Below are positions 1-58,329 of a DNA stretch of 58,329 nt, piece after piece (positions within the stretch are counted from its first letter, which is position 1; each line of letters opens with the position of its first letter). This DNA comes from an uncultured Bdellovibrionales bacterium (GTDB lineage Bacteria; Bdellovibrionota_C; UBA2361; OMII01). A program made the position numbers and the translations under genes. The notes under the pieces are model-generated. The model searched no databases. It was given only the letters and a program-made list of their open reading frames with translations, and was not told the DNA's origin. The stretch is taken from the NCBI GenBank assembly GCA_964654585.1, contig CAZZJR010000004.1, forward strand, positions 13,157 through 71,485. The letters are read 5' to 3'.

Positions 1-6
1 TAGTTG

Positions 7-867
7 ATGCGTCGTTCGTTGCTGGCTCTCTTGTTCGTGGCTGGAATCTCCCTGTCGGGATGCGGTGACTCGTCCGTTGCAGACGGGCTCGCGCAGCGTG
101 ATGCGAACGAGATCGTTGCCGCGCTGCGAGCGAGGGGTATCGAAGCCAGCACCGAGAAGGAGCGTGGCGCGAAGGGGCGCTACACGGTGTCAGTGTCCTC
201 TGACCGGTTCGGTGAGGCAGCGGCGGCTCTTACAGAGCTTGGTCTGCCTGCGGAGCAGAAGCTCTCCTTCGGTGAGCTCGTTGCGCCATCCGGAATCCTT
301 CCCAGTTCGCGAGAGGTAGAAGCACTGCGCCTCGACCGGGCTGCGGCGGCAGAAATTGAGGCGCTGCTATCACAGCATCCCGGCGTCGCCTCGGCTGGAG
401 TAATCGTGCGGATGCGGGCTACTCAGTCGGGTGAGTCTCCGGCCGTGTCAGTGGTTGTTCAGAAACGGGCTGGAGATGCGCTCGATGAGGCGGCCGTGCG
501 AGAGATGGTGGTGAGGGCCGTGCCAGGGATTCATCCAGAGGGGATCGTCCTCGTGATCGCTGAGCAGCGCCCTCCGCCTGTGGTCGCCGATAGCTCTGGA
601 GCTTCGCTGGTTCCGTTTCTCGTATTCTGGAGAGTTCCGCAAGATGACTACGGCGGGCTCTCCTTGCTGCTCTTGGGTCTTCTTGTCGGCATCACAGCAT
701 TGGCTGGCTTGGCAGGCTACATCTACGGGCAGTACAACCTGAGTCGGCACACCGACGTGCTGCGGGCAGATGGGCTCGACGGCGGCCGGGTAGTGCCGAC
801 GATCGCCGCCCCACTCAAGAGGGATATCGGCGAGGACGCAGGCGAAAGTGGAGATGAAGGGGCATGA
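7..867 (+). CDS. sctJ: T3SS inner-membrane ring lipoprotein (SctJ/YscJ/EscJ family), 286 aa
   Basis: Signal peptide with lipobox LSGC; YscJ-type N-terminus (GLAQRDANEIVAALRARGI, LTELGLP); ring motif EIEALLSQHPGVASAGV; one C-terminal TM helix; much shorter than flagellar FliF. ATG at 7 preferred over TTG at 4. Confidence 0.9.
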   Translation: MRRSLLALLFVAGISLSGCGDSSVADGLAQRDANEIVAALRARGIEASTEKERGAKGRYTVSVSSDRFGEAAAALTELGLPAEQKLSFGELVAPSGILPSSREVEALRLDRAAAAEIEALLSQHPGVASAGVIVRMRATQSGESPAVSVVVQKRAGDALDEAAVREMVVRAVPGIHPEGIVLVIAEQRPPPVVADSSGASLVPFLVFWRVPQDDYGGLSLLLLGLLVGITALAGLAGYIYGQYNLSRHTDVLRADGLDGGRVVPTIAAPLKRDIGEDAGESGDEGA

Positions 868-1088
868 GCGCAGACGGCAAGCAGCGGTTATCGCTGCATG
901 AACAGGCTCTCGTAGCGGTAGCGGTGCTGGTGGACGGCGCCGAAGCTGCGAATGTGCTGGCGCTCGACGCGCGCCGCGGAGACGTGCTGAAGGCTGAAGC
1001 GGCGAGCTGGAGCGAGATCGAGCTCGATGCCAGACTTCCGTTCGTTGGGACGCAGCTCCGCCGAGCGCTTGAGAGAGAGGGGGCTTAA
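864..1088 (+). CDS. Small hypothetical protein of the T3SS-like operon (74 aa, SctK position)
   Basis: ATGA overlap with the sctJ stop; helical amphipathic composition; fills the gap to the next coupled ORF. Confidence 0.7.
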   Translation: MSADGKQRLSLHEQALVAVAVLVDGAEAANVLALDARRGDVLKAEAASWSEIELDARLPFVGTQLRRALEREGA

Positions 1089-1092
1089 GGAT

Positions 1093-1449
1093 GTGGACGG
1101 CGACCGAGAACAGCTCGAAGAGTACCGTGGGCAGGTGCTGGGTGAGGTTGATCGGCGGGCAGATCGGGTTAAGCGGATCGATTCTGAGATCGCAGCGGCT
1201 GATTTTCGCCTTGAGAACCTGGCAGCACAGCGTAGCGCCATCGGTGGCGAAACAGGCAGGCTGCTGGCGCAGGTTGCGTATCGGGCTAAGGTCAAGCGCG
1301 ACCGGGCGAGGCTTCAGGAGCAGCGCGCTGAGGCGGCTGATGACCTGCGGAGCGCTATTGAGCGGCTTGAGCAGGTTGACTCTCAGATCGCGCGGCTCGG
1401 AGACGTGGCCGACGGTACCCAAGTTTCAGGCGAGGAGCAGGTGGAGTAA
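1093..1449 (+). CDS. Coiled-coil protein, SctO/FliJ-like stalk candidate (118 aa)
   Basis: GTG at 1093 after AAGGA; R/E/A/L-rich heptad pattern; directly upstream of sctQ, where sctO usually lies. Confidence 0.65.
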   Translation: MDGDREQLEEYRGQVLGEVDRRADRVKRIDSEIAAADFRLENLAAQRSAIGGETGRLLAQVAYRAKVKRDRARLQEQRAEAADDLRSAIERLEQVDSQIARLGDVADGTQVSGEEQVE

Positions 1450-2487
1450 GTGAGCACTCAGGGAATTCCGCAGAGCGGGGAGGGGAATGACGTTCAGGTC
1501 TGGGACCCACAACGCACCTGCCGCCGAGTCACGCGCGCGGAAGCGCTGCTCTCCCGAGGCTTCCTACGCTGCCGCCCGGAACGTTGGTTCCCGGGGCTAG
1601 CGGGTCAGTGGACCCCCGTCATGCATGCCTTTGGGTGCGAGGTGTCGGTCACGGATATTCGTCCGGCGTTGAATCGGGCACCAGTCGGGGGACACTCGTT
1701 CCTAGCGTCAGTTGCGGGGGAGCCACTTGTGCTCACGGTCGACCCTGATGGCGCGGAGGAGCTGGCGGGAGAGATTGTGCCCGGGGCTGAGTCGGCAGCC
1801 GCTGGAGTCGTGCTTGAGTACATGATGCGCCGGCTCTTCTTTACGCTCGTAACGTCGTGGACGGGACCTGAAACGGTGGGTGCATCTTTCGAGGGAGCTG
1901 CTGGTAGCTCCGCACCGCAGAGTTTGGCGAGTGTTCGGCTCGGAGTTTCGGTCAACACCACCCCCTTCACCGTTTGGTTTGGTCTCGGTCCGAAGATGGT
2001 TGAGACTCTCGACGGATTGTGGCGCAGGCAGGTGCAGTCGACGGCGGCGCGAGCTGCAACGGGCTCGGTGCAGGCGCGCGTTGAGGTGGCGCAGCTTGGT
2101 GTGCCTCCTCAGATGCTCTCGGAGTATCTCAAGGCAGGAACCGTGATCGATCTTGAGGTGCGGGCTTCCGATACGCTCACAGTGCGGGTCGGCGGCAAAG
2201 CTTGGATGCCGGGCAGGATGGTCAACGTTGACGGATTCTTTGGCTGTGAAGTGGCTCCGGGAGCGATCGCCGCGCCGGCAGTCCCTGAGGGAACGACCCG
2301 GCTCTCAGTTGAGCTCGGTAGTGTTGCGCTGGAAGGGCCCCAACTAGCGGAGTTCGGGCAGGCGGGAGCGGTTTTGCTCACCCAAACACCGGTCAGCGAA
2401 AATGTTTCGCTTGTTATTAACCAAGAGGTGGTTGGCAAGGCGAGGCTGTGCGTCTACGAGGGGCGCTTCGCCATCGAGGTGCTGTAG
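1450..2487 (+). CDS. sctQ: SctQ/FliM-FliN-like C-ring (sorting platform) protein with C-terminal SpoA domains, 345 aa
   Basis: SpoA-like segments (YLKAGTVIDL...VRVGGK; RLSVELGSVAL...VSLVINQEVVGKARLCVYEGRFAIEVL); GTG immediately follows the upstream stop. Confidence 0.8.
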   Translation: MSTQGIPQSGEGNDVQVWDPQRTCRRVTRAEALLSRGFLRCRPERWFPGLAGQWTPVMHAFGCEVSVTDIRPALNRAPVGGHSFLASVAGEPLVLTVDPDGAEELAGEIVPGAESAAAGVVLEYMMRRLFFTLVTSWTGPETVGASFEGAAGSSAPQSLASVRLGVSVNTTPFTVWFGLGPKMVETLDGLWRRQVQSTAARAATGSVQARVEVAQLGVPPQMLSEYLKAGTVIDLEVRASDTLTVRVGGKAWMPGRMVNVDGFFGCEVAPGAIAAPAVPEGTTRLSVELGSVALEGPQLAEFGQAGAVLLTQTPVSENVSLVINQEVVGKARLCVYEGRFAIEVL

Positions 2488-2702
2488 GCCCTCCGCCGTA
2501 ACCTGTCGACGGCTCGACGCTTTCAGGTTGGATTGCCCTACCCGTCAGTACCTACAAGGTCCATTTCCTGCCCCGCTATCGATAGCAAGCTGCCCCTGTA
2601 ACGAGCGCCTCGACCCTTGCCGTGCTGTGTGGTAGCTAATCGTGAGTCGACGGGTGCCCCGATGGTCCCCCGGCAATCTTGTAGGTCAATTCAGGAGGTC
2701 GA

Positions 2703-3434
2703 ATGTTCCCTTTTTCAACCACCCTTCGCGGAAGCTGTGCACGCAAACTCATCGCGCTTTCTCTATCGCTTGTCGCTCTCTCTGCTGTCGGCTGTAAGGC
2801 CGGTCCTGCCCCAGATGCGGGCTTCATTCAGAATCCGGAAGTTTTGCGCCAAGACGACAAGCTCCCATTCGACGCAGTTTGGTTCAAGGAGGGGGTAGAC
2901 TTCTCAAAATTTCAGACGGTCTACATCGCTCCGGTTGACACAACGCACCTGCTCAATCTCGATTGGTGGGATAAGGCGAATATCGCTCCCGGCGACCAGC
3001 AATCCCAGGCCGAGGAGCTAGGAGAGTACTTCCGGAATAAAGTTAAAGGTCAGTTCGCCGACGACGACAAGAATAAGCATACGGTGGTCGATACACCGGG
3101 CGATGACACGCTTATTGTAGAGCTTGCTATCGTGGAGGTCGTGCCTACCAAGGTTTGGCTCAACGCCATCGGCTACATCCTTGCTGGACAGCTCGATAAC
3201 GGCTTAACCGCATTCGAGGGCCGTTTCCGTGACGGCAAAACCAAAGAGGTCATCGCAGAGTTCAAGGACCGTGAGTACGGTCAAATCGATATCGTTAGCC
3301 TAGCGGACTTTCAGTGGAACAGGCACTCGCGCCACACCGTAGAAGTGTGGGGAGATCAGCTTGAAGAGGTTGTTTATGTTCAGCCAGGCGCGGCGATCTC
3401 TAGCATGTCATCTGTTACCCTGCGGCCCTGGTAA
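2703..3434 (+). CDS. DUF3313-family lipoprotein
   Basis: RBS GGAGG; lipobox-like AVGC; DUF3313-like motifs (GVDFSKFQTVYIAPV, LIVELAIVEV, EGRFRDGKTKEVIAEFKD). Confidence 0.7.
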   Translation: MFPFSTTLRGSCARKLIALSLSLVALSAVGCKAGPAPDAGFIQNPEVLRQDDKLPFDAVWFKEGVDFSKFQTVYIAPVDTTHLLNLDWWDKANIAPGDQQSQAEELGEYFRNKVKGQFADDDKNKHTVVDTPGDDTLIVELAIVEVVPTKVWLNAIGYILAGQLDNGLTAFEGRFRDGKTKEVIAEFKDREYGQIDIVSLADFQWNRHSRHTVEVWGDQLEEVVYVQPGAAISSMSSVTLRPW

Positions 3435-3486
3435 CTAAGAATTTTGCCGCTAGCAGCCTCGGCTTTCCTGGGGCTATGCTCCGGGG

Positions 3487-4065
3487 ATGGACAGCTCTTT
3501 TTTCGGGGCACTTGTAGCCCTGCTGCTCTTTAGCCAATTCGTCAAGTTCGCGACGGTCCTTTCTGTGTTTCGCTACGGGGCAGGGCTGGTCGGTTTTGAG
3601 CTTGGGGTGGTGACGCTTGTCGCTGCGCTTGGGCTCGCTTTTGCGACGCTCCCGAAAGAAGTCAGGGAGTCTGGTGCCGCGGTTGCGATCGTGTCGGGTG
3701 CCCCGGCGGATACTGTGGCGTTGCGCACCTCGCTTGTGCCGACGATGGCAGCGAGCCTCGACCCGCAGATTGTGAAGGGGCTTTACGGAGCAGATACTTC
3801 TCTCACGCCAGAGTCGCTCAAGAGCGATCTGGGCCGCTTGCTGCCTGCATACACCCTCTCGCAGCTTAAGTCGGCGCTCGTCCTCGGCGTCATGCTGCTT
3901 ATTCCGTTTGTTCTCCTGGACCTCGTTGTTGTGCATGTGCTCTCGCTGCTCGGTATTCAGCAGATCGGAGCGCAGGTTGTCTCGCTGCCTCTCAAGCTCC
4001 TCCTGTTCCTCGCTATCGATGGTTGGGGGCTGCTGGGTGCCAAGCTTCTCGCTGGAGGTGCTTAG
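3487..4065 (+). CDS. sctR: Divergent T3SS export-gate protein SctR/FliP family, 192 aa
   Basis: FliP/YscR signatures FVKFATVLSVFR and LIPFVLLDLVV...VSLPLKLLLFLAIDGWGLL. Confidence 0.88.
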   Translation: MDSSFFGALVALLLFSQFVKFATVLSVFRYGAGLVGFELGVVTLVAALGLAFATLPKEVRESGAAVAIVSGAPADTVALRTSLVPTMAASLDPQIVKGLYGADTSLTPESLKSDLGRLLPAYTLSQLKSALVLGVMLLIPFVLLDLVVVHVLSLLGIQQIGAQVVSLPLKLLLFLAIDGWGLLGAKLLAGGA

Positions 4066-4307
4066 TGCATCAAGAGATTTCGAGTCTCTGGCAGCAGGGC
4101 ACCAAGGTGCTGGTCGTGGTGCTAGTGCCGACGCTTCTTATTCCTGCAGTTGGCCTTCTGTCAGGGTTGCTCCAGGGTATGATGGGAGTGCGTGAAGATG
4201 GCCTCCAGTATGCGCTGCGCGCGCTTGCGCTGGCTGGGGTGGTCCTCGTTTTTGGGGCATCTTTCGCGAGTGCGTTTGCCGAGCTGATGCAGATGGCGCT
4301 GAGGTAG
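4065..4307 (+). CDS. sctS: Divergent T3SS export-gate protein SctS/FliQ family, 80 aa
   Basis: GTG overlaps the sctR TAG; two TM helices; GLLSGLLQ...REDGLQYALRALAL aligns with the GLLxxLxQ...QEQTLxFxxKLL pattern; size and position fit. Confidence 0.78.
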   Translation: MHQEISSLWQQGTKVLVVVLVPTLLIPAVGLLSGLLQGMMGVREDGLQYALRALALAGVVLVFGASFASAFAELMQMALR

Positions 4308-4308
4308 G

Positions 4309-4857
4309 ATGCTTGCCGCGCTCCTTCCCGTCTTCGGACCCGTTCTCCTGATGAGCATCGCTCTCAGCCTTTCGTTCGTGGTGGCTGGCTCGCCGCAGTC
4401 AGCGTTCTCTGGCGCGTTTGCCATCATGCTCCCGGCCGTCGCAGCCGCAGCTTCCCTGAGCATGCTCTACCGATGGTGCTTTCCTAATGCGGACACCCGA
4501 CCGGCTGGGCTGGCGGCCGCGCTGGTTACGCTCCTCATGCTCTTCTCGTCTAGGGATTACCTGTCGCTCTTTTCGTCTTCGGCTTGGCTGGGAGCTGATT
4601 CGGCTAATCTGCTGATTGCAGCGCGCGAGCTTGCGCTTGTGTGGGGGCTTTCCTTAATTTCGGTGATGGCTGTCGTGTTGGTGTTAGAGCTGCCCCTGCG
4701 CTTCATCTTTGCGGGCTGGAGTGGGCCCGGTCAGGAATCGACCCTGCGCAGCGCCCGGTGTGTGGCTTCATGCGCAATAGTAGGCGCCGCCTGGGTCCTG
4801 CTCGAGGAGAGCGCTGTGGAGAGGCTGTTGCACCTTAAGCAGCTCCTGGTGCGGTAG
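4309..4857 (+). CDS. sctT: Polytopic membrane protein, probable shortened SctT/FliR, 182 aa
   Basis: Very hydrophobic and coupled between sctS and sctU; sequence similarity by eye is weak, so the call is mainly syntenic. Confidence 0.55.
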   Translation: MLAALLPVFGPVLLMSIALSLSFVVAGSPQSAFSGAFAIMLPAVAAAASLSMLYRWCFPNADTRPAGLAAALVTLLMLFSSRDYLSLFSSSAWLGADSANLLIAARELALVWGLSLISVMAVVLVLELPLRFIFAGWSGPGQESTLRSARCVASCAIVGAAWVLLEESAVERLLHLKQLLVR

Positions 4858-4860
4858 GGT

Positions 4861-5442
4861 ATGGCTGAGAGCGCATTCGCCGGAAAAGAGGAGCTGCAGG
4901 AGCTTAAGGCAAGAGGGGTAGTATTTAGCTCGCCGCTAGCTACTCGGTCCGTCGTCCTGGCAGCGCTGCTTGGCTCAAGTGTAGCCGGTTGGGAATGGGT
5001 TACATCGGCGCCAGCGCCGGAGACGCTGCCGGCGATGATTGAACTGGCGCGAAGAGTAGGGCTCGCGGCAGTCGTGCTGTGCGCAGTTACCGTTGCGGCA
5101 ACGCTTGTCGTTACTTTGGCCTTCAACGGCTTCACGCTATCCGCAGGTTTTCTCTCACTCAAGATTCGCCCCGTGCGGCGAGAGAGCGTGTGTATAACCC
5201 TGGCGAGTGGGGTGCTTGGCGCCTCGGTGGGCTCTTTGCTCGCCTACGCATTCGCGGGCGAGCTGTTCCTGTTGCTCAGGACCACTGACGCAGCTTCTCT
5301 GGGAGCTAGCCTTGGCCGGCTGGCCTTGAGGCTTGCCAAAGTAGTTGCCCTTGGAGCGGTTGGGGTGGCGGTGATAGTGACACCGGTCACCAGGGCGCGT
5401 TTTCTCTGGCTTCACCGGTCCCGGAAGGGTGTGCGCGAGTAG
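4861..5442 (+). CDS. sctU: SctU/FlhB-like protein, transmembrane domain only, 193 aa
   Basis: N-terminus KEELQELKARGVVFSSPLAT resembles FlhB/YscU KxxxAReeGqvaxSxel; four hydrophobic segments; ends at the post-TM4 helix (TRARFLWLHRSRKGVRE); no NPTH domain; tandem TAGTAG stop. Confidence 0.68.
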   Translation: MAESAFAGKEELQELKARGVVFSSPLATRSVVLAALLGSSVAGWEWVTSAPAPETLPAMIELARRVGLAAVVLCAVTVAATLVVTLAFNGFTLSAGFLSLKIRPVRRESVCITLASGVLGASVGSLLAYAFAGELFLLLRTTDAASLGASLGRLALRLAKVVALGAVGVAVIVTPVTRARFLWLHRSRKGVRE

Positions 5443-5542
5443 TAGTGCAATTTGCAGCAAGGTGCTAGAAAGACCGAGTGAGGGCGGTCATTGGGGCCCA
5501 AAAAGGCGCGCGCTCTCGGATCAATTTTTTCGCCTCGCAGCT

Positions 5543-5791
5543 ATGTCCACAACCATCGGGAGTCCCCCGGATCCATTTTCCCTGTCGCCTCTGCTCTCGC
5601 TCCTGCCATCGTGCGGCTCGGTTTCGCGCCTCGAAGGGATGGTATCTTCTCTCTTTGCCCGTCAAGAGAAGGTGCTGCAGCTCCGCGAGCAGGGCGGTAG
5701 TAAGGAGATTGAGCGTCGTCTTGCCTGTGAGGAGGCGATGCTGCGGCAAGTTCTCGATTGGCTCTCGGCCAAGAGCGGAGGGGGTGAGTAA
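5543..5791 (+). CDS. Small hypothetical protein, 82 aa
   Basis: ATG at 5543; stop overlaps the next start (TAATG); helical C-terminal half. Confidence 0.6.
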   Translation: MSTTIGSPPDPFSLSPLLSLLPSCGSVSRLEGMVSSLFARQEKVLQLREQGGSKEIERRLACEEAMLRQVLDWLSAKSGGGE

Positions 5792-6225
5792 TGGACCTTC
5801 CTTCGCGCAAGCCAACGGATCTCCCGCGGCGTAGTTACTCAAGAGAAGAAGTAGTCGATTTGTACGAGCTTGGAAAACTGTGGCTCGAGACCGGCCAACA
5901 CAAGCGTGCCGAAGACATTATGTCTGGCCTTAACGAGGTTGCGCCGGATTTTGCTCCAGCCTGGCTCGGGACCGCCTTTCTGCGTGGAACACAGCTCGAC
6001 TACGAGGGAGTGGTCGCCGCGGCCACGTCAGCCCTGCGCCTTGAGCCCGACTGCGTTGAGGCGATGCTTTTTGTGGTTATCTCCGCTCTCGCTCTCAAAG
6101 ACTCGAGTATGGCCGGCACCTACCTTGGTGAAGTCGGTGACCGGATCGAGCAGGGGCAGGTCTCTAATCCGAACGTAACCCGGCTGTACAAGATGCAGCT
6201 CGCCCGTTACCAAAACCGTGAGTAG
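5791..6225 (+). CDS. TPR protein, SycD/LcrH (class II T3SS chaperone)-like, 144 aa
   Basis: TPR pattern (LYELGKLWLETGQHKRAEDIM, APDFAPAWLG, ALRLEPDCVEA); size and context match class II chaperones. Confidence 0.72.
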   Translation: MDLPSRKPTDLPRRSYSREEVVDLYELGKLWLETGQHKRAEDIMSGLNEVAPDFAPAWLGTAFLRGTQLDYEGVVAAATSALRLEPDCVEAMLFVVISALALKDSSMAGTYLGEVGDRIEQGQVSNPNVTRLYKMQLARYQNRE

Positions 6226-6295
6226 CTGCAGGGGCTGCCGCTGTTTCGGCCCGCTTGCGCGTACATAATCGCGGGGTCATCAGGAATATTTTTTG

Positions 6296-6365
6296 ACAAA
6301 GAGAGCAGCGAGGGCAGCGAGGGGGCAGAGAGGGGCTCTCTCGCTGCCCTCGCTGCTCTCTTTGT
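6296..6365. repeat. Perfect 26-bp inverted repeat (long hairpin) downstream of the T3SS-like operon
   Basis: ACAAAGAGAGCAGCGAGGGCAGCGAG (6296-6321) is the exact reverse complement of 6340-6365; 18-nt spacer can pair further through G-U pairs. Confidence 0.9.
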
Positions 6366-6626
6366 GAATTTCCCCCTAAACGGGGATGCCTGCTGCGCCT
6401 CTGGTGCCCACGTGATTTTAAAGCGTAACCAGGGGTTTGGCATCTGGCCGCCTGTTGCCGCTCGATTGAGCCTGACAGAGGCTCTCCAAGTTTCTTCCCA
6501 AATATTGCCGGAATCGAGAGTATGGGCGTGTCACTCAAGGGCAGGCTTCCTGGTTCGAAAATAATTGCGATCCATCCCTGCCGGCACTATTCTCCGACCG
6601 AGCCTGTGTATCCGGAGGACTTAGCC

Positions 6627-7226
6627 ATGAAACGTGTATTGGGCCTTATTTTCTCGTGCGCTTTTATTCTCGCCGTTCCGGCAAGCGCTGAGGATATCCA
6701 CGAGGTATTCAAAAAAGTTGAGGAGTACGCTCAACAAAAAAACTTCCCTAAGGCAATGGAGGAGCTGCAGTGGGCGCAGAAGGAGCTCGAGAAGATGCAC
6801 CAACAGCGGCTCGCTGAGCTGCTTCCAGGCAGCATCGATGGCTTCACTGGGGAGGAGCCGCAGTTTCAGTCAGCGATGGGCTTCTCGAGCATCGAGCGTC
6901 AGTACGTGAAAGGCGACGACAGCATTCGCCTCAGCATTGCGGGTGCTGCGGGAGCAGACGGCATGGGCGGGCTCGCTGGCCTCGCAAAGATGGGGATGAT
7001 GATGGGCGGCACTCAGCCGGGCAAAGAGCAGTTCCGGATCGATGGCCGCACCGCGACACTCGATACCTCCGGAGGATCGCCAGAGCTAACGGTGTTGCTT
7101 GAGAGCGGAGGAATTCTTCAGCTACAGGCAAACGGCGAGTCGATTAATGCGGCTTCGCTCAAGAAGTTTGCCCAGGCGATTAAGCTTGGGGATCTGGATT
7201 CGTACCTTAAGGGCGGCAAGAGCTAA
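6627..7226 (+). CDS. Exported hypothetical protein, 199 aa
   Basis: RBS GGAGGA; Sec signal peptide ending in ASA; strong codon bias; Gly/Met-rich internal segment. Confidence 0.8.
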   Translation: MKRVLGLIFSCAFILAVPASAEDIHEVFKKVEEYAQQKNFPKAMEELQWAQKELEKMHQQRLAELLPGSIDGFTGEEPQFQSAMGFSSIERQYVKGDDSIRLSIAGAAGADGMGGLAGLAKMGMMMGGTQPGKEQFRIDGRTATLDTSGGSPELTVLLESGGILQLQANGESINAASLKKFAQAIKLGDLDSYLKGGKS

Positions 7227-7245
7227 CACATACAGGGTAGTTTGC

Positions 7246-8193
7246 ATGGATCGGCAGCCGACCAACTCGCGGCAGGGGCCTGCGCAGCCAGAGATAAGCT
7301 CTCTAACGGTGGTTGTTTCGGCGGTCACTTCGACCGCTCCGCAACCTGTTTCTTTTGACACGCTTTCGGTGCCAGAGGTTGAGAGCGTCGAGCTTCCAGT
7401 TCAAGTTGGGTGTTTTGATTCAGCCGACGATGCCTTCGCGGCGACATTCGGCCTGCGTCGCGCCGAACTCTCCCCGGCGGAACGCGAGGTCCTTTCGGCG
7501 CTGCTCGGTGGCTTGAGGGAAGCCTGCCTCGCCCCAATAAGCCCCCTCTCAGCGGGTGATGTGCCGGAAGAGGAGTCGATAGCGCTTCCGCAGATACTGG
7601 TTCGGTGTAGCCCGGCGTTCAAGAACGAGGTCGGCGCTAGTGTGCTCTGGATAGAGAGTTCGTGTCCCGAGACAGGAGAAACGCTCCTTCCCGATATCGC
7701 TTGGCTAACCGAAGGATTGCCGGACGCGGTGATTGAGGCGCGAGGTGGCTGCGTTTGGGAGCGGTTCGGTCAAGGCAATGCTCGCCTCACGCTGGAGTTT
7801 GACCCGGACCGAGGAGGAGGCTTCTCGCTCCGGCCGTGGCTTGCGCCGGAATGCGCCGACGAGGCGCTGCGCCACATGACACTCTCTATCCGGACACACG
7901 GAGTAGTAGGACCCTCGGCCCTGCACCTGGTGCTCGTCGAAGGTGCAAGCTCGGTCCTGCGTGAAGCCGGAGTGCCGCTCCCAAGGGATCTTTCGACGGC
8001 CACCCTCACGCGCGAGATTGATCTGCGCCCCCTCAAGCTCTCGTGTACCACCCAGGGGAATACCTCGTACGAATTCGAGCTGTACCGCAGGGGCGGGCGG
8101 GCACGAGGCTCCTCGTTGCAGCTTTCAGCCTCGTTCGGCCTCACGTCGCTGAGCGGCTACGGTCTACAGACGCTCGTCGTGACGGAGAGCTAA
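7246..8193 (+). CDS. Hypothetical protein, 315 aa
   Basis: Long ORF 19 nt after the previous stop; no recognised motif. Confidence 0.65.
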   Translation: MDRQPTNSRQGPAQPEISSLTVVVSAVTSTAPQPVSFDTLSVPEVESVELPVQVGCFDSADDAFAATFGLRRAELSPAEREVLSALLGGLREACLAPISPLSAGDVPEEESIALPQILVRCSPAFKNEVGASVLWIESSCPETGETLLPDIAWLTEGLPDAVIEARGGCVWERFGQGNARLTLEFDPDRGGGFSLRPWLAPECADEALRHMTLSIRTHGVVGPSALHLVLVEGASSVLREAGVPLPRDLSTATLTREIDLRPLKLSCTTQGNTSYEFELYRRGGRARGSSLQLSASFGLTSLSGYGLQTLVVTES

Positions 8194-8202
8194 AGCGCCC
8201 GC

Positions 8203-9561
8203 TCACGACGGCGTTGCAAACGACTCGTCCACATCCACATCAACAATAATTTTTGACTCTACCAGGTAGCGGTAGAGGTGCTGGTTGACGTGTGCTAGCG
8301 AAAGATTGTCAGCGCGCACCATTCCGGCTGCCGGGAAGGAGATGCGGCTGGTGTCGAAGTTCACAAGCTCTAGGTACGAAGAGAAGAGCTTGGATTCTAC
8401 CGGGTACACGAGCAGGTGAACCTGCTGCTGAAAGAGGCGGGCGGAGGCTTCGAGCACTCCGCCACTGAGCAGGGCGTAGCGGTCATCCTCAAGCAGCAGC
8501 GGCAGGAGGGCAGAGCTGACCACAAAGCCGAAGGGCGAGGTCGAGTACCGGCGCAGGTACTGAGTCAGGTGAAAGAACTGCGAGTAGGTGCTAACCAAGA
8601 TATTGTGATGCTGCTTCGAGAGCTGCTCGACGACGTCAAGCACTTCATCATCAGTTGACTGTTGCGTGCGCAAGATGTTGTTGAGCGAGAGCTCAAGAAC
8701 GTAGGCAGCGTCTTTCTCTGCGCCCTCTCCGAAGGACTGGAGCTTGGCATTGCACTGCTGCGCTAGGTCAGGAAACATGTGGTGCAGGGCCCGGAAGGAG
8801 CCGCGCTCAAGCAGGATCGGGCGCTTGTGGAAGAACTCCGTTGGCGGAAGAGGCTGCTGGTCGGAGTCGAACAGGATAGCGTTGGCGAGCCCCTTGCGCA
8901 GCAGCGCGATGGTAACCAGTCGCGGGTCAAGCCCTGCGAAAAGCGGTCCGGAAAGCTCGACGTAGTCAACCTCTACTCTACCCCCAGCAAGGGAGTCGAG
9001 CAGGCTAGGGAGTAGGGCGTTGATGTCGTCGCTGAGGTAGAAGGCTCCGTAGGCGAGGTTGACTCCCAAGACACCTAAAGCTTCTGACTGCCGAACCGAG
9101 TCTTCGTCGGTCATGTTTACGTGCAGGAGTATCTGGCTTGGTTCGGCTTTGGGGCTACCCTGGAAGCGGATCCCCATCCATCCGTGGCTCTCGTTAGTTC
9201 CGGCGAAGTTTCGTGCGGATACCGTGTCGGCGATTGTAAAGAACCCGGTCTCAGCACCGCGTGAGGGTCCAAGCCGTTCGACCAGCAGACTGAACTCGTG
9301 TGAGAGCATCGAGATGAGGCGCTCTTTAGAGACGTAGCGAGAGGCTTTGCCGTAAATACTGTCGCTCACGAGCATGTCGTACGCTGACATAGACTTGGCG
9401 ATCGTGCCGGAGGCAGCACCGACACGGAAGAACCAGCTCGCGATCTCCTGCCCGGCTCCGATCTCTGCGATCGTGCCGTAGCGCTGCTGGTCGAGGTTTA
9501 TGTGGAGCGCCTTGTGGTGCGGGTCAAGTGTGTCTGTGTTTAGCTTCGGAGCTACCGTCAT
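8203..9561 (-). CDS. Conserved cytoplasmic protein of the nucleotidyltransferase-like family often labelled nicotinate-nucleotide adenylyltransferase or (wrongly) TonB-dependent receptor
   Basis: Family motifs KALHINLD...YGTIAEIGAGQE..WFFRVGAASGTIAKSMSAYDM..SD.IYG, FADTV-like TIADTVSARNF, HGWMGIRFQ, ERGSFR. ATG at 9561 chosen. Confidence 0.7.
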   Translation of the reverse strand: MTVAPKLNTDTLDPHHKALHINLDQQRYGTIAEIGAGQEIASWFFRVGAASGTIAKSMSAYDMLVSDSIYGKASRYVSKERLISMLSHEFSLLVERLGPSRGAETGFFTIADTVSARNFAGTNESHGWMGIRFQGSPKAEPSQILLHVNMTDEDSVRQSEALGVLGVNLAYGAFYLSDDINALLPSLLDSLAGGRVEVDYVELSGPLFAGLDPRLVTIALLRKGLANAILFDSDQQPLPPTEFFHKRPILLERGSFRALHHMFPDLAQQCNAKLQSFGEGAEKDAAYVLELSLNNILRTQQSTDDEVLDVVEQLSKQHHNILVSTYSQFFHLTQYLRRYSTSPFGFVVSSALLPLLLEDDRYALLSGGVLEASARLFQQQVHLLVYPVESKLFSSYLELVNFDTSRISFPAAGMVRADNLSLAHVNQHLYRYLVESKIIVDVDVDESFATPS

Positions 9562-9621
9562 GGCACGATCGTATCTGATGGAGCAACTTGACGGAACGGC
9601 AAAAGAGAGCACGAGAACGTG

Positions 9622-9963
9622 CTACTTCTTTTTCGGGGGCTCTGCTGACTCAATGAGGGAGGCGTCGATGACCATCTTAACCGCCTGCTCTACGATGGCG
9701 CGCTGGTTCTTTGGAATAACTCCCTGGGCGGCGAGCTTCTCAGCCTCCTCCGAGACGAGGCTCATCAGCTTGTCTCGCTGTTCGAGAGTGATGGACCCAA
9801 GCGCGCCAGCTCCTCCTACCCGTGAAACGCCGGACACGCCTTTGACAGACGTCGCACCTTTGACCTTCTCAACTTCGGATACTGACTCAGTGCCTTTGAC
9901 GCCCTTGGTCGACCCGGAGGAGCCGACTGCACCAACTTTCTTGTCGTCTTTATTTTTGCCCAT
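9622..9963 (-). CDS. Small protein with low-complexity N-terminus; FlgM-like anti-sigma candidate, 113 aa
   Basis: Immediately downstream of the FliA-like sigma gene on the same strand; G/V/K/S-rich N-half and helical C-half. The CDS is well supported; the function is inferred. Confidence 0.6.
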   Translation of the reverse strand: MGKNKDDKKVGAVGSSGSTKGVKGTESVSEVEKVKGATSVKGVSGVSRVGGAGALGSITLEQRDKLMSLVSEEAEKLAAQGVIPKNQRAIVEQAVKMVIDASLIESAEPPKKK

Positions 9964-9991
9964 CTGATGGCCTCGCTTCGCCGGTTATCTG

Positions 9992-10783
9992 TTATCCTGA
10001 TGCTTTCCGCAACGCGTCGGTGAATGGCCCCTTCGAGCCATCTCCCTTGAGCTTCGCCATGAGGGGCCTGAGACCAGGCCGGATCTTCGGCGTGGGCGCG
10101 GCTTTCCCCTGCGCCATGCTCTTCTGCAGGTACGCAATCAGAACTTTGTGCTCTCGCATCACGTTAAGTCCATCTGTCTCCCACTCGGTGGCGACGGTGC
10201 GCAGTGAGAGACCATCCCAGTACACCTTGTAGAGGAGCCACTGGTGCACCGGCTCAAGAGCCGCCATGACCCCCACCATGCGCCGGTAATCGATTAGGTC
10301 ATCGGGCAGCGGATCGCTCGAGACAGCTTGCCGAGTGGCAACGATGCTGGCTCCAACGAGGAGTTCCCTGACCGCTGCTCTCATGTCTGCGTCTTCGTTT
10401 CCAGAAGACTCTGAAACAGGCAGGCGCCCGTCGCGCATTTCCGGGAAGACTCCGTACAACTCTGCTGAGATCTCTCGTGCCTTAGCCTCTACCGCGGTTT
10501 TGCTCGCTGTGTTGCGGGTCCAGCCCTTAGATTTTCTGGCGGCATCCGTCGATGCCTCGTGAATTCGCTTGCGCGCGTACCCCTTAAATGGAATTCCGCG
10601 GGTAGGGTCGAAGCGGCGCGAACAGAAGATCAGCGCTTCCATCGCGGCGCCATCGAGACCATCCAGTCGCCAATCTAGACTCCATGCTCGCGCCACGCTG
10701 CGGGCGATACTTTCGGCCCAACCGTGGTGCTCTACGACCAGGTTGTTAGCTTCTTCTTCTGTTAGGGTTTTTCTCTCGGCCAC
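9992..10783 (-). CDS. Sigma-70 family RNA polymerase sigma factor, FliA/WhiG-like, 263 aa
   Basis: Region 2 (LVVEHHGWAESIA...RRFDPTRGIPFKGYARKRIHEASTDAARK) and a region-4-like segment (LEPVHQWLLYKVYWDGLSLRTVA). Confidence 0.8.
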   Translation of the reverse strand: MAERKTLTEEEANNLVVEHHGWAESIARSVARAWSLDWRLDGLDGAAMEALIFCSRRFDPTRGIPFKGYARKRIHEASTDAARKSKGWTRNTASKTAVEAKAREISAELYGVFPEMRDGRLPVSESSGNEDADMRAAVRELLVGASIVATRQAVSSDPLPDDLIDYRRMVGVMAALEPVHQWLLYKVYWDGLSLRTVATEWETDGLNVMREHKVLIAYLQKSMAQGKAAPTPKIRPGLRPLMAKLKGDGSKGPFTDALRKASG

Positions 10784-10798
10784 GTCCAGTCTCGAATC

Positions 10799-10825
10799 CT
10801 TTCGGCAGGCACTCTCGGTGGATTA
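10799..10825 (-). promoter_or_regulatory. Weak sigma28-like promoter candidate TAATCCAC-N11-GCCGAAAG
   Basis: Reverse-strand match with canonical spacing, just upstream of the FliA-like start; the -35 element matches only partly. Confidence 0.3.
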
Positions 10826-10858
10826 ACCACCGAGCTTCCTGCCCTCCCCCTACCATAA

Positions 10859-10887
10859 CTATCGGCAAGCACTGGCTAAAACCTTTA
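10859..10887 (-). promoter_or_regulatory. Sigma28-like promoter candidate TAAAGGTT-N13-GCCGATAG
   Basis: Near-consensus -35 and -10 elements on the minus strand about 75 nt upstream of the FliA-like gene; spacer 1-2 nt longer than canonical. Confidence 0.45.
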
Positions 10888-11058
10888 GTTGCCAGCAGTC
10901 ACTTACACCCAGGATAGCCCAGAAGCTAGCAGTTCCAAATACTTAACTTTTTCAGAAGCAGTTTTAGCACGGGGATGGATAAGGGGGAGAACGCCGTAGG
11001 AAAGCTAAAAACGCGGCGGAAAGGTTTTGTTTCTACTCAGAAAAACGAGGGCAGCACA

Positions 11059-11940
11059 ATGGGAGTGGCTTCAGTCAGAGAGATTTCGAAGAGAGAGAAG
11101 GCTCGCGCACGTGGTGGTGCTAAGGCAGCTACGCGTTCGTCGAAAGCAAAGCTGCGACTGGTAAAGCCGACGCTGAAGGGTGACGGGTCGCCAACACCGC
11201 TTCAGCAAGAGGCGCTCATCCTGAAATATCGGCTCAAGGCACGCAAACTCGGCCGCAGCATCCTGCGCCGCTGGCACGCCCGCATGGACCTCGACGAGGT
11301 AGACAGCCTAGTCGATCTCTCCCTGTGTGAAGCTGTAAAGCGCTTCAACCCGTCAAAGGGTGCAAGCTTTATGACCTTCCTGTTTTACCACCTAAAAGGC
11401 AACCTCGTTCGTTCGGTCGCCGCGGCGGCCGCTTCGGCATCTCTCCCGTCAAGCCTGCTCGCTGAGGGCGAGGGCACTCCACTCAGTGGAGACCTGATGG
11501 GCGAGCTGAGCCTGCGGGGCCTAAACTCGGCGGAGATCGCCGAGGCAATTTCAAGTCAGGACGCTCCGCAGCCAGATGAGGCGCTGTGGAAGAAGCAGCT
11601 TCACGGCCAGAGCTCACTGGCTTGCGAGAAGCTCGACGCCCTTGAGCAGGAGATCATAAAGCGCATCTTCATCCAGGAGCAGCAGATCATGGATATCGCA
11701 GCTTCCCTCGGATACAGCCGCTGCCACATCTCACGTGTCAAGAAGAAGGCTCTAGAGACGCTGTACGACGAGCTGCGTGGCGCGATGAACCAGGATGACC
11801 TTGGCCAGCGCCCGTCGTTCGACGATGATTCCGATGATGAGGTCGAGCAGCGGATCATGAACCGTAAAGCGATCCACCGCCGCCGGCCGCGCTCTCGCGC
11901 ATCGAAGCAGTCACCATTCGTTCCAGCTCGCGCCGCGTAA
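11059..11940 (+). CDS. Sigma-70 family sigma factor, SigB/F-like, 293 aa
   Basis: Region 2 (SLCEAVKRFNPSKGASFMTFLFYHLKG) and region 4 HTH (LEQEIIKRIFIQEQQIMDIAASLGYSRCHISRVKKKAL); basic N- and C-terminal tails. Start could be 10975. Confidence 0.85.
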   Translation: MGVASVREISKREKARARGGAKAATRSSKAKLRLVKPTLKGDGSPTPLQQEALILKYRLKARKLGRSILRRWHARMDLDEVDSLVDLSLCEAVKRFNPSKGASFMTFLFYHLKGNLVRSVAAAAASASLPSSLLAEGEGTPLSGDLMGELSLRGLNSAEIAEAISSQDAPQPDEALWKKQLHGQSSLACEKLDALEQEIIKRIFIQEQQIMDIAASLGYSRCHISRVKKKALETLYDELRGAMNQDDLGQRPSFDDDSDDEVEQRIMNRKAIHRRRPRSRASKQSPFVPARAA

Positions 11941-11970
11941 GGTATGCCCTCTCGAACCTGGTGCGCCCTC

Positions 11971-12663
11971 CTAGGGACGCGGCAGCCGTTTCTCGGTCGG
12001 AGACAGCTTAGGGATCGAGATAATGTGCCGCTCAATCTCGCTTCCGGGAATTCGCACCGTCAAGATACGGGGCGCCCCGCCCCCCAGAGCTTTTAACAGC
12101 TTCTCGTGCCCCTCCATCTCTTGCTCGTAACCAGCGCCCTTCAGCGCGACTGCAACGCCGCCGGGCTTTACAAGCGGGAGCATCCATTCAATGAGCACGG
12201 GGTAGGGAGCTACAGCCCGCGACGTGACGACGTCGTACCGCTCGCGGTGCGCGGGGTCGTGCGCGATCCTCTCAGCTCGCGCGTGGAGACCCGAGACGTT
12301 TTCGATTCCAGAGGAGGCTGCAGCCTCACTCGCAAAGCGCACCTTTTTGCCGGTGGAGTCCAGGAGCGTTACGCGGGCGTCGGGGCGTAAAGCGGCGATA
12401 GGAACTCCGGGAAAGCCCGCGCCTGTGCCGATGTCGATAATGGCGAGGTCTCGTGCGGTCGGGAGGGCAGGGAGAGCCGCCAACGAGTCTAAGAGGTGCA
12501 GCTTAACAAAATCGGCGCGAGCAATCCGGGTGAGGTTGAATGAGCGATTCGTCTCGTCAAGGAGTGCGAGGAAGCGCAGCAGAGCCGCTACCTGATCGGC
12601 GCTGGCCGGGACGCCGAGTTGCGCCAATCCACTGCTAAGCTCTCTCTGCTCTTCGCTGCTCAC
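11971..12663 (-). CDS. rsmG: 16S rRNA m7G527 methyltransferase RsmG (GidB)
   Basis: FNLTRI, HLLDSL, IDIGTGAGFPGVPIA, LLDSTGKKVRF, DVVTSRAVA motifs. Confidence 0.95.
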   Translation of the reverse strand: MSSEEQRELSSGLAQLGVPASADQVAALLRFLALLDETNRSFNLTRIARADFVKLHLLDSLAALPALPTARDLAIIDIGTGAGFPGVPIAALRPDARVTLLDSTGKKVRFASEAAASSGIENVSGLHARAERIAHDPAHRERYDVVTSRAVAPYPVLIEWMLPLVKPGGVAVALKGAGYEQEMEGHEKLLKALGGGAPRILTVRIPGSEIERHIISIPKLSPTEKRLPRP

Positions 12664-12866
12664 GTAAGCTCTCCGTTATCGCCAAAATTCCCCATACACC
12701 CGTTCAGAAAGTGAATCGTACACTGAAGAGGGCGGGATGAGAATGCCGCTGGGAAGAGTGCCCAACAAGTTTCCGATGTGGACGATGTGGTTGACGCAGG
12801 GTGAGGGGGCAGAGCGCGGTAGTTGGCTGGGCGATTTGGTAAAAGAGCTTGCGGCAGCAGCGGCGG

Positions 12867-13775
12867 CTACTCGACGCTCTGCGGTTCGACCGCTGCTTCT
12901 TCGGGTGAGTCTGGAAGCTTTGCCCAGGTCTGTAAACTCTCGCCAAGCTTCTCCTCGAAATCCTCTAGGGTCAGCCCGAACGCAGACTCGAAGGCGGTCG
13001 GGCTATCCACTCCTTTGCGTAGCGATGTGAGGTAATCTCCGATCCGTTCGAAGCCGAAGGCCTTGATCATAGCCTTAGAGGCGAGGAGAGATTGGGCATA
13101 TGCGGCTGGAACCATCGTCGGTTCCAGCTTAGTGAAGCCACCCTGCAATCGGCCGAGCGGCACCGGATTGTGGTGCTTGAGCCAGCTCTTGAGAGCTTTG
13201 CGCAGAGCGGGATGCTCTTGTCCCTCAGCCCACTGTGCGATGCCTTCATCGAGCCAGCCAGGAATCTGCCCCCCAGACATCGACGACAGGATTGCATGCG
13301 TGAACTCGTGCCGCACTGAGCGGTCGAGGTTGTCGATGTCGATCGGCTTGGTATTCGATAGCGGGATAATAATCTCTCCACGGAAGAACATGGCGTTAGT
13401 CCAGGTGGGTGCTCCTGTTAGCTCGTAGAAGGCGTCCTCATCCATCAGGCGGATGGCGGTGCTGAAGGCAGGAATTCGTTCAAAGCGGTCGGTGTACTCA
13501 TTGTGCGTTCGGTTGAGGGAGACCACCAGCTCCTCCGCGAGGTCGCTCCAGCGCGAGGGAGAGATAAGGGTGAGCTTGCTTCCATCTGCGAGGTCGAGCG
13601 GAGTAAAGCGCAGCGGGGAGTCCTCGTCGGTGGGGGCAATGAAGCGCGCCCGTTGGTCGGATGATTTGGGGTCGGCAGCCGCGATCCCCACGTACAGCAG
13701 GATGCCGACGGAGAGCGCTGAGAGTAGCGAACTCAAGGGTCCCTTTCTTAGTTCAGCCAGTGGCCTCTGCGGCAT
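12867..13775 (-). CDS. Exported zinc metallopeptidase with peptidase MA-like domain
   Basis: N-terminal hydrophobic helix; VRHEFTHA (HExxH) followed by PGWLDEGIAQW. Confidence 0.8.
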   Translation of the reverse strand: MPQRPLAELRKGPLSSLLSALSVGILLYVGIAAADPKSSDQRARFIAPTDEDSPLRFTPLDLADGSKLTLISPSRWSDLAEELVVSLNRTHNEYTDRFERIPAFSTAIRLMDEDAFYELTGAPTWTNAMFFRGEIIIPLSNTKPIDIDNLDRSVRHEFTHAILSSMSGGQIPGWLDEGIAQWAEGQEHPALRKALKSWLKHHNPVPLGRLQGGFTKLEPTMVPAAYAQSLLASKAMIKAFGFERIGDYLTSLRKGVDSPTAFESAFGLTLEDFEEKLGESLQTWAKLPDSPEEAAVEPQSVE

Positions 13776-13994
13776 GGCGGGTCCTCGTTGGTCAGTAACG
13801 CAAAAGGGGGAAGGAACGGCGGAGCAGCGGAAAAGTTAGGAGCCCTTCCCCTCAGAGGATCTTTCGGCACTTTCCCGGTCCAGCATGAGCGCGGAGTCGC
13901 CGCTTGAGGGCGCTCGAAACCGGCAATTTCTGCTCGTTTTGCGAATTTGTGCCGCTAACTAGGCAGGGAGACGGGCTCGGGGTCGGCTGTTTGC

Positions 13995-14024
13995 TTGTGA
14001 CAATCGTCGGATTTTCAGTATACT
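13995..14024 (+). promoter_or_regulatory. Sigma70-like promoter candidate TTGTGA-N18-TATACT
   Basis: Good -10 and plausible -35 about 120 nt upstream of the HesB/IscA gene. Confidence 0.4.
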
Positions 14025-14143
14025 GGGGAGGTTATTGGTGGTCCGGTCATAAAAGTCCTGGCGGCTAGAGGCACCCCGTGATTTTCCCCCATCAGTGGGG
14101 TGGAACGGCGAGCCTCGGGAAATCCAAACTGAGAGGAAGTGTT

Positions 14144-14572
14144 ATGGGTTCATGTGGAAGTTCATCTTGTGGTAGCGGCTGCGGTCCGAAGAATGTTGCT
14201 CCGGAGCAAACTCTAGAAGCTACTGAAGCGTTCACCGGCACAGATGAGAGGCCAGTTCTCTTCACCGCAGCGGCTGCGGATGCGGTTTCTAAGGCGCTGA
14301 AGGAAGAGGGCGAGCCGGGGGACTTCTTGCGAGTGTCAGTGGTTGGTGGCGGCTGCTCTGGTTACCAGTACGGGCTCGATTTCGATAAAGAAGAGCGGAT
14401 GGGCGACATCGCCATGGAGTTTGAGGGCGTGAAGGTCGTTGTTGACCCAGTGAGCGCTGGTTACCTACGTGGTACGGTTGTTGACTACGTGACTGGTCTT
14501 CACGGCACGGGTTTTCAGTTCAAGAACCCGAACGCGAAGCGCACCTGTGGTTGCGGTAGCTCGTTCAGCTAG
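14144..14572 (+). CDS. erpA: HesB/IscA/ErpA-family Fe-S cluster carrier protein, 142 aa
   Basis: GGGCSGYQY and FKNPNAKRTCGCGSSF motifs; ATG at 14144 after GAGGA. Subtype (ErpA vs IscA/SufA) uncertain. Confidence 0.9.
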   Translation: MGSCGSSSCGSGCGPKNVAPEQTLEATEAFTGTDERPVLFTAAAADAVSKALKEEGEPGDFLRVSVVGGGCSGYQYGLDFDKEERMGDIAMEFEGVKVVVDPVSAGYLRGTVVDYVTGLHGTGFQFKNPNAKRTCGCGSSFS

Positions 14573-14598
14573 ATCCGGGGCGTTGCGGCGCAAATAAG

Positions 14599-14634
14599 AA
14601 GCCGGCGTTGGGTCAGCCAACGTCGGCTTTTTTT
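14599..14634 (+). terminator. Intrinsic terminator after erpA
   Basis: AAGCCGGCGTTGG-GTCAG-CCAACGTCGGCTT stem running into a T tract. Confidence 0.85.
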
Positions 14635-14767
14635 ATGCTCGGGCTCCGAGCCGAGAAGAGAAACACAGTTACCTGACTGTGACGTGGCAGAACGGCTATC
14701 AAGCTTCTTGCCTGGCAGGCCGGGAAGCAGGAGACTGTCCCTTTCTCAGTACGTGACCAGGTGAACT

Positions 14768-15289
14768 ATGAGTAAGCCACGCCTGTTACCAGTGGTCGTT
14801 ATCTTCCAGATCAATATCCTTCAGCTCAATGCGTGCAGCATGGGGGTAAGTCCGAAGGGCTCGATCGCCGACGTGGTCGGAGCCTCTCAACATGGACTCG
14901 AGGTCGCCGCCACCACCGAGGACTTGGCGCGTAGCGAGGTCCTTCAGAGCCCGACCGACTTTGACGTTACGATCGAGCAAGATCGCTACGCATGGGAGCG
15001 AACGCACCTTTTCCTTGAGAGCTACGTCGATCCACAGCGCGCGCCGGTGCGGCCGATCACCAAGGTTGTTGGTTCGCGTTGGGGCCTAGCGAGCCCACCG
15101 GTGCACGGTGGCTACGTGTACGAGGTGTGGCGTGAGACAATACCTGACGGCTTTCACTACTCAGTGCGCTGCGTGGCTGCTCCCGAGGCATCAAAAGACC
15201 AGGCGGCGCTGAATGCGGGGAACCTTGCGCGCTTCATCCGCGATGGGAAGCTTGAAGTATCCCTACTCCCAGCCGTGGTAGCGAACTAA
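14768..15289 (+). CDS. Hypothetical protein, possible lipoprotein
   Basis: ATG start; N-terminal hydrophobic stretch ending in LNAC; typical codon usage. Confidence 0.65.
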   Translation: MSKPRLLPVVVIFQINILQLNACSMGVSPKGSIADVVGASQHGLEVAATTEDLARSEVLQSPTDFDVTIEQDRYAWERTHLFLESYVDPQRAPVRPITKVVGSRWGLASPPVHGGYVYEVWRETIPDGFHYSVRCVAAPEASKDQAALNAGNLARFIRDGKLEVSLLPAVVAN

Positions 15290-15425
15290 GCGCAAGGGTG
15301 CTTTGACTCCGGGCATCTGAGCTGCGGGCATCAAGGGCCTGCGAAAAACTACCAACTAGCCCATACCGTTGGTGCAACGTCTTGATACTAGGACGTTACT
15401 TTCTACTCTGAATAGGGTTCCCCAC

Positions 15426-15453
15426 TAAAGCCCGGCGCAAGTTGCGCCGATAG
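15426..15453 (+). promoter_or_regulatory. Sigma28-like promoter TAAAGCCC-N12-GCCGATAG upstream of the subtilase
   Basis: Close match to the TAAAGTTT-N11/12-GCCGATAA consensus, 47 nt upstream of the ATG, correct orientation. Confidence 0.6.
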
Positions 15454-15500
15454 ACTTTTCTGTAGATTCCAATTGGGAATCGGCAGCCGGGAAGAGCACT

Positions 15501-17921
15501 ATGTGTCAGGCCCTGTGCAGAGCCGCCCAGCGGGTGCGGCAGACGCTTCTGGTCAGCGCAGCAGCTTTTGCGTGCGGCGTTGACTGGTCCGAGTCTGCAG
15601 CGCAAGAGCTGCGGGTGGTGCCTGGCGAGTACATTGTGACGCTGCCTGCGCGTGCGTCAGGCAAGAGCGTTACAGCTGCCGCTTCGAGCCCAAACTTTTC
15701 ATCCTCGATGGTTGGTGTTGCTGACGTGCTGAACGGCGAGGCCCTAGTCGTGCGGGCTCCCGGTAACGGCGTGATGCGCGCGGCGACAGCTGCTGCAGAT
15801 GGCTCTGTGCCGTACCGAGCCGAGCACGACCTCTGTAAGGCGATCCTTGCCGAGGGGCGAGCCGAGAGCTGCTCCCCCAACTTTGTTGTCCGGGCCCTGG
15901 CTGTTCCCAACGACCCCCAGCTGTCGCAACTGTGGGGTCTGAGCGAAGCGAGCGGAATCAATGCGCCGCGGGCTTGGGACCTCTTCACCGGGTCAAGCTC
16001 GATCGTTGTGGCGGTGATCGACACAGGGATAGACTACAATCACCCGGACCTGGCCGCGAACATGTGGAGAAATCCGGGAGAGATCGCGAGCAACGGGGTT
16101 GACGACGATGGTAACGGATACGTCGACGACCTGTACGGAATTAATGCTCGAACTGGCGCGGCACAGCCTGGAAATCCGCTGGATGACCACTACCACGGGA
16201 CACACGTAGCAGGAACCATCGGCGCTGTGGGCAACAATGGAATAGGCGTCGTGGGGGTCAATCAGCGCGTGAAGATGATGGCGCTCAAGTTCCTCTCGTC
16301 AACTGGCAGCGGCAGCCTATCTGACGCGATCCGGGCGATCGACTACGCTACCATGATGAAGAACGACTACGGGGTGAACGTCCGGGTTTCGAACAATTCG
16401 TGGGGCGGCGGAGGTTACTCGGCCGCATTGGAGAATGCTATCAAACGCGCCCGAAATGCGGGGATCATCTTCGTGGCGGCGGCTGGAAACTCCAGTGTAG
16501 ACACTGACTCAGAACCGAGCTACCCATCAGGATACGATGTGGACAATGTCGTGTCGGTCGCCGCTATCGACAGCTCGCACAACCTTGCGACCTTTTCCAA
16601 TTACGGCGCCACGACGGTTGATATCGCCGCGCCGGGAGTCGATATTCGCAGCACCATGCCGACTTCGCAGTACGGCAAGTTATCGGGTACGTCGATGGCA
16701 ACGCCGCACGTAGCCGGAGCGCTCGCGCTCTTGCTGGGTCGGGAGCCAGGGCTTAGCTACCTCGAGGCTGTAGACCGGTTGTACCTCTCTGGGGTGACCA
16801 GGGCATCCCTGGTCGACATACCCACCGGGGTGTCTCTTGTGCGAACTCAACGAACTCTAAACGTCGCACGGATGCTCTACAACGAAACAGCGCCCCTGCC
16901 GTCCCTGCCCCCGAACCAGGTTCCGTGCGGGTACAGCTTCCAGTCGGCTAACCTGCTTGCGGGCGGCGAAGTGGACACGGCAGCCGATGAGGCCCCGATC
17001 GTCAACCAGACTGATGAAGGGAGCTTCTACCAAATTGACCTGCCGTTCTCCTTCCAGTTCTTCCGGGAGAGCGTCAACAGAATCTGGCTCTCGCCCAACG
17101 GGATCGTCTACACCAAGTCGCCGCTGGGGCTTGATTACGTTGTGAGCGCTAAGGCGCCGAAAAACTCTATCGCGGCGCTGCACACTGACCTCATTCCCCG
17201 AGCGGCGGATCAGGGCGTCAGGGTAGCTGTCTCGGATAACAAGGTAACGGTGATGTGGAGGTCCGAACACTACGGACTCCCGGGTCAGGGGGTCATCACT
17301 GTTCGTTTGACGATACGCGCAGATGGTACCTATTCATCGTCCGCGCACTTCGGTTCGGATGGGCTCAATTACGCTCTCAAGAATCAGGTTCTCGGTAATC
17401 CATTCGAATCGACCCCGACCGACGGCCGCGCGCTGGTCGGAGTGACCGGGGCACTCTCAACGTTCTTCTCGGTTCTTGACCTGGCTGCCACCCAGACCGC
17501 CCTGACTTCATCCTCAAGCGAGGCACTGGCTTTGGGGGCGGGGATGACCACGAGCTGTGCGGTCGCGCCACCGCCCCAGGATGGAGACTCAGAGCCCGTA
17601 ATCACAGGGGTGGTCATCAGCCAAACCGGTGCCGGCCGTTTAAGTGTGCCGGCACAGGTGGCTCTCTACGGGTCGGGGTCGGGTAGTGTCCCGGTGACGT
17701 TCAGGGTTAACTCCCGCACCTGCCGAAGTACGGTGCCGTTCAACCTAAGCGATGGCACTGCACGGGTTAGGTTACGGGTTCCGGCAGGCGTACGGGGGTT
17801 GACCGCGTCCGCCTCGAGTGCGAGCGATTCAATTCGTTTCCGTTGGTCGGCAGGAGCGGGGGCAGGTGCGAGCGACTCAACTCGCTGCGCCAGGCTCCTG
17901 AGGAGTGTTACCCCCTTCTAA
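15501..17921 (+). CDS. Secreted S8 (subtilisin-like) serine protease with C-terminal beta-rich domains, 806 aa
   Basis: Catalytic triad motifs VAVIDTGID, HYHGTHVAGTI, SGTSMATPHVAG; oxyanion AAAGN; prodomain VPGEYIV. Confidence 0.93.
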   Translation: MCQALCRAAQRVRQTLLVSAAAFACGVDWSESAAQELRVVPGEYIVTLPARASGKSVTAAASSPNFSSSMVGVADVLNGEALVVRAPGNGVMRAATAAADGSVPYRAEHDLCKAILAEGRAESCSPNFVVRALAVPNDPQLSQLWGLSEASGINAPRAWDLFTGSSSIVVAVIDTGIDYNHPDLAANMWRNPGEIASNGVDDDGNGYVDDLYGINARTGAAQPGNPLDDHYHGTHVAGTIGAVGNNGIGVVGVNQRVKMMALKFLSSTGSGSLSDAIRAIDYATMMKNDYGVNVRVSNNSWGGGGYSAALENAIKRARNAGIIFVAAAGNSSVDTDSEPSYPSGYDVDNVVSVAAIDSSHNLATFSNYGATTVDIAAPGVDIRSTMPTSQYGKLSGTSMATPHVAGALALLLGREPGLSYLEAVDRLYLSGVTRASLVDIPTGVSLVRTQRTLNVARMLYNETAPLPSLPPNQVPCGYSFQSANLLAGGEVDTAADEAPIVNQTDEGSFYQIDLPFSFQFFRESVNRIWLSPNGIVYTKSPLGLDYVVSAKAPKNSIAALHTDLIPRAADQGVRVAVSDNKVTVMWRSEHYGLPGQGVITVRLTIRADGTYSSSAHFGSDGLNYALKNQVLGNPFESTPTDGRALVGVTGALSTFFSVLDLAATQTALTSSSSEALALGAGMTTSCAVAPPPQDGDSEPVITGVVISQTGAGRLSVPAQVALYGSGSGSVPVTFRVNSRTCRSTVPFNLSDGTARVRLRVPAGVRGLTASASSASDSIRFRWSAGAGAGASDSTRCARLLRSVTPF

Positions 17922-17995
17922 GGTGGCTGCCATCCAGGCTCGCTGCCGTGTTACAAGCCCTGTGGGCTCTACAACGCTACCAAGTGGAATCGCAC

Positions 17996-19288
17996 ATGAC
18001 TGAGATCGCATCACCTTTCTTTCCCGACCTTGCTCCCCAGCTTGACCGATACGCAACACTGATAGCCGCTCACGGTCTCAACGTGCAGCCGGGGCAGCTC
18101 GTCCAGGTAATGGGGGAGAGCTACCACCGCCCACTCTACCAGCGGCTGCTGCGCGAGCTGTATCGCCGCGGCGCCGGCTTCGTGCACGTTGAACTCTCGG
18201 ATCCACTGCTGCAGCGCATCAGGATCCAGGAGTCCCAGCCGCAGTTCCTACGGAGCACACCCGGCTTCTACTCAGCTAAGTTCCGGGAGCTAGTGGACTC
18301 TGGAGCGGCTAACCTCAAGGTGCTGGGCCCAGAGTTTCCAACCTACCTTGCAGACCTCCCCACACAGTCGGTGAACGAGGTTCGCAAATCCGCCTACCAA
18401 GCGGCGAAGTACTTCTACAACGAGGGTATTGAGCGCTCAAAGGTGCACTGGTGTGTAGTCGCCGCAGCTACCCCGGGCTGGGCTGCACGGCTCTTCCCCA
18501 GCCTCTCTCCCCGCGATGCCGAGGCTCGGCTGTGGGGTGAGATCTTTCGCATCTGTCGGGTCGACCGCCCGAACTTTCTTGAGCTGTGGGAGGCGCACAA
18601 CAAGCTGCTGCACGCCCGTGCGCGGCGGCTGACAGAGCTGAAGATCAAGGAGCTGCACTTTGAGGGGCCTGGTACTGACCTAGTCGTCGGGCTATCGGAG
18701 CTGGCGCTCTTTAAGGGGGGTTCAGACCTCGCCCCGACTGGACATAGCTTCGAGCCGAACCTGCCGACTGAGGAGTGCTTTACGACGCCTGATTGGCGAG
18801 CGACCCGTGGAACCGTCGCTGCCACGAGGCCCTTTCTGGTCAATGGCACCTTGGTCCGCGACTTAACGCTCACCTTCACGAATGGTGAAATCTCGCATTT
18901 TGAGTGTCGCGCGGGAGGGGACGCCCTGCGCTCATACTTGGAGAGTGATGCGGGCGCGAAGAAGCTGGGAGAAGTGGCACTAGTCGGCACCGATTCGCCA
19001 GTGTTCCAGAGCGGTTTGGTATTCGAGGAGATATTGTTCGACGAGAATGCGGCCTGCCACATCGCGGTTGGGTCGGCGTACAAGGGGTGTCTGCGCGGGG
19101 GCGCAGGCATGAGTGACGTCGAATGTGCTGATATCGGCTGTAATTCCAGCTCAGTGCACACCGACATCATGATCTCTTCGGAGCAGGTTAGTGTAACCGC
19201 GAATCTCTTCAGTGGAGAGCGATTGATGCTGATCGATAGAGGTCGATGGACAGCAGATCTCGCCCCGCAGGGATCGTCGAGAGCATGA
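17996..19288 (+). CDS. M29-family aminopeptidase (AmpS/AmpT-type)
   Basis: HGLNVQPGQLV, FEGPGTDLVVGL, PNLPTEECFTTPD, LGEVALV, LFDENAACHIAVGSAY, SSVHTDIMI motifs. ATG at 17996. Confidence 0.92.
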   Translation: MTEIASPFFPDLAPQLDRYATLIAAHGLNVQPGQLVQVMGESYHRPLYQRLLRELYRRGAGFVHVELSDPLLQRIRIQESQPQFLRSTPGFYSAKFRELVDSGAANLKVLGPEFPTYLADLPTQSVNEVRKSAYQAAKYFYNEGIERSKVHWCVVAAATPGWAARLFPSLSPRDAEARLWGEIFRICRVDRPNFLELWEAHNKLLHARARRLTELKIKELHFEGPGTDLVVGLSELALFKGGSDLAPTGHSFEPNLPTEECFTTPDWRATRGTVAATRPFLVNGTLVRDLTLTFTNGEISHFECRAGGDALRSYLESDAGAKKLGEVALVGTDSPVFQSGLVFEEILFDENAACHIAVGSAYKGCLRGGAGMSDVECADIGCNSSSVHTDIMISSEQVSVTANLFSGERLMLIDRGRWTADLAPQGSSRA

Positions 19289-19901
19289 CGCGCAACCTTT
19301 CCGGTGCAGAGCAACATCAAATAAGTACTTGCCAACACGTTCGTTGGGTGTCACCATTTTTTCAGTGCTCGGTCTCTCACTGACTGCAGAAAATCTAGCG
19401 GCCCTCATTAAGAGTCGCAGTCGGCAGTGAGTGAGCGACCAAACCAAGGGTGAGCGATGCTTGTCCGGGCAAGGAGCAGGCACCAGCTTCGTGAAGTAGG
19501 ATACGAGGCGGTGATGTTGAAGGAAGGTTGGTCGGTAGCTTGGCGGTGGAGGAAGGTAGTAGTTGTCCCCTCCGGTGCTATCGCGAGCTGCGAGGATCCG
19601 CGGCGAGGTGAGAAAGCTCTTCCCTTGTCTCGAAAAATCTTGCAGCATTCGTAGAGAAGAATTGTCAAGCGATGCATCTTATCTTCCGATAAGGCAAAGC
19701 AGACAGTCCCTCAAGTAATTTGCGCAGTGTCTTCTACACGATTGGAGGTAAGGCGCGAGAGTTGAGGGGATAAAAGTTTCGGGTATACGGCATACTTTTG
19801 GGGAGGGTTTTCCCGGCTCGCGAGAGGTGCTGAGGCTCGATTAACAAACGTAGATAGCGGTTAGAACTAGTTCTTCCGCAATCAACACTGGAGAAAAAAA
19901 A

Positions 19902-19982
19902 ATGGCAACTAAGAAGGCAAAGAAGACCACCAAGAAGGCTGCTAAGAAGAAGACCACTAAGAAGGCTTCAAAGAAGAAGTAA
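19902..19982 (+). CDS. 26-aa Lys/Ala/Thr-rich histone-H1-like microprotein MATKKAKKTTKKAAKKKTTKKASKKK
   Basis: GGAG RBS plus A-rich spacer, ATG at 19902, TAA at 19980-19982, uniform AAG/GCT/ACY codons, own strong terminator. Below the ORF-track size cutoff. Confidence 0.75.
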   Translation: MATKKAKKTTKKAAKKKTTKKASKKK

Positions 19983-20002
19983 GCAGCGCTTTGCGTCTTA
20001 CG

Positions 20003-20045
20003 GCGCCCTCCGACGCTTTCGAGTGTCGGAGGGCGCTTTTTTTTT
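20003..20045 (+). terminator. Intrinsic terminator after the Lys-rich microprotein
   Basis: GCGCCCTCCGAC-gct-TTCG-agt-GTCGGAGGGCGC stem followed by 9 T. Confidence 0.92.
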
Positions 20046-20138
20046 GCCTCGCCTGACCCTCGCATTGTGCGCGTAAATGACAATTTACAAACGAAGTTAG
20101 AAAAAAACTAGCGGAGGTGATGCGCTGGGGATGCAGCG

Positions 20139-21629
20139 TTAGTTACCAAGGGCGCTGCGCAGAAGAAGCATCCACTGGCGCTCGTCCGCTGGGGTGGCCG
20201 AAGACGCGCCGTTGTCGGAAGCTCCGACCTGCAGAACCGTACTCGGACTGACGTAGGTGCGGGATCGGCACCAGGTCCGTGAGAAGAGGGCTATGTTTGC
20301 CGGGTCAGTTGGGCCCGGGGGCATAGGCGCCGAGAAAGTAACCGTATTAGGGTTCTGCTCTGGCGTTAGAGTTACCTGGCGTGAAGCGACACGGTACGTG
20401 GGCCCGAACCCCCTGCCGTTTCGCAGGGCCTGTGCCATCAAACCAACCGTACACGGCTCCGCCCGTAGGCTGGTCGACCGAATCACCGCAAAAAAGGTCT
20501 GAGCAGTGGTGCCCTCGAGCGAAATGCTCAGATCGTGGTCGGGCAACCGGGCGATACAGCGCATGCGGGAGCTGATCGCCGACTTCATAGCGGCAAGAGA
20601 GAGCTGTGAGAAGCCGTTGTTGTTCGCCGAAAGAACCGGATTCATCACCGAGTTTGGAACCGAATCGTGGTAGCTCCCCAAGTTGTGCGCGATTTCGTGG
20701 GCAAACAGCAAGGGCTGAAGCGGCGGCGAAATGGCGCGGGAAAGCCCGATGTTAAACCTCGCTCGACCTGAGCAGGCAGTGCCCACGTAGGCGATTCCGA
20801 TGGTGCGGCTGACTAGGGCGCGCCCGGTGAAGAGGTGCAGCACGTCGTAGTTTTCCGTCTCCGCCATGGACTGTTGCTGGAACTGGGTAAGAAGCGAACT
20901 CGCTTCGATCGGCGAAGGCTGTGCTGCGCCGCTTGTTTGGACTTTTTGGCTCACCAGGCGTAACCGTAATCCCAGAGGGGCCGCATACAGCACCTCGGCG
21001 GCGTGCACAGTGGCAGCGATGTAGTCATTCGTGTTGGCACCGTAGAGCGTGTAGAACTCATAGTCGGCGCGCGTTGCTACCTCTAGGACCCTCTGCGGGT
21101 TAAAGGGAACGCTGCCCTGTCCAGCCGCGGAGACCCCTCCGCTGCCTTTTTCGTGCGAGGCAACGCGCCCGACTCGGTGTGCATGCCGACTACCGCACGG
21201 TAGGGACCGTTGCGGATTTCGGCTCACACGCACGCGAGCCGGCAGAAGGCCATCCGCTGAGGCGACCAGGGAGAACGAGACACTGGAGGGAACACCCCAG
21301 CGAGAAGAGGTAAAGAACACGATGTAGCTGTCACCGATGCGACTGGCAGCGACAGCATTGGGATTCCGCCTACCTCCCCGTGGACGACTCTCTCCTCGCA
21401 GGTGAAGAAGGGATGCGCTGAGCTGTTGCTGGGAATCGACCTTAAGCTCAAAGCGCTCAATGCCTTCTTTGGTGGCCACTGAAAGAAAGAGGCGCTCTGT
21501 AACCCCTGGGTTCGCTAACGCCTGGAACGTCCCCAGGATCTTTGGCTCGGCGACGGCGCTATTCGAGCAGCAGGTCGCGAGGAGCATGTAAGAGAGCGTG
21601 ACAAATAGCGATGAAGAACTGCGCCGCAT
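20139..21629 (-). CDS. Secreted M12B/reprolysin-like (metzincin) zinc metalloprotease
   Basis: Signal peptide; HLFTG...TIGIAYVGTAC; FAHEIAHNLGSYHD (HExxHxxGxxHD); Met-turn SVMNP. ATG at 21629 preferred. Confidence 0.85.
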   Translation of the reverse strand: MRRSSSSLFVTLSYMLLATCCSNSAVAEPKILGTFQALANPGVTERLFLSVATKEGIERFELKVDSQQQLSASLLHLRGESRPRGGRRNPNAVAASRIGDSYIVFFTSSRWGVPSSVSFSLVASADGLLPARVRVSRNPQRSLPCGSRHAHRVGRVASHEKGSGGVSAAGQGSVPFNPQRVLEVATRADYEFYTLYGANTNDYIAATVHAAEVLYAAPLGLRLRLVSQKVQTSGAAQPSPIEASSLLTQFQQQSMAETENYDVLHLFTGRALVSRTIGIAYVGTACSGRARFNIGLSRAISPPLQPLLFAHEIAHNLGSYHDSVPNSVMNPVLSANNNGFSQLSLAAMKSAISSRMRCIARLPDHDLSISLEGTTAQTFFAVIRSTSLRAEPCTVGLMAQALRNGRGFGPTYRVASRQVTLTPEQNPNTVTFSAPMPPGPTDPANIALFSRTWCRSRTYVSPSTVLQVGASDNGASSATPADERQWMLLLRSALGN

Positions 21630-21763
21630 TGTTGATCCATGGGATACGAGCCGCACAAGCGGCTGGAGGGGATGTATCAAAGTGCTGCTGCCTAAGATAC
21701 CCGCTTCCAGTGGGGAAATGGGACTGGTCGGGACGGATTCGAACAGGACCAGACAGGAGGAGA

Positions 21764-23557
21764 TTAACGGTCGAAGCCGATATTTGCGGCAGCATTCTCC
21801 GCGCCAATGATCTCGCTCCGCAGGCGCGCGTTGAAGAGCTGGCCGGCCGCGAAAATGATGCGCGGGTCCCCAGCTTTGCTCCCGTCGGGTCCGTCGCGCA
21901 GGGGAACGGCGACGTCTATTCGCACTATGCCGCCGCCGCTGGATCGCGGGAAGCAGAGGCGCAAGCCCACTCCCACGTCGCTGTAGACGTCATCGGAAAA
22001 GAGCTCAGTGATTGAGTTTGAGTTTGCTGCGCCGATATCGACAAACGCGGCGGTCCCCAAGCTTACGAGCTGGAAAACGTCGTCCGCTAAGTGAGTGCGC
22101 TCCTCAAGATTAAGCACGAAGCGTTTGTCACCAGAGAAGGTGTTTATATCATAGCCCCGTAGTCCGGTGTCAGCTCCTAACAGGAGCTGTCGATCCTTGT
22201 CCAGCTTTTCGCCGAAATCGAGGTAGAACTGGCTTGCGAAGGTGTGCCGTCCTAGGAATTGCTCACCCATGAAGAGGTCTCCGATCACGGAGTAGTATTT
22301 AGCTTCTCCGCGCAGCAGCGTGTTCTCAACTTGGTCCTGAGCTATTCGGGTGGACCCGCCGATCTCGCCACGCAGGAAGGAGCGTTCAGTGGTCTTCCAG
22401 CCGCGGCTGCGGTTTGCTGTTGCGAGGACTGCGTTGTACAGGGAGCCCAGAGACGTTGGGGCAACCTGCATCAGTACCAACGACTCGTCGCCGAGGTTGT
22501 AGTCTTCCGGGCGGTCAAACCGATCGATGTAGTTCATAGTGATGAACTTTGGCTGAACTGACTGGTACTGGAAAAGGGGGCCGTTGAAGCGTCGGTCCGT
22601 CGGCAGGTCGGCTGGATTGTTGCTGACGGTTGATGGGTTTAGGTCCAGGTCTTTGTAGTCTTGTTCAGTCGCCTGGTAGAAGCTCGCATTGTCGTAGCCG
22701 AAGCCCACCGAGTAGCGCTGCGACAGGATCGTCTGGCCCTTGAAGATACCGGTGTACGGATCGTCCTCCTCAGCCGGGTGAGCGCCCTTTCCGGCGAAGG
22801 TGTAGAGAGCCGTGAAGTCGTCGAGGTGCTGACGAAAGATGTACGTTTCGGTGCCGGCGTACCAGAGTCGACCGACCGTGTTCTGCTTTCCAGCATCGAT
22901 CTGCCACGCGTCACGCTGCTCAAGGCTGCGGAAAGGGAGACCGTACACGAGTTCGTAGACGGTGCCGTCCGAACGCTCTGCTATCCCGACATCCATGTTG
23001 TGTAAGGTGCCGAAAGCCTGCCGGTCGCTGACGGCGAAGCCGTACGAAGTACGGGACGCCTGCTCAATGTAGCGCCAATCAACCCTCGTCGCGCCGCCAC
23101 CGAGGTTTGAGTCGGTGAGGCCGACGCCGCGGTTTGTCTGGCCGGTGCCTGACGAGTAGCTGAGGAAGGGTATGAGCGTCCAGGCATCGCGGGCGTACAC
23201 CGCCACGTCGACTGCATCGCCGTCGAATGTTGGCACGACACGGATTTCACGTAGGTATCGTATCAACCGCAGGTTTCGCTCGAACTGCTTGAGGAGGTAC
23301 GGGTCGAATCGGTCGCCCTCTTTAAAGAGTAACTCATTTCGAATCACGCTCTCGTGAGTCTTGTACTTGAGGGATTCGGCAATCTTGTAGGGAGTGCTCG
23401 AATAATCCTCAAAGATGTCGTTGATTTTGATCGTGATGGAGCGAATGTAACGCTTCCCGGGTTTTACCAGACTCGGGGCCGGATTCTGGGCAAGGACAGG
23501 GGAGACCGCCGAAAAGAGCAGCACGAGGAGCACTAAGATGCGTTGAAAAATCGACAT
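21764..23557 (-). CDS. Omp85/BamA-TamA-like outer-membrane beta-barrel protein (single POTRA), 597 aa
   Basis: Signal peptide; POTRA-like THESVIRNELLFKEGD; loop-6 motif LRGY (DTGLRGYDINTF); AFVDIG and DVGVGLR strands. Confidence 0.82.
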   Translation of the reverse strand: MSIFQRILVLLVLLFSAVSPVLAQNPAPSLVKPGKRYIRSITIKINDIFEDYSSTPYKIAESLKYKTHESVIRNELLFKEGDRFDPYLLKQFERNLRLIRYLREIRVVPTFDGDAVDVAVYARDAWTLIPFLSYSSGTGQTNRGVGLTDSNLGGGATRVDWRYIEQASRTSYGFAVSDRQAFGTLHNMDVGIAERSDGTVYELVYGLPFRSLEQRDAWQIDAGKQNTVGRLWYAGTETYIFRQHLDDFTALYTFAGKGAHPAEEDDPYTGIFKGQTILSQRYSVGFGYDNASFYQATEQDYKDLDLNPSTVSNNPADLPTDRRFNGPLFQYQSVQPKFITMNYIDRFDRPEDYNLGDESLVLMQVAPTSLGSLYNAVLATANRSRGWKTTERSFLRGEIGGSTRIAQDQVENTLLRGEAKYYSVIGDLFMGEQFLGRHTFASQFYLDFGEKLDKDRQLLLGADTGLRGYDINTFSGDKRFVLNLEERTHLADDVFQLVSLGTAAFVDIGAANSNSITELFSDDVYSDVGVGLRLCFPRSSGGGIVRIDVAVPLRDGPDGSKAGDPRIIFAAGQLFNARLRSEIIGAENAAANIGFDR

Positions 23558-23882
23558 CGTTATCTTGGCAGCCGTTCGCCCTGCGGAGAGCGAACAAGAC
23601 GAAATTCCTCAATCTTTACGATGCAATTATCAAGATTTACGGTCCCGAAGAAGACCCGTGCCCAGCGAGATTTGCCGCAAAAAATCGGGTTCCGAAGGGC
23701 GTTGGTACCAACGCCTAAACTGGTCGCAGGGGCTGGGGCGGGCGACTGCATTGTCGTCGCGTCGGAGTCGCAACAGCTGCGAGACTGAGTCGGTGTTCTA
23801 CTTTTTAGCGGGCGTTGCTGCCGAAAATTATACTCATCTGAATTCGTTGACGTATTTCGGAGGGGTAGCTATCGTTCGGCGG

Positions 23883-25166
23883 ATGACCTCCTGGAGTTTC
23901 TCTCGAAAGATAGCCCTGCGGTACCTCTGGAGCAGGCGCTCGGAGGCGTTCATCTCGATTATAACGGTTATATCGGTGCTCGGCGTCGCGATCGGCGTGA
24001 TGGTGCTTAACATCGTTATGGCGGTGATGAGCGGGTTCGAGACGGAGCTACGCGAGAAGATAGTAGGCACCGATTCCCACATTGTGATTAGCAGCCGAAA
24101 CTCGGCCTGGATAGAGGACTGGCGCAGTGTTGCGGGAGCTGTGCAGGGAGTAGCGGGCGTAAAATCCGTTTCGCCATTTACGTACCACCAGGTGCTGATC
24201 CGTTCGCAATCACGAGCATCTGGGGTTCTGCTGCGCGGGATCGAGAAGGGCAGCGCCTCGGCCGAGCAGGTGAAGAGCTACCTCGGCCCAAAGCAAAGTC
24301 TCGATGCGCTCTTTGATCCGCCGACAGTCACTGTGTTGATGGCATCAGGCGAAGAGAGTGAGGCTTCCATCCCCGGCATACTGCTTGGTCGCTCGCTCGC
24401 CCAGACGTTGGGTGTGTTCGTTGGAACTCCGGTGTCAGTTCTCTCTCCGCAGGTAAGCTCAACACCTTTCGGCCTAGTGCCGAGTTTCCGCCGCTTCGTT
24501 GTTTCCGGGACCTACAGCTCCGGGCTAGTCGAGTATGAGAACGGAGTGGCGTACATAAGCCTCGAAGAGGCCCAGCGATTTTTCGGCATGAATGGAGGCG
24601 TCACGGGGCTTGAGGTCCGGATCGGGGATGTAAATGAGGCGCCGGTGCTCGCGAAACAGATCCTAGATACGCTCGGAGGAGCTGGATCGAATTTCATCGT
24701 CCGGGACTGGACCGCAACCAATCGGCCGCTCTGGGACGCTATTCAGCTCGAGAAGCGGGTGTACTTCATCGTGCTGCTTCTGATCATCGTGATGGCGAGC
24801 TTTTCAATTATTACAACGCTCATAATGATAGTGATCGAGAAACGAAAGGATATCGCCATCATGAAGACGCTCGGAGCGTCAACGAAGAGCGTGAGCCGCA
24901 TCTTCCGCATCCAAGGAGCGGTGATAGGAGGTCTCGGCACCCTGCTCGGGTTGCTGCTTGGTTTCCTCGGCTGTGTTGGGCTCAAGAAGTTCGGATTCCC
25001 GATCGACGAGCGCATCTTTCAGATGTCTCAGCTTCCGGTTCAGATCGACCCACTAAATTTTGCGCTGGTCGGCATCTCTGCGTTCCTCATTTGTTTCTTC
25101 GCCACCGTCTATCCGGCGCGCCGTGCTGCGAGCCTCGAGCCGAGTGAGGTGCTGCGCTATGACTGA
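23883..25166 (+). CDS. lolC: Lipoprotein-releasing ABC transporter permease LolC/E
   Basis: IALRYL..., VLNIVMAVMSGFETELREKI, EKRKDIAIMKTLGAS, YPARRAASLEPSEVLRYD motifs. Confidence 0.93.
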   Translation: MTSWSFSRKIALRYLWSRRSEAFISIITVISVLGVAIGVMVLNIVMAVMSGFETELREKIVGTDSHIVISSRNSAWIEDWRSVAGAVQGVAGVKSVSPFTYHQVLIRSQSRASGVLLRGIEKGSASAEQVKSYLGPKQSLDALFDPPTVTVLMASGEESEASIPGILLGRSLAQTLGVFVGTPVSVLSPQVSSTPFGLVPSFRRFVVSGTYSSGLVEYENGVAYISLEEAQRFFGMNGGVTGLEVRIGDVNEAPVLAKQILDTLGGAGSNFIVRDWTATNRPLWDAIQLEKRVYFIVLLLIIVMASFSIITTLIMIVIEKRKDIAIMKTLGASTKSVSRIFRIQGAVIGGLGTLLGLLLGFLGCVGLKKFGFPIDERIFQMSQLPVQIDPLNFALVGISAFLICFFATVYPARRAASLEPSEVLRYD

Positions 25167-25893
25167 TCGTCGGGAGCGAGCCGGAGTTCGGCTCGGCGTG
25201 GAGCTGCGTAACCTTACCAAGCGCTACCGCGATGCGGATCGCGATTTAACGGTCATTAGTGGCCTCACGTTTTCGTTCCCTGAGCAGGGGACGATTGCGA
25301 TCATTGGGCGATCCGGAATCGGAAAATCGACTCTGATGCACCTGATAGGTGCCCTCGATACGCCATCGGAAGGAGCGGTCCTCTTCGGCGGCCAAGACGT
25401 GAGTGCGATGGGCTCTGATGAGAGGGCAGCCTTCCGTGCGCGGAATGTCGGATTTATTTTTCAATTTCACCACCTTCTCCCTGAGTTCTCTGCCGAGGAG
25501 AACGTTGCGATGCCGCTCATCATGTCAGGCATGCACGAGGGTGAGGCGCGCGCCGAAGCGGCCGCCTTGCTTAGCCGCATGGGGCTTGCGGAGCGCGCTG
25601 CACACCTTCCATCGCAGCTCTCAGGCGGTGAACAGCAGCGTGTTGCGATAGCGCGCGCGCTCATCACGAAGCCGCGCGTGGTGCTGGCAGATGAGCCGAC
25701 TGGGAACTTGGATGTGCGCACCGCTACCGAGGTGCAGAAGCTTCTGCTGGAAATGAACAGAGAGCTAGACAATACGCTGATCGTCGTGACCCACAACGAA
25801 GAGTTAGCACAGAGCATGGACATGGTCGTAGAGATGACGCCGGGTGGAGCGCTCGTTGAGCACCGCAAGGCGAGGCGAGTGCCGGAGGAGTGA
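25159..25893 (+). CDS. lolD: Lipoprotein-releasing ABC transporter ATPase LolD
   Basis: Walker A GRSGIGKST, LolD motif GFIFQFHHLLPEFSA, LSGGEQQRVAIARAL, DEPTGNLD; overlaps lolC. Confidence 0.93.
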   Translation: MTDRRERAGVRLGVELRNLTKRYRDADRDLTVISGLTFSFPEQGTIAIIGRSGIGKSTLMHLIGALDTPSEGAVLFGGQDVSAMGSDERAAFRARNVGFIFQFHHLLPEFSAEENVAMPLIMSGMHEGEARAEAAALLSRMGLAERAAHLPSQLSGGEQQRVAIARALITKPRVVLADEPTGNLDVRTATEVQKLLLEMNRELDNTLIVVTHNEELAQSMDMVVEMTPGGALVEHRKARRVPEE

Positions 25894-28196
25894 TGAGGAG
25901 AGTCCAATTCTGGAGTCTGGCGCTGTGCGTTTTGCTCGTTGCAGCGGTCGTGACCGCGCACCCCGCCGCTGCCCAGGGAGGCGAGTCGTACGTTGTGCAT
26001 GGCGTCGAGATCGAGGGGAATAGGCGTATCGATACGGGCGCTGTCATGTCACAGCTGGCAAGTGTGCCGGGGCGAGTTACCGCGGCGCAGCTGAGCGATG
26101 ACGTAAAGACGCTCTACAACTCCGGGTATTTCGACCAGGTTCAAGTGTCAGTTGTTCCGCGCGGGGATGGCTCCGTAACGGTCAAATTCTCCGTTTCCGA
26201 GAAGCCCATCGCCAGGAAGATCTTCATCAAAGGAAACGACGAGGTAAGTGAAGATGACCTGAGTGAGGTGCTGAAGCTGGATGGCAGGCGCTTCGTTGAT
26301 CGAGCAAAGATTCAGGCCCTCATCCGGAAAGCCACAGCGTACTACCAGACGCAAGGCTACTACGACGCCTCGCTCGACTACTCAACTACTCCGGTTGGAG
26401 ACAACGAGGTGGACGTCACCTTCGACGTAAAGGAGGGGAAACTGTACCACGTGCGGGAGGTAGTGCTTCAGGGTGTAGCTGATCTCGATGAAGACGAGAT
26501 GCGGGCGGTTCTGCAGACCCAGAGGTACAAGTGGTGGAGCTCATGGCTCTTCGGCACCGGAAAGGTGAGTGAGGAGATGACTGAAGCGGACAAGCAGGTG
26601 CTGCGGCAGTACCTGCTCGACCACGGATACATTGAGGGTAATGTCGGAGAGGCTTCGATAGACAAACGCGATGACGGGCTGTACGTCGTGTTCGACATCT
26701 CAGAGGGAGAGCAGTTTAAGATTGGAAAGATCACGGCAGCAGGCGACCTTGTCGATGGCTCCGAGGAAAAGACGGTTGAGGACCTCAAGAGTGAGCCGGG
26801 TGACGTCTTTAGCGCTTCCAAGGTTCGGGCGGATATCTTCACTATCACTGATCGATTCGGTGATGAGGGTTACGCTTTTGCAAACGTGGTGCCGAACTCC
26901 GAGATTCACCGCGACGAAGGCACGGTAGACCTTGCGTTCACAAGCACAAAGGGCAATCCCGTGAAGATTGGCAAGATTACCATCTCGGGCAACGAAAAGA
27001 CGTATGACAACGTCATCCGGCGAGAGATGCGAATCGAGGAGCAGCACCGTTACAGTGGGACCAAAATTCGCCGCAGCCAGACCCTGCTGCAGCGTCAGGG
27101 GCTCTTCGAGGAAGTGAATATTACCAACAAGCCAACCTCGGACCCCTCAGTGGTCGACCTAGACGTCAACGTCAAGGAGGGAACGACGGGCAGCTTCACT
27201 GCAGGAGCCGGATACTCCACCGCCAACGGAAGTCTCTTTAATACCAAAATCTCTGAGAATAACCTTTTTGGAACGGGGAATAAGCTTAACCTGAACCTTG
27301 ATTTCGGTAGTCAGGTTTCAAACCAGGTGCTCTCATTCGATAATCCACGCGTCAATGATAGCTTCGTTTCGGCCGGAGCCGACCTTCTCCGCACGACTCG
27401 GCAGTACCAAGACTTCAATCGCGAGCTCGAAGGAGGCTCTACTACCGTCGGCTACCCGGCTGAGCTGATTTTTGGCAAGTGGGCAGAGGATATGTCTGTT
27501 ACCCTTAAGTACGAAATGCTCCGCATCAATATTCGGGACGTCAATCCAGATTCTGCGCAGCTCGTTAAAGATTCTCAGGGATACTCGACGTCATCTGCGT
27601 TTACTCCAGCTCTCAATCGCAGCACGATCAATAATCCTACCAACCCAACTCGCGGCTCACGTCAAAATCTTTCGGTGGAGATAGCGGGAGCGGGCGGCGA
27701 CCAAGATTTTTGGCTCTTTGAGGCTAGGAACGCCTGGTACCATCCTATTTGGGAGGGAGAGGAGGGCGATGTAACGTTCGCAAACCGCACCTCATTCGGG
27801 TACGGAGAGAGCATGAACGACAATCCATTCCCGCTCTTCCGCCGATTCTTCCCGGGAGGATTGAATTCGGTGCGTGGTTACCGGAACCGCACGCTTGGTC
27901 CTACCGATATTAACGGGCAGGAGTATGGAGGTAGCAAACAGCTGATCAACAACGTCGAGGTCATCTTTCCGCTTGTGAATTCCGCGGGATTGCGCGGAGT
28001 AGTATTCTACGACGTCGGTCAAGCGTACGATGACAATCAGGCGATCGAGATCCACGACCTCCGCCAAGCAGTGGGCTACGGTATCCGTTGGAACTCTCCG
28101 ATGGGACCGATTCGGTTTGAGATCGGGTATCCGATCAACCGCCAGCCGGGCGAAGAGGCGAAGCAGACTATGTTCTCGTTCGGCGCCCCTCTCTAG
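25893..28196 (+). CDS. bamA: Outer-membrane protein assembly factor BamA
   Basis: Five POTRA-like repeats (IEGNRRID, IKGNDEV, ISGNEKTYDNVIRRE), VRGY, WNSPMGPIRFE and terminal FSFG. Confidence 0.95.
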   Translation: MRRVQFWSLALCVLLVAAVVTAHPAAAQGGESYVVHGVEIEGNRRIDTGAVMSQLASVPGRVTAAQLSDDVKTLYNSGYFDQVQVSVVPRGDGSVTVKFSVSEKPIARKIFIKGNDEVSEDDLSEVLKLDGRRFVDRAKIQALIRKATAYYQTQGYYDASLDYSTTPVGDNEVDVTFDVKEGKLYHVREVVLQGVADLDEDEMRAVLQTQRYKWWSSWLFGTGKVSEEMTEADKQVLRQYLLDHGYIEGNVGEASIDKRDDGLYVVFDISEGEQFKIGKITAAGDLVDGSEEKTVEDLKSEPGDVFSASKVRADIFTITDRFGDEGYAFANVVPNSEIHRDEGTVDLAFTSTKGNPVKIGKITISGNEKTYDNVIRREMRIEEQHRYSGTKIRRSQTLLQRQGLFEEVNITNKPTSDPSVVDLDVNVKEGTTGSFTAGAGYSTANGSLFNTKISENNLFGTGNKLNLNLDFGSQVSNQVLSFDNPRVNDSFVSAGADLLRTTRQYQDFNRELEGGSTTVGYPAELIFGKWAEDMSVTLKYEMLRINIRDVNPDSAQLVKDSQGYSTSSAFTPALNRSTINNPTNPTRGSRQNLSVEIAGAGGDQDFWLFEARNAWYHPIWEGEEGDVTFANRTSFGYGESMNDNPFPLFRRFFPGGLNSVRGYRNRTLGPTDINGQEYGGSKQLINNVEVIFPLVNSAGLRGVVFYDVGQAYDDNQAIEIHDLRQAVGYGIRWNSPMGPIRFEIGYPINRQPGEEAKQTMFSFGAPL

Positions 28197-28199
28197 GCA

Positions 28200-29414
28200 C
28201 TACGCTCGGATCAGGCTCGGATCCTTGGCAATTTTTGCAGCCTCGGCTTCGTCTTCCTCGTGAGCGAGGAATGGGTTTCTGGCGCGGCGACGGAGGAGTG
28301 CGAAGGTGTCGTGGTATCCGACTTCTATCAGCGAGTTGAGGTACTCTGGGTCGAGGGCGACGTACGACATCACCTCGTAGGCGGCCTCCTCTCCTAGCTT
28401 CGCCTTGACCAGCGTAAAGAGGGGCCACAGGGCGCCGCATGCATCCATAAAACGCTTGCGGGAGCTACCGACAGCCTGCTTAAGGTAAACCCCAAGGCTG
28501 CCTGGGTTGCGAATCGTAAGAGTTTCTGGCGGACGGAGACAGAAGGTGTCGTCACCAGCGGGAACCTCCCAGCTTGGGCGCTTGTCGTGAGCCTCGCCGT
28601 ATCTGTCGAGCCACCACGAGCGACCGGAGATATCGATAACGACGATGCGGTGGGCACCGAGTCGAACGGCCGGGTCTACCGGTATGTTCTGTGAGATTCC
28701 GCCGTCTACGAGCCGGACACGACCGCGGTCGGTATCCAGCTCAACCGGGGGAAGTATCGAGGGGAGAGCCGCTGATGCGAAGCCATGACGCGCGCTCAGT
28801 TCGTCGACGTAACACACCTCAAAGGTTGCTCCCGATAGCTCTTCTGGGGTCAGATGGTGGTGGCTGCTCAGAAAGAGCAGCGGCTTCCGTTGGGCACCGT
28901 CCATGGTAGTCATAACCCCAATGGCACGCAGCGACGGAGCTCGTCGTGATGGATTCAGCCCGCCTTGGCTCTGAATGACAGCATTGAGTCGCTCCTCAAG
29001 TGGCGAGGGATCGAGCACAGAGGTCTTAGAGGTAGTTGGGCCGGGGGCTAGGTACTGAGCGGTCGCTATTCTGATAGCGCGCAGGAAGGCACGTGTGCGA
29101 GAGCCGGCGAAGGTGTTTGAGAAGGTTCTCTCGCGCCACAGGTCTTCGAGCACTTCGATGCTCGAACCTATCCCGTTGCGGATGCAGGCTGACAGCACGA
29201 GTCCATTCACTGCACCTATGCTGCTACCGAGCACTATCGAGGTATTGTCTAGGTCTTTTCCGAGAACCTGGGCGAGCGCTTTGAGTGCCCCAGCTTGATA
29301 CGCGGCACGGACTCCCCCTCCAGACAAGACGATTCCGAGGTCACTGCTGTTCGGCTCTAGCGACTTCCGAAATTTAACCGCTTTTTGGTCCTCAGACTGT
29401 GGCCGTCTCCTCAT
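28200..29414 (-). CDS. Patatin-like phospholipase
   Basis: Gly-rich LSGGGVRA, nucleophile GSSIG, ASAALP and catalytic DGG. ATG at 29414 (AAGG RBS) or GTG at 29432. Confidence 0.9.
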   Translation of the reverse strand: MRRRPQSEDQKAVKFRKSLEPNSSDLGIVLSGGGVRAAYQAGALKALAQVLGKDLDNTSIVLGSSIGAVNGLVLSACIRNGIGSSIEVLEDLWRERTFSNTFAGSRTRAFLRAIRIATAQYLAPGPTTSKTSVLDPSPLEERLNAVIQSQGGLNPSRRAPSLRAIGVMTTMDGAQRKPLLFLSSHHHLTPEELSGATFEVCYVDELSARHGFASAALPSILPPVELDTDRGRVRLVDGGISQNIPVDPAVRLGAHRIVVIDISGRSWWLDRYGEAHDKRPSWEVPAGDDTFCLRPPETLTIRNPGSLGVYLKQAVGSSRKRFMDACGALWPLFTLVKAKLGEEAAYEVMSYVALDPEYLNSLIEVGYHDTFALLRRRARNPFLAHEEDEAEAAKIAKDPSLIRA

Positions 29415-29447
29415 AAAAACCTTGAGGTCCACTCGCCCCTAACGGGA

Positions 29448-29474
29448 ATATCGGTCCTCAGCCGAGAACCTTAA
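29448..29474 (-). promoter_or_regulatory. Sigma28-like promoter TTAAGGTT-N11-ACCGATAT upstream of the patatin gene
   Basis: Canonical spacing and near-consensus elements on the minus strand, correctly oriented. Confidence 0.55.
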
Positions 29475-29642
29475 TGAACGGTGGCTCTTATCCTTATATT
29501 GGCGCTTAAAGGTATGATGCGGCAAGAGGTCGAATAGACTGGAGAATCTTAAGCCTAGGCGCGTGTCAGCGTGAGTGCCAGGTGGCGCGTAGGGTTAGGG
29601 AGTGGGGTGCGAGTGGCGAGCCGAGTATGATACCCTTCCGGC

Positions 29643-30368
29643 GTGTCTCATAATGATTCCAATAAGGTAAGCCCGTCTGCGACCCGTCTGGTCGTAACGG
29701 TGGACGGGGTTGGCGCTTCGGGAAAGAGTGCGCTAGCGCGCTTGCTCGCAGATCAGCTTGGATTTGCGCACCTTAACTCTGGTCTCCTCTACCGTGCTGC
29801 CGCCTTCATTGCAGAGCGCGCCAGAATTCCGGTTAGTGCTGGCGACGCCCTCGCCGCGGAGTTGCCCCGGCACCAGCTGGAGCTTCGGCATGACTCGATC
29901 CTCGGCAGTGTGGTGGTAATTGACGGAGTGGTCAGGGAAGGTGAGCTGATGTCGCGCGCGATCTCGGAAGGGGCGTCGCAGGTTGCCAAGCATCAGGGAA
30001 TCAGGGCCATCTTTCTTCCGATCCAACGCGCGGCATTCGCACCTATGGGGGTCGTTGCAGAGGGGCGGGACATGGGGACGGTCGTATTCCCGGATGCTCC
30101 TGTGAAGTTTTTCGTGGATGCTCGACTAGATGTGCGGGCAGCACGGCGAGTCGAGCAGCTTCGGGCAAAGGGCCAGGCAGCGGATATTGAGTCAGTTTCA
30201 GCGGAGCTTGCTGCGCGCGACGAACGAGATGCCACCCGCACTGCTGCACCGATGAAGCCAGCGATTGGGGCGGTGATCATCAACAACTCAGACACTCCGC
30301 TGGAGGAGACGGTGGAACGGATGCTGGGAGTTGTGCGGGAGCGATTAGGGAGTAGCTGCGGGCGATAG
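29643..30368 (+). CDS. cmk: Cytidylate kinase
   Basis: VDGVGASGKS P-loop, LNSGLLYRA, VAEGRDMGTVVFPDA, RDERD motifs. Confidence 0.93.
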   Translation: MSHNDSNKVSPSATRLVVTVDGVGASGKSALARLLADQLGFAHLNSGLLYRAAAFIAERARIPVSAGDALAAELPRHQLELRHDSILGSVVVIDGVVREGELMSRAISEGASQVAKHQGIRAIFLPIQRAAFAPMGVVAEGRDMGTVVFPDAPVKFFVDARLDVRAARRVEQLRAKGQAADIESVSAELAARDERDATRTAAPMKPAIGAVIINNSDTPLEETVERMLGVVRERLGSSCGR

Positions 30369-30397
30369 GCTGACTAGGATGGCTCAGGGTACGCCGG

Positions 30398-31486
30398 CTA
30401 GCGGGGAGCTTCAGCGCCGAGGTTCAGGATAAGCGCCACCGTGCCCATCACGATATTCGCCATCCACGCGGCAAGCGGGGCAGGGAGCAGGTCGGCTCGC
30501 CCCATAGAAATACTGAAAGAGTCGACTGCGAAGTACGCAAACGCAATGAAGAGCGCCGCGAGTGAGCTCTGTGCCATGCTACCGGTTCGGGTGGGTATGA
30601 GCGTAAACGGCAGAACTATCATTCCGACAATGAATACTACCAGTGGAGCGGCCAGTTTGCTGTACATATCCGGGAGGTACTGCGCTGTCGAAATGCCATT
30701 CCGGCGCTGCTTCTTGATAAAACGGCGGATCTCGCTGTAGCTCATCGTGGAGGGATCGTCCTTGAATTCGTAGAAGTCCTCGGGCTGTTCGCCAATCACG
30801 AGAGGTACCTGCTCGAAGTGCTCGACTGACACCGGCTGGGTGTCAAAGTGGTAGCGCGTCACCCCCTTCATGCTCCAACCCAGGTCGTCAGAGATCCATT
30901 CGACGTTTTCCGCGTCAGTGCGCTTTACCGTATTCCAGTCGGAATCAAGCTCAAATTGAGAGAATTGGTGCAAGCTCTTCGAGCTGCTGTTAAAAAAGTC
31001 CACGGCAAAAAAGCTGTTGCCGTTTCGCCACCAGAAATCCTCCTGGCTGTAGCCGCCACGCTTGTCCTTCTGCCGAATTTCAAGGTTGTAGATTAGCTTC
31101 TGCTTCCGTTCGGCGTGCGGGACCACGAATTCACCGAGCACGAACGACAGCGCCGAGAGAAGAAGTCCTGAAATAACGAGCGGGCGCGCGAGCCAAAAAA
31201 GGGTTAGTCCGCTGGCGCGCATCGCCGTAATCTCTGAGCTTTTGGATAGCAGGCCGAAAGTGAAGAGCACTGAAAACATCACTGCTATTGGCAGCATGAG
31301 AGCGACCATCAGCGGGACTTTGCATAGGAAGTACTGAGCGATGAGCAGTACTGAAGCTTTCTCAGACAGGACGTTATCGAGGCGGTCAAAGAAGTCGACC
31401 ATCAGGAAAAGAAATACGAACATCGCTAGCCCGATAGCGAAATTCTTCACGAGGATCCCGAAGATGTACCGATGCAGGATCTTCAC
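30398..31486 (-). CDS. lptG: LPS export ABC transporter permease LptG
   Basis: YjgP/YjgQ family (SEITAMRASG), periplasmic jellyroll, AAWMAN C-terminus; follows lptF. Confidence 0.88.
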   Translation of the reverse strand: MKILHRYIFGILVKNFAIGLAMFVFLFLMVDFFDRLDNVLSEKASVLLIAQYFLCKVPLMVALMLPIAVMFSVLFTFGLLSKSSEITAMRASGLTLFWLARPLVISGLLLSALSFVLGEFVVPHAERKQKLIYNLEIRQKDKRGGYSQEDFWWRNGNSFFAVDFFNSSSKSLHQFSQFELDSDWNTVKRTDAENVEWISDDLGWSMKGVTRYHFDTQPVSVEHFEQVPLVIGEQPEDFYEFKDDPSTMSYSEIRRFIKKQRRNGISTAQYLPDMYSKLAAPLVVFIVGMIVLPFTLIPTRTGSMAQSSLAALFIAFAYFAVDSFSISMGRADLLPAPLAAWMANIVMGTVALILNLGAEAPR

Positions 31487-32727
31487 GCACGTCTCCGAAT
31501 GAACCGGGCTAGACCCACGGCACGCTGGAGTGAACGCTGAACCCCCTCGGAGACAGAGTTCCAGCGCTCCGTGGCGATCTTTCGCACAAGCAGCACAGCA
31601 ATGGCTGATGCGATAACGTTGGGGGTCCAGAGGGCGATTCCAACGTTGAGTTTGCCGCTGTCCGCTAGGGCGACTCCAACCGAGAATATTGCGTAGTAAA
31701 CGATAAACACGGCGAGCCCTAAGGTGGCGGCGAAGCCAGCCCCCCAGGTGCGCTGCGTTCGGGGCGACATGATGCCGAGCGACATCCCGATAAAAGCCAT
31801 AATGACCGAGGCTAGCGGCAGGGAAGTTCTCTGTCCAAGCTCAATCTTCGCTCTACGGAACTTCTTCTCGACTTCAGCCCGTGTCAGGGTCTCTCCGAAT
31901 ACTGACAGCTGCGCGGCATCACTGCTGCGCAGGGCCCTGCGATACTCCTGAATCGCTTCTCGCAACCGCGTCATCGATAGCTCGCGCGCCATGAGGCCCT
32001 TCTTCGTTTCGGTCTTTATCTCATTTGGGTCGACCGTCAGGCTGTTTGAGTTGAACTCGGTCCTGGAATACCGGCCGTCGAGAGTCTCGTGCGCTACGCC
32101 GTCGGCAAGGATCAGGGAAATAGTGCGCTCTGCTTCGTCTGCTACGATCCTGCCACGCTTAGCGACGACTACCTTGCGCTGTTCTGAGTCTCGTTTGTCG
32201 TCGACGAGCACGCGCGATAGGTCGCCCGTTTGATAGTTGATTGCATCAGCATACAGGGTCATCGCTCCGAGCTTATTGAATACCCCCTCCGTCAATCCCG
32301 AGATGCTTTTCGAGCGGGCGATCTCAAACAATGCGCGGGACAGGGCGTCGAAGCCCCATGGGCGGAGCACGCACGAGACCAAGAGGCTCGTCGCACCAAC
32401 CGCAGTGGCGAAGAGCGCAATCGGCTTAAGGAACCTCGCAAGACTGATGCCACTCGCCCGCATGACAACCATCTCGGAGTCGCCGCAGAGCCGTGCAAAA
32501 GCCAACATAACGCCTAGGAGCGTAGACATCGGTAACGCTATCTCGAGGAAGGTTGGAATAATCGCGAGGAATACTTTCGCTATCTGCCCGAACTCAACGC
32601 CGCGGTTGATAATGAGCGACGTCAGTCGCAGCATGCGTAACGTTAGCAGCAGTCCGGTAAAGGCAGCTAAGCTGATGCCGAAGAACGACACAACTTCCCG
32701 CAGTACGTACTTGGACAGAATCTTCAC
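31483..32727 (-). CDS. lptF: LPS export ABC transporter permease LptF
   Basis: IPTFLEIALPMSTLLG, DSEMVVMRASGIS, LWTPN motifs. Confidence 0.88.
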   Translation of the reverse strand: MKILSKYVLREVVSFFGISLAAFTGLLLTLRMLRLTSLIINRGVEFGQIAKVFLAIIPTFLEIALPMSTLLGVMLAFARLCGDSEMVVMRASGISLARFLKPIALFATAVGATSLLVSCVLRPWGFDALSRALFEIARSKSISGLTEGVFNKLGAMTLYADAINYQTGDLSRVLVDDKRDSEQRKVVVAKRGRIVADEAERTISLILADGVAHETLDGRYSRTEFNSNSLTVDPNEIKTETKKGLMARELSMTRLREAIQEYRRALRSSDAAQLSVFGETLTRAEVEKKFRRAKIELGQRTSLPLASVIMAFIGMSLGIMSPRTQRTWGAGFAATLGLAVFIVYYAIFSVGVALADSGKLNVGIALWTPNVIASAIAVLLVRKIATERWNSVSEGVQRSLQRAVGLARFIRRRA

Positions 32728-32869
32728 CGTTCGCCGCTCCTAGCTTCTGCTTGCGGATCATAGATCGGTTGGGCGCCAAGGGGCACTACCTTAGCCCTAA
32801 TCTTGTCCGGCACGAGTTTTGCGCGGCTACCCGTTAGGGTGGGGACTGGCACGGAGGGCCGGGAGCAAT

Positions 32870-32894
32870 AAAAAAGGGTCCCCGAAGGAACCCT
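32870..32894 (-). terminator. Intrinsic terminator after rpsU
   Basis: Minus strand AGGGTTCC-TTCG-GGGACCCT followed by T tract (cUUCGg loop). Confidence 0.88.
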
Positions 32895-32909
32895 ACATTC
32901 GCGCCGGGC

Positions 32910-33269
32910 TTACATCAAACCCGGACCCTTCTTGAGGCGCGCCTCATCCTTGCGCTGCTTCTTGCGAGCTTCCTTGACCTTGCGCTTGCGGCGCTCAGAC
33001 GGCTTCTCAAAGTAGCGGCGGGCTTTGAGCTCCTTGAAGAGTCCCTCCTTAATCAGCTTGCGCTTGAGGATCTTCATCGCCTTCTCGATGTTGTGAGAAA
33101 CTGCGACCTCCATTGGGCCAGTGCGGGCACGATCGTCACTATGGCTGTGGCGCGCTTCACGTGAGCGCGGAGCATCCGAGCCTCCCTCGCGGCTTTCTCC
33201 CTCCGAACCACGAGTGTTGTTCTCAGTCCTCTGATTGTTCACTTCTTCGTTCATAGATCCGAATACCAT
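32910..33269 (-). CDS. rpsU: 30S ribosomal protein S21 with N-terminal extension
   Basis: Core NIEKAMKILKRKLIKEGLFKELKARRYFEKPSERRKRK. Start at 33269 or 33254; the S21 core begins at the Met at 33113. Confidence 0.9.
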   Translation of the reverse strand: MVFGSMNEEVNNQRTENNTRGSEGESREGGSDAPRSREARHSHSDDRARTGPMEVAVSHNIEKAMKILKRKLIKEGLFKELKARRYFEKPSERRKRKVKEARKKQRKDEARLKKGPGLM

Positions 33270-33404
33270 TCCTTTTCGTACCGTGTGTTATCCGCGTCGC
33301 TTGCTGAAGCTCGGCGCAAGCCGGCTTCGTGCCCAGGTTATGGGCGCGCAAGGAACTCGATGGCGTTGCGGATAGCTGCCACACACCTCCTTGCCGGAGC
33401 GGGG

Positions 33405-33434
33405 TTTGTAGCAAAGGACAGGGGAAGATGTAAA
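33405..33434 (-). promoter_or_regulatory. Sigma70 promoter candidate TTTACA-N18-(TG)cTACAAA for rpsU
   Basis: -35 and extended -10 on the minus strand upstream of rpsU. Confidence 0.45.
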
Positions 33435-33522
33435 GAGTTCGGGCTGTTGACCCGACTGCTGAGCAGCGGTTCAGGAGCTAATTTGGACACCGCGAGCCTT
33501 TACGCCTATGAAATTCAGGCGG

Positions 33523-34461
33523 TTAGGCCGTTCGAAGCTCGATCGTCGTGATCTCCGGGGGGCAATTGACTCGGAATGGCAACCCGACCACACCGAGCCC
33601 TCTTGAGGTGTAGACCATCTGGTCGTCCACCCGCACGAGCCCGGCGATAAAGCGCGAGTCCCGCACCGGTGCGGCCAACGACACGAGGCCGGGGAGTCGA
33701 ACCTGGCCACCGTGCGTGTGCCCGCACAGCGCCACACTAAAACGCGCCGCGCCGCGCTTGAGAAGCTCTGACACGTAGTCTGGGTTGTGCGAAACCAGGA
33801 CGCGAGCTGATACGCCGGGGGTTGTGGGTGCGGGGGGCACCCGGGGAAGGCCCGTGAGGTAGTCATCTGAGCCGAAAAACAAGAGGGACTCAGAGCCGCG
33901 CCTAATGGTAACCTCGTCGTTTACGAGGACGCGTATAGCTGGGTACGCCCGGAAAGCAGCGTTGAAAAGTTCGATTGAATTCCACCGTTCGTGGTTCCCA
34001 ACAACTGCTACGATCCCATCCGGTGGCGAGTAGCTGGAGAGCACCTTCGCCGCGGTCGAAAAGATGAGCGGCACCGCATCTTCCGAGTCCATGCCTGCGT
34101 ACGTTTCGTTTCGCACTAAGCCGAGCATGGGCCAGACTGGGTTGTCATTCGCCAAAATGTAGTCCCCACCGAGAACCAGCAGATCAGGCGAGTGCGCGCG
34201 CAGCTTCTCTAGCCCCCACGCCACCCATTCGTCCGGGACCCATATGCCGAGGTGGATGTCGGTGAAAAATGCTATTCGGTAACCGTCGAAAGCCCTCGGC
34301 AGACCAGGGATAACGAGGTGCACAGTTTCGTCGACAATCTGTCCGGCGGCTGAATCGAGCCCCATGTCTGCGTGCGCTGCAGCCAGGGCTGCGCCTCCAG
34401 CGAGGAGCGTGGCTCCCTGCAGGAAAGCTCTACGGCTTATGAACTTCGTGTTGCCCCCCAT
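33523..34461 (-). CDS. Calcineurin-like metallophosphoesterase (YkuE/YaeI-like) with Tat-type signal
   Basis: SRRAFLQ twin-arginine motif; FTDIH, LGGDY, VGNHE, SHNPD, CGHTHGGQ, TSRGLG motifs. ATG at 34461. Confidence 0.88.
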   Translation of the reverse strand: MGGNTKFISRRAFLQGATLLAGGAALAAAHADMGLDSAAGQIVDETVHLVIPGLPRAFDGYRIAFFTDIHLGIWVPDEWVAWGLEKLRAHSPDLLVLGGDYILANDNPVWPMLGLVRNETYAGMDSEDAVPLIFSTAAKVLSSYSPPDGIVAVVGNHERWNSIELFNAAFRAYPAIRVLVNDEVTIRRGSESLLFFGSDDYLTGLPRVPPAPTTPGVSARVLVSHNPDYVSELLKRGAARFSVALCGHTHGGQVRLPGLVSLAAPVRDSRFIAGLVRVDDQMVYTSRGLGVVGLPFRVNCPPEITTIELRTA

Positions 34462-34469
34462 ACCACGCT

Positions 34470-34988
34470 TCACCGAGATCGCAGGGCAAGCGCCGTAGCT
34501 GGAGCGGGTCGACTCTTGCGGGCTTGCCAGAAACTTCGTGTGCGGCTCGCTCGAACGGCCATCGCCCAGCCGCCGGATGAGATCCATGCGTGAAGCGCGG
34601 CGATATCTGGATGGCGCCTCTCAAGCTCTTGGAACTCGCGACCGTGCCACATTCGCCTCCCGCCTCTTGAGCACGATACCTGCTCATCTATTACCGCGTG
34701 GCAAAGCTCGTGGTAGAGGACTGGCCCAATCCAGCGAACCGCCGCCGGCTCAAAGAGCTCTCTGGCGACCACGACTTTGCGGCGACGAATGTTGCACGAC
34801 GCAAGAACACGCTTCTGTCGACGCGCGCTCCACACAATGCAGTACAAATCGAGCTCTGGGCGCTCCGGAAAGAATTCCCGCCGCAGGCTGCGCCACACCT
34901 CTCCGAGGAAGGGATCGCTCCCGACGTCCTGTCGTTGCGGCACTGCGCGTGGAGATAGCAAGAGATCAAGCTGTCGCAGGAATCCCAT
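34470..34988 (-). CDS. SprT-like zinc metalloprotease domain protein
   Basis: VLYHELCH (HExxH) and downstream WHGREFQ motif. Confidence 0.75.
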   Translation of the reverse strand: MGFLRQLDLLLSPRAVPQRQDVGSDPFLGEVWRSLRREFFPERPELDLYCIVWSARRQKRVLASCNIRRRKVVVARELFEPAAVRWIGPVLYHELCHAVIDEQVSCSRGGRRMWHGREFQELERRHPDIAALHAWISSGGWAMAVRASRTRSFWQARKSRPAPATALALRSR

Positions 34989-34996
34989 AACCCTCG

Positions 34997-35551
34997 TCAG
35001 TGATAGTCATCGCCTTTGAGGTCGATCAGCACAAGCCCTGCGAGGAAGTCTGCAACCTCGTCTATGCACACTCCAGCATATGCGCCAGCTACAAGGACGT
35101 CGCCGCCCAAGCCGACCTCCCCGGGACACACTGGGCGGTCCGGTGAGTCAGCGTACACCGGTCCGATCCCGAACTCGCTCGACTTTTCGACCATGACCGG
35201 GAGGCGCCTGCCGAGGTCACCAACACGCACTGACGCAGGCATCATCTGCCGGTAGCCCAACTGCCCATACTCGGTGACACGAACCACCGCTCCCACGGAG
35301 GGCCCAAAGCCAACATCGACACGAAAAATATCGATCAGATCGAGTACTCGGTTGGGGATGTAGAGAAGGACGTCCGACCAAAACGGGGAGCTCGGTTTAA
35401 TCTGGTCGAGTGCCAGGTCTACCCAGGGCTCCTTAGGACTAGCGATCACAAGGTCGGTTACCGGGGGCGGAATGGGAAAGGGCTGCGCCGCACAGGGAGA
35501 AGCGAATGAAGCGAGGGCAATCAGGAGAGCCTGCAGGCGGGCGCAACGCAT
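34997..35551 (-). CDS. Exported hypothetical protein
   Basis: Signal peptide; ORF sits in a run of co-oriented genes. Confidence 0.65.
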   Translation of the reverse strand: MRCARLQALLIALASFASPCAAQPFPIPPPVTDLVIASPKEPWVDLALDQIKPSSPFWSDVLLYIPNRVLDLIDIFRVDVGFGPSVGAVVRVTEYGQLGYRQMMPASVRVGDLGRRLPVMVEKSSEFGIGPVYADSPDRPVCPGEVGLGGDVLVAGAYAGVCIDEVADFLAGLVLIDLKGDDYH

Positions 35552-35595
35552 GAGGAGAAGGTACCACCACCGGGGCCCTTTCGGTACACTCTTCT

Positions 35596-36870
35596 TCAGG
35601 CCTTTTCAAGGATCGCGATCAGCTCGCTGTGGTATGTCTGAGGGAACATGTCGAGCACTGAGACGCTCTTGAGGTAGTACCCCCGCTCACACAGCACCTG
35701 TACGTCGCGCGCGAACGTCGGAGGGTAGCAGCTCACGTAGATTACATACGGCGAAACCTCGGAGGAAAGCTGCTGGCAGACTTCCAGCGCGCCGCTCCGA
35801 GGTGGATCCAGCACGACCGTCTCGGCCGGCACGTGGCTGTGGATCCACTTCTCGCAACCCGACACGTGAAAGGAGAGCCGGCTTGAAACAGCCGCCGCTT
35901 CGGCGCGCGTCTGGCCGAACGCAACCAGCGCGGGGTCGAGTTCGACGGCAGTGACGGTATTTCCCCCTTCGGCTAGCGGTATCGAGATATTTCCAGCGCC
36001 GGCAAAGAGGTCGGTTACCGACTCGGTCTGCACGTTACGCACTATGAATTCGAGCATCGCCTCGTTCGCGAGCATGTTGTTCTGCGAGAAATGACCGACC
36101 GGGGGGCCATCACGCACAACACCCGAGGCACGGTACACAGCCTTGTGACGGAAGTTGACCTGTAGTTGAGGAATTCGACGCTCAAGCTCGCGGAAGGCAG
36201 CCTTTTCAAGGAGCGTGTGCGCGCCGTCGAGGTTCCTCGGGTGGATCTCTAAGGCCACGTGGGGAACCCCATCGTGATCCTCCACTGTCACCGTCTCAAC
36301 CTCCGGAACGCAGCCTTTGAGGAGAGGGATGTTCTGCTCCAGGAATACGTTGATGGTGTCGGTTGAGATCGGGCAGTGAGTAAGTTCGACGATGCTGCGA
36401 CCGTGCTTGCGGTAGAGGCCGAACTCCCCCTTCTTGTTGATGTGAAACGACATCCGCCGACGATACGAGAGGCCAGGGAGATCGGGTGCCAACAACGACA
36501 CCCCATCCTGGGCCTCGATTCCGCCGTGGATGCGCAGTAGGTCTTGCACCATCTGGGCCTTGAGCTTGCGCTGCTCCGGAAGATTAATGTGCTGCAGATC
36601 GCAGCCTCCGCAGCTCCCAAAGACCGGGCAGGCCGGGGCGCATCGATTCGGTGACTCTTTTAGAACTGAGAGCAGGTTGCCCTCGACGAACGAACGCTTG
36701 TTGCGAGTAACCACCGCGCTTACGACTTCACCCGGCGCCGTGAAGGGAATAAAGGCTTTCTTGCCGGCGAGGTCTTGCGGTGAAGTAATCGATCCGACGC
36801 AGGACCCGCCAGCGGCGAGACTCGTTAATTCGACAGTGATTTCATCCGAAGAGCTGGCGGGCGTAGACAT
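35596..36870 (-). CDS. rlmD: 23S rRNA (uracil-5)-methyltransferase, RlmD/RumA family with TRAM domain
   Basis: TRAM N-terminus, CPVFGSCGGCDLQH Fe-S motif, DLFAGAG, LDPPRSG, YVSCYP, DMFPQTYHSE. Confidence 0.9.
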   Translation of the reverse strand: MSTPASSSDEITVELTSLAAGGSCVGSITSPQDLAGKKAFIPFTAPGEVVSAVVTRNKRSFVEGNLLSVLKESPNRCAPACPVFGSCGGCDLQHINLPEQRKLKAQMVQDLLRIHGGIEAQDGVSLLAPDLPGLSYRRRMSFHINKKGEFGLYRKHGRSIVELTHCPISTDTINVFLEQNIPLLKGCVPEVETVTVEDHDGVPHVALEIHPRNLDGAHTLLEKAAFRELERRIPQLQVNFRHKAVYRASGVVRDGPPVGHFSQNNMLANEAMLEFIVRNVQTESVTDLFAGAGNISIPLAEGGNTVTAVELDPALVAFGQTRAEAAAVSSRLSFHVSGCEKWIHSHVPAETVVLDPPRSGALEVCQQLSSEVSPYVIYVSCYPPTFARDVQVLCERGYYLKSVSVLDMFPQTYHSELIAILEKA

Positions 36871-36980
36871 CCTGGGCAATCTAGCACGGAGCCGTCCCTA
36901 AGCAAAAAAGTAGGGCTGTGGAGCGAGCTGTATGGGGAGCCTGGCGGCTCACAAACGAGCAGGTATGAAGTTACGACCCG

Positions 36981-37421
36981 CTAGAAGTAGACATCGGTTT
37001 CCCCGGGATTCGCATCGTTTAGGCGAAACGCTCGCACCACCGCGAGGGACGAAAGCAATGAGTGTACCGCGCTGCGGAGTCGCCCCGTGCCGAGCCCATG
37101 AATAATCTTCGTATGCCCTGCGCCGGCTAAGATAACCTGGTTCAGGTGGCGTTCTACGGCCCGTACCGCTTCGTCTGCTGACATGCCGTGCAGGTCTACG
37201 CTTTTAGGGGCTGGCATAGACGAGGCCGCCACTACGCGCGAGGCTTCTCGGGTTGCGCTCTTGGCAGCAGCCTGAGCCTCCTCAATATCTCCGGTTTTGA
37301 CGCGGATCGAAAGGTCTCCCACAGCAACCTGGAGCCGATCAGGAGCGAGAACCTTCGTCACTACGCCGCTCTTCCTGAGGAGAGGCACGTACACAGCATC
37401 GCCCTCGGCGAAGCGTTTCAC
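36981..37421 (-). CDS. Stand-alone KOW/SH3-Smr domain protein (MutS2 C-terminal module), 146 aa
   Basis: GDAVYVPLLRKSGVV KOW-like segment, then VDLHGMSADEA, IIHGLGTGRLR, NPGETDV; GTG directly after the tyrS stop. Confidence 0.82.
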   Translation of the reverse strand: MKRFAEGDAVYVPLLRKSGVVTKVLAPDRLQVAVGDLSIRVKTGDIEEAQAAAKSATREASRVVAASSMPAPKSVDLHGMSADEAVRAVERHLNQVILAGAGHTKIIHGLGTGRLRSAVHSLLSSLAVVRAFRLNDANPGETDVYF

Positions 37422-37422
37422 G

Positions 37423-38688
37423 CTACACTCCCTCGACGCGGACGATGTGGTAGTTCTTCTTGCCACTGCGCAGCACGATGAAGCCCTTCTCGAGGAGCTT
37501 AGTGTCTCGCACCTTAATCGATTCGTCCGAGACTCGCTCATTGTCGAGGTATATTCCGCCACCCTGCACGAGGCGACGCGCCTCTCCCTTCGACTTCGCT
37601 ACCGTCGAGGCGAGCAGCGACAAGAGGTCGAGCTCGTTCGCCTCCTGGCGCGATACCGTCGTGGCAGGTGCATCTGCAAAAAGCTCAAGGAGCTGCTCTT
37701 TCGTTAGGTCCTCGGCGGAGCCGCTGAAGAGCGCCGAGGCAGATCGCCTCGCTTCGGCGGTAGCTTCGGGCCCATGCACGAGGTCGCAGAGCGCATCAGC
37801 CAGAACCTGCTGTGCCGCTCGCTGCTCGGGGTGAGCCTTCACCGACGCTTCCAGCTCTGCGATGCGCTCGCGGCTCTCAAGGGTGAAGACCTTGAGCAGC
37901 CTAACGACATCTGAATCCGGGACGTTGAGCCAGAACTGGTGAAATTTGTAGGGGCTCGTCATTGAAGAGTCGAGCCACACTGCATTGCCCTCGCTTTTGC
38001 CGAACTTCTTCCCGTCGGAATTTGTGATAAGCGGCGTGGAGAATGCGAAAGCCTCCTTCTGTAGCTTGCGGCGAATGAGCTCAAGTCCGGCAGTGAGGTT
38101 GCCCCACTGGTCCGAGCCGCCCACCTGCAATTTACAGCCGTTGTTCTGGAAGAGGTGCATGAAGTCAAAAGCCTGGAGCAGCATGTAGCTAAACTCAGTG
38201 TACGAGATTCCGTCCCCTGAGAGCCGGCTCTTCACGGAGTCCTTCGCGAGCATGTAGTTGACAGTGAAGTGCTTGCCGATGTCGCGAAGGAACGCCAAAA
38301 GAGATACATCTTTAGTCCACGTCATGTTGTTGACGAACGTTGGCGATACTGCGCATCCACTCCGCGCCCAGAGCACGCGCGCCTGCGCCTCTTGCAGCTT
38401 TGTGTTTGAAGCAACCTGCTCGAGCTCTAACAGATTCCGCTCTGCACTCCTCCCGCCGGGATCTCCGATCATTCCCGTCGCCCCTCCGAAGAGAAGGATC
38501 GGCTTAAGCCCGGCGCGGGTGAGGTGAATGCCGACGATAAGCGGAACCAGATTGCCAACCTGGAGCGACGGAGCGGTGGGATCAAAACCCATGTAAAAAG
38601 CGTCTCCAGCCTTCACCTTTGAGAGCGCCTCAGGATCGGAGATGTCCTGGATAAGACCGCGCCACTTTAGCTCTTCTAACAGGTTCAT
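37423..38688 (-). CDS. tyrS: Tyrosine--tRNA ligase
   Basis: GFDPTAPSLQVGN (HIGH variant), QVGGSDQWGN, KFGKS, C-terminal S4 domain. Confidence 0.97.
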   Translation of the reverse strand: MNLLEELKWRGLIQDISDPEALSKVKAGDAFYMGFDPTAPSLQVGNLVPLIVGIHLTRAGLKPILLFGGATGMIGDPGGRSAERNLLELEQVASNTKLQEAQARVLWARSGCAVSPTFVNNMTWTKDVSLLAFLRDIGKHFTVNYMLAKDSVKSRLSGDGISYTEFSYMLLQAFDFMHLFQNNGCKLQVGGSDQWGNLTAGLELIRRKLQKEAFAFSTPLITNSDGKKFGKSEGNAVWLDSSMTSPYKFHQFWLNVPDSDVVRLLKVFTLESRERIAELEASVKAHPEQRAAQQVLADALCDLVHGPEATAEARRSASALFSGSAEDLTKEQLLELFADAPATTVSRQEANELDLLSLLASTVAKSKGEARRLVQGGGIYLDNERVSDESIKVRDTKLLEKGFIVLRSGKKNYHIVRVEGV

Positions 38689-38767
38689 ACGGGCTCACTA
38701 AGAGACATTTTTGCGTCCGAGGGGACATTTGCTACGATGCTTCTCCGTTCTACCACTGCCAACAGCC

Positions 38768-39907
38768 ATGAATCCAGCCCTGCCCACCTCAATCGTTAAC
38801 GCCCTCAACGAGCGAACGCAGGAGGTCGCGTTGCGTACGCTGGCAGTTAACCAGGGTGGGGTAGACCTGTGCTCGAACGACTACCTGGGCCTGGCCCGGA
38901 TCTTGGGTCGGCAGGCAGCCATCGGCAGAAACTCGGGGGGAGCGACAGGATCAAGGCTTGTTAGCGGGAATACCGCGGAGCATGAGAACCTCGAGAGCTT
39001 TTTGGCGGCGTTTCACGGCTCTCAAGGGGCGCTTCTTTTTGGCTCAGGATACGAAGCGAATATCGGATTGCTCAGCGCTCTCGGCGGACGACACGACACA
39101 GTGATTTACGACGAGCTGGTACACGCGTCAATGCGAGACGGCGTCCGTCTGGGGCAGGCGCGCTCATACTCGTTCCGCCACAACGACCCCGAGGACCTAC
39201 GGCAGAAAATGAAAGCAGCGCGGGGCGAGATTTTTGTTGCTGTGGAGTCGCTCTACTCGATGGACGGACACGAGGCGCCACTACGGGAGCTTGCAGGAGT
39301 GTGCCGCGAGAAGGGGGCATTCCTGATCGTCGATGAGGCGCACGCAACCGGCGTGTTCGGTGAGCGAGGAGAGGGGCTCGTGCAGTCCAAAGGTCTTGGC
39401 GACGAGGTTTTCGCCCGTGTTCACACCTTCGGAAAAGCCTTGGGATTTCGTGGAGGCGTCGTTGTTGGCTCCGCTGAGCTGCGTCAGTACCTGATAAATT
39501 TCTCTCGCCCCTTTATCTACTCAACCGCACCAGATTCCCTGACGCTTGCCACGATCCGCTCTGCGTACGAGCTTCAGGCAGGGATGGATGACGAGCGGTT
39601 GGTGCTCTTCTCCCTGATTCGGGCGTTTCGAGCGATGCGGCAGGAGTTCCCTGCGCTCCAGTTTTTGGAGTCGGAGTCTCCGATTCAAGGCATCGTTGTG
39701 CCAGGAAACCACTCGGTAGTTGCGGTTGAGTCAGCCCTCGCGCAGCAGGGCTACTTCGCCCGGGCGATTCGCTCTCCCACTGTCCCCGCGGGCACAGAGA
39801 GGCTACGTGTCTGCTTGCACGCATTCAATTCCGAGGCTCAATTGAGAGAGGCGCTTGAGGTCGTGCAAGGCGCTATCGCACCGACCAGGGTGATCGTGCA
39901 TGGTTAA
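38768..39907 (+). CDS. bioF: 8-amino-7-oxononanoate synthase
   Basis: CSNDYLGL, GATGSRLVSG, DELVHASMRDG, ESLYSMDG, VDEAHATG, HTFGKALG, RPFIYSTA. Confidence 0.92.
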   Translation: MNPALPTSIVNALNERTQEVALRTLAVNQGGVDLCSNDYLGLARILGRQAAIGRNSGGATGSRLVSGNTAEHENLESFLAAFHGSQGALLFGSGYEANIGLLSALGGRHDTVIYDELVHASMRDGVRLGQARSYSFRHNDPEDLRQKMKAARGEIFVAVESLYSMDGHEAPLRELAGVCREKGAFLIVDEAHATGVFGERGEGLVQSKGLGDEVFARVHTFGKALGFRGGVVVGSAELRQYLINFSRPFIYSTAPDSLTLATIRSAYELQAGMDDERLVLFSLIRAFRAMRQEFPALQFLESESPIQGIVVPGNHSVVAVESALAQQGYFARAIRSPTVPAGTERLRVCLHAFNSEAQLREALEVVQGAIAPTRVIVHG

Positions 39908-41075
39908 AAAGCCACTCCTCATCCGGTCACTTGCGACAGTCTCTCCACTAGGCTCCTCTCGCGCCGAGGCTGCCGAATCCTTGCGCCGCGCAGAACCAAA
40001 ACCGGCTAAGCTAGGGGAGAGGGCGGTGTTTAGGCTCTCGCCCACCGGTGAAGCCGCGCTGCAAGCGGAATCGTTACGGAGCGGGGCGCGTCCGCCCGAT
40101 AGAGCCGTGCTGTTGGCACTGGCGGCAGCGCGACAAACGCTCAGTGAGCTGGAGCGGCAAGAGCCGATTGGGTGTGTCACGATCGGTTCGGCGCGCGGAG
40201 CAACAGCAACGCTCGAAAGCACGATCTTGCAGCAGCATGCGGGCAAGGTCGCGCTCTCCCCAGAAACGTCTCCGAAAACCACGGCCGGGGGGATTACCTC
40301 TTGGGTGGCCCAGGAGCTTCTCGCTGGCACGGACGCGGCGATAGGAGTCGCGGCGATCGCAACGTCGATGACGTGCACCTCCGCCCTCCATTCTTTGCTG
40401 GTTGCGAAAGCGTTTATCGATGCCGGGATGGCAGAACGTGCGCTGTTCGGGGGCACGGAGTCATGCTTGACCCCCTACACGGTTGCGCAGCTTGAGGCGT
40501 TGCGAATTTACTCGCAGGGAGACAGCGATTGGCCCTGTAGGCCCTGCTTCGCCTCAGAACAGAGGAGCAACTCAGTCGTGCTGGGGGAAGGGGCTGGCAC
40601 TGCGCTGCTTTGCAGAGACGACTCCATTCGGGAGGGAGACCTCCGGGTTGCCGGGATAGGCTGGGCGCTCGAAGCAGCCCCGTCGGCAACCGGAATCTCA
40701 GAGGATGGCGCTGGATTCGAGCTGGCGATGCAGCGCGCAACAAGCAGCCTGCCGGCTGACGTCAGGGTCGAAGCCGTCATCTTGCACGCTCCCGGGACAA
40801 CGAAGGGCGACGCGGCCGAGTTGCGAGCCGTGCAGAGACTCTTCGGTACGGTTCCGGTGTGCACCACCAAGCATTTGACGGGCCACACCTACGGCGCCTC
40901 TGGGATGGTAAGTCTGGCGATGGCCCAGTGGCTTCTTGAGGGGGGTGGGTGGCAGGGTTTCCCGTACCCCAGCACCGCTCAGAGCTGCCGCTTCGAGCAG
41001 CCCAGAGCAGTGCTGGTGAATAGTGCTGGCTTCGGCGGAAACTCAATCAGTGTGCTGGTCACAAAGCCCTTCTAG
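39900..41075 (+). CDS. Beta-ketoacyl-ACP synthase (FabF/KAS)-like protein
   Basis: Active-site Cys in SMTCTSAL, LGEGAG, HAPGT, TKHLTGHTYGASG, NSAGFGGNSIS; overlaps the bioF stop. Confidence 0.82.
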   Translation: MVKKPLLIRSLATVSPLGSSRAEAAESLRRAEPKPAKLGERAVFRLSPTGEAALQAESLRSGARPPDRAVLLALAAARQTLSELERQEPIGCVTIGSARGATATLESTILQQHAGKVALSPETSPKTTAGGITSWVAQELLAGTDAAIGVAAIATSMTCTSALHSLLVAKAFIDAGMAERALFGGTESCLTPYTVAQLEALRIYSQGDSDWPCRPCFASEQRSNSVVLGEGAGTALLCRDDSIREGDLRVAGIGWALEAAPSATGISEDGAGFELAMQRATSSLPADVRVEAVILHAPGTTKGDAAELRAVQRLFGTVPVCTTKHLTGHTYGASGMVSLAMAQWLLEGGGWQGFPYPSTAQSCRFEQPRAVLVNSAGFGGNSISVLVTKPF

Positions 41076-41160
41076 GGGCTTCCAAGCGGAATATCGGCGC
41101 CCAGTATTCATTTCGCCCACTTACCGCTCTTGCCGGGACGACTCGTAACCCGGTGTATGG

Positions 41161-41189
41161 TTGAATGTTGCTCGGTTTTAGGCTACAAC
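41161..41189 (+). promoter_or_regulatory. Sigma70 promoter TTGAAT-N17-TACAAC for rpmG
   Basis: Canonical spacing about 80 nt upstream of the ATG. Confidence 0.55.
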
Positions 41190-41271
41190 CCACGGTTCTG
41201 ATTCGGCGCACCTGCTCTTCTCCAGTCGGGGGACACTCAGCTAACGGCGCCAGCGTATTGAGGGATACCGT

Positions 41272-41508
41272 ATGGCCAAGGCCGCAAAAGAGACATTCTA
41301 CCTCGTTTCCTCCGAAGGGACTGGATTCTTCTACATAAATCGCAAGAACAAGAAGAAGGGCAAGGGGGAGAACAAGCTCAAGGTTCGCAAGTACGATCCG
41401 ATCGCTCGTAAGCACGTGCTATTCGAAGACAAGAAGCTCTCTAAGCTCAAGAAGAAGTACGTTGCCGGAGGAGCCACCGAGAGCAATTCGGGTAAGCAGT
41501 CTGAGTAG
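41272..41508 (+). CDS. rpmG: 50S ribosomal protein L33 (Cys-free form) with C-terminal extension
   Basis: LVSSEGTGFFY...KLKVRKYDPIARKHVLFED. Confidence 0.92.
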   Translation: MAKAAKETFYLVSSEGTGFFYINRKNKKKGKGENKLKVRKYDPIARKHVLFEDKKLSKLKKKYVAGGATESNSGKQSE

Positions 41509-41524
41509 CAGCTCAGGTGCTCCG

Positions 41525-43417
41525 GTGGTAGCTATTACACAGAGCGAGGAGCCGTCTCAGCAATCCGAAGATTCCACGGTCAGCGAAGCCTCGACTGAAA
41601 CAGGCGTCGCCCCACCCCGTCAAAGCGCCGGTCGAACCCTTATCAGTCGGCAGCCGGAGCGCAGTATCCCATCGTCGACAGTACGCACACTCCTGGGGCT
41701 TTCATTGCTCGCCCTCGCGGTCGTCGCCTACACACTAACGGAGAGCGGTCTAGAGCCGGAGCGACAGCAGATGTTATCGCTGTCCCTGTCCGGTGTCGCG
41801 CTTGTGGTTGCTCTCTTTGAAGCTACCTCTATTCTCTCGACGAGGGACAGGCTGGAGAGCCCGCTGGAACTTTTCGCGCCGGCTGGAGTGTTTCTGCTAG
41901 CGCTTGGGGGTTTGGGAGATGGTTATGTTCCCTCTTTTAGCTCATCGATTTTGATCTCCACTGGGCCCGTACTTGCGGCCGGGGTTCTGTTGCTTGCTCG
42001 CGCTGCGGTTCCGAGTGCGGTTCTCACGGCAAGCACTGATCATCTCTTACTTCCACCGGGCGTAGAGGTCGGAGAGGCCGCCAAGGGGGAGGCGCTCTCG
42101 CTTTCCAGTGGTGTGATCGTAGCGGCTGATTCTCGGATAGAGCGAGGTTGCTGCAGTGTTCTTGAGCGACAGCTCTCTCCGGAGACACGTTTTCGCATCA
42201 AGGAGGAGGGCGATGTCCTCTTCGCAGGCTCCGAGGTAATCGGTGGGTCTGCCGAGGCAGTGGCGCTTTCAAGCTCGGAGAATTCGTGCTTGCGGAGCCT
42301 TGAGAAGCTTGTGTTCTCAAATGTCGAAAAAGCGGGCGCATCGCTCCATCAGGAGGACCTACGTTCTCGCAAAGCGACCGCGTACGTCTTGGTGTTCGTA
42401 TCTGTGGCCTGCGCAATCCTGTGGGATGAGCGAGTAGGTCGCCCATGGGATACGCTGGCAGCGTCAGGACTGGTGCTATTTGCGGGGATTGTCTGCCAGC
42501 TTGCAGATATTTTGTACTCGCGCCAGCGCTCTATGGTTCGGCGCTGGGCTAGGCAGGGATTCATTGCTGCCTCTGAGAGCGCTGTTCGGGAGTTGGCATC
42601 TGCGACAAAAGCCCTGTTTGACCCCAGCCGAGTTGACCTCGGCTCCTTAGTTCGGGTTCGAGAGCTGGAGATCCTCGACGATCGAGTCGGAAGGCAGGAA
42701 TTGACAGCTTGCCTCGCGACTCTCTTGGGACGGGCAGAGGAAGTTGCGTTGGTTGCGGCCGGTGATTTCTGCCAGAAAGAGTGCTCAACCGTGGTGCCTG
42801 AGCGGGTCCTCGAACTCCACGAGATCGCCGGCATGGGAATTAGTGGAAGAGTTAAGGGCGTATCAGTTCTAATAGGAACCGAGGAGCTGCTGCTCGATAG
42901 GGGAGTGCTCATTCATCCATCTGAAAGCAACGTCGAGAGCGCTGACAACGAGCGTCCGCTGCTAGTGGCGGTTGGTGGAGAGCTTGTCGCCCGGTTCTGG
43001 GTAGTGTTTGGACAGCGGGCGCTGGTCGAGGAGGGGGCTGACCACGCGGTGTGGCACGGCTTGGTTTCTGCGGGGATCTCGGTTGGTGTTCCGGGGGAGA
43101 TTAGTCCGACGACGATCCTCGTTCGGGGTCAGGAATCAGATGTGCTGGGCCGTTCTGCAGAGATACAGGTGTCGCATTTTGCAGGGGAGCGGTTCGAACT
43201 CCCGCGCTCGACAGTTATCGCGTTGACACGCAACCTGAGCGACCTTCCGTCGCTCATTGCCGAATCCCACCGGTACCTGCGGCTAGTGGAAAGGGCTCGG
43301 ATACTGGTAGCGTTCGGAGCCTTCCTGTCGGTCGCGACAGTCTTTTTCGGCTTCTTCTCCCCGCTTGTGGCGAGTGTCTCTCTTGGGCTCGTGGCTGCTG
43401 TCTTCGCCCTTCTGTAG
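41525..43417 (+). CDS. Degenerate P1B-type (heavy-metal) ATPase-like membrane protein
   Basis: Colinear P1B scaffold (VAADSRIERG..V.E, GDVLFAGS, GFIAASESAVRELA, EIAGMGISG.V.G..VLIG) with catalytic motifs altered. Start uncertain (41462-41525). Confidence 0.7.
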   Translation: MVAITQSEEPSQQSEDSTVSEASTETGVAPPRQSAGRTLISRQPERSIPSSTVRTLLGLSLLALAVVAYTLTESGLEPERQQMLSLSLSGVALVVALFEATSILSTRDRLESPLELFAPAGVFLLALGGLGDGYVPSFSSSILISTGPVLAAGVLLLARAAVPSAVLTASTDHLLLPPGVEVGEAAKGEALSLSSGVIVAADSRIERGCCSVLERQLSPETRFRIKEEGDVLFAGSEVIGGSAEAVALSSSENSCLRSLEKLVFSNVEKAGASLHQEDLRSRKATAYVLVFVSVACAILWDERVGRPWDTLAASGLVLFAGIVCQLADILYSRQRSMVRRWARQGFIAASESAVRELASATKALFDPSRVDLGSLVRVRELEILDDRVGRQELTACLATLLGRAEEVALVAAGDFCQKECSTVVPERVLELHEIAGMGISGRVKGVSVLIGTEELLLDRGVLIHPSESNVESADNERPLLVAVGGELVARFWVVFGQRALVEEGADHAVWHGLVSAGISVGVPGEISPTTILVRGQESDVLGRSAEIQVSHFAGERFELPRSTVIALTRNLSDLPSLIAESHRYLRLVERARILVAFGAFLSVATVFFGFFSPLVASVSLGLVAAVFALL

Positions 43418-43664
43418 CAGTTCCCAGTGTCCCCGAAACGGTCTGCTTACTAATGGTCCTCTAGAACGGGTGCGTCCCGTGACTGCCGGAGTCACTCCTC
43501 GGGGGCAGGTGCTCCCTTTAGTCGTTTTTGGCAAGAAAGAAACCGGCCCCGCGTAGGCTTGAGCACCGAACACAACGGACCGGCATCCGAATTAAGAAGG
43601 TCAACTTCCAGCGGCCGGGCCTTGGGGCCCTAACCCCCCGGAAGTTCATTAGTAGGAGGCGAAG

Positions 43665-44027
43665 ATGGCTTGCGGAAATATCGAGGTTCGAAAAGGTTCT
43701 GAGTCGGTTTTCGCCACATCGGTTGTTGAAGAACTTCTTGATGGAAACAAGGGGTACGCACACGGCCCAGAGCGGGGACTTCTCTCAGCCCTACTTTTCG
43801 ACGGGGTGCAGGCGTACATCCACTACGCTCTCGCTTCCTCACTCAAGGAGAAGACCCGGTACGTCGAGGCGTTCAACTGGGTCATGGATACAGGGGTTGA
43901 GTACGCATTCTCCTTCAATAACGTGTGCGAGGCGCTCGGGCTAAATCCTGAGTATGTTCGCTTTGGGTTGGCCAACGCTTCAACAAGTCTACTTGCCGAG
44001 GCCGGGAAATCGCGCCGCAACTTCTAG
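43665..44027 (+). CDS. Conserved small hypothetical protein (PExxLL...FSFxxVCEALGL family), paralog A
   Basis: RBS AGGAGG; strong motif similarity to 44876-45166. Confidence 0.8.
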   Translation: MACGNIEVRKGSESVFATSVVEELLDGNKGYAHGPERGLLSALLFDGVQAYIHYALASSLKEKTRYVEAFNWVMDTGVEYAFSFNNVCEALGLNPEYVRFGLANASTSLLAEAGKSRRNF

Positions 44028-44041
44028 TGCGCGGCAGTAGG

Positions 44042-44263
44042 TCACTCCGCATCTTCTGGCTGGTCCGGAGAGGTTACCGCTGGACCAGCCGCGATGCGGT
44101 AGCCCTCGCTAAACCACTTCGAGAGGTCCTGCATCTTGCAATTGTGCGAACAGAACGGACCGTTGGGACCTAGCTCAGCAGGGATCTCCCTGCCGCAGTG
44201 CCGGCATGCTATCAGGCCTCTAGAGCCATCCGCCTTCCGTTTTCCCCTCGCCGATTCAGACAT
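44042..44263 (-). CDS. yacG: DNA gyrase inhibitor YacG
   Basis: CRHC...PFCSHNCKMQDLSKWFSEGYRI zinc-finger motif. Confidence 0.9.
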   Translation of the reverse strand: MSESARGKRKADGSRGLIACRHCGREIPAELGPNGPFCSHNCKMQDLSKWFSEGYRIAAGPAVTSPDQPEDAE

Positions 44264-44304
44264 GTTCGCAACCCACCTGAATTGTGAAGAGCTGCCAAGT
44301 GCAG

Positions 44305-44565
44305 CTATTTATCTCTGAGTCGAAGCTCTCGAATACCAGTAGCGTCCTGGGCGATGAGCTCTAGGTGCTGCAGCGTGCCGCCCTTTCGTAGGTACGAATC
44401 GTCCTCCGGTGTGCCGGGTTCTATAAAGAGTATTCCAGACTCGAAGTGGTACGCCTTAACGCGCCTGATGCGGTCTAGGAGACCCAACTGGAGCTTTTCG
44501 TCTAATTCCGCGAGCAGCTTCTCCCACAATTCAGGGTTGTTTCCTTTAGCCGCGGCATCAGACAT
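44305..44565 (-). CDS. Small hypothetical protein, 86 aa
   Basis: ATG at 44565 after GAGG; typical coding composition; co-oriented with yacG. Confidence 0.72.
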   Translation of the reverse strand: MSDAAAKGNNPELWEKLLAELDEKLQLGLLDRIRRVKAYHFESGILFIEPGTPEDDSYLRKGGTLQHLELIAQDATGIRELRLRDK

Positions 44566-44783
44566 AGCGCACCTCACATTTCGCTAACCGCTCAAGACCC
44601 GTCTAACAACGGGGGCGAGATAGCCCTTTTTGTTACCGGAAGCCCATTCATACAGCTCCAGAACCCTCTGCACCGGCTAAACCGCCCGGTCCGAGGCAAC
44701 ACCCATCCGGCTGAGAGGCGCAAACGCGCCCTCATCTTCTAATTATAGAGCCCTGCAAAGTTTGGGGGGAAGCAGTAAAAACT

Positions 44784-44830
44784 TAAGGGCGCAGAATAAC
44801 GGCTTAAAAAGCCGATACTCTGCGCCCTTA
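44784..44830 (-). terminator. Long imperfect hairpin, probable terminator of the 44876-45166 gene
   Basis: TAAGGGCGCAGA/TCTGCGCCCTTA outer stem plus CGGCTT/AAGCCG inner stem; GTTTTT follows on the minus strand. Confidence 0.6.
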
Positions 44831-44875
44831 CGAGCAAGAAACCCCGCCCTTCGGCCGGGGAATCTCCCGCCGCAT

Positions 44876-45166
44876 TTAGGCAATAGCGTCGGAAGCCGCG
44901 TACTCGCGAGCCTGGGCGTCAGCCTGGCGCGAGATCGCTTTGCGGAGGCTCTCTGAATCGAGATCGAGCGCCTCACAGATGAAACGGAACGACAGCGGAG
45001 CATCCGTTGGCTCGTCGTCTAACAGCCAAGCGCGAGCACCGTCTCGTACCTCGCCTTCGCCCCCGATGAAGTCGTGGATCGCCCTCTGGAGAACCGCTGC
45101 AAGTAATCGCAGCTCAGGAATCGAGCTACCCGGGGTCGGAACATCAGAATTTGACCAGAATTTCAT
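44876..45166 (-). CDS. Conserved small hypothetical protein (PExxLL...LSFxxICEALDL family), paralog B
   Basis: ATG at 45166 with AAGGGA RBS; motif similarity to 43665-44027. Confidence 0.8.
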   Translation of the reverse strand: MKFWSNSDVPTPGSSIPELRLLAAVLQRAIHDFIGGEGEVRDGARAWLLDDEPTDAPLSFRFICEALDLDSESLRKAISRQADAQAREYAASDAIA

Positions 45167-45581
45167 ATTTGATTGTCCCTTCAATAAGTAAGTAAATAAG
45201 TGTCGCTCCCTGCCTGCTGGCGAGCCAGCTCAACAATTCGCAACTTGTGTAACAAAGCGGCTACTTCATCCATGAGCCCAGTCACTCCCTGGAATCCGAT
45301 TCCACGCTACAAGAGTGGAATACAGGAACAGGACAACGAGACGACAGGGCCGAGGCGGCTAGTAACCAAGCGAGCGAACCACCAATCGAACAACAGAGAA
45401 GTTGGGAGACCCAATCATGGAACCCCTTCGTCTCGGTCATCCTGCATTCGGAGGATCCTAAACTCATCGATCGAACTACGATCAATGCTTCAACGTTTCC
45501 TACCGCGCGCGTCGGGCCTAATCAAATAAATGTTGCCATTCAATTGACCGAGCCGCTGCTCATCCGAACTTCTGAGCCCGC

Positions 45582-45606
45582 AAAAAAAGACGCCCGTATA
45601 GGCGTC
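45582..45606 (-). terminator. Orphan intrinsic terminator in a long intergenic region
   Basis: Minus strand GACGCC-TATACG-GGCGTC followed by 7 T; no convincing CDS upstream on that strand. Confidence 0.7.
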
Positions 45607-46165
45607 CCCTTTTTGAGCTCCAACACACGAACCCCGCCAGTGCCGTTACGACCAGAAAGTTTCCTTTATGATCGAACCCTCACCAACACACCGGAGACCG
45701 ATGATTTTATGGGTCCTTCCACTCGCCAAGAGCCGCTTGGGACCCTTCAGCGAGTAACTTTGGATGAAGCAAGCGCGATTTGCTCGCATCGATTTTCAGA
45801 GTTACCCCTGCAAACCGGAGGGCGGAGAATAAGGTGCCGCAGATCCGTTTGTCCAGAAAAAAGTGAGCCGCGCCATAGAAATTACCTTCTCACGGAACAT
45901 TTCCTGGCAAACAGTGCCTCAACTGTTCAATTTCAGAGTTACGGTGGTGTCGGACGGCAGCGTAAGCCCGGTTTGATGCCCGGGGGTAAATGCTTTTTTC
46001 AGCTCTCTTGTGTTGCAAAATGTCCGTAACAGGGTGCTCCCGAGCGGTCCCAGGACGCCTATGTGCCGCATCCGTGCGACGAAAGTAGTTAGGGGTGCGT
46101 GGCGTCGTTGAATATGATCGCGTAGTTACGTATCATCAGACTAGTTTTGTACTGGAGCGATCTCG

Positions 46166-47434
46166 TTGTCACAGGGAGACACCAAAAATACAGGGTTCGG
46201 GAAACTGATTCCGGGGGAGTCGGTTCGGGGTTTATTCCCCTTCTTCAGTGAGGGGCCAGCAGGCTTCTATCTCGATTCTGCCGCGACGACTCAGAAGCCG
46301 CAGGCGGTGTTAGCTGAGCTAACGCGGGTGCTGGTGCACCACAATGCGAACGTCCATCGGGGGGCTTACCGGCTCAGCGCGGAGGCCTCCGAACTCTATG
46401 ATCAGGCCCGCAACAAAGTGGCCCGCATGATCGGTGCCCCTTCCGAGCGTTCGATTGTCTTCGTGCGTGGGGCGACCGAGGCGATTAACCTTGTAGCTTA
46501 CGGGTCCGAGCAGCTCTTTCATCCAGGGGACACGATCCTTCTGACCCTGCTGGAGCACCACAGCAATATCGTTCCGTGGCAGCTCCTCGCAAAGCGTCGC
46601 GGGCTAAAGGTCGCGTTTGCGGATATCACTGATGACGGGCGGCTCGACATCGACGACTTTCGCGACAAGTTAAAGCAGCTCAAGCCGAAACTCGTGGCGG
46701 TAACCCAGCTCGCCAACTCTCTCGGCACCGTAACCCCGATAGAGGAGGTTGTGGCGCTCGCCAAGCAATCAGGAGCGCAGGTGCTGGTCGACGGCGCCCA
46801 GGGTGTGACGCATCTCGGCGTCGACGTACAGGCGCTTGGGTGTGATTACTACGTGTTCTCCGGGCACAAGATGTACGGGCCGACCGGCATTGGGGTGCTC
46901 TACGGCCGGCCGGAAAGACTTGAGGCGATGCAGCCGTTCCAGGGGGGCGGCGACATGATCTCTTACGTCAGTGTTGAGGGCTCAGGCTGGGCAGAGGTGC
47001 CGCAGCGATTCGAAGCTGGCACGCCGGCGTTTCCAGAGGCGATAGCACTGGGCACAGCGGTGGACTTCTTGAGCAGCTTCGATCGCTCCGAGATTCTTTC
47101 GCATGAGTCTGCGCTGGTTGCAGAGGCGGGTGACATGCTCTCGCGCGAGCAGGGGGTAACGCTGCACGGACCTGCGAGTCGTGGTGGCCAGCAGCTCGCT
47201 GTGGTCTCTTTCTCGATAGATTCGGTTCATCCGCACGACTTCGCAACGATTGCCGACACGCACAACATCCAGGTTCGCGCGGGAAACCACTGTGCCATGC
47301 CGACGCTACGACGGCTGGGCTTGCAGGCGACGGTGCGGTTGAGCTTCGGACTGTACTCGTGCCGAGAAGATCTCGCGGCTGTGCAGGCAGCGGTGAGAGA
47401 AGCGCGTGCGCTATTCGCTCGCTCACCGTCGTAG
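46166..47434 (+). CDS. sufS: Cysteine desulfurase, SufS (group II) family
   Basis: YLDSAATTQKP, ANVHRG, LEHHSNIVPW, FSGHKMYGPTGIG, RFEAGTP, VRAGNHCAMP. Confidence 0.92.
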   Translation: MSQGDTKNTGFGKLIPGESVRGLFPFFSEGPAGFYLDSAATTQKPQAVLAELTRVLVHHNANVHRGAYRLSAEASELYDQARNKVARMIGAPSERSIVFVRGATEAINLVAYGSEQLFHPGDTILLTLLEHHSNIVPWQLLAKRRGLKVAFADITDDGRLDIDDFRDKLKQLKPKLVAVTQLANSLGTVTPIEEVVALAKQSGAQVLVDGAQGVTHLGVDVQALGCDYYVFSGHKMYGPTGIGVLYGRPERLEAMQPFQGGGDMISYVSVEGSGWAEVPQRFEAGTPAFPEAIALGTAVDFLSSFDRSEILSHESALVAEAGDMLSREQGVTLHGPASRGGQQLAVVSFSIDSVHPHDFATIADTHNIQVRAGNHCAMPTLRRLGLQATVRLSFGLYSCREDLAAVQAAVREARALFARSPS

Positions 47435-47438
47435 TGTA

Positions 47439-48020
47439 TCACGTCAGACCAGCAGTCTTGTGCCTGATCGTTACAATTGCAAGGAAGTTGTACACGCCGT
47501 GGGCCACCATTGCGGCGGTGAGAGAGCCAGTGACGCAGGCTACTCCCCACAGGTACAGCCCGACTCCGGTGTAGAGAGGAAGCATCCCCCCGAATCGTTT
47601 CAGGTTGCCTATGAAATGCACGTAGGCAAAGAGTGCACTGGAAATTACCGCGGCGAGCCCGGTCCCCACAGACTCTATCAGGACCTGATTGAGGGCGCCG
47701 CGGAAGAGTAGCTCTTCAGCGAAGCCGGAGAGCACAGCAACAGTAAAGGCCAGGGGAGGCGAGATTCGGGCGCACAGCGGAACGATGATTTCTCGGCTAA
47801 AACGGGCAAAGACTGTCTGGGGGTGTTTAAGGCTCCACCGCCAGATGATGTGGTTGAGGAGTAGAAGGGGCACTGCAGCGACAGCCCCGAGCACGATATG
47901 ATTAACAGAGGTGGAAAACGCTGGCGATAAGCCAGTCAGCCAGTAGATGCCGTACGCCACTACGGTAAGGAGCCCCTCCGAGAGCAGGGCCGCGCTGAGA
48001 ATAGCGGATGGAGTCTTCAT
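47439..48020 (-). CDS. CPBP/Abi (CAAX-type) intramembrane metalloprotease
   Basis: FAEELLFRG, FAYVH and HGVYN motifs in a polytopic membrane protein. Confidence 0.88.
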   Translation of the reverse strand: MKTPSAILSAALLSEGLLTVVAYGIYWLTGLSPAFSTSVNHIVLGAVAAVPLLLLNHIIWRWSLKHPQTVFARFSREIIVPLCARISPPLAFTVAVLSGFAEELLFRGALNQVLIESVGTGLAAVISSALFAYVHFIGNLKRFGGMLPLYTGVGLYLWGVACVTGSLTAAMVAHGVYNFLAIVTIRHKTAGLT

Positions 48021-48024
48021 GCGG

Positions 48025-48615
48025 CTAGCGAGCGAGGCGTGGCTTCGGGAGGGAGAGGCACTCGACGAGAGCCACCGCAGCCTGAGTTAGAGCGATGCGA
48101 CGCGCTTCATTGAGCTGCTCGGAGAAGGCAAACTTCGCAGTGAAGGTCGCGTCACCGACACCGGTACACTGCTTCACGACTGAGCCGTCGCGTGAGTGGA
48201 GCGTTGCATTCAGCACCACGTCAGAGTGCGGCCGGCGCACGAAGATGTAGCAGTACCCCGAAACCGTGAGCTCCTGAACTGTGACCTCAAGGTTGAACGC
48301 GACCTGTTCAGCAGGATCCGAGGGCTCAACCATTCGGTACCCTTTTAGCCCCCCCTGTAGCTTCAGTTGGTCGGTCACCTCCCGCGTAATATCCGGCGTG
48401 TATACGCGAGTAACTGGGATGGCGGTCAGATACTGGTAGCCGCGATGCCCGTCCACGGGTGCTACGTTAACGGCCAAGGCGATATTTGCGTCGGCCAGGT
48501 CGCTAAGGCGTGAGACGGCTGGCGGGGTCTCAAGTGGCGCTAAGTGAGCAGGAAAACAGCCGCTTAGCAGCGCTAGGAGAAGGATAGCCAAGAGTTTTTT
48601 ACGTGGTTTGGTCAT
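48025..48615 (-). CDS. Hypothetical lipoprotein, 196 aa
   Basis: ATG at 48615; basic N-region, hydrophobic core and lipobox LSGC. Confidence 0.75.
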   Translation of the reverse strand: MTKPRKKLLAILLLALLSGCFPAHLAPLETPPAVSRLSDLADANIALAVNVAPVDGHRGYQYLTAIPVTRVYTPDITREVTDQLKLQGGLKGYRMVEPSDPAEQVAFNLEVTVQELTVSGYCYIFVRRPHSDVVLNATLHSRDGSVVKQCTGVGDATFTAKFAFSEQLNEARRIALTQAAVALVECLSLPKPRLAR

Positions 48616-48724
48616 CAGATCTGCGCGTCGGCACTTCAATCCCGCGGTTGGTAGCGGTACCATAGACAAAGGTCTTGAATGTCGCCATCCGCTTTGCGCG
48701 CACAGAGTCGTTAGTCTCGGACGT

Positions 48725-50059
48725 ATGAGTGAATCATCTTCAAACAGAAACGATAGGTTAGACCTAGGCCTCTCGGAGCTCCTCTTGAGTGCTGCCGAGC
48801 CTCCGCCGCCAGCGGTGCAGCGAGCTGAGCCGTCCAGCACCGGTTCTCCAGCCGACAACACTGCCGAGTCAGAGCAGAGCCGGTCCCCGTTTGTGAGGCT
48901 GAAGGAAGGCGGGCGTTGGCAGGAGCTGATCGCCATAGCCGAACGCTCGTTGACCGGTCAGAACGGGTCGGAGAGCTCCCTGTGGTGGGTGCGTGGACAC
49001 CTTGGAGCGCTCTCGATGCCGGTGTCGCTGCTCATAGCTCCGTTCGAGCGAGTTGCAAGGGAACTCGCCGCTAAGCCCGTAGTGGATGAGACCCGCAGCG
49101 TTCTTGAGGAGACCGCAGCGCTGATGTTGGAGCGGCTGCAGCAGGTTGGGCAGCGGGAGCAGGTGCTCTCGTTCCAGGCAATGTTGCAAGAACTGAAATT
49201 AGCCACGGTCTCCGGGGAGTTGGGGAAGCACCGACATTCGTGGACGCTCTCCGCGGAGCCATCACGACCTGAGGCAGGGGGGCCGCCTCCGCTCCCTGGG
49301 CAGGTTCCGCAGGCCGCACGGAGGCGTGGTCCGAGGTTGGCAATTGTACTTGTGGGGCTGCTGTTCTTCGTGGGCTCGTGCCTCGCGCTCTGGGAGATCC
49401 GCTCTTCGCTGTTCTCTACCCCAACTGCCCTGGCATTTGAGGGCTTCGTGCGCGAGTCGTCGCTGCCGGAGCAGGAGCAGGCCGCGGTTATTCCGCGCGA
49501 TCCGGTCGGCGACCTCAATGCGCTCTTCTATTCGATTGAGCCGAACACTCCGAACACAAGTGCTGGTAGCCCAGGCCTGTCTAACTCGGCGCAATCCGCG
49601 CAACAAGCCAATGACTCAGCGTCAGGGGGAGGGGTACAGGTTGCCAACTCGGCTCCAGCAGCAACCGGCTCTGCCCCAAAACCAAAGGATCGAGTCGACA
49701 CATCTGGTCCAATCGAGGGCCAGGAGTATCGCAGTGGTGTCGATCGGAGTGGGGCTCGCCCAGGGGTGACGGATCCACAACTGCCTTCGGCAGGGGGGCC
49801 GTCCCGAAAGCAACCGCGTAGCCCGTTCGATCCGCAGTCTGGCGAAACGGTTTACAGGGTCGTTGCAAGGGTAAATGTCGTTGCTACGCCCAGCTACAGG
49901 GGCACGGTTATCGGACGCCTTCAGCCCGGGGATGAGGTCTTAGTTGATGGGCGCTCTGGAGCATGGCTGAAGCTGCGCTCAAGGCGGGGCAATGAAGGGT
50001 TTATTTTGGCCCAAGATGCGGAGGTCGTTGAAGGGAAGAGCGCTGACGACCTTCGATGA
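48725..50059 (+). CDS. Membrane-anchored protein with Pro/Ser-rich linker and C-terminal SH3b-like domain
   Basis: Single TM helix (LAIVLVGLLFFVGSCLALW); C-terminal VNVVATPSYRGTVIGRLQPGDEVLV...WLKL...EGFI SH3b pattern. Confidence 0.72.
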   Translation: MSESSSNRNDRLDLGLSELLLSAAEPPPPAVQRAEPSSTGSPADNTAESEQSRSPFVRLKEGGRWQELIAIAERSLTGQNGSESSLWWVRGHLGALSMPVSLLIAPFERVARELAAKPVVDETRSVLEETAALMLERLQQVGQREQVLSFQAMLQELKLATVSGELGKHRHSWTLSAEPSRPEAGGPPPLPGQVPQAARRRGPRLAIVLVGLLFFVGSCLALWEIRSSLFSTPTALAFEGFVRESSLPEQEQAAVIPRDPVGDLNALFYSIEPNTPNTSAGSPGLSNSAQSAQQANDSASGGGVQVANSAPAATGSAPKPKDRVDTSGPIEGQEYRSGVDRSGARPGVTDPQLPSAGGPSRKQPRSPFDPQSGETVYRVVARVNVVATPSYRGTVIGRLQPGDEVLVDGRSGAWLKLRSRRGNEGFILAQDAEVVEGKSADDLR

Positions 50060-50116
50060 CTGCACCGGTCGAGGGAGTTCCGGCTTCGCGGGCCAAGCAG
50101 TGGAGGATGACCGAGC

Positions 50117-50146
50117 AAAAAAAAGAGACGCCTGCTGGCGTCTCTT
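50117..50146 (-). terminator. Intrinsic terminator after the cold-shock gene
   Basis: AAGAGACGCC-AGCA-GGCGTCTCTT stem with T tract on the minus strand. Confidence 0.88.
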
Positions 50147-50204
50147 GTTACTCGACACGACCGCCGACGGGCAGCCGCGCGAGGCGGTCATCAGAAAACG
50201 GATC

Positions 50205-50516
50205 CTACTCGTCGGAGTCAGCTTCGGCCGACTCAGTCTCGGCCGAGGATTCTGACGAAGCCGTCTCGGCTGCGTCTGCTGCCTCGTCCGCCTTCTTGGT
50301 CCGGAGGACTCTGGAAGCTTGAAGCCCCTTGGGGCCTTCCTTCAGCTCGTACTCGACCGTTTCGCCATCCTTGAGAGTCTTGAAACCCTCGGTAGCAATA
50401 ACTGAGTAGTGCACGAAAACATCTCGGCCGCTTGTGTGCTCGATGAAGCCAAACCCCTTGGCGTCATTGAACCACTTTACAACTCCCTTGAGGATACCGG
50501 ACTCAGACTCAGACAT
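50205..50516 (-). CDS. csp: Cold-shock domain protein with acidic C-terminal tail
   Basis: GVVKWFNDAKGFGFI (RNP1), DVFVHYS (RNP2), GFKTLKDGETVEY, GPKGLQA. Confidence 0.93.
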   Translation of the reverse strand: MSESESGILKGVVKWFNDAKGFGFIEHTSGRDVFVHYSVIATEGFKTLKDGETVEYELKEGPKGLQASRVLRTKKADEAADAAETASSESSAETESAEADSDE

Positions 50517-50989
50517 ACCTACTGACTCCCCGCTAAAAAACGCACGGTGTTAAAAACCTACCACATTCATTTCTGGTTACAATACTGCAGTGAGGCCGGC
50601 ATTTCGCCGTCCCTGAAAGTTGAGATTCAGGAAGGGTGGGTAGAGTTCCAGGTTTTTCTAGTGAGGTCGTTTCGCCCAGCACGGGGCACCCGTTGTGCAC
50701 CGTGAAAATCACGCGAGTAATCTCAAAAAGACTGGAATACTGCAAAGTTACCGTATCAAGCGAGAAAAGGTACCAGCGCCAGCTAAAGCACGAGGACCGA
50801 TTGATAAGCGCCGTACCCAAAAGGTATAGTTAGCCGTCGCGACGGGCTAACTTACGCCCCCAAACGACGAAAAAACGCCACAAAAGGGGAGTGCCGCTGC
50901 ACCGTCCCAGCAAAAAAGTCTCCGCCTCGGCGGGGAAAGAGAGGTGGCGAATCCGCCTGCAGCGCTCAAAAGAGGCAGCTCGAGTCCCC

Positions 50990-52450
50990 ATGGAATCACC
51001 GAATTCAGTTTGTGCAATCGACGTTCTGCCCGAGCCGCTATGCCTACTCGGTGGAGATATGCGTTGCTTGTCGGCAAACGCGGCCTTCGCCACGCTGGTC
51101 GGACGCTCAGTGCCAGAGTTGGTTGGTCAGCCCGCAGCTTTCTTCATTCGCGATTCCGAAGCGCTCCGTTGGGAGACGCGAGAGTTTCGCGCCGAGCTGC
51201 TAGTGGCCGGAGGAACGGCACGAGTAGTTAAGCTCGGCTCCTACGCTGGCAATGCGCTGGCGCTCCGCGTGATAGCCTCCCTATCAGAGGAGCGCTCACC
51301 GCAGGTGTTCCACACTCAGCGCCTTGAGACGCTTGGGCTACTGGCTGGTGGAGTCGCGCACGACTTCAACAATATCTTGACCGGCATGCTCGGGCACGTG
51401 GCGTACCTGCGCCACGTTCTTCCGCAGAAGGGAGAGCACTCTGAGTCGCTGGCTGCAATCGAGGAGGGGGCGCTGCGCGGCTCTTCCCTGACGCAGCAGA
51501 TCCTCAAGTTCTCAAAGCTAGACTCCCAGGAAGCTACCGCGCGCGTCGACGTTGGAGACCTCGTGACCCGTGTGCTCGCGCTTCTCAAGAGCGCCATCCC
51601 GGCTTCGATCTCGGTGCGCTTGACGATTCCAAAAGCTCCCACGGTGGTGATCGCCTCTGAAGCGCAGCTGACCCAGGTAGTCATCAACCTCATCGTGAAT
51701 GCGAGAGACGCGATCAAGGGTGCGGGGGAGATCTCAATCGGCGTCGTGGGAAGAGACAGTCCCGAGCGTGTCCACGCCCTGTTTGGCTCAGAGCCTCCTG
51801 CTCCGGCGTACGGGGCAGTAGTCGTAAAAGACTCTGGCGAGGGCATGGACGAATCGGTGCGGGCGAGGCTTTTTGAGCCCTACTTCACAACCAAGAAAGA
51901 GCGCGGCACAGGGCTTGGGCTCTACACCGTACATTCGATAGTCAAGCAGCTCGCCGGAGCGATCGAGGTGGAATCAGAGCGCGGAAAGGGCACGGAGTTT
52001 CGGGTTGTGCTGCCGGTTGTGCCTGAAGAGCCGCAGTCGGTCGAGGCGCAGCCGAGCGAAGTCGGCGGCCCGGCTCGCGGCCAGGGCGAGCGGATCCTCG
52101 TGGTCGATGACGAGTACGCGGTGCGCAACGTGCTTGGGCTAAGCCTCTCGCACCTGGGCTACACGGTAGAGACGGCAGAGTCTGGCCTTGAAGCGATTGA
52201 GAAGTTCTCCTCTGGCAGCGCGCCATTTGAGTTAGTGATCCTCGATCTCCTGATGCCGGGCCTCTCTGGCGAGGAGGTGTTCTTGCGCTTGAAGGAGATG
52301 CGCCACGATGTGCGCGTCCTGATCGTGAGCGGCTTTAGCTCAGAAGGGACCGTTGAGCGGATCCTTTCAGTCGGCGGAAGAGATTTTATCCAGAAACCGT
52401 TCTCGATAGATGTATTAGCAAGAAAGGTGCGTGGGTGTTTGTGTGATTAA
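50990..52450 (+). CDS. Cytoplasmic hybrid sensor kinase/response regulator (PAS-HisKA-HATPase-REC, CckA-like)
   Basis: LAGGVAHDFNNILT (H box), NLIVNARDA, DSGEGM, FEPYFTTK, GTGLGL, receiver ILVVDDE...LVILDLLMPG...KPF. Confidence 0.92.
   Translation: MESPNSVCAIDVLPEPLCLLGGDMRCLSANAAFATLVGRSVPELVGQPAAFFIRDSEALRWETREFRAELLVAGGTARVVKLGSYAGNALALRVIASLSEERSPQVFHTQRLETLGLLAGGVAHDFNNILTGMLGHVAYLRHVLPQKGEHSESLAAIEEGALRGSSLTQQILKFSKLDSQEATARVDVGDLVTRVLALLKSAIPASISVRLTIPKAPTVVIASEAQLTQVVINLIVNARDAIKGAGEISIGVVGRDSPERVHALFGSEPPAPAYGAVVVKDSGEGMDESVRARLFEPYFTTKKERGTGLGLYTVHSIVKQLAGAIEVESERGKGTEFRVVLPVVPEEPQSVEAQPSEVGGPARGQGERILVVDDEYAVRNVLGLSLSHLGYTVETAESGLEAIEKFSSGSAPFELVILDLLMPGLSGEEVFLRLKEMRHDVRVLIVSGFSSEGTVERILSVGGRDFIQKPFSIDVLARKVRGCLCD

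Positions 52451-58329: not shown

Follow-up and report, generated by a model that had tools for sequence, protein, structure and literature searches.

Given that three genes of one locus, encoding a subtilase, a patatin-like phospholipase and a FliA-like sigma factor, are each preceded by a motif resembling a sigma-28 promoter, we asked whether these motifs are genuine promoters and which sigma factor would read them. The locus lies in a 58,329-nucleotide stretch of DNA (hereafter the window) from an uncultured freshwater member of the Bdellovibrionota, kin of the predatory Bdellovibrio. An initial annotation had picked out four motifs, two of them before the sigma gene, and had proposed that this local sigma autoregulates and drives a small regulon of lytic enzymes rather than flagellin. 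All four motifs were present at the positions and on the strands given for them, intergenic and each facing the gene named (Table 1).

Table 1 Candidate promoters, genes and leader elements of the locus, in window coordinates
Feature	Position	Strand	Details
orf469, conserved gene	8203..9612	-	no family match; syntenic in 26 loci
Partner gene, 113 aa, directly 3' of sigA	9622..9963	-	found in 49 loci
sigA (P0001), three-domain group-3-like sigma, 263 aa	9992..10783	-	TIGR02479, 33.4 bits
Weaker site before sigA (rejected)	10826-10800	-	TAATCCAC-N11-GCCGAAAG
sigA-leader stem-loop	10804..10843	-	-28.4 kcal/mol, z = -2.4
Candidate sigma-28-type promoter, sigA operon	10859..10887	-	TAAAGGTT-N13-GCCGATAG; 26.4 bits
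sigB (P0002), second sigma, divergent from sigA	10975..11940	+	TIGR02479, 44.6 bits
Peptidase MA-clan metallopeptidase gene, 302 aa	12867..13775	-	Peptidase_MA_2, 4.7e-14
Candidate sigma-28-like promoter, peptidase-MA gene (newly found)	13861..13888	-	TCATGCTG-N12-GCCGAAAG; 10.5 bits
Candidate sigma-28-type promoter, subtilase gene	15426..15453	+	TAAAGCCC-N12-GCCGATAG; 17.7 bits
S8 subtilase gene, 806 aa	15501..17921	+	Peptidase_S8, 1e-56
M29 aminopeptidase gene	17996..19288	+	Peptidase_M29, 3.5e-119; 75 nt past subtilase stop
Patatin-like phospholipase gene	28200..29432	-	Patatin, 4e-24
Candidate sigma-28-type promoter, patatin gene	29448..29474	-	TTAAGGTT-N11-ACCGATAT; 13.9 bits

We scored the window with a weight matrix whose training set consisted solely of orthologue sites in other genomes. 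The sigA and subtilase sites ranked first and stood clear of background, two sites being observed at 17 bits or more against 0.14 expected, whereas the patatin site, on window statistics alone, could not be told from chance because six sites were observed at 13 bits or more against 1.7 expected; the peptidase-MA site likewise gained no significance from window statistics alone. By the E. coli consensus alone, four of 16 positions are mismatched in the subtilase site and likewise four in the patatin site, a class of match with 15 members in the window and 5.3 expected. A relaxed pattern gave 12 window matches, seven of which were intergenic and correctly oriented, with intergenic DNA making up 18% of the window; these seven include the weaker site before sigA, rejected below, and one match inside a conserved non-coding block (19289-19760). 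Across 1.57 Mb of related loci, both strands included, roughly 8 matrix matches of at least 15 bits were expected and 44 observed, most of them intergenic.

Conservation upstream of orthologues was decisive. In all 31 genomes of the closer clade, (G/T)CCGATA and a TAAnGnTT-like box stand in register 45-154 nt before the sigma gene, with spacer and flanks at about 0-0.3 bits; several sub-clades show a degenerate -35 box (TAACCCTC, TCACCTTC). Four of five orthologues retain the subtilase site, as TAAAGCTA-N12-GCCGATAG in L001, TAAAGCTT-N12-GCCGACAA in L002, TTAAGTTC-N12-GCCGATTG in L005 and TAAAGTTT-N12-GCCGTTGT in L030, and L004 is without it. Persisting down to orthologues with 52% protein identity, the patatin site reads TAAATCAT-N12-GCCGATAC in L058 and TAAAGGAT-N12-GCCGATAC in L059 and L060, and is degenerate in L056 (TTAAGATC-N11-GCCGACCC) and L057. 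The peptidase-MA site is in register in seven of ten orthologues, degenerate in one and missing in two; those of L005, L010 and L030 are independent matrix matches. Because the boxes stay in register before the orthologous genes even though spacer and flanking sequence is randomized, the sigA, subtilase and patatin motifs are real sigma-28-class promoter candidates, as the initial annotation had proposed.

The second, weaker motif before the sigma gene failed this comparison. We rejected it because its core is mutated (GCTGAAAG) and its -35 box replaced in the closest relatives, the 97-98%-identical L001 and L002, and because it is built of the arms of a 5'-UTR hairpin and a ribosome-binding site: the leader stem-loop contains TAATCCAC, and GCCGAAAG shares bases with both the lower stem and the ribosome-binding site, AAAGGA. 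The hairpin itself is retained, with differing sequences, in L001, L002 and L013-L018, and the weak-site motif is not conserved there.

Several further matches were set aside. The match at 3038-3064 lies inside a DUF3313 gene and is gone in L001 and L002, that at 22012-22038 is antisense within an Omp85-like gene, and that at 41378-41404 falls inside an unlisted rpmG (L33) gene (41272-41508). For the match at 14699-14726, before a lipoprotein gene, the counterparts in relatives do not read GCCGA in the -10 box. The match at 19665-19691 (TCAAG-N16-CCGATA) cannot be called a promoter because it sits in the non-coding block, which is conserved throughout and in which CTTATC-TTCC-GATAAG folds into a hairpin; scanning the window for Rfam families and tRNAs gave no matches. 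A palindrome in the subtilase spacer, GGCGCAAGTTGCGCC, is lost in L001 and L002 and is therefore not an operator.

The four retained sites share the anatomy of one promoter class. Their -10 boxes (GCCGATAG twice, ACCGATAT and GCCGAAAG) are GCCGATAA-like, with a GCCGA core at -15 to -11 that is conserved among orthologues; at the peptidase-MA site this core is kept and the T at -10 is replaced. The core common to every site corresponds to the bases, -15 to -11, that are either contacted or flipped in the open complex of P. aeruginosa sigma-28 (PMC12784957). The separation from TAAAG to GCCGATAA is 14 bp at the patatin site, 15 bp at the subtilase and peptidase-MA sites and 16 bp at the sigA site, the reference values being 14 bp for both E. 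coli and P. aeruginosa (PMC12784957) and 15 bp in B. bacteriovorus (PMC3627812). The boxes were observed directly, as were their register and orientation and their conservation in evolution; from this we infer that the three principal motifs and the peptidase-MA site are probably working promoters of the sigma-28 (FliA/WhiG) class.

The genes behind these sites are mostly hydrolases, in agreement with the targets first proposed. The subtilase, which has a hydrophobic, signal-like N-terminal segment, is probably joined as a target by the M29 aminopeptidase; the two genes are adjacent also in L001, L002, L004 and L005, and the aminopeptidase gene is a possible operon partner. The newly added peptidase-MA protein carries an N-terminal signal or anchor segment. 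The patatin-like phospholipase, whose gene likely starts at the ATG at 29414, has no signal peptide visible at its N-terminus. Downstream of sigA, the partner gene is followed after 9 nt by orf469, which is probably on the same transcript.

In the mechanism that we propose, a group-3 sigma on RNA polymerase would read a -35 box resembling TAAAG/TTAAG together with GCCGA(T)A as an extended -10 box, the two placed 14-16 bp apart, and transcription would start about 7 nt past the -10 box. For the sigA promoter, the start is thereby predicted about 7 nt downstream, giving a leader of about 70 nt; the public sequencing runs holding the sequence number 22, all of them DNA metagenomes and none an RNA run. 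The resulting regulon would couple secreted or membrane proteases (the S8 subtilase with the M29 aminopeptidase, and the MA-clan peptidase), the patatin lipase and the operon of sigA, its partner and orf469, following the same logic as the FliA-driven attack-phase program of Bdellovibrio bacteriovorus. Four conserved sites occur within 58 kb, and the regulon is therefore probably large rather than small and private as first suggested, comparable with the broad FliA attack-phase regulon (PMC3627812).

In B. bacteriovorus HD100, TTAAG-N16-CCGATA, read by FliA, is found at 92 of 140 mapped attack-phase promoters, those of protease genes included (Karunker et al. 2013, PMC3627812). Because FliA promoters there already account for about two-thirds of the mapped attack-phase promoters, the wiring of hydrolase genes to sigma-28-type promoters is, by analogy, of a known kind, and the present locus is another case. 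The two organisms share a phylum, and the consensus is alike (TAAAG/TTAAG-N15-17-CCGATA in the window). Targets are non-flagellar in both, including proteases and cell-surface proteins in B. bacteriovorus, where the gene of FliA itself is expressed with the regulon (PMC3627812), much as sigA stands behind a sigma-28-type site. The difference lies in the reader: the flagellated B. bacteriovorus uses a canonical FliA, whereas the window shows only two sigma genes, both highly divergent. The finding that sigma-28-type promoters run the predatory program beyond flagellar genes is thus extended to a deep, uncultured freshwater lineage, and the four evolutionarily validated candidate promoters can seed regulon prediction in these genomes.

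Which sigma factor reads the promoters can be given as an estimate. With about an even chance, they would be read by a canonical FliA whose gene lies elsewhere in the genome, and sigA would then stand downstream in a sigma cascade; the finding would in that case amount to an ordinary though useful annotation. Among 62 related loci, no canonical FliA scored above the family cut-off. A single locus of the 62, L044, holds an extra FliA-like sigma (90.8 bits, below the cut-off) before sctJ...sctV, and L023 holds an RpoS/RpoD-like sigma. In a 3.2-kb contig from just upstream of the window, the gene preceding sctJ has an FHA-like tail at its end and does not encode a sigma.

Somewhat short of an even chance is the reading in which sigA itself recognizes the promoters, positively autoregulates its own operon and drives the hydrolases in place of a flagellar FliA, with the 113-aa partner as its anti-sigma. 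The strongest and best-conserved site belongs to sigA. Enteric fliA has a class-3 promoter of its own, and the sigA site matches that pattern. [quoted passage not shown] Among 1.84 billion proteins the sigA family is isolated, its nearest neighbors being FliA/WhiG-like; it forms a narrow offshoot of the FliA/WhiG branch, specific to one lineage. When compared with the P. aeruginosa sigma-28 contact residues (Y76, R80, R82, L86, R90, D93 and R97; S224 and Q228), sigA keeps Y69, R73, R83 and W88, the equivalents of Y76, R80, R90 and the following Trp. Furthermore, the trio of sigB, sigA and the small partner is syntenic in about 50 genomes, which singles out a conserved module of two atypical sigmas and a small protein.

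Against sigA as reader stands, first, its score of 33.4 bits with the FliA/WhiG model TIGR02479, which covers region 2 only and does not reach the cut-off of 189.6; the family profile matches PDB FliA at E = 0.08. Substitutions that are invariant in the family, H75 (R82), G87 (D93), L206 (S224) and R210 (Q228), further alter contact positions, and yet the promoter boxes are canonical; T79 (L86) is also family-invariant, and the Arg that follows the Trp lies one residue out of place. The DNA-contact residues are likewise invariant in the family's more distant clade, yet a GCCGATA promoter is mostly missing before sigA there. The initial choice of the local sigma as reader is not supported, given the score and the changed contact residues; of the proposed autoregulation, what stands is that the strongest site belongs to the sigma gene, and what does not is its generality across the family. 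The partner, low-complexity in its N-terminal half and helical in its C-terminal half in the family alignment, is a candidate anti-sigma only. None of 29 family members matched Pfam FlgM even at E <= 10, no FlgM chain was reached by the family profile in the PDB at E <= 10, and we dropped its assignment as FlgM.

The window genome places sigA beside a divergent type III secretion-like cluster, which allows a bolder version of the sigA reading. In it, the lineage would have no canonical FliA, sigA, which never occurs without a second atypical sigma and the half-disordered partner, would read the sigma-28 promoters, and the partner would be an anti-sigma of a new type, possibly exported through the type III-like machine. 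We consider this combination unlikely; if true, production of hydrolases and lipase would be coupled to a non-flagellar secretion apparatus, at its assembly or its firing. Lacking a signal peptide, the patatin lipase could be a cargo of that machine. Should the module of sigA, sigB and partner read the promoters, it would represent a new branch of sigma-28 regulation, possibly tied to a non-flagellar type III-like machine.

Decidedly improbable is the proposal that the boxes are bound by a factor outside the sigma-28 class, be it a transcription regulator or the two-domain sigB acting on a look-alike bipartite site, and sigB as reader is given correspondingly little weight. The gene adjoins sigA, and sigB surpasses sigA in profile matches to FliA structures, its best PDB sequence matches (1e-7 for region 4), although its 44.6 bits with TIGR02479 also remain under the family cut-off. 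An hhalign comparison of the two sigmas gave 95% probability at 17% identity. In the sigB model, a disordered linker of 40 residues connects sigma-2 with sigma-4 and there is no sigma-3 domain; region 2.4 of sigB is without the Arg/Trp signature that reads GCCGA. The box sequences, with a separation of 14-16 bp and start codons 25-90 nt further on, moreover fit the sigma-28 class, including the Bdellovibrio consensus. Judged from the sequence, the true start of sigB is likely Met29 at 11059, a residue nearly invariant among relatives.

That the motifs have no function and match a short degenerate consensus by chance, in intergenic DNA that is richer in AT, is very improbable: about five sites with four mismatches in 16 to the E. 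coli consensus are expected per window and equally good matches lie within genes at 3038, 22012 and 41378, but the promoter sites are held in register across orthologues with randomized surroundings, whereas the in-gene matches are not conserved.

The couplings proposed here have partial counterparts in other systems. The sigma-28 homologue SigD of Bacillus subtilis drives the autolysins LytC, LytD and LytF, enzymes under shared control with flagella by which the cell remodels its own wall; a sigma-28-class factor thus governs lytic enzymes there as well, although the enzymes of the window are proteases and a lipase of a presumed predator. With the class 3 flagellar promoters and the FliA-FlgM checkpoint of E. 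coli, Salmonella and P. aeruginosa (PMC12784957), the locus shares the bipartite TAAAG...GCCGATAA pattern, a sigma gene behind its own promoter class, a small gene next to it and a type III secretion-like cluster nearby. It departs from that system in having hydrolases rather than flagellin or chemotaxis genes as targets, a box separation of 14-16 bp rather than 14, a partner without FlgM similarity and a sigma under the family cut-off. In Chlamydia trachomatis, a non-flagellate with a type III secretion system, sigma-28 controls a late-gene regulon of developmental genes (hctB and tsp) that includes a protease and a lysine-rich histone-like protein (PMC12282069, PMC10597470); phylum and lifestyle differ from those of the window organism. 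The window also holds a gene for a 26-aa lysine-rich microprotein, but no conserved sigma-28 site could be assigned to it. The Streptomyces WhiG-RsiG system (PDB 6PFV, 6PFJ and 7LQ4) is linked to sigA through WhiG, one of its best structural matches, and differs in that WhiG meets the family model and that c-di-GMP control through RsiG is a feature of WhiG.

All four motifs reported in the initial annotation were found as written, intergenic and oriented toward the named genes, and the gene content likewise agreed with its description (subtilase, patatin phospholipase and two sigma genes). Scanning species-representative genomes for sigA, we recovered 55 loci with sigA identities from 98% down to 52%, most of them lake-derived and every one either an uncultured member of the Bdellovibrionota or a MAG carrying the label delta-proteobacteria; the regions compared across genomes came to ~20 kb at sigA and 6 kb at the patatin gene. 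Conservation upstream of orthologues, one of the checks that had been proposed, upheld three of the four motifs as candidate promoters. Among closer-clade sequences (at least 73% identity), (G/T)CCGATA was present 45-154 nt upstream of sigA in 31 of 31. With these regions aligned at that box, information content was 0-0.3 bits per position in the spacer and flanks and 0.4-1.6 bits in a TAAnGnTT-like block 12-13 nt upstream (n=31). Of five syntenic subtilase orthologues, four keep the site in register, and a metagenome scan revealed near-perfect sites before patatin orthologues only 52% identical. Furthermore, a matrix scan of all loci identified a fourth site, before a peptidase-MA gene, with T(C/T)ATGyyy-N12-GCCGA(A/C)(A/C) recurring in register at 7 of 10 orthologues. 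Its GCCGA core is retained and spans -15 to -11, which in the open complex of P. aeruginosa sigma-28 are the bases that are read or flipped (PMC12784957).

Genes, sites and other elements in the window, and sites in related loci from other genomes or metagenomes (L handles)
Feature	Position	Strand	Sequence or remark
sigA (P0001), sigma-70-family gene	9992-10783	-	transcribed divergently from sigB
sigB (P0002), sigma-70-family gene	10975-11940	+	transcribed divergently from sigA
Peptidase-MA gene	12867-13775	-	
S8 subtilase gene	15501-17921	+	
Patatin-like phospholipase gene	28200-29432	-	
L33-like ORF	41272-41508	+	
Weaker second sigA site	10826-10800	-	rejected
sigA leader stem-loop	10804-10843	-	
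Box upstream of sigB	10937-10960	+	AAATACTTAACTTTTTCAGAAGCA
Peptidase-MA site	13888-13861	-	TCATGCTG-N12-GCCGAAAG
Subtilase spacer palindrome	15434-15448		GGCGCAA-G-TTGCGCC
Non-coding stretch	19289-19760		
Subtilase site, L001			TAAAGCTA-N12-GCCGATAG
Subtilase site, L002			TAAAGCTT-N12-GCCGACAA
Subtilase site, L005			TTAAGTTC-N12-GCCGATTG
Subtilase site, L030			TAAAGTTT-N12-GCCGTTGT
Patatin site, L058			TAAATCAT-N12-GCCGATAC
Patatin site, L059/L060			TAAAGGAT-N12-GCCGATAC
Patatin site, L056 (83% identical)			TTAAG...GCCGA alone retained
Patatin site, L057			-35-like box alone retained

The weaker second site before sigA did not withstand this comparison, being lost even in 97-98%-identical relatives. 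A hairpin in the sigA leader accounts for its TAATCCAC box, which supplies the loop and the 3′ arm, and the lower stem of this hairpin, together with the AAAGGA ribosome-binding site, overlaps its GCCGAAAG box. This stem-loop (GGCAGG...CUCGGUGG-UUAAU-CCACCGAG...CCUGCC; -28.4 kcal/mol, z = -2.4) is retained at the same place in relatives with differing sequences, such as CAGGGG-TAGA-CCCCTG in L001, which suggests that the structure is under selection. The perfect palindrome in the subtilase spacer is probably fortuitous, since neither of the 82%-identical orthologue loci, L001 and L002, has it.

Within the window, we scanned with a two-block weight matrix trained solely on sites upstream of orthologues in other genomes, taking expected counts from 200 first-order Markov simulations. 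The sigA site ranked first (26.4 bits) and the subtilase site second (17.7 bits), with two sites of at least 17 bits observed against 0.14 expected. The patatin site (13.9 bits) is not convincing on window statistics alone, because six sites reached at least 13 bits where 1.7 were expected. The subtilase and patatin sites each depart at four positions from the bare E. coli consensus TAAAGTTT-N11-13-GCCGATAA, a level of mismatch found at 15 window sites versus 5.3 expected. With a relaxed pattern, 7 of 12 window matches were intergenic and correctly oriented, whereas intergenic DNA makes up only 18% of the window; one of the seven is the rejected weak sigA site, and another falls within the conserved non-coding block at 19289-19760.

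The separation between TAAAG/TTAAG and GCCGATA at these sites is 14-16 bp, compared with 14 bp in E. coli and P. aeruginosa sigma-28 promoters and 15 bp in the B. bacteriovorus attack-phase consensus TTAAG-N16-CCGATA. Of 140 mapped attack-phase promoters, 92 carry the latter, which places proteases and surface proteins under its control along with many non-flagellar genes (PMC3627812). Because of this precedent, sigma-28-type promoters before hydrolase genes are the expected pattern for the phylum and no departure from it. The initial reading of sigma-28-class promoters before hydrolase genes is retained on conservation, as candidates, but not the small regulon attached to it, since four conserved sites in 58 kb suggest a broad one. 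Such wiring is already known as the FliA attack-phase regulon of B. bacteriovorus, of which this is a further instance; of greater interest is whether the sites are read by the divergent sigA module or by a standard FliA.

Judged by model scores, neither local sigma is a canonical FliA (TIGR02479, cut-off 189.6 bits: sigA 33 bits, sigB 44.6 bits). The sigA model (pLDDT 83) has three helical domains, and the PDB folds that it matches best are those of sigma-28/FlgM (1RP3), WhiG (6PFV, 6PFJ) and P. aeruginosa sigma-28 (9WSM). When 1.84 billion representative proteins were searched by profile, the family proved sharply isolated, with only ~26 clusters at E <1e-13, many of them fragments, and 39 at E <= 1e-10, followed by a drop in score and then ~800 weaker matches. 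Since ten of the best full-length proteins outside the family all matched FliA/WhiG models, albeit below cut-off and with TIGR02479 the top model for eight of the ten tested, sigA is an offshoot of the sigma-28 branch specific to this lineage. In an alignment with solved sigma-28 factors, it retains the equivalents of P. aeruginosa Y76, R80, R90 and the Trp that follows, and carries invariant replacements of R82 by His, L86 by Thr, D93 by Gly, S224 by Leu and Q228 by Arg (P. aeruginosa numbering). The 113-aa protein encoded directly after sigA, conserved in 49 loci, combines a low-complexity N-terminal half with a conserved helical C-terminal half (E-E-A...A-V-K-M-A-I-D). No family member matched Pfam FlgM, and a search of the PDB with the family profile likewise gave no FlgM chain; only its position and shape make the protein a candidate anti-sigma factor.

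The more economical reader of the sites would be a canonical FliA encoded elsewhere in the genome, to which we give roughly an even chance. Reading by sigA itself is a tenable but lesser prospect: its fold, lineage, self-promoter and conserved small partner gene speak for it, whereas the boxes are canonical while several of its contact residues are not. Moreover, distant-clade sigA genes mostly lack a GCCGATA promoter although the same contact residues are unchanged, and those genomes keep such a promoter at other genes (for example L030, L041 and L046). The control by a local, autoregulating sigma originally proposed is weakened by these altered residues and missing promoters. As for sigB, it is very unlikely to be the reader; its sequence-profile matches to FliA are better than those of sigA (1RP3, 1e-7), yet cover region 4 only, its model lacks a sigma-3 domain and connects sigma-2 and sigma-4 through a disordered linker, and its region 2.4 lacks the Arg/Trp signature. 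The two sigma factors are remote paralogues (hhalign, 95% probability, 17% identity).

Because Met29 of the annotated sigB ORF is near-invariant in 30 orthologues and the preceding residues (10975-11059) vary, translation probably starts at 11059. The box AAATACTTAACTTTTTCAGAAGCA, with a sigA-strand core (T/C)GCTTC(A/T)G and an A/T run, occurs once in the window, recurs in most of the 55 loci, in both clades, and in the closer clade lies at a near-fixed ~100 nt upstream of Met29; it is a candidate promoter or operator for sigB. The ~450-nt non-coding stretch between the M29 aminopeptidase gene and a gene for a 26-aa lysine-rich microprotein shows block conservation in L001, L002, L004 and L005, with variable segments between complementary conserved arms CTCACTGAC...GTGAGTGAG. 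Rfam, tRNA and tmRNA searches gave no match, and the stretch is a candidate new structured RNA, on one strand or the other.

Unlike the subtilase and peptidase MA, the patatin-like phospholipase lacks a visible signal peptide; its gene lies ~22 kb from a type III secretion-like cluster, and it may be cargo of that machine. A small ORF that is not among the listed long ORFs has a product resembling ribosomal protein L33 (…KLKVRKYDPIARKHVLFEDKK…) with a C-terminal extension, and the P-type-ATPase-like gene that follows has its annotated TTG start overlapped by this ORF. In L023 (1897-8557) and L025, the small partner gene is separated from orf469 by an insert of ~6.7 kb, within which lies a gene for an RpoS/RpoD-like sigma (367 aa; 221 bits against the RpoS model). 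The distant relative L044 (10862-15528) encodes a third sigma of 301 aa whose alignment to FliA/WhiG runs over its full length (90.8 bits, below the TIGR02479 cut-off); its gene lies directly upstream of sctJ-like and FlhA/SctV-like genes, so that in this relative a sigma-28-like factor and a type III secretion cluster are physically linked. In L062 (1-126), which adjoins window position 1 on the upstream side, the gene before sctJ has the terminal sequence …RVSHGDWLKFGDVEFLVIIVP, which by eye resembles the FHA-domain C-terminus of SctD/YscD-type proteins.

What the first reader, a model, noticed from the sequence alone, without database searches (positions are those of the whole stretch)
19890..20045. 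Stand-alone 26-aa, 14-Lys histone-H1/protamine-like microprotein
Seen: GGAG RBS, ATG, the peptide MATKKAKKTTKKAAKKKTTKKASKKK, a stop, and the strongest terminator in the window; all 14 Lys use AAG. It is missed by the ORF track. Established: KKAA/KKTT repeats typify bacterial H1-like nucleoid condensers (Chlamydia Hc1/Hc2, Bordetella BpH1, AlgP tail). Inference: a minimal nucleoid-compacting or polyanion-binding peptide, which would suit a highly condensed dispersal or attack-phase cell.
Basis: partly seen in the sequence, partly recalled or inferred. Interest (0 to 1): 0.65.

Follow-up and report, generated by a model that had tools for sequence, protein, structure and literature searches.

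The report
Conserved polylysine micro-gene with giant leader
A real, highly transcribed and so far unannotated gene for a 26-residue peptide that is more than half lysine sits at the end of a long, folded RNA leader in uncultured freshwater Bdellovibrionota. It most likely makes a small polycation that coats RNA or DNA.

Summary
Window 19902-19982 (+) encodes MATKKAKKTTKKAAKKKTTKKASKKK, with a GGAG 8 nt upstream and a 16-bp terminator with a T9 tail.

It is a gene:
- It is single-copy in 32 of 35 genomes of the genus and in the sister genus, and in several other families of the order.
- The product is always 21-28 aa, and every indel is a multiple of three.
- 73% of codon differences are synonymous.
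- SD, ATG and stop are kept, and the terminator stem covaries.

Metatranscriptome contigs cover this unit but not its neighbours, at a depth like EF-Tu's.

It is not simply "stand-alone". The ORF ends a roughly 0.7-kb transcript. Its first ~570 nt form a conserved chain of hairpins behind an ECF-like promoter motif. No Rfam family matches.

No Pfam, NCBIfam or PDB relative exists, and the peptide is absent from a 15-billion-protein collection. Look-alike MAxKK...KKK* micro-ORFs occur in at least 12 phyla.

Best reading: a translated polycation that binds nucleic acids by charge, like an H1 tail or a protamine, with the leader giving stability or feedback. The specific nucleoid and attack-phase role is untested.

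The parts
19294..19321 (+). Promoter-like block: AACCTT (19294-19299), a 17-nt spacer, then TCAAA (19317-19321). It resembles the ECF/sigmaE-type -35 GAAC / -10 TCAAA consensus. This is inferred, not mapped.
   Evidence: The block GAAACCTT-N~17-(A)TCAAA-N6-8-CTTGCCA is conserved in all 33 family genomes. It also occurs in three other families of the order, 231-619 nt upstream of the micro-ORF. No sigma-70-type site lies in 19000-21000. The resemblance to the sigmaE consensus comes from my own knowledge. A genome scan for the motif gave no regulon.
19328..19889 (+). Conserved, heavily structured 5' leader RNA of about 560 nt. It begins with the CTTGCCA block, where other families and some genus members have a 5' hairpin that is not evident in this window, followed by a chain of hairpins.
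   Evidence: The region is not protein-coding: tblastn hits fall in all frames and only in the nearest relatives. Conserved blocks are separated by variable hairpins. In a 10-species clade the consensus fold is -238 kcal/mol against -112 +/- 6.5 for column shuffles, with 37 compensatory pairs against a mean of 15 and a maximum of 22. RNA contigs run from the leader into the ORF. No Rfam family matches.
19375..19437 (+). Long leader hairpin: TCTCACTGAC (19375-19384) pairs with AGTGAGTGAGC (19427-19437) around a variable insert.
   Evidence: The complementary conserved blocks GCTCACTGAC / GGTGAGTGAGC are present across the genus. The enclosed insert varies from about 12 to more than 100 nt.
19678..19693 (+). 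Leader hairpin CTTATC-TTCC-GATAAG.
   Evidence: It is conserved with compensatory changes: CTATC/GATAG, TTGTC/GACAA and CTTATC/GATAAG.
19774..19904 (+). 3' domain of the leader (covariance model R1). It holds the P1 closing helix (19776-19783 with 19835-19845), the P2 hairpin (19853-19883), then the unpaired SD and the ATG.
   Evidence: 85.5% of cells are paired, against 28-45% when partners are slid. Six of eight P2 pairs change on both sides. The covariation score is 0.236 against 0.052 or less. R1 hits exactly once in 33 genomes, the same ones that hold the micro-ORF, at E 1e-12 to 1e-22.
19890..19893 (+). Shine-Dalgarno GGAG, 8 nt before the ATG, in an A-rich unpaired tract.
   Evidence: It is invariant in all orthologues at 7-10 nt from the ATG.
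19902..19982 (+). Micro-ORF of 26 codons plus TAA: MATKKAKKTTKKAAKKKTTKKASKKK (14 Lys, net charge about +14).
   Evidence: Orthologues are 21-28 aa and all length differences are multiples of 3. There are 598 synonymous against 218 non-synonymous pairwise codon differences in the C-terminal 13 codons, against 20% synonymous expected. Variable sites by codon position 1/2/3 number 3/1/7.
19983..20001 (+). Short 3' UTR spacer. In most relatives it is a CUU/UCUU-rich tract complementary to the AAG-rich ORF.
   Evidence: The pairing is predicted only.
20002..20045 (+). Intrinsic terminator: 16-bp stem, 4-nt loop and a T9 tail.
   Evidence: The stem sequence differs between species but the hairpin is always kept. 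RNA contigs end inside it, at 19995-20028.

Best explanation
Window 19902-19982 is a genuine, translated and strongly expressed gene for a 26-residue polylysine-type microprotein (54% Lys; the rest Ala, Thr and Ser; net charge about +14).

It is transcribed as a monocistronic RNA of roughly 0.7 kb. Transcription probably starts near 19326 behind an ECF-like promoter motif and ends at the terminator at 20045. The first ~570 nt form a conserved chain of hairpins. The SD and the A/G-rich ORF are left unpaired.

The peptide has no hydrophobic residues, no signal peptide and tolerates in-frame length changes. It therefore most likely acts as a soluble, intrinsically disordered polycation. It would bind cellular polyanions (ribosomal and other RNA, DNA, possibly polyphosphate) non-specifically by charge, neutralising and condensing them as a histone H1 tail or a protamine does.

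The leader most likely stabilises the mRNA, lets the product feed back on its own synthesis, or both, because free polycation is toxic.

Shown: the gene's anatomy, conservation, coding signature, transcription and leader structure. Inferred: translation itself, the transcription start, the target polyanion and the role of the leader.
For: Gene reality:
- It is single-copy in 32 of 35 genomes of the genus, in the sister genus, and in families f17, f12, f11, f21 and f30. The reversed control pattern matched 1 of 124 genomes.
- The position is syntenic, between the aminopeptidase and a convergent metzincin or Omp85 gene.
- SD, ATG and stop are invariant, and all indels are multiples of 3.
- 73% of codon differences are synonymous against about 20% expected.
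- Lys codon use (91.5% AAG) matches the ribosomal-protein genes (92.6%).

Expression:
- At least 21 metatranscriptomic runs hold part of the 186-nt stretch.
- In a 19.5-kb stretch only this unit appears in the RNA contigs of runs X24 and X23.
- Depth is 6.5 against 4.4 for the organism's EF-Tu piece in X24.
- In a relative, three runs give contigs at depth 15-25 that run about 400 nt of leader into the ORF, with nothing on the flanking genes.

Leader structure.

Polycation reading:
- The composition is like that of H1-type tails. The same genome puts Lys/Ala/Pro tracts on HU and topoisomerase I.
- Low-complexity sequence and length drift (21-28 aa) argue against a precise structural fit.
Against: - There is no ribosome-profiling or peptide evidence, so translation rests on comparative signals only.
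- The RNA evidence is unstranded assembler contigs. Depth is a crude measure and the true 5' end is unmapped. In a relative the contigs start about 100 nt downstream of the predicted start.
- Nothing distinguishes DNA from RNA, ribosome or polyphosphate as the target.
- Two fairly complete genomes of the genus (G069, G007) have neither ORF nor leader, and their synteny is broken, so the gene may be dispensable.
- AAG-repeat DNA is open in several frames by construction.
- Nucleotide conservation of the ORF could partly reflect RNA-level constraints. Ala and Thr codons avoid G- or C-ending forms far more than ribosomal-protein genes do.
Confidence: 0.55

Rival explanations
1. The peptide is a dedicated ribosomal or ribosome-associated microprotein. 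It would be analogous to bS22, bL37, bTHX or eL41, filling an rRNA pocket.
For: - Its size (24-28 aa) and charge match those proteins.
- Its mRNA level is comparable to EF-Tu's.
- It has ribosomal-protein-like Lys codon use.
- A long structured leader is typical of autogenously regulated ribosomal-protein mRNAs (my own knowledge).
- It is near-universal in the genus.
Against: - No similarity to any PDB chain, including ribosomal ones. The best hit is E 0.91, to a Lys tract of a ubiquitin-conjugating enzyme.
- The sequence is pure K/A/T/S low complexity, with in-frame length changes and free A/T swaps within one genus. Known polybasic ribosomal peptides are Arg-rich with hydrophobic residues and fixed length (my own knowledge).
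- It is absent from two genomes of the genus.
- It is not linked to ribosomal-protein operons.
Confidence: 0.15
2. The RNA is the main product. It would be a large structured regulatory or scaffold RNA of about 0.7 kb, with the 26-codon ORF as a secondary or stabilising feature. Staphylococcus RNAIII, with its 26-aa delta-haemolysin ORF, is such a dual-function RNA.
For: - The leader is about seven times longer than the ORF, strongly structured and covarying.
- It is abundant in metatranscriptomes.
- Synonymous sites of the ORF are unusually constrained in base composition.
- Pairing is predicted between the ORF and the 3' UTR, and between the SD spacer and the U-tail.
Against: - Across families the middle of the leader is not conserved and its length varies from 231 to 619 nt. 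The ORF, the SD and the 5' block persist.
- The ORF shows protein-level purifying selection.
- Micro-ORFs of the same type occur in many phyla. Whether they carry leaders was not examined here.
Confidence: 0.1
3. The peptide is exported or injected as a polycationic weapon. It would permeabilise the outer membrane or flocculate nucleic acids in prey or competitors.
For: - Polycationic peptides flocculate ribosomes and DNA and perturb Gram-negative envelopes (PMC13342938; bioRxiv 10.1101/2023.03.09.531820).
- The lineage is Bdellovibrionota, and the window is said to carry a type III secretion-like operon (earlier AI notes, not tested here).
Against: - There is no signal peptide and no hydrophobic or amphipathic face.
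- There is no linkage to secretion genes. The neighbours are an aminopeptidase and a convergent metzincin or Omp85 gene.
- The same kind of gene occurs in clearly non-predatory lineages such as Bradyrhizobium, Acidobacteriaceae, Nitrospira and archaea.
Confidence: 0.05
4. The ORF is a Lys-rich leader peptide of a transcription attenuator that senses charged tRNA-Lys.
For: A run of one amino acid's codons is followed within 20 nt by a strong terminator.
Against: - No co-directional gene follows the terminator in the window or in any relative. The next gene is always convergent.
- No alternative anti-terminator pairing is conserved.
- The peptide sequence outside Lys is itself conserved.
Confidence: 0.02
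5. The frame is a chance open frame in a purine-rich non-coding element and is not translated.
For: AAG repeats are stop-free in four of six frames. There is no direct translation evidence.
Against: - The SD is invariant at the correct spacing, and ATG and stop are invariant.
- There are only in-frame indels.
- Variation is dominated by third positions.
- The ORF and SD are the most conserved stretch of the 850-nt gap across the genus.
Confidence: 0.03

Closest known systems
Lys-rich tails of linker histone H1 and bacterial 'H1-like' proteins (chlamydial Hc1/Hc2, Pseudomonas AlgP, Bordetella BpH1)
   Same: The composition is the same (Lys with Ala, Thr, Ser and some Pro, in KKxx-type repeats). 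Both show low complexity and length drift by repeat-like units. The presumed mode of action is also shared: charge-driven binding of DNA or polyphosphate (Hc2 lysine-rich pentamers: PMC2848022; AlgP and polyphosphate granules: PMC9239181).
   Different: It is 26 aa against 125 to more than 300 aa and has no globular or other domain. No Pfam or NCBIfam model matches. It is a free-standing gene with a 570-nt structured leader. Homology cannot be shown.
Polybasic ribosomal microproteins bS22, bL37, bTHX and eL41
   Same: Size of about 24-33 aa, very high positive charge, frequently missed by annotation, and high expression.
   Different: There is no sequence match to any solved chain. The peptide is Lys-only, with no Arg or aromatic residues, and its length and spacers vary within a genus. 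Ribosome association is untested.
Protamines and protamine-like sperm proteins
   Same: Short, disordered, highly cationic peptides that neutralise and condense nucleic acid.
   Different: Protamines are Arg-rich, eukaryotic and developmentally restricted. Here the peptide is Lys-rich and bacterial, and condensation has not been shown.
Staphylococcus aureus RNAIII/hld and other dual-function RNAs
   Same: A highly structured RNA of several hundred nucleotides that also encodes a 26-aa peptide.
   Different: There is no sequence or Rfam relationship. Here the ORF lies at the extreme 3' end and is the best-conserved part. A regulatory role for the RNA is not shown.
Stand-alone polylysine micro-ORFs flagged earlier in this scan (CPR bacteria, Binataceae, others; AI notes)
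   Same: These are 19-50 aa, start MA(x)KK, are at least 45% Lys/Arg, and have their own SD and terminator. They are unannotated and some have structured leaders. I re-found the class independently in at least 12 phyla.
   Different: The 450-620-nt leader (model R1) is specific to this family. Common descent of the class cannot be tested on such simple sequences.

Membership tests
Linker histone H1/H5 (Pfam PF00538) | Winged-helix globular domain flanked by basic tails | tested here: not met
   The product is 26 aa in all. Pfam gives 0 families at E <= 10 for four orthologues.
Chlamydial histone-like Hc1 (PF07432) / Hc2 (PF07382) | Match to the family profile; protein of 125-237 aa built of Lys-rich repeats | tested here: not met
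   There is no Pfam or NCBIfam match and the length is 21-28 aa. Only the composition is alike.
AlgP-type KPAA-repeat proteins | Long tandem KPAA repeats in a protein of more than 300 aa | tested here: not met
   The window peptide has no Pro. Some orthologues have a single KKPAKK. There is no tandem array.
Polybasic ribosomal microproteins (bS22, bL37, bTHX, eL41) | Sequence relationship to the solved ribosomal chains | tested here: not met
   A profile of 15 orthologues against all PDB chains gave only an E 0.91 hit, to a Lys tract of UBE2S.
Polybasic ribosomal microproteins (bS22, bL37, bTHX, eL41) | Stoichiometric presence in purified ribosomes | not testable with these tools
   This needs ribosome purification or cryo-EM.
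Amino-acid-sensing attenuator leader peptide | Terminator followed by co-directional regulated genes, and alternative anti-terminator pairing | tested here: not met
   The next gene is convergent in the window and in all 26 loci examined. No conserved alternative pairing was found.
Protein-coding gene (general) | SD plus start and stop conserved; indels in multiples of 3; excess of synonymous change | tested here: met
Protein-coding gene (general) | Direct evidence of translation (footprints or peptide) | not testable with these tools
   No Ribo-seq or proteome exists for this uncultured lineage.
Rho-independent terminator | G+C-rich hairpin followed directly by a U tract, conserved by covariation | tested here: met
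Any Rfam family (for the leader) | Covariance-model match at or near the gathering score | tested here: not met
   There are no hits at gathering thresholds. Only terminator-like and chance matches appear at E <= 10, in the window and in 30 relatives' loci.
Stand-alone polylysine micro-ORF class (undescribed in the literature I could search) | 19-50 aa, starts MA(x)KK, at least 45% Lys/Arg, own SD and terminator, no long in-frame upstream extension | tested here: met
   Window. Class: about 38 of 120 pattern hits in at least 12 phyla meet the same criteria.

The most novel reading that the evidence does not exclude
The ~0.7-kb transcript could be a self-contained ribonucleoprotein circuit. The structured leader would be the high-affinity binding platform for the polylysine peptide it encodes. 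This would buffer and feed back on a 'micro-protamine' that is the cell's bulk genetically encoded counter-ion for RNA and DNA. The window gene would then be one member of a pan-prokaryotic, unannotated class of such polycations. Each lineage may have evolved its own leader.
Probability: 0.15. Interest if true: 0.85.

Novelty: new variant of a known kind. Interest (0 to 1): 0.6.

Why it matters
If the peptide is made at the level its mRNA suggests, these bacteria carry a major cellular polycation that no annotation, protein database or proteomics workflow sees. It is too short for gene callers, and trypsin would destroy it.

Such a peptide would bear on how small bacterial cells neutralise and compact RNA and DNA. 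Look-alike genes in at least a dozen phyla, including cultivable Bradyrhizobium and Chitinophaga, make the question testable.

Independently, the 450-620-nt covarying leader is a new large structured RNA element with no Rfam family.

Tried and rejected
- The search for homologous proteins refuses queries under 40 aa.
- The six-frame protein-profile search was too insensitive. It missed the window's own copy, so I used a DNA pattern instead.
- An exact look-up of ten peptide forms found none.
- Pfam, NCBIfam and PDB profile searches found nothing.
- Rfam found nothing. A weak 'freshwater-2' match (16.5 bits, E 9.3) over P2 and the SD did not recur in relatives and is chance.
- MAFFT plus RNAalifold on the whole family alignment recovered only the closing helix, because the variable hairpins misalign. 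I scored hand-defined helices instead and folded one well-aligned clade with shuffle controls.
- The ECF-like motif gave only 11 genome hits, close to chance, with no coherent regulon. The promoter assignment therefore stays an inference.
- The idea of a polyamine surrogate is inconclusive. No spermidine synthase or nspC was found, but three Orn/Arg/DAP-decarboxylase genes are present, one of SpeA-like size, in a 90% complete MAG.
- No histone-fold gene was found.
- The apparent co-variation between the G in the SD spacer and the C in the terminator tail is confined to one clade. I did not count it as evidence.
- The antisense 80-aa ORF 19841-20083 is a by-product of the AAG repeats. It has no conserved start.
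- Structure prediction is not possible below 30 aa.
- Five literature searches found no description of ribosomally encoded polylysine microproteins in bacteria. The library is not exhaustive.

Full report
**Observation**

- GGAG lies at 19890-19893, followed by eight A's.
- The ATG is at 19902. Twenty-six codons give MATKKAKKTTKKAAKKKTTKKASKKK, and TAA is at 19980-19982.
- Twenty nucleotides later comes a 16-bp hairpin (20002-20037) followed by nine T's. Its fold energy is -36.7 kcal/mol, z -5.4.

The unit lies in an 850-nt gap. Upstream is an aminopeptidase gene that ends at 19288. Downstream is a convergent metzincin-like gene (20139-21680, minus strand).

The terminator is one of the two strongest hairpin-plus-T sites in the window: -32.8 kcal/mol against -34.9 at about 44781 on the minus strand.

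All 14 Lys codons are AAG, but this is the organism's norm for expressed genes. AAG is 78% of Lys codons in long ORFs and 92.6% in the EF-Tu and ribosomal-protein cluster.

Lys is 3.5% of the proteome against 54% here. This is also the top SD-preceded polybasic small ORF in the assembly.

**Is it a gene?**

A DNA search in relatives hit 24 of 25 genomes of the genus. In the more distant ones only the SD-plus-ORF segment matched.

A start/stop-anchored pattern found exactly one copy in several places:
- 32 of 35 genomes of the genus;
- the one genome of the sister genus;
- families f17, f12, f11 and f21 of the order;
- one genome of another order.

The reversed control pattern hit 1 of 124 genomes.

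All orthologues keep GGAG at 7-10 nt from the ATG. They encode 21-28 residues of the form MA(A/T)KK...KKKTTKKA(A/S)KKK and differ in length only by whole codons. Each is followed by a terminator whose stem sequence changes while the hairpin is kept.

In the gap-free C-terminal 13 codons there are 598 synonymous and 218 non-synonymous pairwise codon differences. That is 73% synonymous, against about 20% expected for random changes. Variable sites fall 3/1/7 on codon positions 1/2/3.

Synteny is kept: aminopeptidase, then a gap, then the micro-ORF, then a convergent metzincin or Omp85 gene.

Two genomes of the genus (G069, G007) have neither ORF nor leader and show a rearranged locus. The gene is therefore near-universal but perhaps not indispensable.

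The organism is an uncultured freshwater Bdellovibrionota. A same-genus contig is titled 'MAG: Bdellovibrionota bacterium' (L177), and the DNA holders are freshwater metagenomes.

**Expression**

At least 21 metatranscriptomic runs hold part of the 186-nt stretch.
- Laid on the window, RNA contigs cover 19861-20007 (X24, no differences over 19895-20007), 19895-20028 (X23), 19822-19995 (X25), and 19568-19746 plus 19761-19997 (X26, a relative). All stop in the terminator.
- Over 19.5 kb around the site this is the only piece present in X24 and X23. This excludes DNA carry-over.
- In X24 its depth (6.5) is similar to the one long piece of this organism's EF-Tu gene (4.4). The ribosomal-protein genes are not assembled.
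- In a congener (L012) three runs give contigs at depth 15-25. They run from about 400 nt upstream into the ORF, with nothing on the flanking genes.

Contigs are unstranded and depth is crude. Even so, the unit is clearly among the organism's most abundant mRNAs.

**The leader**

The gap upstream is not coding. Conserved blocks are separated by variable hairpins.

Two helices just upstream of the SD were scored.
- P1 is 19776-19783 with 19835-19845, and P2 is 19853-19883.
- Together they are 85.5% paired, against 28-45% when partners are slid.
- Six of eight P2 pairs change on both sides.

A covariance model of this 131-nt domain hits once in each of the same 33 genomes that have the ORF, and nowhere else in 124 genomes.

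For a 10-species clade the consensus fold of the whole leader is -238 kcal/mol, against -112 +/- 6.5 for column shuffles. It has 37 compensatory pairs, against a mean of 15 and a maximum of 22.

At the 5' edge lies the block GAAACCTT-N~17-TCAAA-N6-8-CTTGCCA (window 19294-19334). It is conserved in the family and also in families f17, f12 and f11, 231-619 nt upstream of the ORF. In those other families and in some genus members (L006, L014, L016) the CTTGCCA opens a hairpin with compensatory changes; in the window itself no such hairpin is evident.

I read this block as an ECF/sigmaE-like promoter followed by a 5'-terminal stem-loop. This is inference only:
- no sigma-70 site exists in 19000-21000;
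- the motif marks no regulon;
- in L012 the RNA contigs begin about 100 nt further down.

No Rfam family matches the leader.

The SD and the ORF are predicted to be unpaired. Ala and Thr codons in the ORF almost never end in G, and Ala codons almost never in C: GCG plus GCC is 1.2% against 48% in ribosomal-protein genes, and ACG is 2.6% against 42% (ACC remains at 31%). This would keep the coding RNA structure-free or reflect another RNA-level constraint.

**What it is like, and what it is not**

No Pfam, NCBIfam or PDB relative exists. None of ten peptide forms is in a 15-billion-protein collection.

The peptide is not a member of any of these groups:
- H1 (no globular domain);
- Hc1/Hc2 or AlgP (no profile match, one fifth or less of the length);
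- the bS22, bL37 or eL41 group (no sequence relation; Lys-only; variable length).

It is not an attenuator leader peptide, because the next gene is always convergent.

It does work like those tails on paper. The composition is pure K/A/T/S, the net charge is about +14, there is no hydrophobic face or signal peptide, and length drift is tolerated.

The same genome attaches similar Lys/Ala/Pro tracts to HU and to topoisomerase I. It has no detectable histone-fold gene.

About 38 of them are stand-alone MA(x)KK...KKK* ORFs of 19-28 aa, with an SD and no long upstream frame. They fall in:
- Acidobacteriota, Alpha- and Gammaproteobacteria, Nitrospirota and Planctomycetota;
- Verrucomicrobiota, Myxococcota, Dormiibacterota and Eisenbacteria;
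- Bdellovibrionota, Firmicutes and archaea.

Further look-alikes without an SD-like motif occur in Bacteroidota.

This agrees with earlier AI notes of this scan that describe such micro-genes elsewhere. I treated those notes as leads only.

Five literature searches found no description of such genes.

**Verdict**

It is a real, conserved, highly transcribed micro-gene. I put about 0.9 on it being a translated gene.

The most likely function, at about 0.55, is a soluble polycation that binds RNA or DNA by charge, with the long leader giving stability or feedback.

The rivals are:
- ribosomal microprotein, 0.15;
- RNA-centred dual-function transcript, 0.10;
- exported weapon, 0.05;
- attenuator or chance ORF, 0.05 or less together.

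Noticed in passing
own genome contig C62 (minus strand, about 4870-5308) and C111 (55-1654); outside the window: An HU-family protein carries a Lys/Ala/Pro-rich N-terminal extension (MAKKPAKKKVAKKIAKPAKKAPKGK...). A long ORF tentatively read as topoisomerase I (by eye from its N-terminal sequence, not checked against any family model) also holds a Lys-rich tract. The genome therefore also uses H1-like tracts fused to ordinary nucleoid proteins.
   Followed up: no
window 19983-20045 and 19890-19901; relatives: In most orthologues the 3' UTR holds a CUU/UCUU-rich tract complementary to the AAG-rich ORF. The terminator U-tail is complementary to the A-rich SD spacer, so folding predicts a closed-loop mRNA. 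The one apparent co-variation (G in the spacer with C in the tail) is confined to a single clade.
   Followed up: partly
L214 (G069:C2) and L215 (G007:C161): Two genomes of the genus lack both the leader and the micro-ORF. They have unrelated DNA downstream of the aminopeptidase gene. This is either true loss or relocation into unassembled sequence.
   Followed up: partly
L028:1403-1765 (minus), genome G028, another family of the order: A 120-aa ORF is made almost entirely of K/R/A/T repeats (MVHRRKIVMATKRKATKRKTAKKAATKKK...). It is a long H1/Hc2-like version of the same composition.
   Followed up: no
L158 (Candidatus Dormiibacterota), minus strand at 5748 and 6148: Two polylysine micro-ORFs (22 and 24 aa) lie about 400 nt apart on one contig. 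The class can be multi-copy.
   Followed up: no
L148, L191, L209, L210 (Methanosarcinales, Methanoperedens, an uncultured archaeon, Nitrosarchaeum): Look-alike MA(x)KK...KKK* micro-ORFs also turn up in archaeal MAGs.
   Followed up: no
window about 44735-44781 (minus): This is the strongest hairpin-plus-T terminator of the window (-34.9 kcal/mol). It lies about 95 nt downstream of the 102-aa ORF 44876-45184 (minus), inside a stretch of about 2 kb (43417-45544) that has only small ORFs.
   Followed up: partly
window 17843-17921: The listed TTG start of the aminopeptidase ORF overlaps the end of the subtilase-like gene (15501-17921) by 79 nt. The real start is probably the internal Met (MTEIASPFF...).
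   Followed up: no
window 19823-19904: There is a weak match (16.5 bits, E 9.3; gathering score 49.9) to the Rfam 'freshwater-2' motif over the P2 hairpin and the SD. It was not reproduced in 12 relatives' loci, so it is a chance match.
   Followed up: yes

Follow-up and report, generated by a model that had tools for sequence, protein, structure and literature searches.

The stretch of DNA analysed here (the window, 58,329 nucleotides) belongs to the genome of a freshwater Bdellovibrionota bacterium which is 90.5% complete. On the forward strand, bioF (38768..39907; ATG at 38768, TAA at 39905-39907) encodes an 8-amino-7-oxononanoate synthase of 379 amino acids, with a DEAH motif starting at 39332 and an FGKA motif, which carries the PLP lysine, starting at 39428. 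The next gene on the same strand (39900..41075; ATG at 39900) encodes a biotin-linked FabF-fold ketoacyl synthase of 391 amino acids with matches to PF00109 and PF02801, referred to below as KAS (P0002). The two reading frames share 8 nt at 39900..39907 on the forward strand, read as ATGGTTAA and spanning the stop codon of bioF and the start codon of KAS, just as a first-pass annotation of this DNA had stated, and translational coupling is thereby implied. Overlaps, or gaps of less than 50 nt, recur at the bioF-KAS junctions of relatives. The two-gene unit is bounded on its 5' side by the divergent gene tyrS (37423..38688, reverse strand; TIGR00234, 363 bits), whose synteny is conserved at the loci of relatives, and on its 3' side by an rpmG-like ORF for ribosomal protein L33 (41272..41508, forward strand), whose positional counterpart in relatives matches PF00471. 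The locus neighbours are tyrS, a Smr-domain gene, rlmD, rpmG and an ATPase-like gene, and no bioC, bioH or bioW was found among them, in agreement with the earlier description.

The BioF-like protein scored 335.3 bits against TIGR00858, which is below the curated cut-off of 426.45, but that model is nevertheless its top family, about 90 bits above the SPT and KBL models. Over 349 amino acids it shares 37% identity with E. coli BioF (E = 2e-55), the PLP lysine and the FGK and DEAH motifs are all present, and its identity to the BioFs of full bio operons (L043, L047, L052) is 48-55%. No other intact BioF candidate occurs in this genome, which also has bioD, bioA and bioB; a second AOS-like gene reaches 141 bits and has proline at the position aligned to the PLP lysine. 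The first-pass annotation had raised the prospect that this protein might prove to be a serine palmitoyltransferase or another alpha-oxoamine synthase, and the identity to E. coli BioF, the retained lysine and the closeness to operon BioFs speak against it.

KAS is not the housekeeping FabF, since it reaches only 82.2 bits against the FabF model TIGR03150, far below the equivalog cut-off of 493.75, and a true FabF scoring 626.7 bits is encoded elsewhere in the genome (contig C73). Its identity to FabF is 22-25%. The AF2 model of KAS (pLDDT 85, with low confidence at residues 100-130) matches FabF structures with TM scores of 0.77-0.83 in Foldseek. Aligned to E. coli FabF, Cys159, His296, Lys324, His329 and Phe378 correspond to C163, H303, K335, H340 and F400, respectively, which upholds the initial observation that the catalytic Cys and His residues are retained. 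The family alignment (A1) compared 128 KAS members, plus two FabFs, and these five residues are kept in 127-128 of the 128. The active-site Cys159, whose codon lies at 40374..40376 on the forward strand, is invariant (128/128), as are the His, Lys and His of the stretch containing His296, Pro298, Lys324 and His329 (40785..40886, forward strand). The N-terminus had been called both shortened and divergent. It is divergent, with PF00109 aligning only from residue 69 on, but it is not truncated, because KAS aligns to E. coli FabF from residue 1; the difference between 391 and 413 amino acids arises mostly where KAS has lost about 15 residues close to its C-terminus. A quick tree, the basis of the phylogeny here, set the KAS family off from FabF by a long, fully supported branch. 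Judged by its residues, KAS is a diverged but catalytically intact condensing enzyme of the fatty-acid type.

In common with FabF/KAS II (2GFW, 2GFY, 1KAS), KAS has the fold, an architecture of the dimer type, the Cys-His-His triad (C163/H303/H340), the catalytic Lys (K335) and the gating Phe (F400). It differs in the substitutions I108R, L111T, F133T, V134S, A162T, T305P and F398A (E. coli FabF numbering), in the deletion in its C-terminal region, and in a distribution tied to bioB. The back-gate Ile108, present in both FabFs of the alignment, is Arg in 128/128 KAS family members, and in these members Thr or Ser takes the place of its hydrophobic neighbours in the pocket. In KAS itself this is Arg99 (codon at 40194..40196, forward strand), with its placement at the back gate and its geometry relative to Cys159 taken from the alignment to E. 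coli FabF. Its partner F202 is Leu or Met in the family, and the PPant-binding Thr305 of FabF is replaced by the family-invariant Pro298. In FabF the gate formed by I108 and F202 is level with about C7-C8 of a bound chain and is reached by glutaryl-ACP methyl ester (PMC9006962). The best reading of the polar, arginine-bearing KAS pocket, as far as an alignment can suggest one, is specialisation for acyl chains which end in a free carboxylate.

The linkage of KAS to biotin genes extends well beyond this locus. A bio gene lies beside KAS at 37 of the 38 informative loci, and in the window's clade bioF is directly upstream of KAS at each of the 27 loci (L016-L042), as it is at L046, often with an overlap of 4-8 nt; an adjacency so consistently shared is not due to chance. 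Full bioB-bioF-bioD-bioA-KAS operons occur in Bacteroidota and Ignavibacteria, and KAS is the sole extra gene in the bioB-bioF-bioD-bioA operons of Rufibacter ruber, Flavobacteriaceae, Ignavibacteria and other Bdellovibrionota. The similar KAS gene which the first-pass annotation had placed in some Bacteroidetes bio operons was indeed found there (L043, L044, L049, L051, L053 and L054). No ligase or transferase gene recurs among the KAS operons examined.

The co-occurrence comparison which had been suggested for KAS gave a clear pattern. Among 124 Bdellovibrionota genomes, KAS was found in 59, BioC in 22 and both together in none, although these counts overstate the statistics because they include kin genomes which are not independent. 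KAS also co-varies with bioB, being present in 56 of the 88 genomes with bioB and in 3 of the 36 without it, and in four patchy families (f11, f13, f15 and f30) it is present in exactly the bioB-bearing genomes. Eleven bioB-containing genomes have neither KAS nor BioC, so that other pimelate routes must exist, and 3 of these 11 are incomplete genomes from the same genus. BioC was not found in five distant genomes with KAS in a bio operon (best scores 52-67 bits). In the source genome bioF, bioD, bioA and bioB are all present. The presence of bioC/bioH elsewhere had been named as part of a case against the proposal, and the best BioC score in the whole 90.5% complete genome was 48 bits against a cut-off of 185. 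The genome-wide BioW profile search of the same assembly gave zero matches, and neither a P450 nor a CaiB-type transferase (CoA_transf_3, PF02515) was found in it; the CaiB family (PF02515) is likewise absent from all 59 KAS-containing Bdellovibrionota genomes. Extra FabH-like paralogues are present, none near bio genes, and as these may be BioZ-like enzymes they are a caveat on the route proposed for KAS. One of them, the second FabH-like gene (contig C35), was considered as a hidden BioZ, but nothing speaks for that role; it clusters with FabG, MaoC and MBL-hydrolase genes and with no bio genes.

On this evidence KAS is the best candidate for an undescribed route to the seven-carbon arm of biotin which would dispense with the BioC/BioH methyl ester. 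The first-pass annotation had suggested a FabF-fold analogue of BioZ, and that suggestion is supported by the bio linkage, the exclusion of BioC, the co-variation with bioB, the missing BioC, BioW, P450 and CaiB, and the intact triad with a polar Arg pocket. Our prediction, which is the likeliest of the readings considered though it falls somewhat short of probable, is that bioF and KAS make up a two-gene biotin unit with translational coupling, in which KAS builds pimeloyl-ACP de novo on ACP. KAS would load malonyl from malonyl-ACP onto Cys159 without decarboxylation and condense it with a second malonyl-ACP to give 3-oxoglutaryl-ACP, which the housekeeping FabG, FabZ and FabI would convert to glutaryl-ACP. 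Another elongation by KAS would yield 3-oxopimeloyl-ACP, and the same housekeeping enzymes would take it to pimeloyl-ACP, which BioF would then condense with alanine. Arg99 is proposed to take over the charge-masking done in E. coli by BioC methylation, so that neither BioC nor a BioH-type esterase would be needed. The stronger form of the prediction, which is tentative and a little harder still to credit, is that one remodelled FabF suffices, with pimeloyl-ACP made de novo from malonyl-ACP through free carboxylates and a back-gate Arg standing in for both the methyl-ester disguise of BioC and the esterase BioH. From these comparisons we infer which substrates KAS uses, how many rounds it runs and that the reductive steps fall to housekeeping enzymes.

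A glutaryl primer of the BioZ kind is one of two live options, malonyl-ACP being the other. Several points count against the de novo route. The 3-oxoglutaryl thioesters are beta-keto acids and prone to decarboxylation, 2-oxoadipate may serve as a source of glutaryl-CoA, and a back-gate Arg, as placed by alignment, would be better matched to the carboxylate of a C5 (glutaryl) chain than to that of a C3 (malonyl) chain. In favour of de novo synthesis are the priming of FabF-type enzymes by acyl-ACP, the phyletic replacement of BioC by KAS, and the lack of CaiB in the 59 KAS-containing genomes. The later steps have a parallel in E. coli, whose FabG, FabA and FabI process 3-oxopimeloyl-ACP with a free carboxyl group (PMC7645780).

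The main competitor of the de novo scheme is a single, BioZ-like condensation, in which glutaryl-CoA from catabolism (lysine or 2-oxoadipate), or glutaryl-ACP, reacts with malonyl-ACP to give 3-oxopimeloyl-ACP for reduction to pimeloyl-ACP by FAS. We consider this possible, though doubtful. The linkage, phyletic and active-site evidence fits it equally well, and BioZ is a direct precedent (PMC7645780); lysine can be inferred to be ample in carriers which are predatory or degrade protein, and Arg99 at the back gate, at about C7-C8, is where the end of a glutaryl chain is expected (PMC9006962). On the other hand, the CaiB-type transferase which is essential in BioZ organisms is lacking both here and in the 59 KAS-containing Bdellovibrionota, and no ligase or transferase recurs in the KAS operons. 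Nor does this single step agree readily with the normal primer of FabF-type enzymes, which is an acyl-ACP, glutaryl-ACP having no known independent source (PMC7645780), or with the exclusion by KAS of BioC, whose job spans both rounds of elongation. A different view would keep KAS linked to biotin but not as the builder of the arm, perhaps in an accessory or editing role or as a BioF partner, with an unrecognised pimelate gene elsewhere. The 11 bioB-containing genomes without KAS or BioC and the extra FabH-like paralogues would be in keeping with it; it is improbable, however, given that 127-128 of 128 members retain the triad, the Lys and the Phe of the gate, that the remodelling of the pocket looks substrate-specific, that KAS is the sole extra gene in bio operons, and that its perfect exclusion of BioC is what functional replacement predicts, with 3 of the 11 exceptions coming from incomplete genomes of one genus.

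Two further alternatives would remove KAS from pimelate synthesis altogether. That the pair is unrelated to biotin, an alpha-oxoamine synthase acting with KAS to make an amino-lipid, sphingoid base or signalling ketone, we regard as very improbable. In the source genome the pair does stand apart from bioA, bioD and bioB, and the BioF model falls short of its cut-off (335 against 426 bits) with the SPT and KBL models scoring too, but the lead of about 90 bits for the BioF family, the 37% identity to E. coli BioF, the retained PLP lysine and the 48-55% identity to BioFs from full bio operons containing the same KAS all point to biotin. So do the co-variation of KAS with bioB and the standing of this gene as sole intact BioF candidate, the other AOS-like gene (141 bits) having Pro for the PLP lysine. 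Least credible of all is an ordinary fatty-acid paralogue, a second FabF or FabB, hitch-hiking beside bioF: the fold and the intact catalytic residues are those of FabF, but the 82 bits of KAS fall short of the cut-off of 494 and the true FabF lies elsewhere, the quick tree separates its family by the long supported branch, hydrophobic pocket residues have become Arg, Thr and Ser, and its distribution tracks bioB rather than lipid synthesis.

The known solutions to the pimelate arm are BioC-BioH, BioI/BioW, BioZ and the recently described BioE, which uses a diiron oxygenase. BioZ is a 3-ketoacyl-ACP synthase of the KAS III/FabH type found in alpha-proteobacteria (PMC7645780, PMC8024396, PMC12625853), and it condenses glutaryl-CoA, supplied in a CaiB-dependent manner, with malonyl-ACP (PMC7645780). 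KAS resembles it in having been recruited from fatty-acid synthesis, in being the sole pimelate-arm gene of its bio operons, in occurring in organisms without BioC/BioH, BioW or BioI, and presumably in accepting a primer with a free omega-carboxylate and having its product processed by the housekeeping FabG, FabZ and FabI. The two differ in architecture, BioZ being a KAS III with a Cys-His-Asn active site whereas KAS has the KAS I/II fold and Cys-His-His (PF00109 + PF02801). They would also differ in primer carrier, expected for KAS to be ACP rather than CoA, with the CaiB partner absent; and KAS probably recognises the carboxylate through its back-gate Arg, which has no counterpart in BioZ. 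Compared to BioC-BioH (or BioG/K/J/V), KAS occupies the same pathway slot, FAS-aided synthesis of pimeloyl-ACP, and is mutually exclusive with it in the phylum, but its would-be route has no methyltransferase or esterase and would handle the charge inside the condensing enzyme. The extended bio cluster of the Desulfovibrio type (DVU2558-DVU2565) also contains a FabF-like protein, DVU2563, together with FabG-like and FabZ-like proteins and a dedicated ACP, and genetics in Desulfovibrio vulgaris show that this system is required for biotin-free growth (PMC545781, PMC10102598). In gene content, by contrast, KAS is unaccompanied: the operons examined contain no ACP, reductase or dehydratase of their own, and the carriers of KAS include aerobes.

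No published description of KAS family members, nor any biochemical or genetic test of them, was found in the literature; in that sense the family appears undescribed, and by analogy the kind of pimelate-arm enzyme it would represent has its precedent in BioZ. Of the biotin pathway, the synthesis of the pimelate arm is the one part that varies, and it is not yet fully mapped. KAS is carried by a large share of Bacteroidota and by about two-thirds of the surveyed biotin-making Bdellovibrionota, which appear to lack the known solutions. Should KAS do this job, a gap would be closed for major environmental and host-associated lineages, the gene would be an annotation marker for biotin prototrophy, and KAS would be a natural case of ketosynthase specificity re-tuned by a single charged gate residue, with a use in dicarboxylic-acid engineering. 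If the de novo reading is true, it would add a fifth, minimal way of making the biotin arm, common to Bdellovibrionota, many Bacteroidota and Ignavibacteria, and the condensing step alone of type II FAS would be what rejects omega-carboxy substrates.

Some minor features of the locus and genome were also examined. No common k-mer of at least 9 tied the region upstream of bioF to those of bioB and bioD as a shared BirA-type operator would; in this genome neither bioB nor bioD is preceded by a free region. The consensus promoter scan gave no matches, and terminator-like matches were at chance level. No longer BioF-KAS or KAS-ACP fusions were found at E <= 1e-40, which is weak evidence. The ATPase-like gene downstream of KAS (651 amino acids) was rejected as a part of the system: its position is conserved in the window's clade only and is therefore treated as synteny, and it does not lie beside KAS in L052 or other distant operons. 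Finally, bioB and bioA of the source genome at first appeared to have decayed, with only profile positions 104-306 and 86-418, respectively, being matched, but stretches of 100 and 200 N in the contigs account for the apparent truncation.

The first-pass annotation had claimed overlapping bioF and ketoacyl synthase reading frames, and this was confirmed. The alpha-oxoamine synthase gene (bioF, 379 aa, 38768-39907) and the ketoacyl synthase gene (KAS, protein P0002, 391 aa, 39900-41075) both lie on the + strand, and the KAS start codon stands 8 nt ahead of the bioF end, giving an overlap of 8 nt (ATGGTTAA). A profile search placed tyrS upstream of bioF, on the opposite strand. Downstream of KAS, also on the + strand, are an L33-like ORF (rpmG, 41272-41508) and a gene for a 651-aa P-type-ATPase-like membrane protein (41462-43417), which matches the E1-E2 ATPase family only weakly (39 bits) and fits no P-type ATPase equivalog clearly. 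The annotated TTG start of the latter overlaps rpmG and has probably been placed too far upstream; the gene is kept downstream of rpmG across the window's clade (33-81% identity) and does not adjoin KAS in distant operons. A 118-aa ORF on the - strand (41059-41415), antisense to the end of KAS and the rpmG region, has no family match and is probably not a gene. A promoter scan of the bioF-KAS unit detected no sigma-70-type promoter, and terminator-like matches within it were at chance level only.

The first gene of the pair is bioF. Its best family is TIGR00858 at 335 bits, which misses the strict cut-off of 426 and is about 90 bits over the models for serine palmitoyltransferase and KBL. Identity to E. 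coli BioF is 37% across 349 residues, and identity to the BioFs of complete bioB-bioF-bioD-bioA operons in other genomes is 48-55%; the FGK lysine and DEAH motifs are retained. The concern that it might really be another alpha-oxoamine synthase was thus not borne out. Elsewhere in the assembly (2.97 Mb, 164 contigs, 90.5% complete), bioB is found on contig C9 (22531-23487; 8532-9488 of the retrieved locus L014) and bioD-bioA on contig C62 (junction at 6332-7919, locus L015). Runs of N (100 and 200 bases) break bioB and the bioD/bioA junction, so that the N-terminal parts of BioB (with the radical-SAM cysteines) and BioA are unreadable. The only other alpha-oxoamine-synthase-like gene in the genome (contig C134, 1086-2264 on the - strand, locus L002) scores 141 bits for bioF and 132 bits for serine palmitoyltransferase. 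It has Pro at the aligned PLP-lysine position (FGP instead of FGK) and may be inactive or of other function; it adjoins a ParA-like gene.

KAS has the FabF fold without being a FabF. Both KAS domains are recognised by Pfam, while the protein reaches 82 of the 494 bits that the FabF equivalog demands and the best NCBIfam model, PRK09185, is likewise far under its cut-off. True FabF (627 bits) and true FabH (341 bits) are present elsewhere in the genome. An AlphaFold2 model built with 27 relatives as input (pLDDT 85, pTM 0.89) matched FabF structures with a TM of about 0.8. When mapped on E. coli FabF (from NC_000913.3), residues C163, H303, H340, K335 and the gating F400 correspond to C159, H296, H329, K324 and F378 of KAS; all are kept, and the positions are invariant or nearly so among 128 family members. 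The KAS N-terminus had been described as shortened and divergent. Divergent it is, but the alignment to FabF shows it to be complete, the smaller size being due mainly to the loss of about 15 residues close to the C-terminus. A quick tree gave full support for the split from FabF of the KAS family, which comprises one clade with the tyrS/bioF-KAS layout and one group with full operons.

The genomic context of KAS was scanned using one genome per species, which returned 40 loci, 38 of them informative. The loci nearest to that of the window come from MAGs recorded as freshwater Bdellovibrionota. In this clade bioF is directly upstream of KAS in 28/28 loci (L016-L042 and L046), and tyrS and rpmG flank the pair on every contig that extends far enough. 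Relatives of 34-40% identity sit within full biotin operons, ordered bioB-bioF-bioD-bioA-KAS in Rufibacter ruber, bioF-bioD-...-bioA-KAS-bioB in four Flavobacteriaceae MAGs and KAS-bioB-bioF-bioD-bioA in a Bdellovibrionales MAG; an Ignavibacteria MAG has bioA-KAS. The other ORFs of these distant operons are unrelated to pimelate synthesis. Only one of the 38 loci has no bio gene beside KAS, that of a Bacteroidales MAG (L048), where the family member (6674-7903) has DUF4476 and YkuD-domain genes as its neighbours and forms a long branch in the tree. The bioF-KAS pair is real, conserved and probably functional in biotin synthesis.

Co-occurrence was surveyed in 124 Bdellovibrionota genomes at E <= 1e-40 for the KAS family, a threshold which leaves ordinary FabF out of the counts, and E <= 1e-25 for BioC. 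KAS was found in 59, BioC in 22 and neither in 43. With bioB present (88 genomes) the counts were 56, 21 and 11, and with bioB absent (36 genomes) 3, 1 and 32; as related genomes are not independent, these are read as patterns and not as statistics. KAS thus tracks bioB, and never occurs with BioC (0/124). In the patchy families f11, f13, f15 and f30, KAS is present in exactly those genomes having bioB, and in several genomes of the window's order it adjoins bioB on the same contig. BioC was also absent from five distant genomes with KAS in a bio operon (best scores 52-67 bits). In profile searches of the window's own genome the best BioC score was 48 bits, and BioW, cytochrome P450 (hence BioI) and the family III CoA-transferase CaiB were not found. 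CaiB, essential to the BioZ route (PMC7645780), is absent from 59/59 KAS-positive Bdellovibrionota genomes. BioE provides another route to pimelate (PMC12704756).

The acyl pocket differs from that of FabF at several positions. In 128/128 family members I108 is replaced by Arg, V134 by Ser and the phosphopantetheine-binding T305 by Pro; across the same members L111 becomes Thr, F133 Thr, Ser or Ala, A162 Thr, and F202 Leu or Met. As judged from these residues, KAS retains the full set for decarboxylative Claisen condensation with malonyl-ACP, in an acyl pocket that is predicted to be polar and cationic. In FabF, I108 and F202 make up the back gate, level with about C7-C8 of an acyl chain in its bound state, and on the active-site cysteine the length of glutaryl-ACP methyl ester is about that of a C7 acid (PMC9006962). 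Since the invariant Arg aligns with I108, it would be expected at the end of a C5 dicarboxylate.

A free carboxyl on 3-oxopimeloyl-ACP is tolerated by FabG, FabA/Z and FabI (PMC7645780), and so it is at the condensing step that special provision would be needed. We tentatively favour two KAS rounds starting from malonyl-ACP, which would follow the BioC-BioH logic minus the methyl ester, because acyl-ACP is the usual primer of FabF-type enzymes, KAS takes the place of BioC in the phyletic pattern and a glutaryl-CoA supplier of known kind is absent. A single BioZ-like condensation using a catabolic glutaryl thioester would better match the position of the arginine; it is somewhat doubtful, and nearly as likely as the two-round route. 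The bio linkage, phyletic pattern and intact active site support the original reading of KAS as a FabF-fold analogue of BioZ as far as computation allows. A non-biotin product of the bioF-KAS pair, a non-condensing accessory role for KAS and a fatty acid synthesis paralogue hitch-hiking beside bioF are each poorly supported.

Functionally BioZ comes nearest, but it differs in its KAS III fold, Cys-His-Asn triad and a primer carried on CoA. For a FabF-type KAS that serves biotin synthesis, the nearest precedent is the Desulfovibrio cluster DVU2558-2565, required for biotin-free growth as shown by RB-TnSeq (PMC545781, PMC10102598); that cluster has its own ACP, reductase and dehydratases, whereas the KAS described here stands alone. 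A literature search found no publications on the Arg-pocket KAS family, which probably represents another case of a condensing enzyme co-opted to initiate biotin synthesis.

The window's own genome holds extra FabH-like paralogues, none near bio genes. One of them, which at 254 bits falls short of the fabH cut-off, belongs to a cluster on contig C35 (22427-26398, locus L059) that also contains a MaoC-dehydratase/FabG fusion, an MBL-fold hydrolase and a second FabG-like SDR. This cluster resembles a separate pathway of lipid or polyketide-like type. Three of the 11 bioB-positive genomes with neither KAS nor BioC are incomplete genomes of the window's genus. Genomes with bioB and neither enzyme at these thresholds include G037-G039 (family f3) and G041-G042 (f4), which may have yet another pimelate source, and G005 (f23), whose CaiB-type CoA-transferase (401 bits), the sole one among the 124 genomes, hints at a BioZ-type route.
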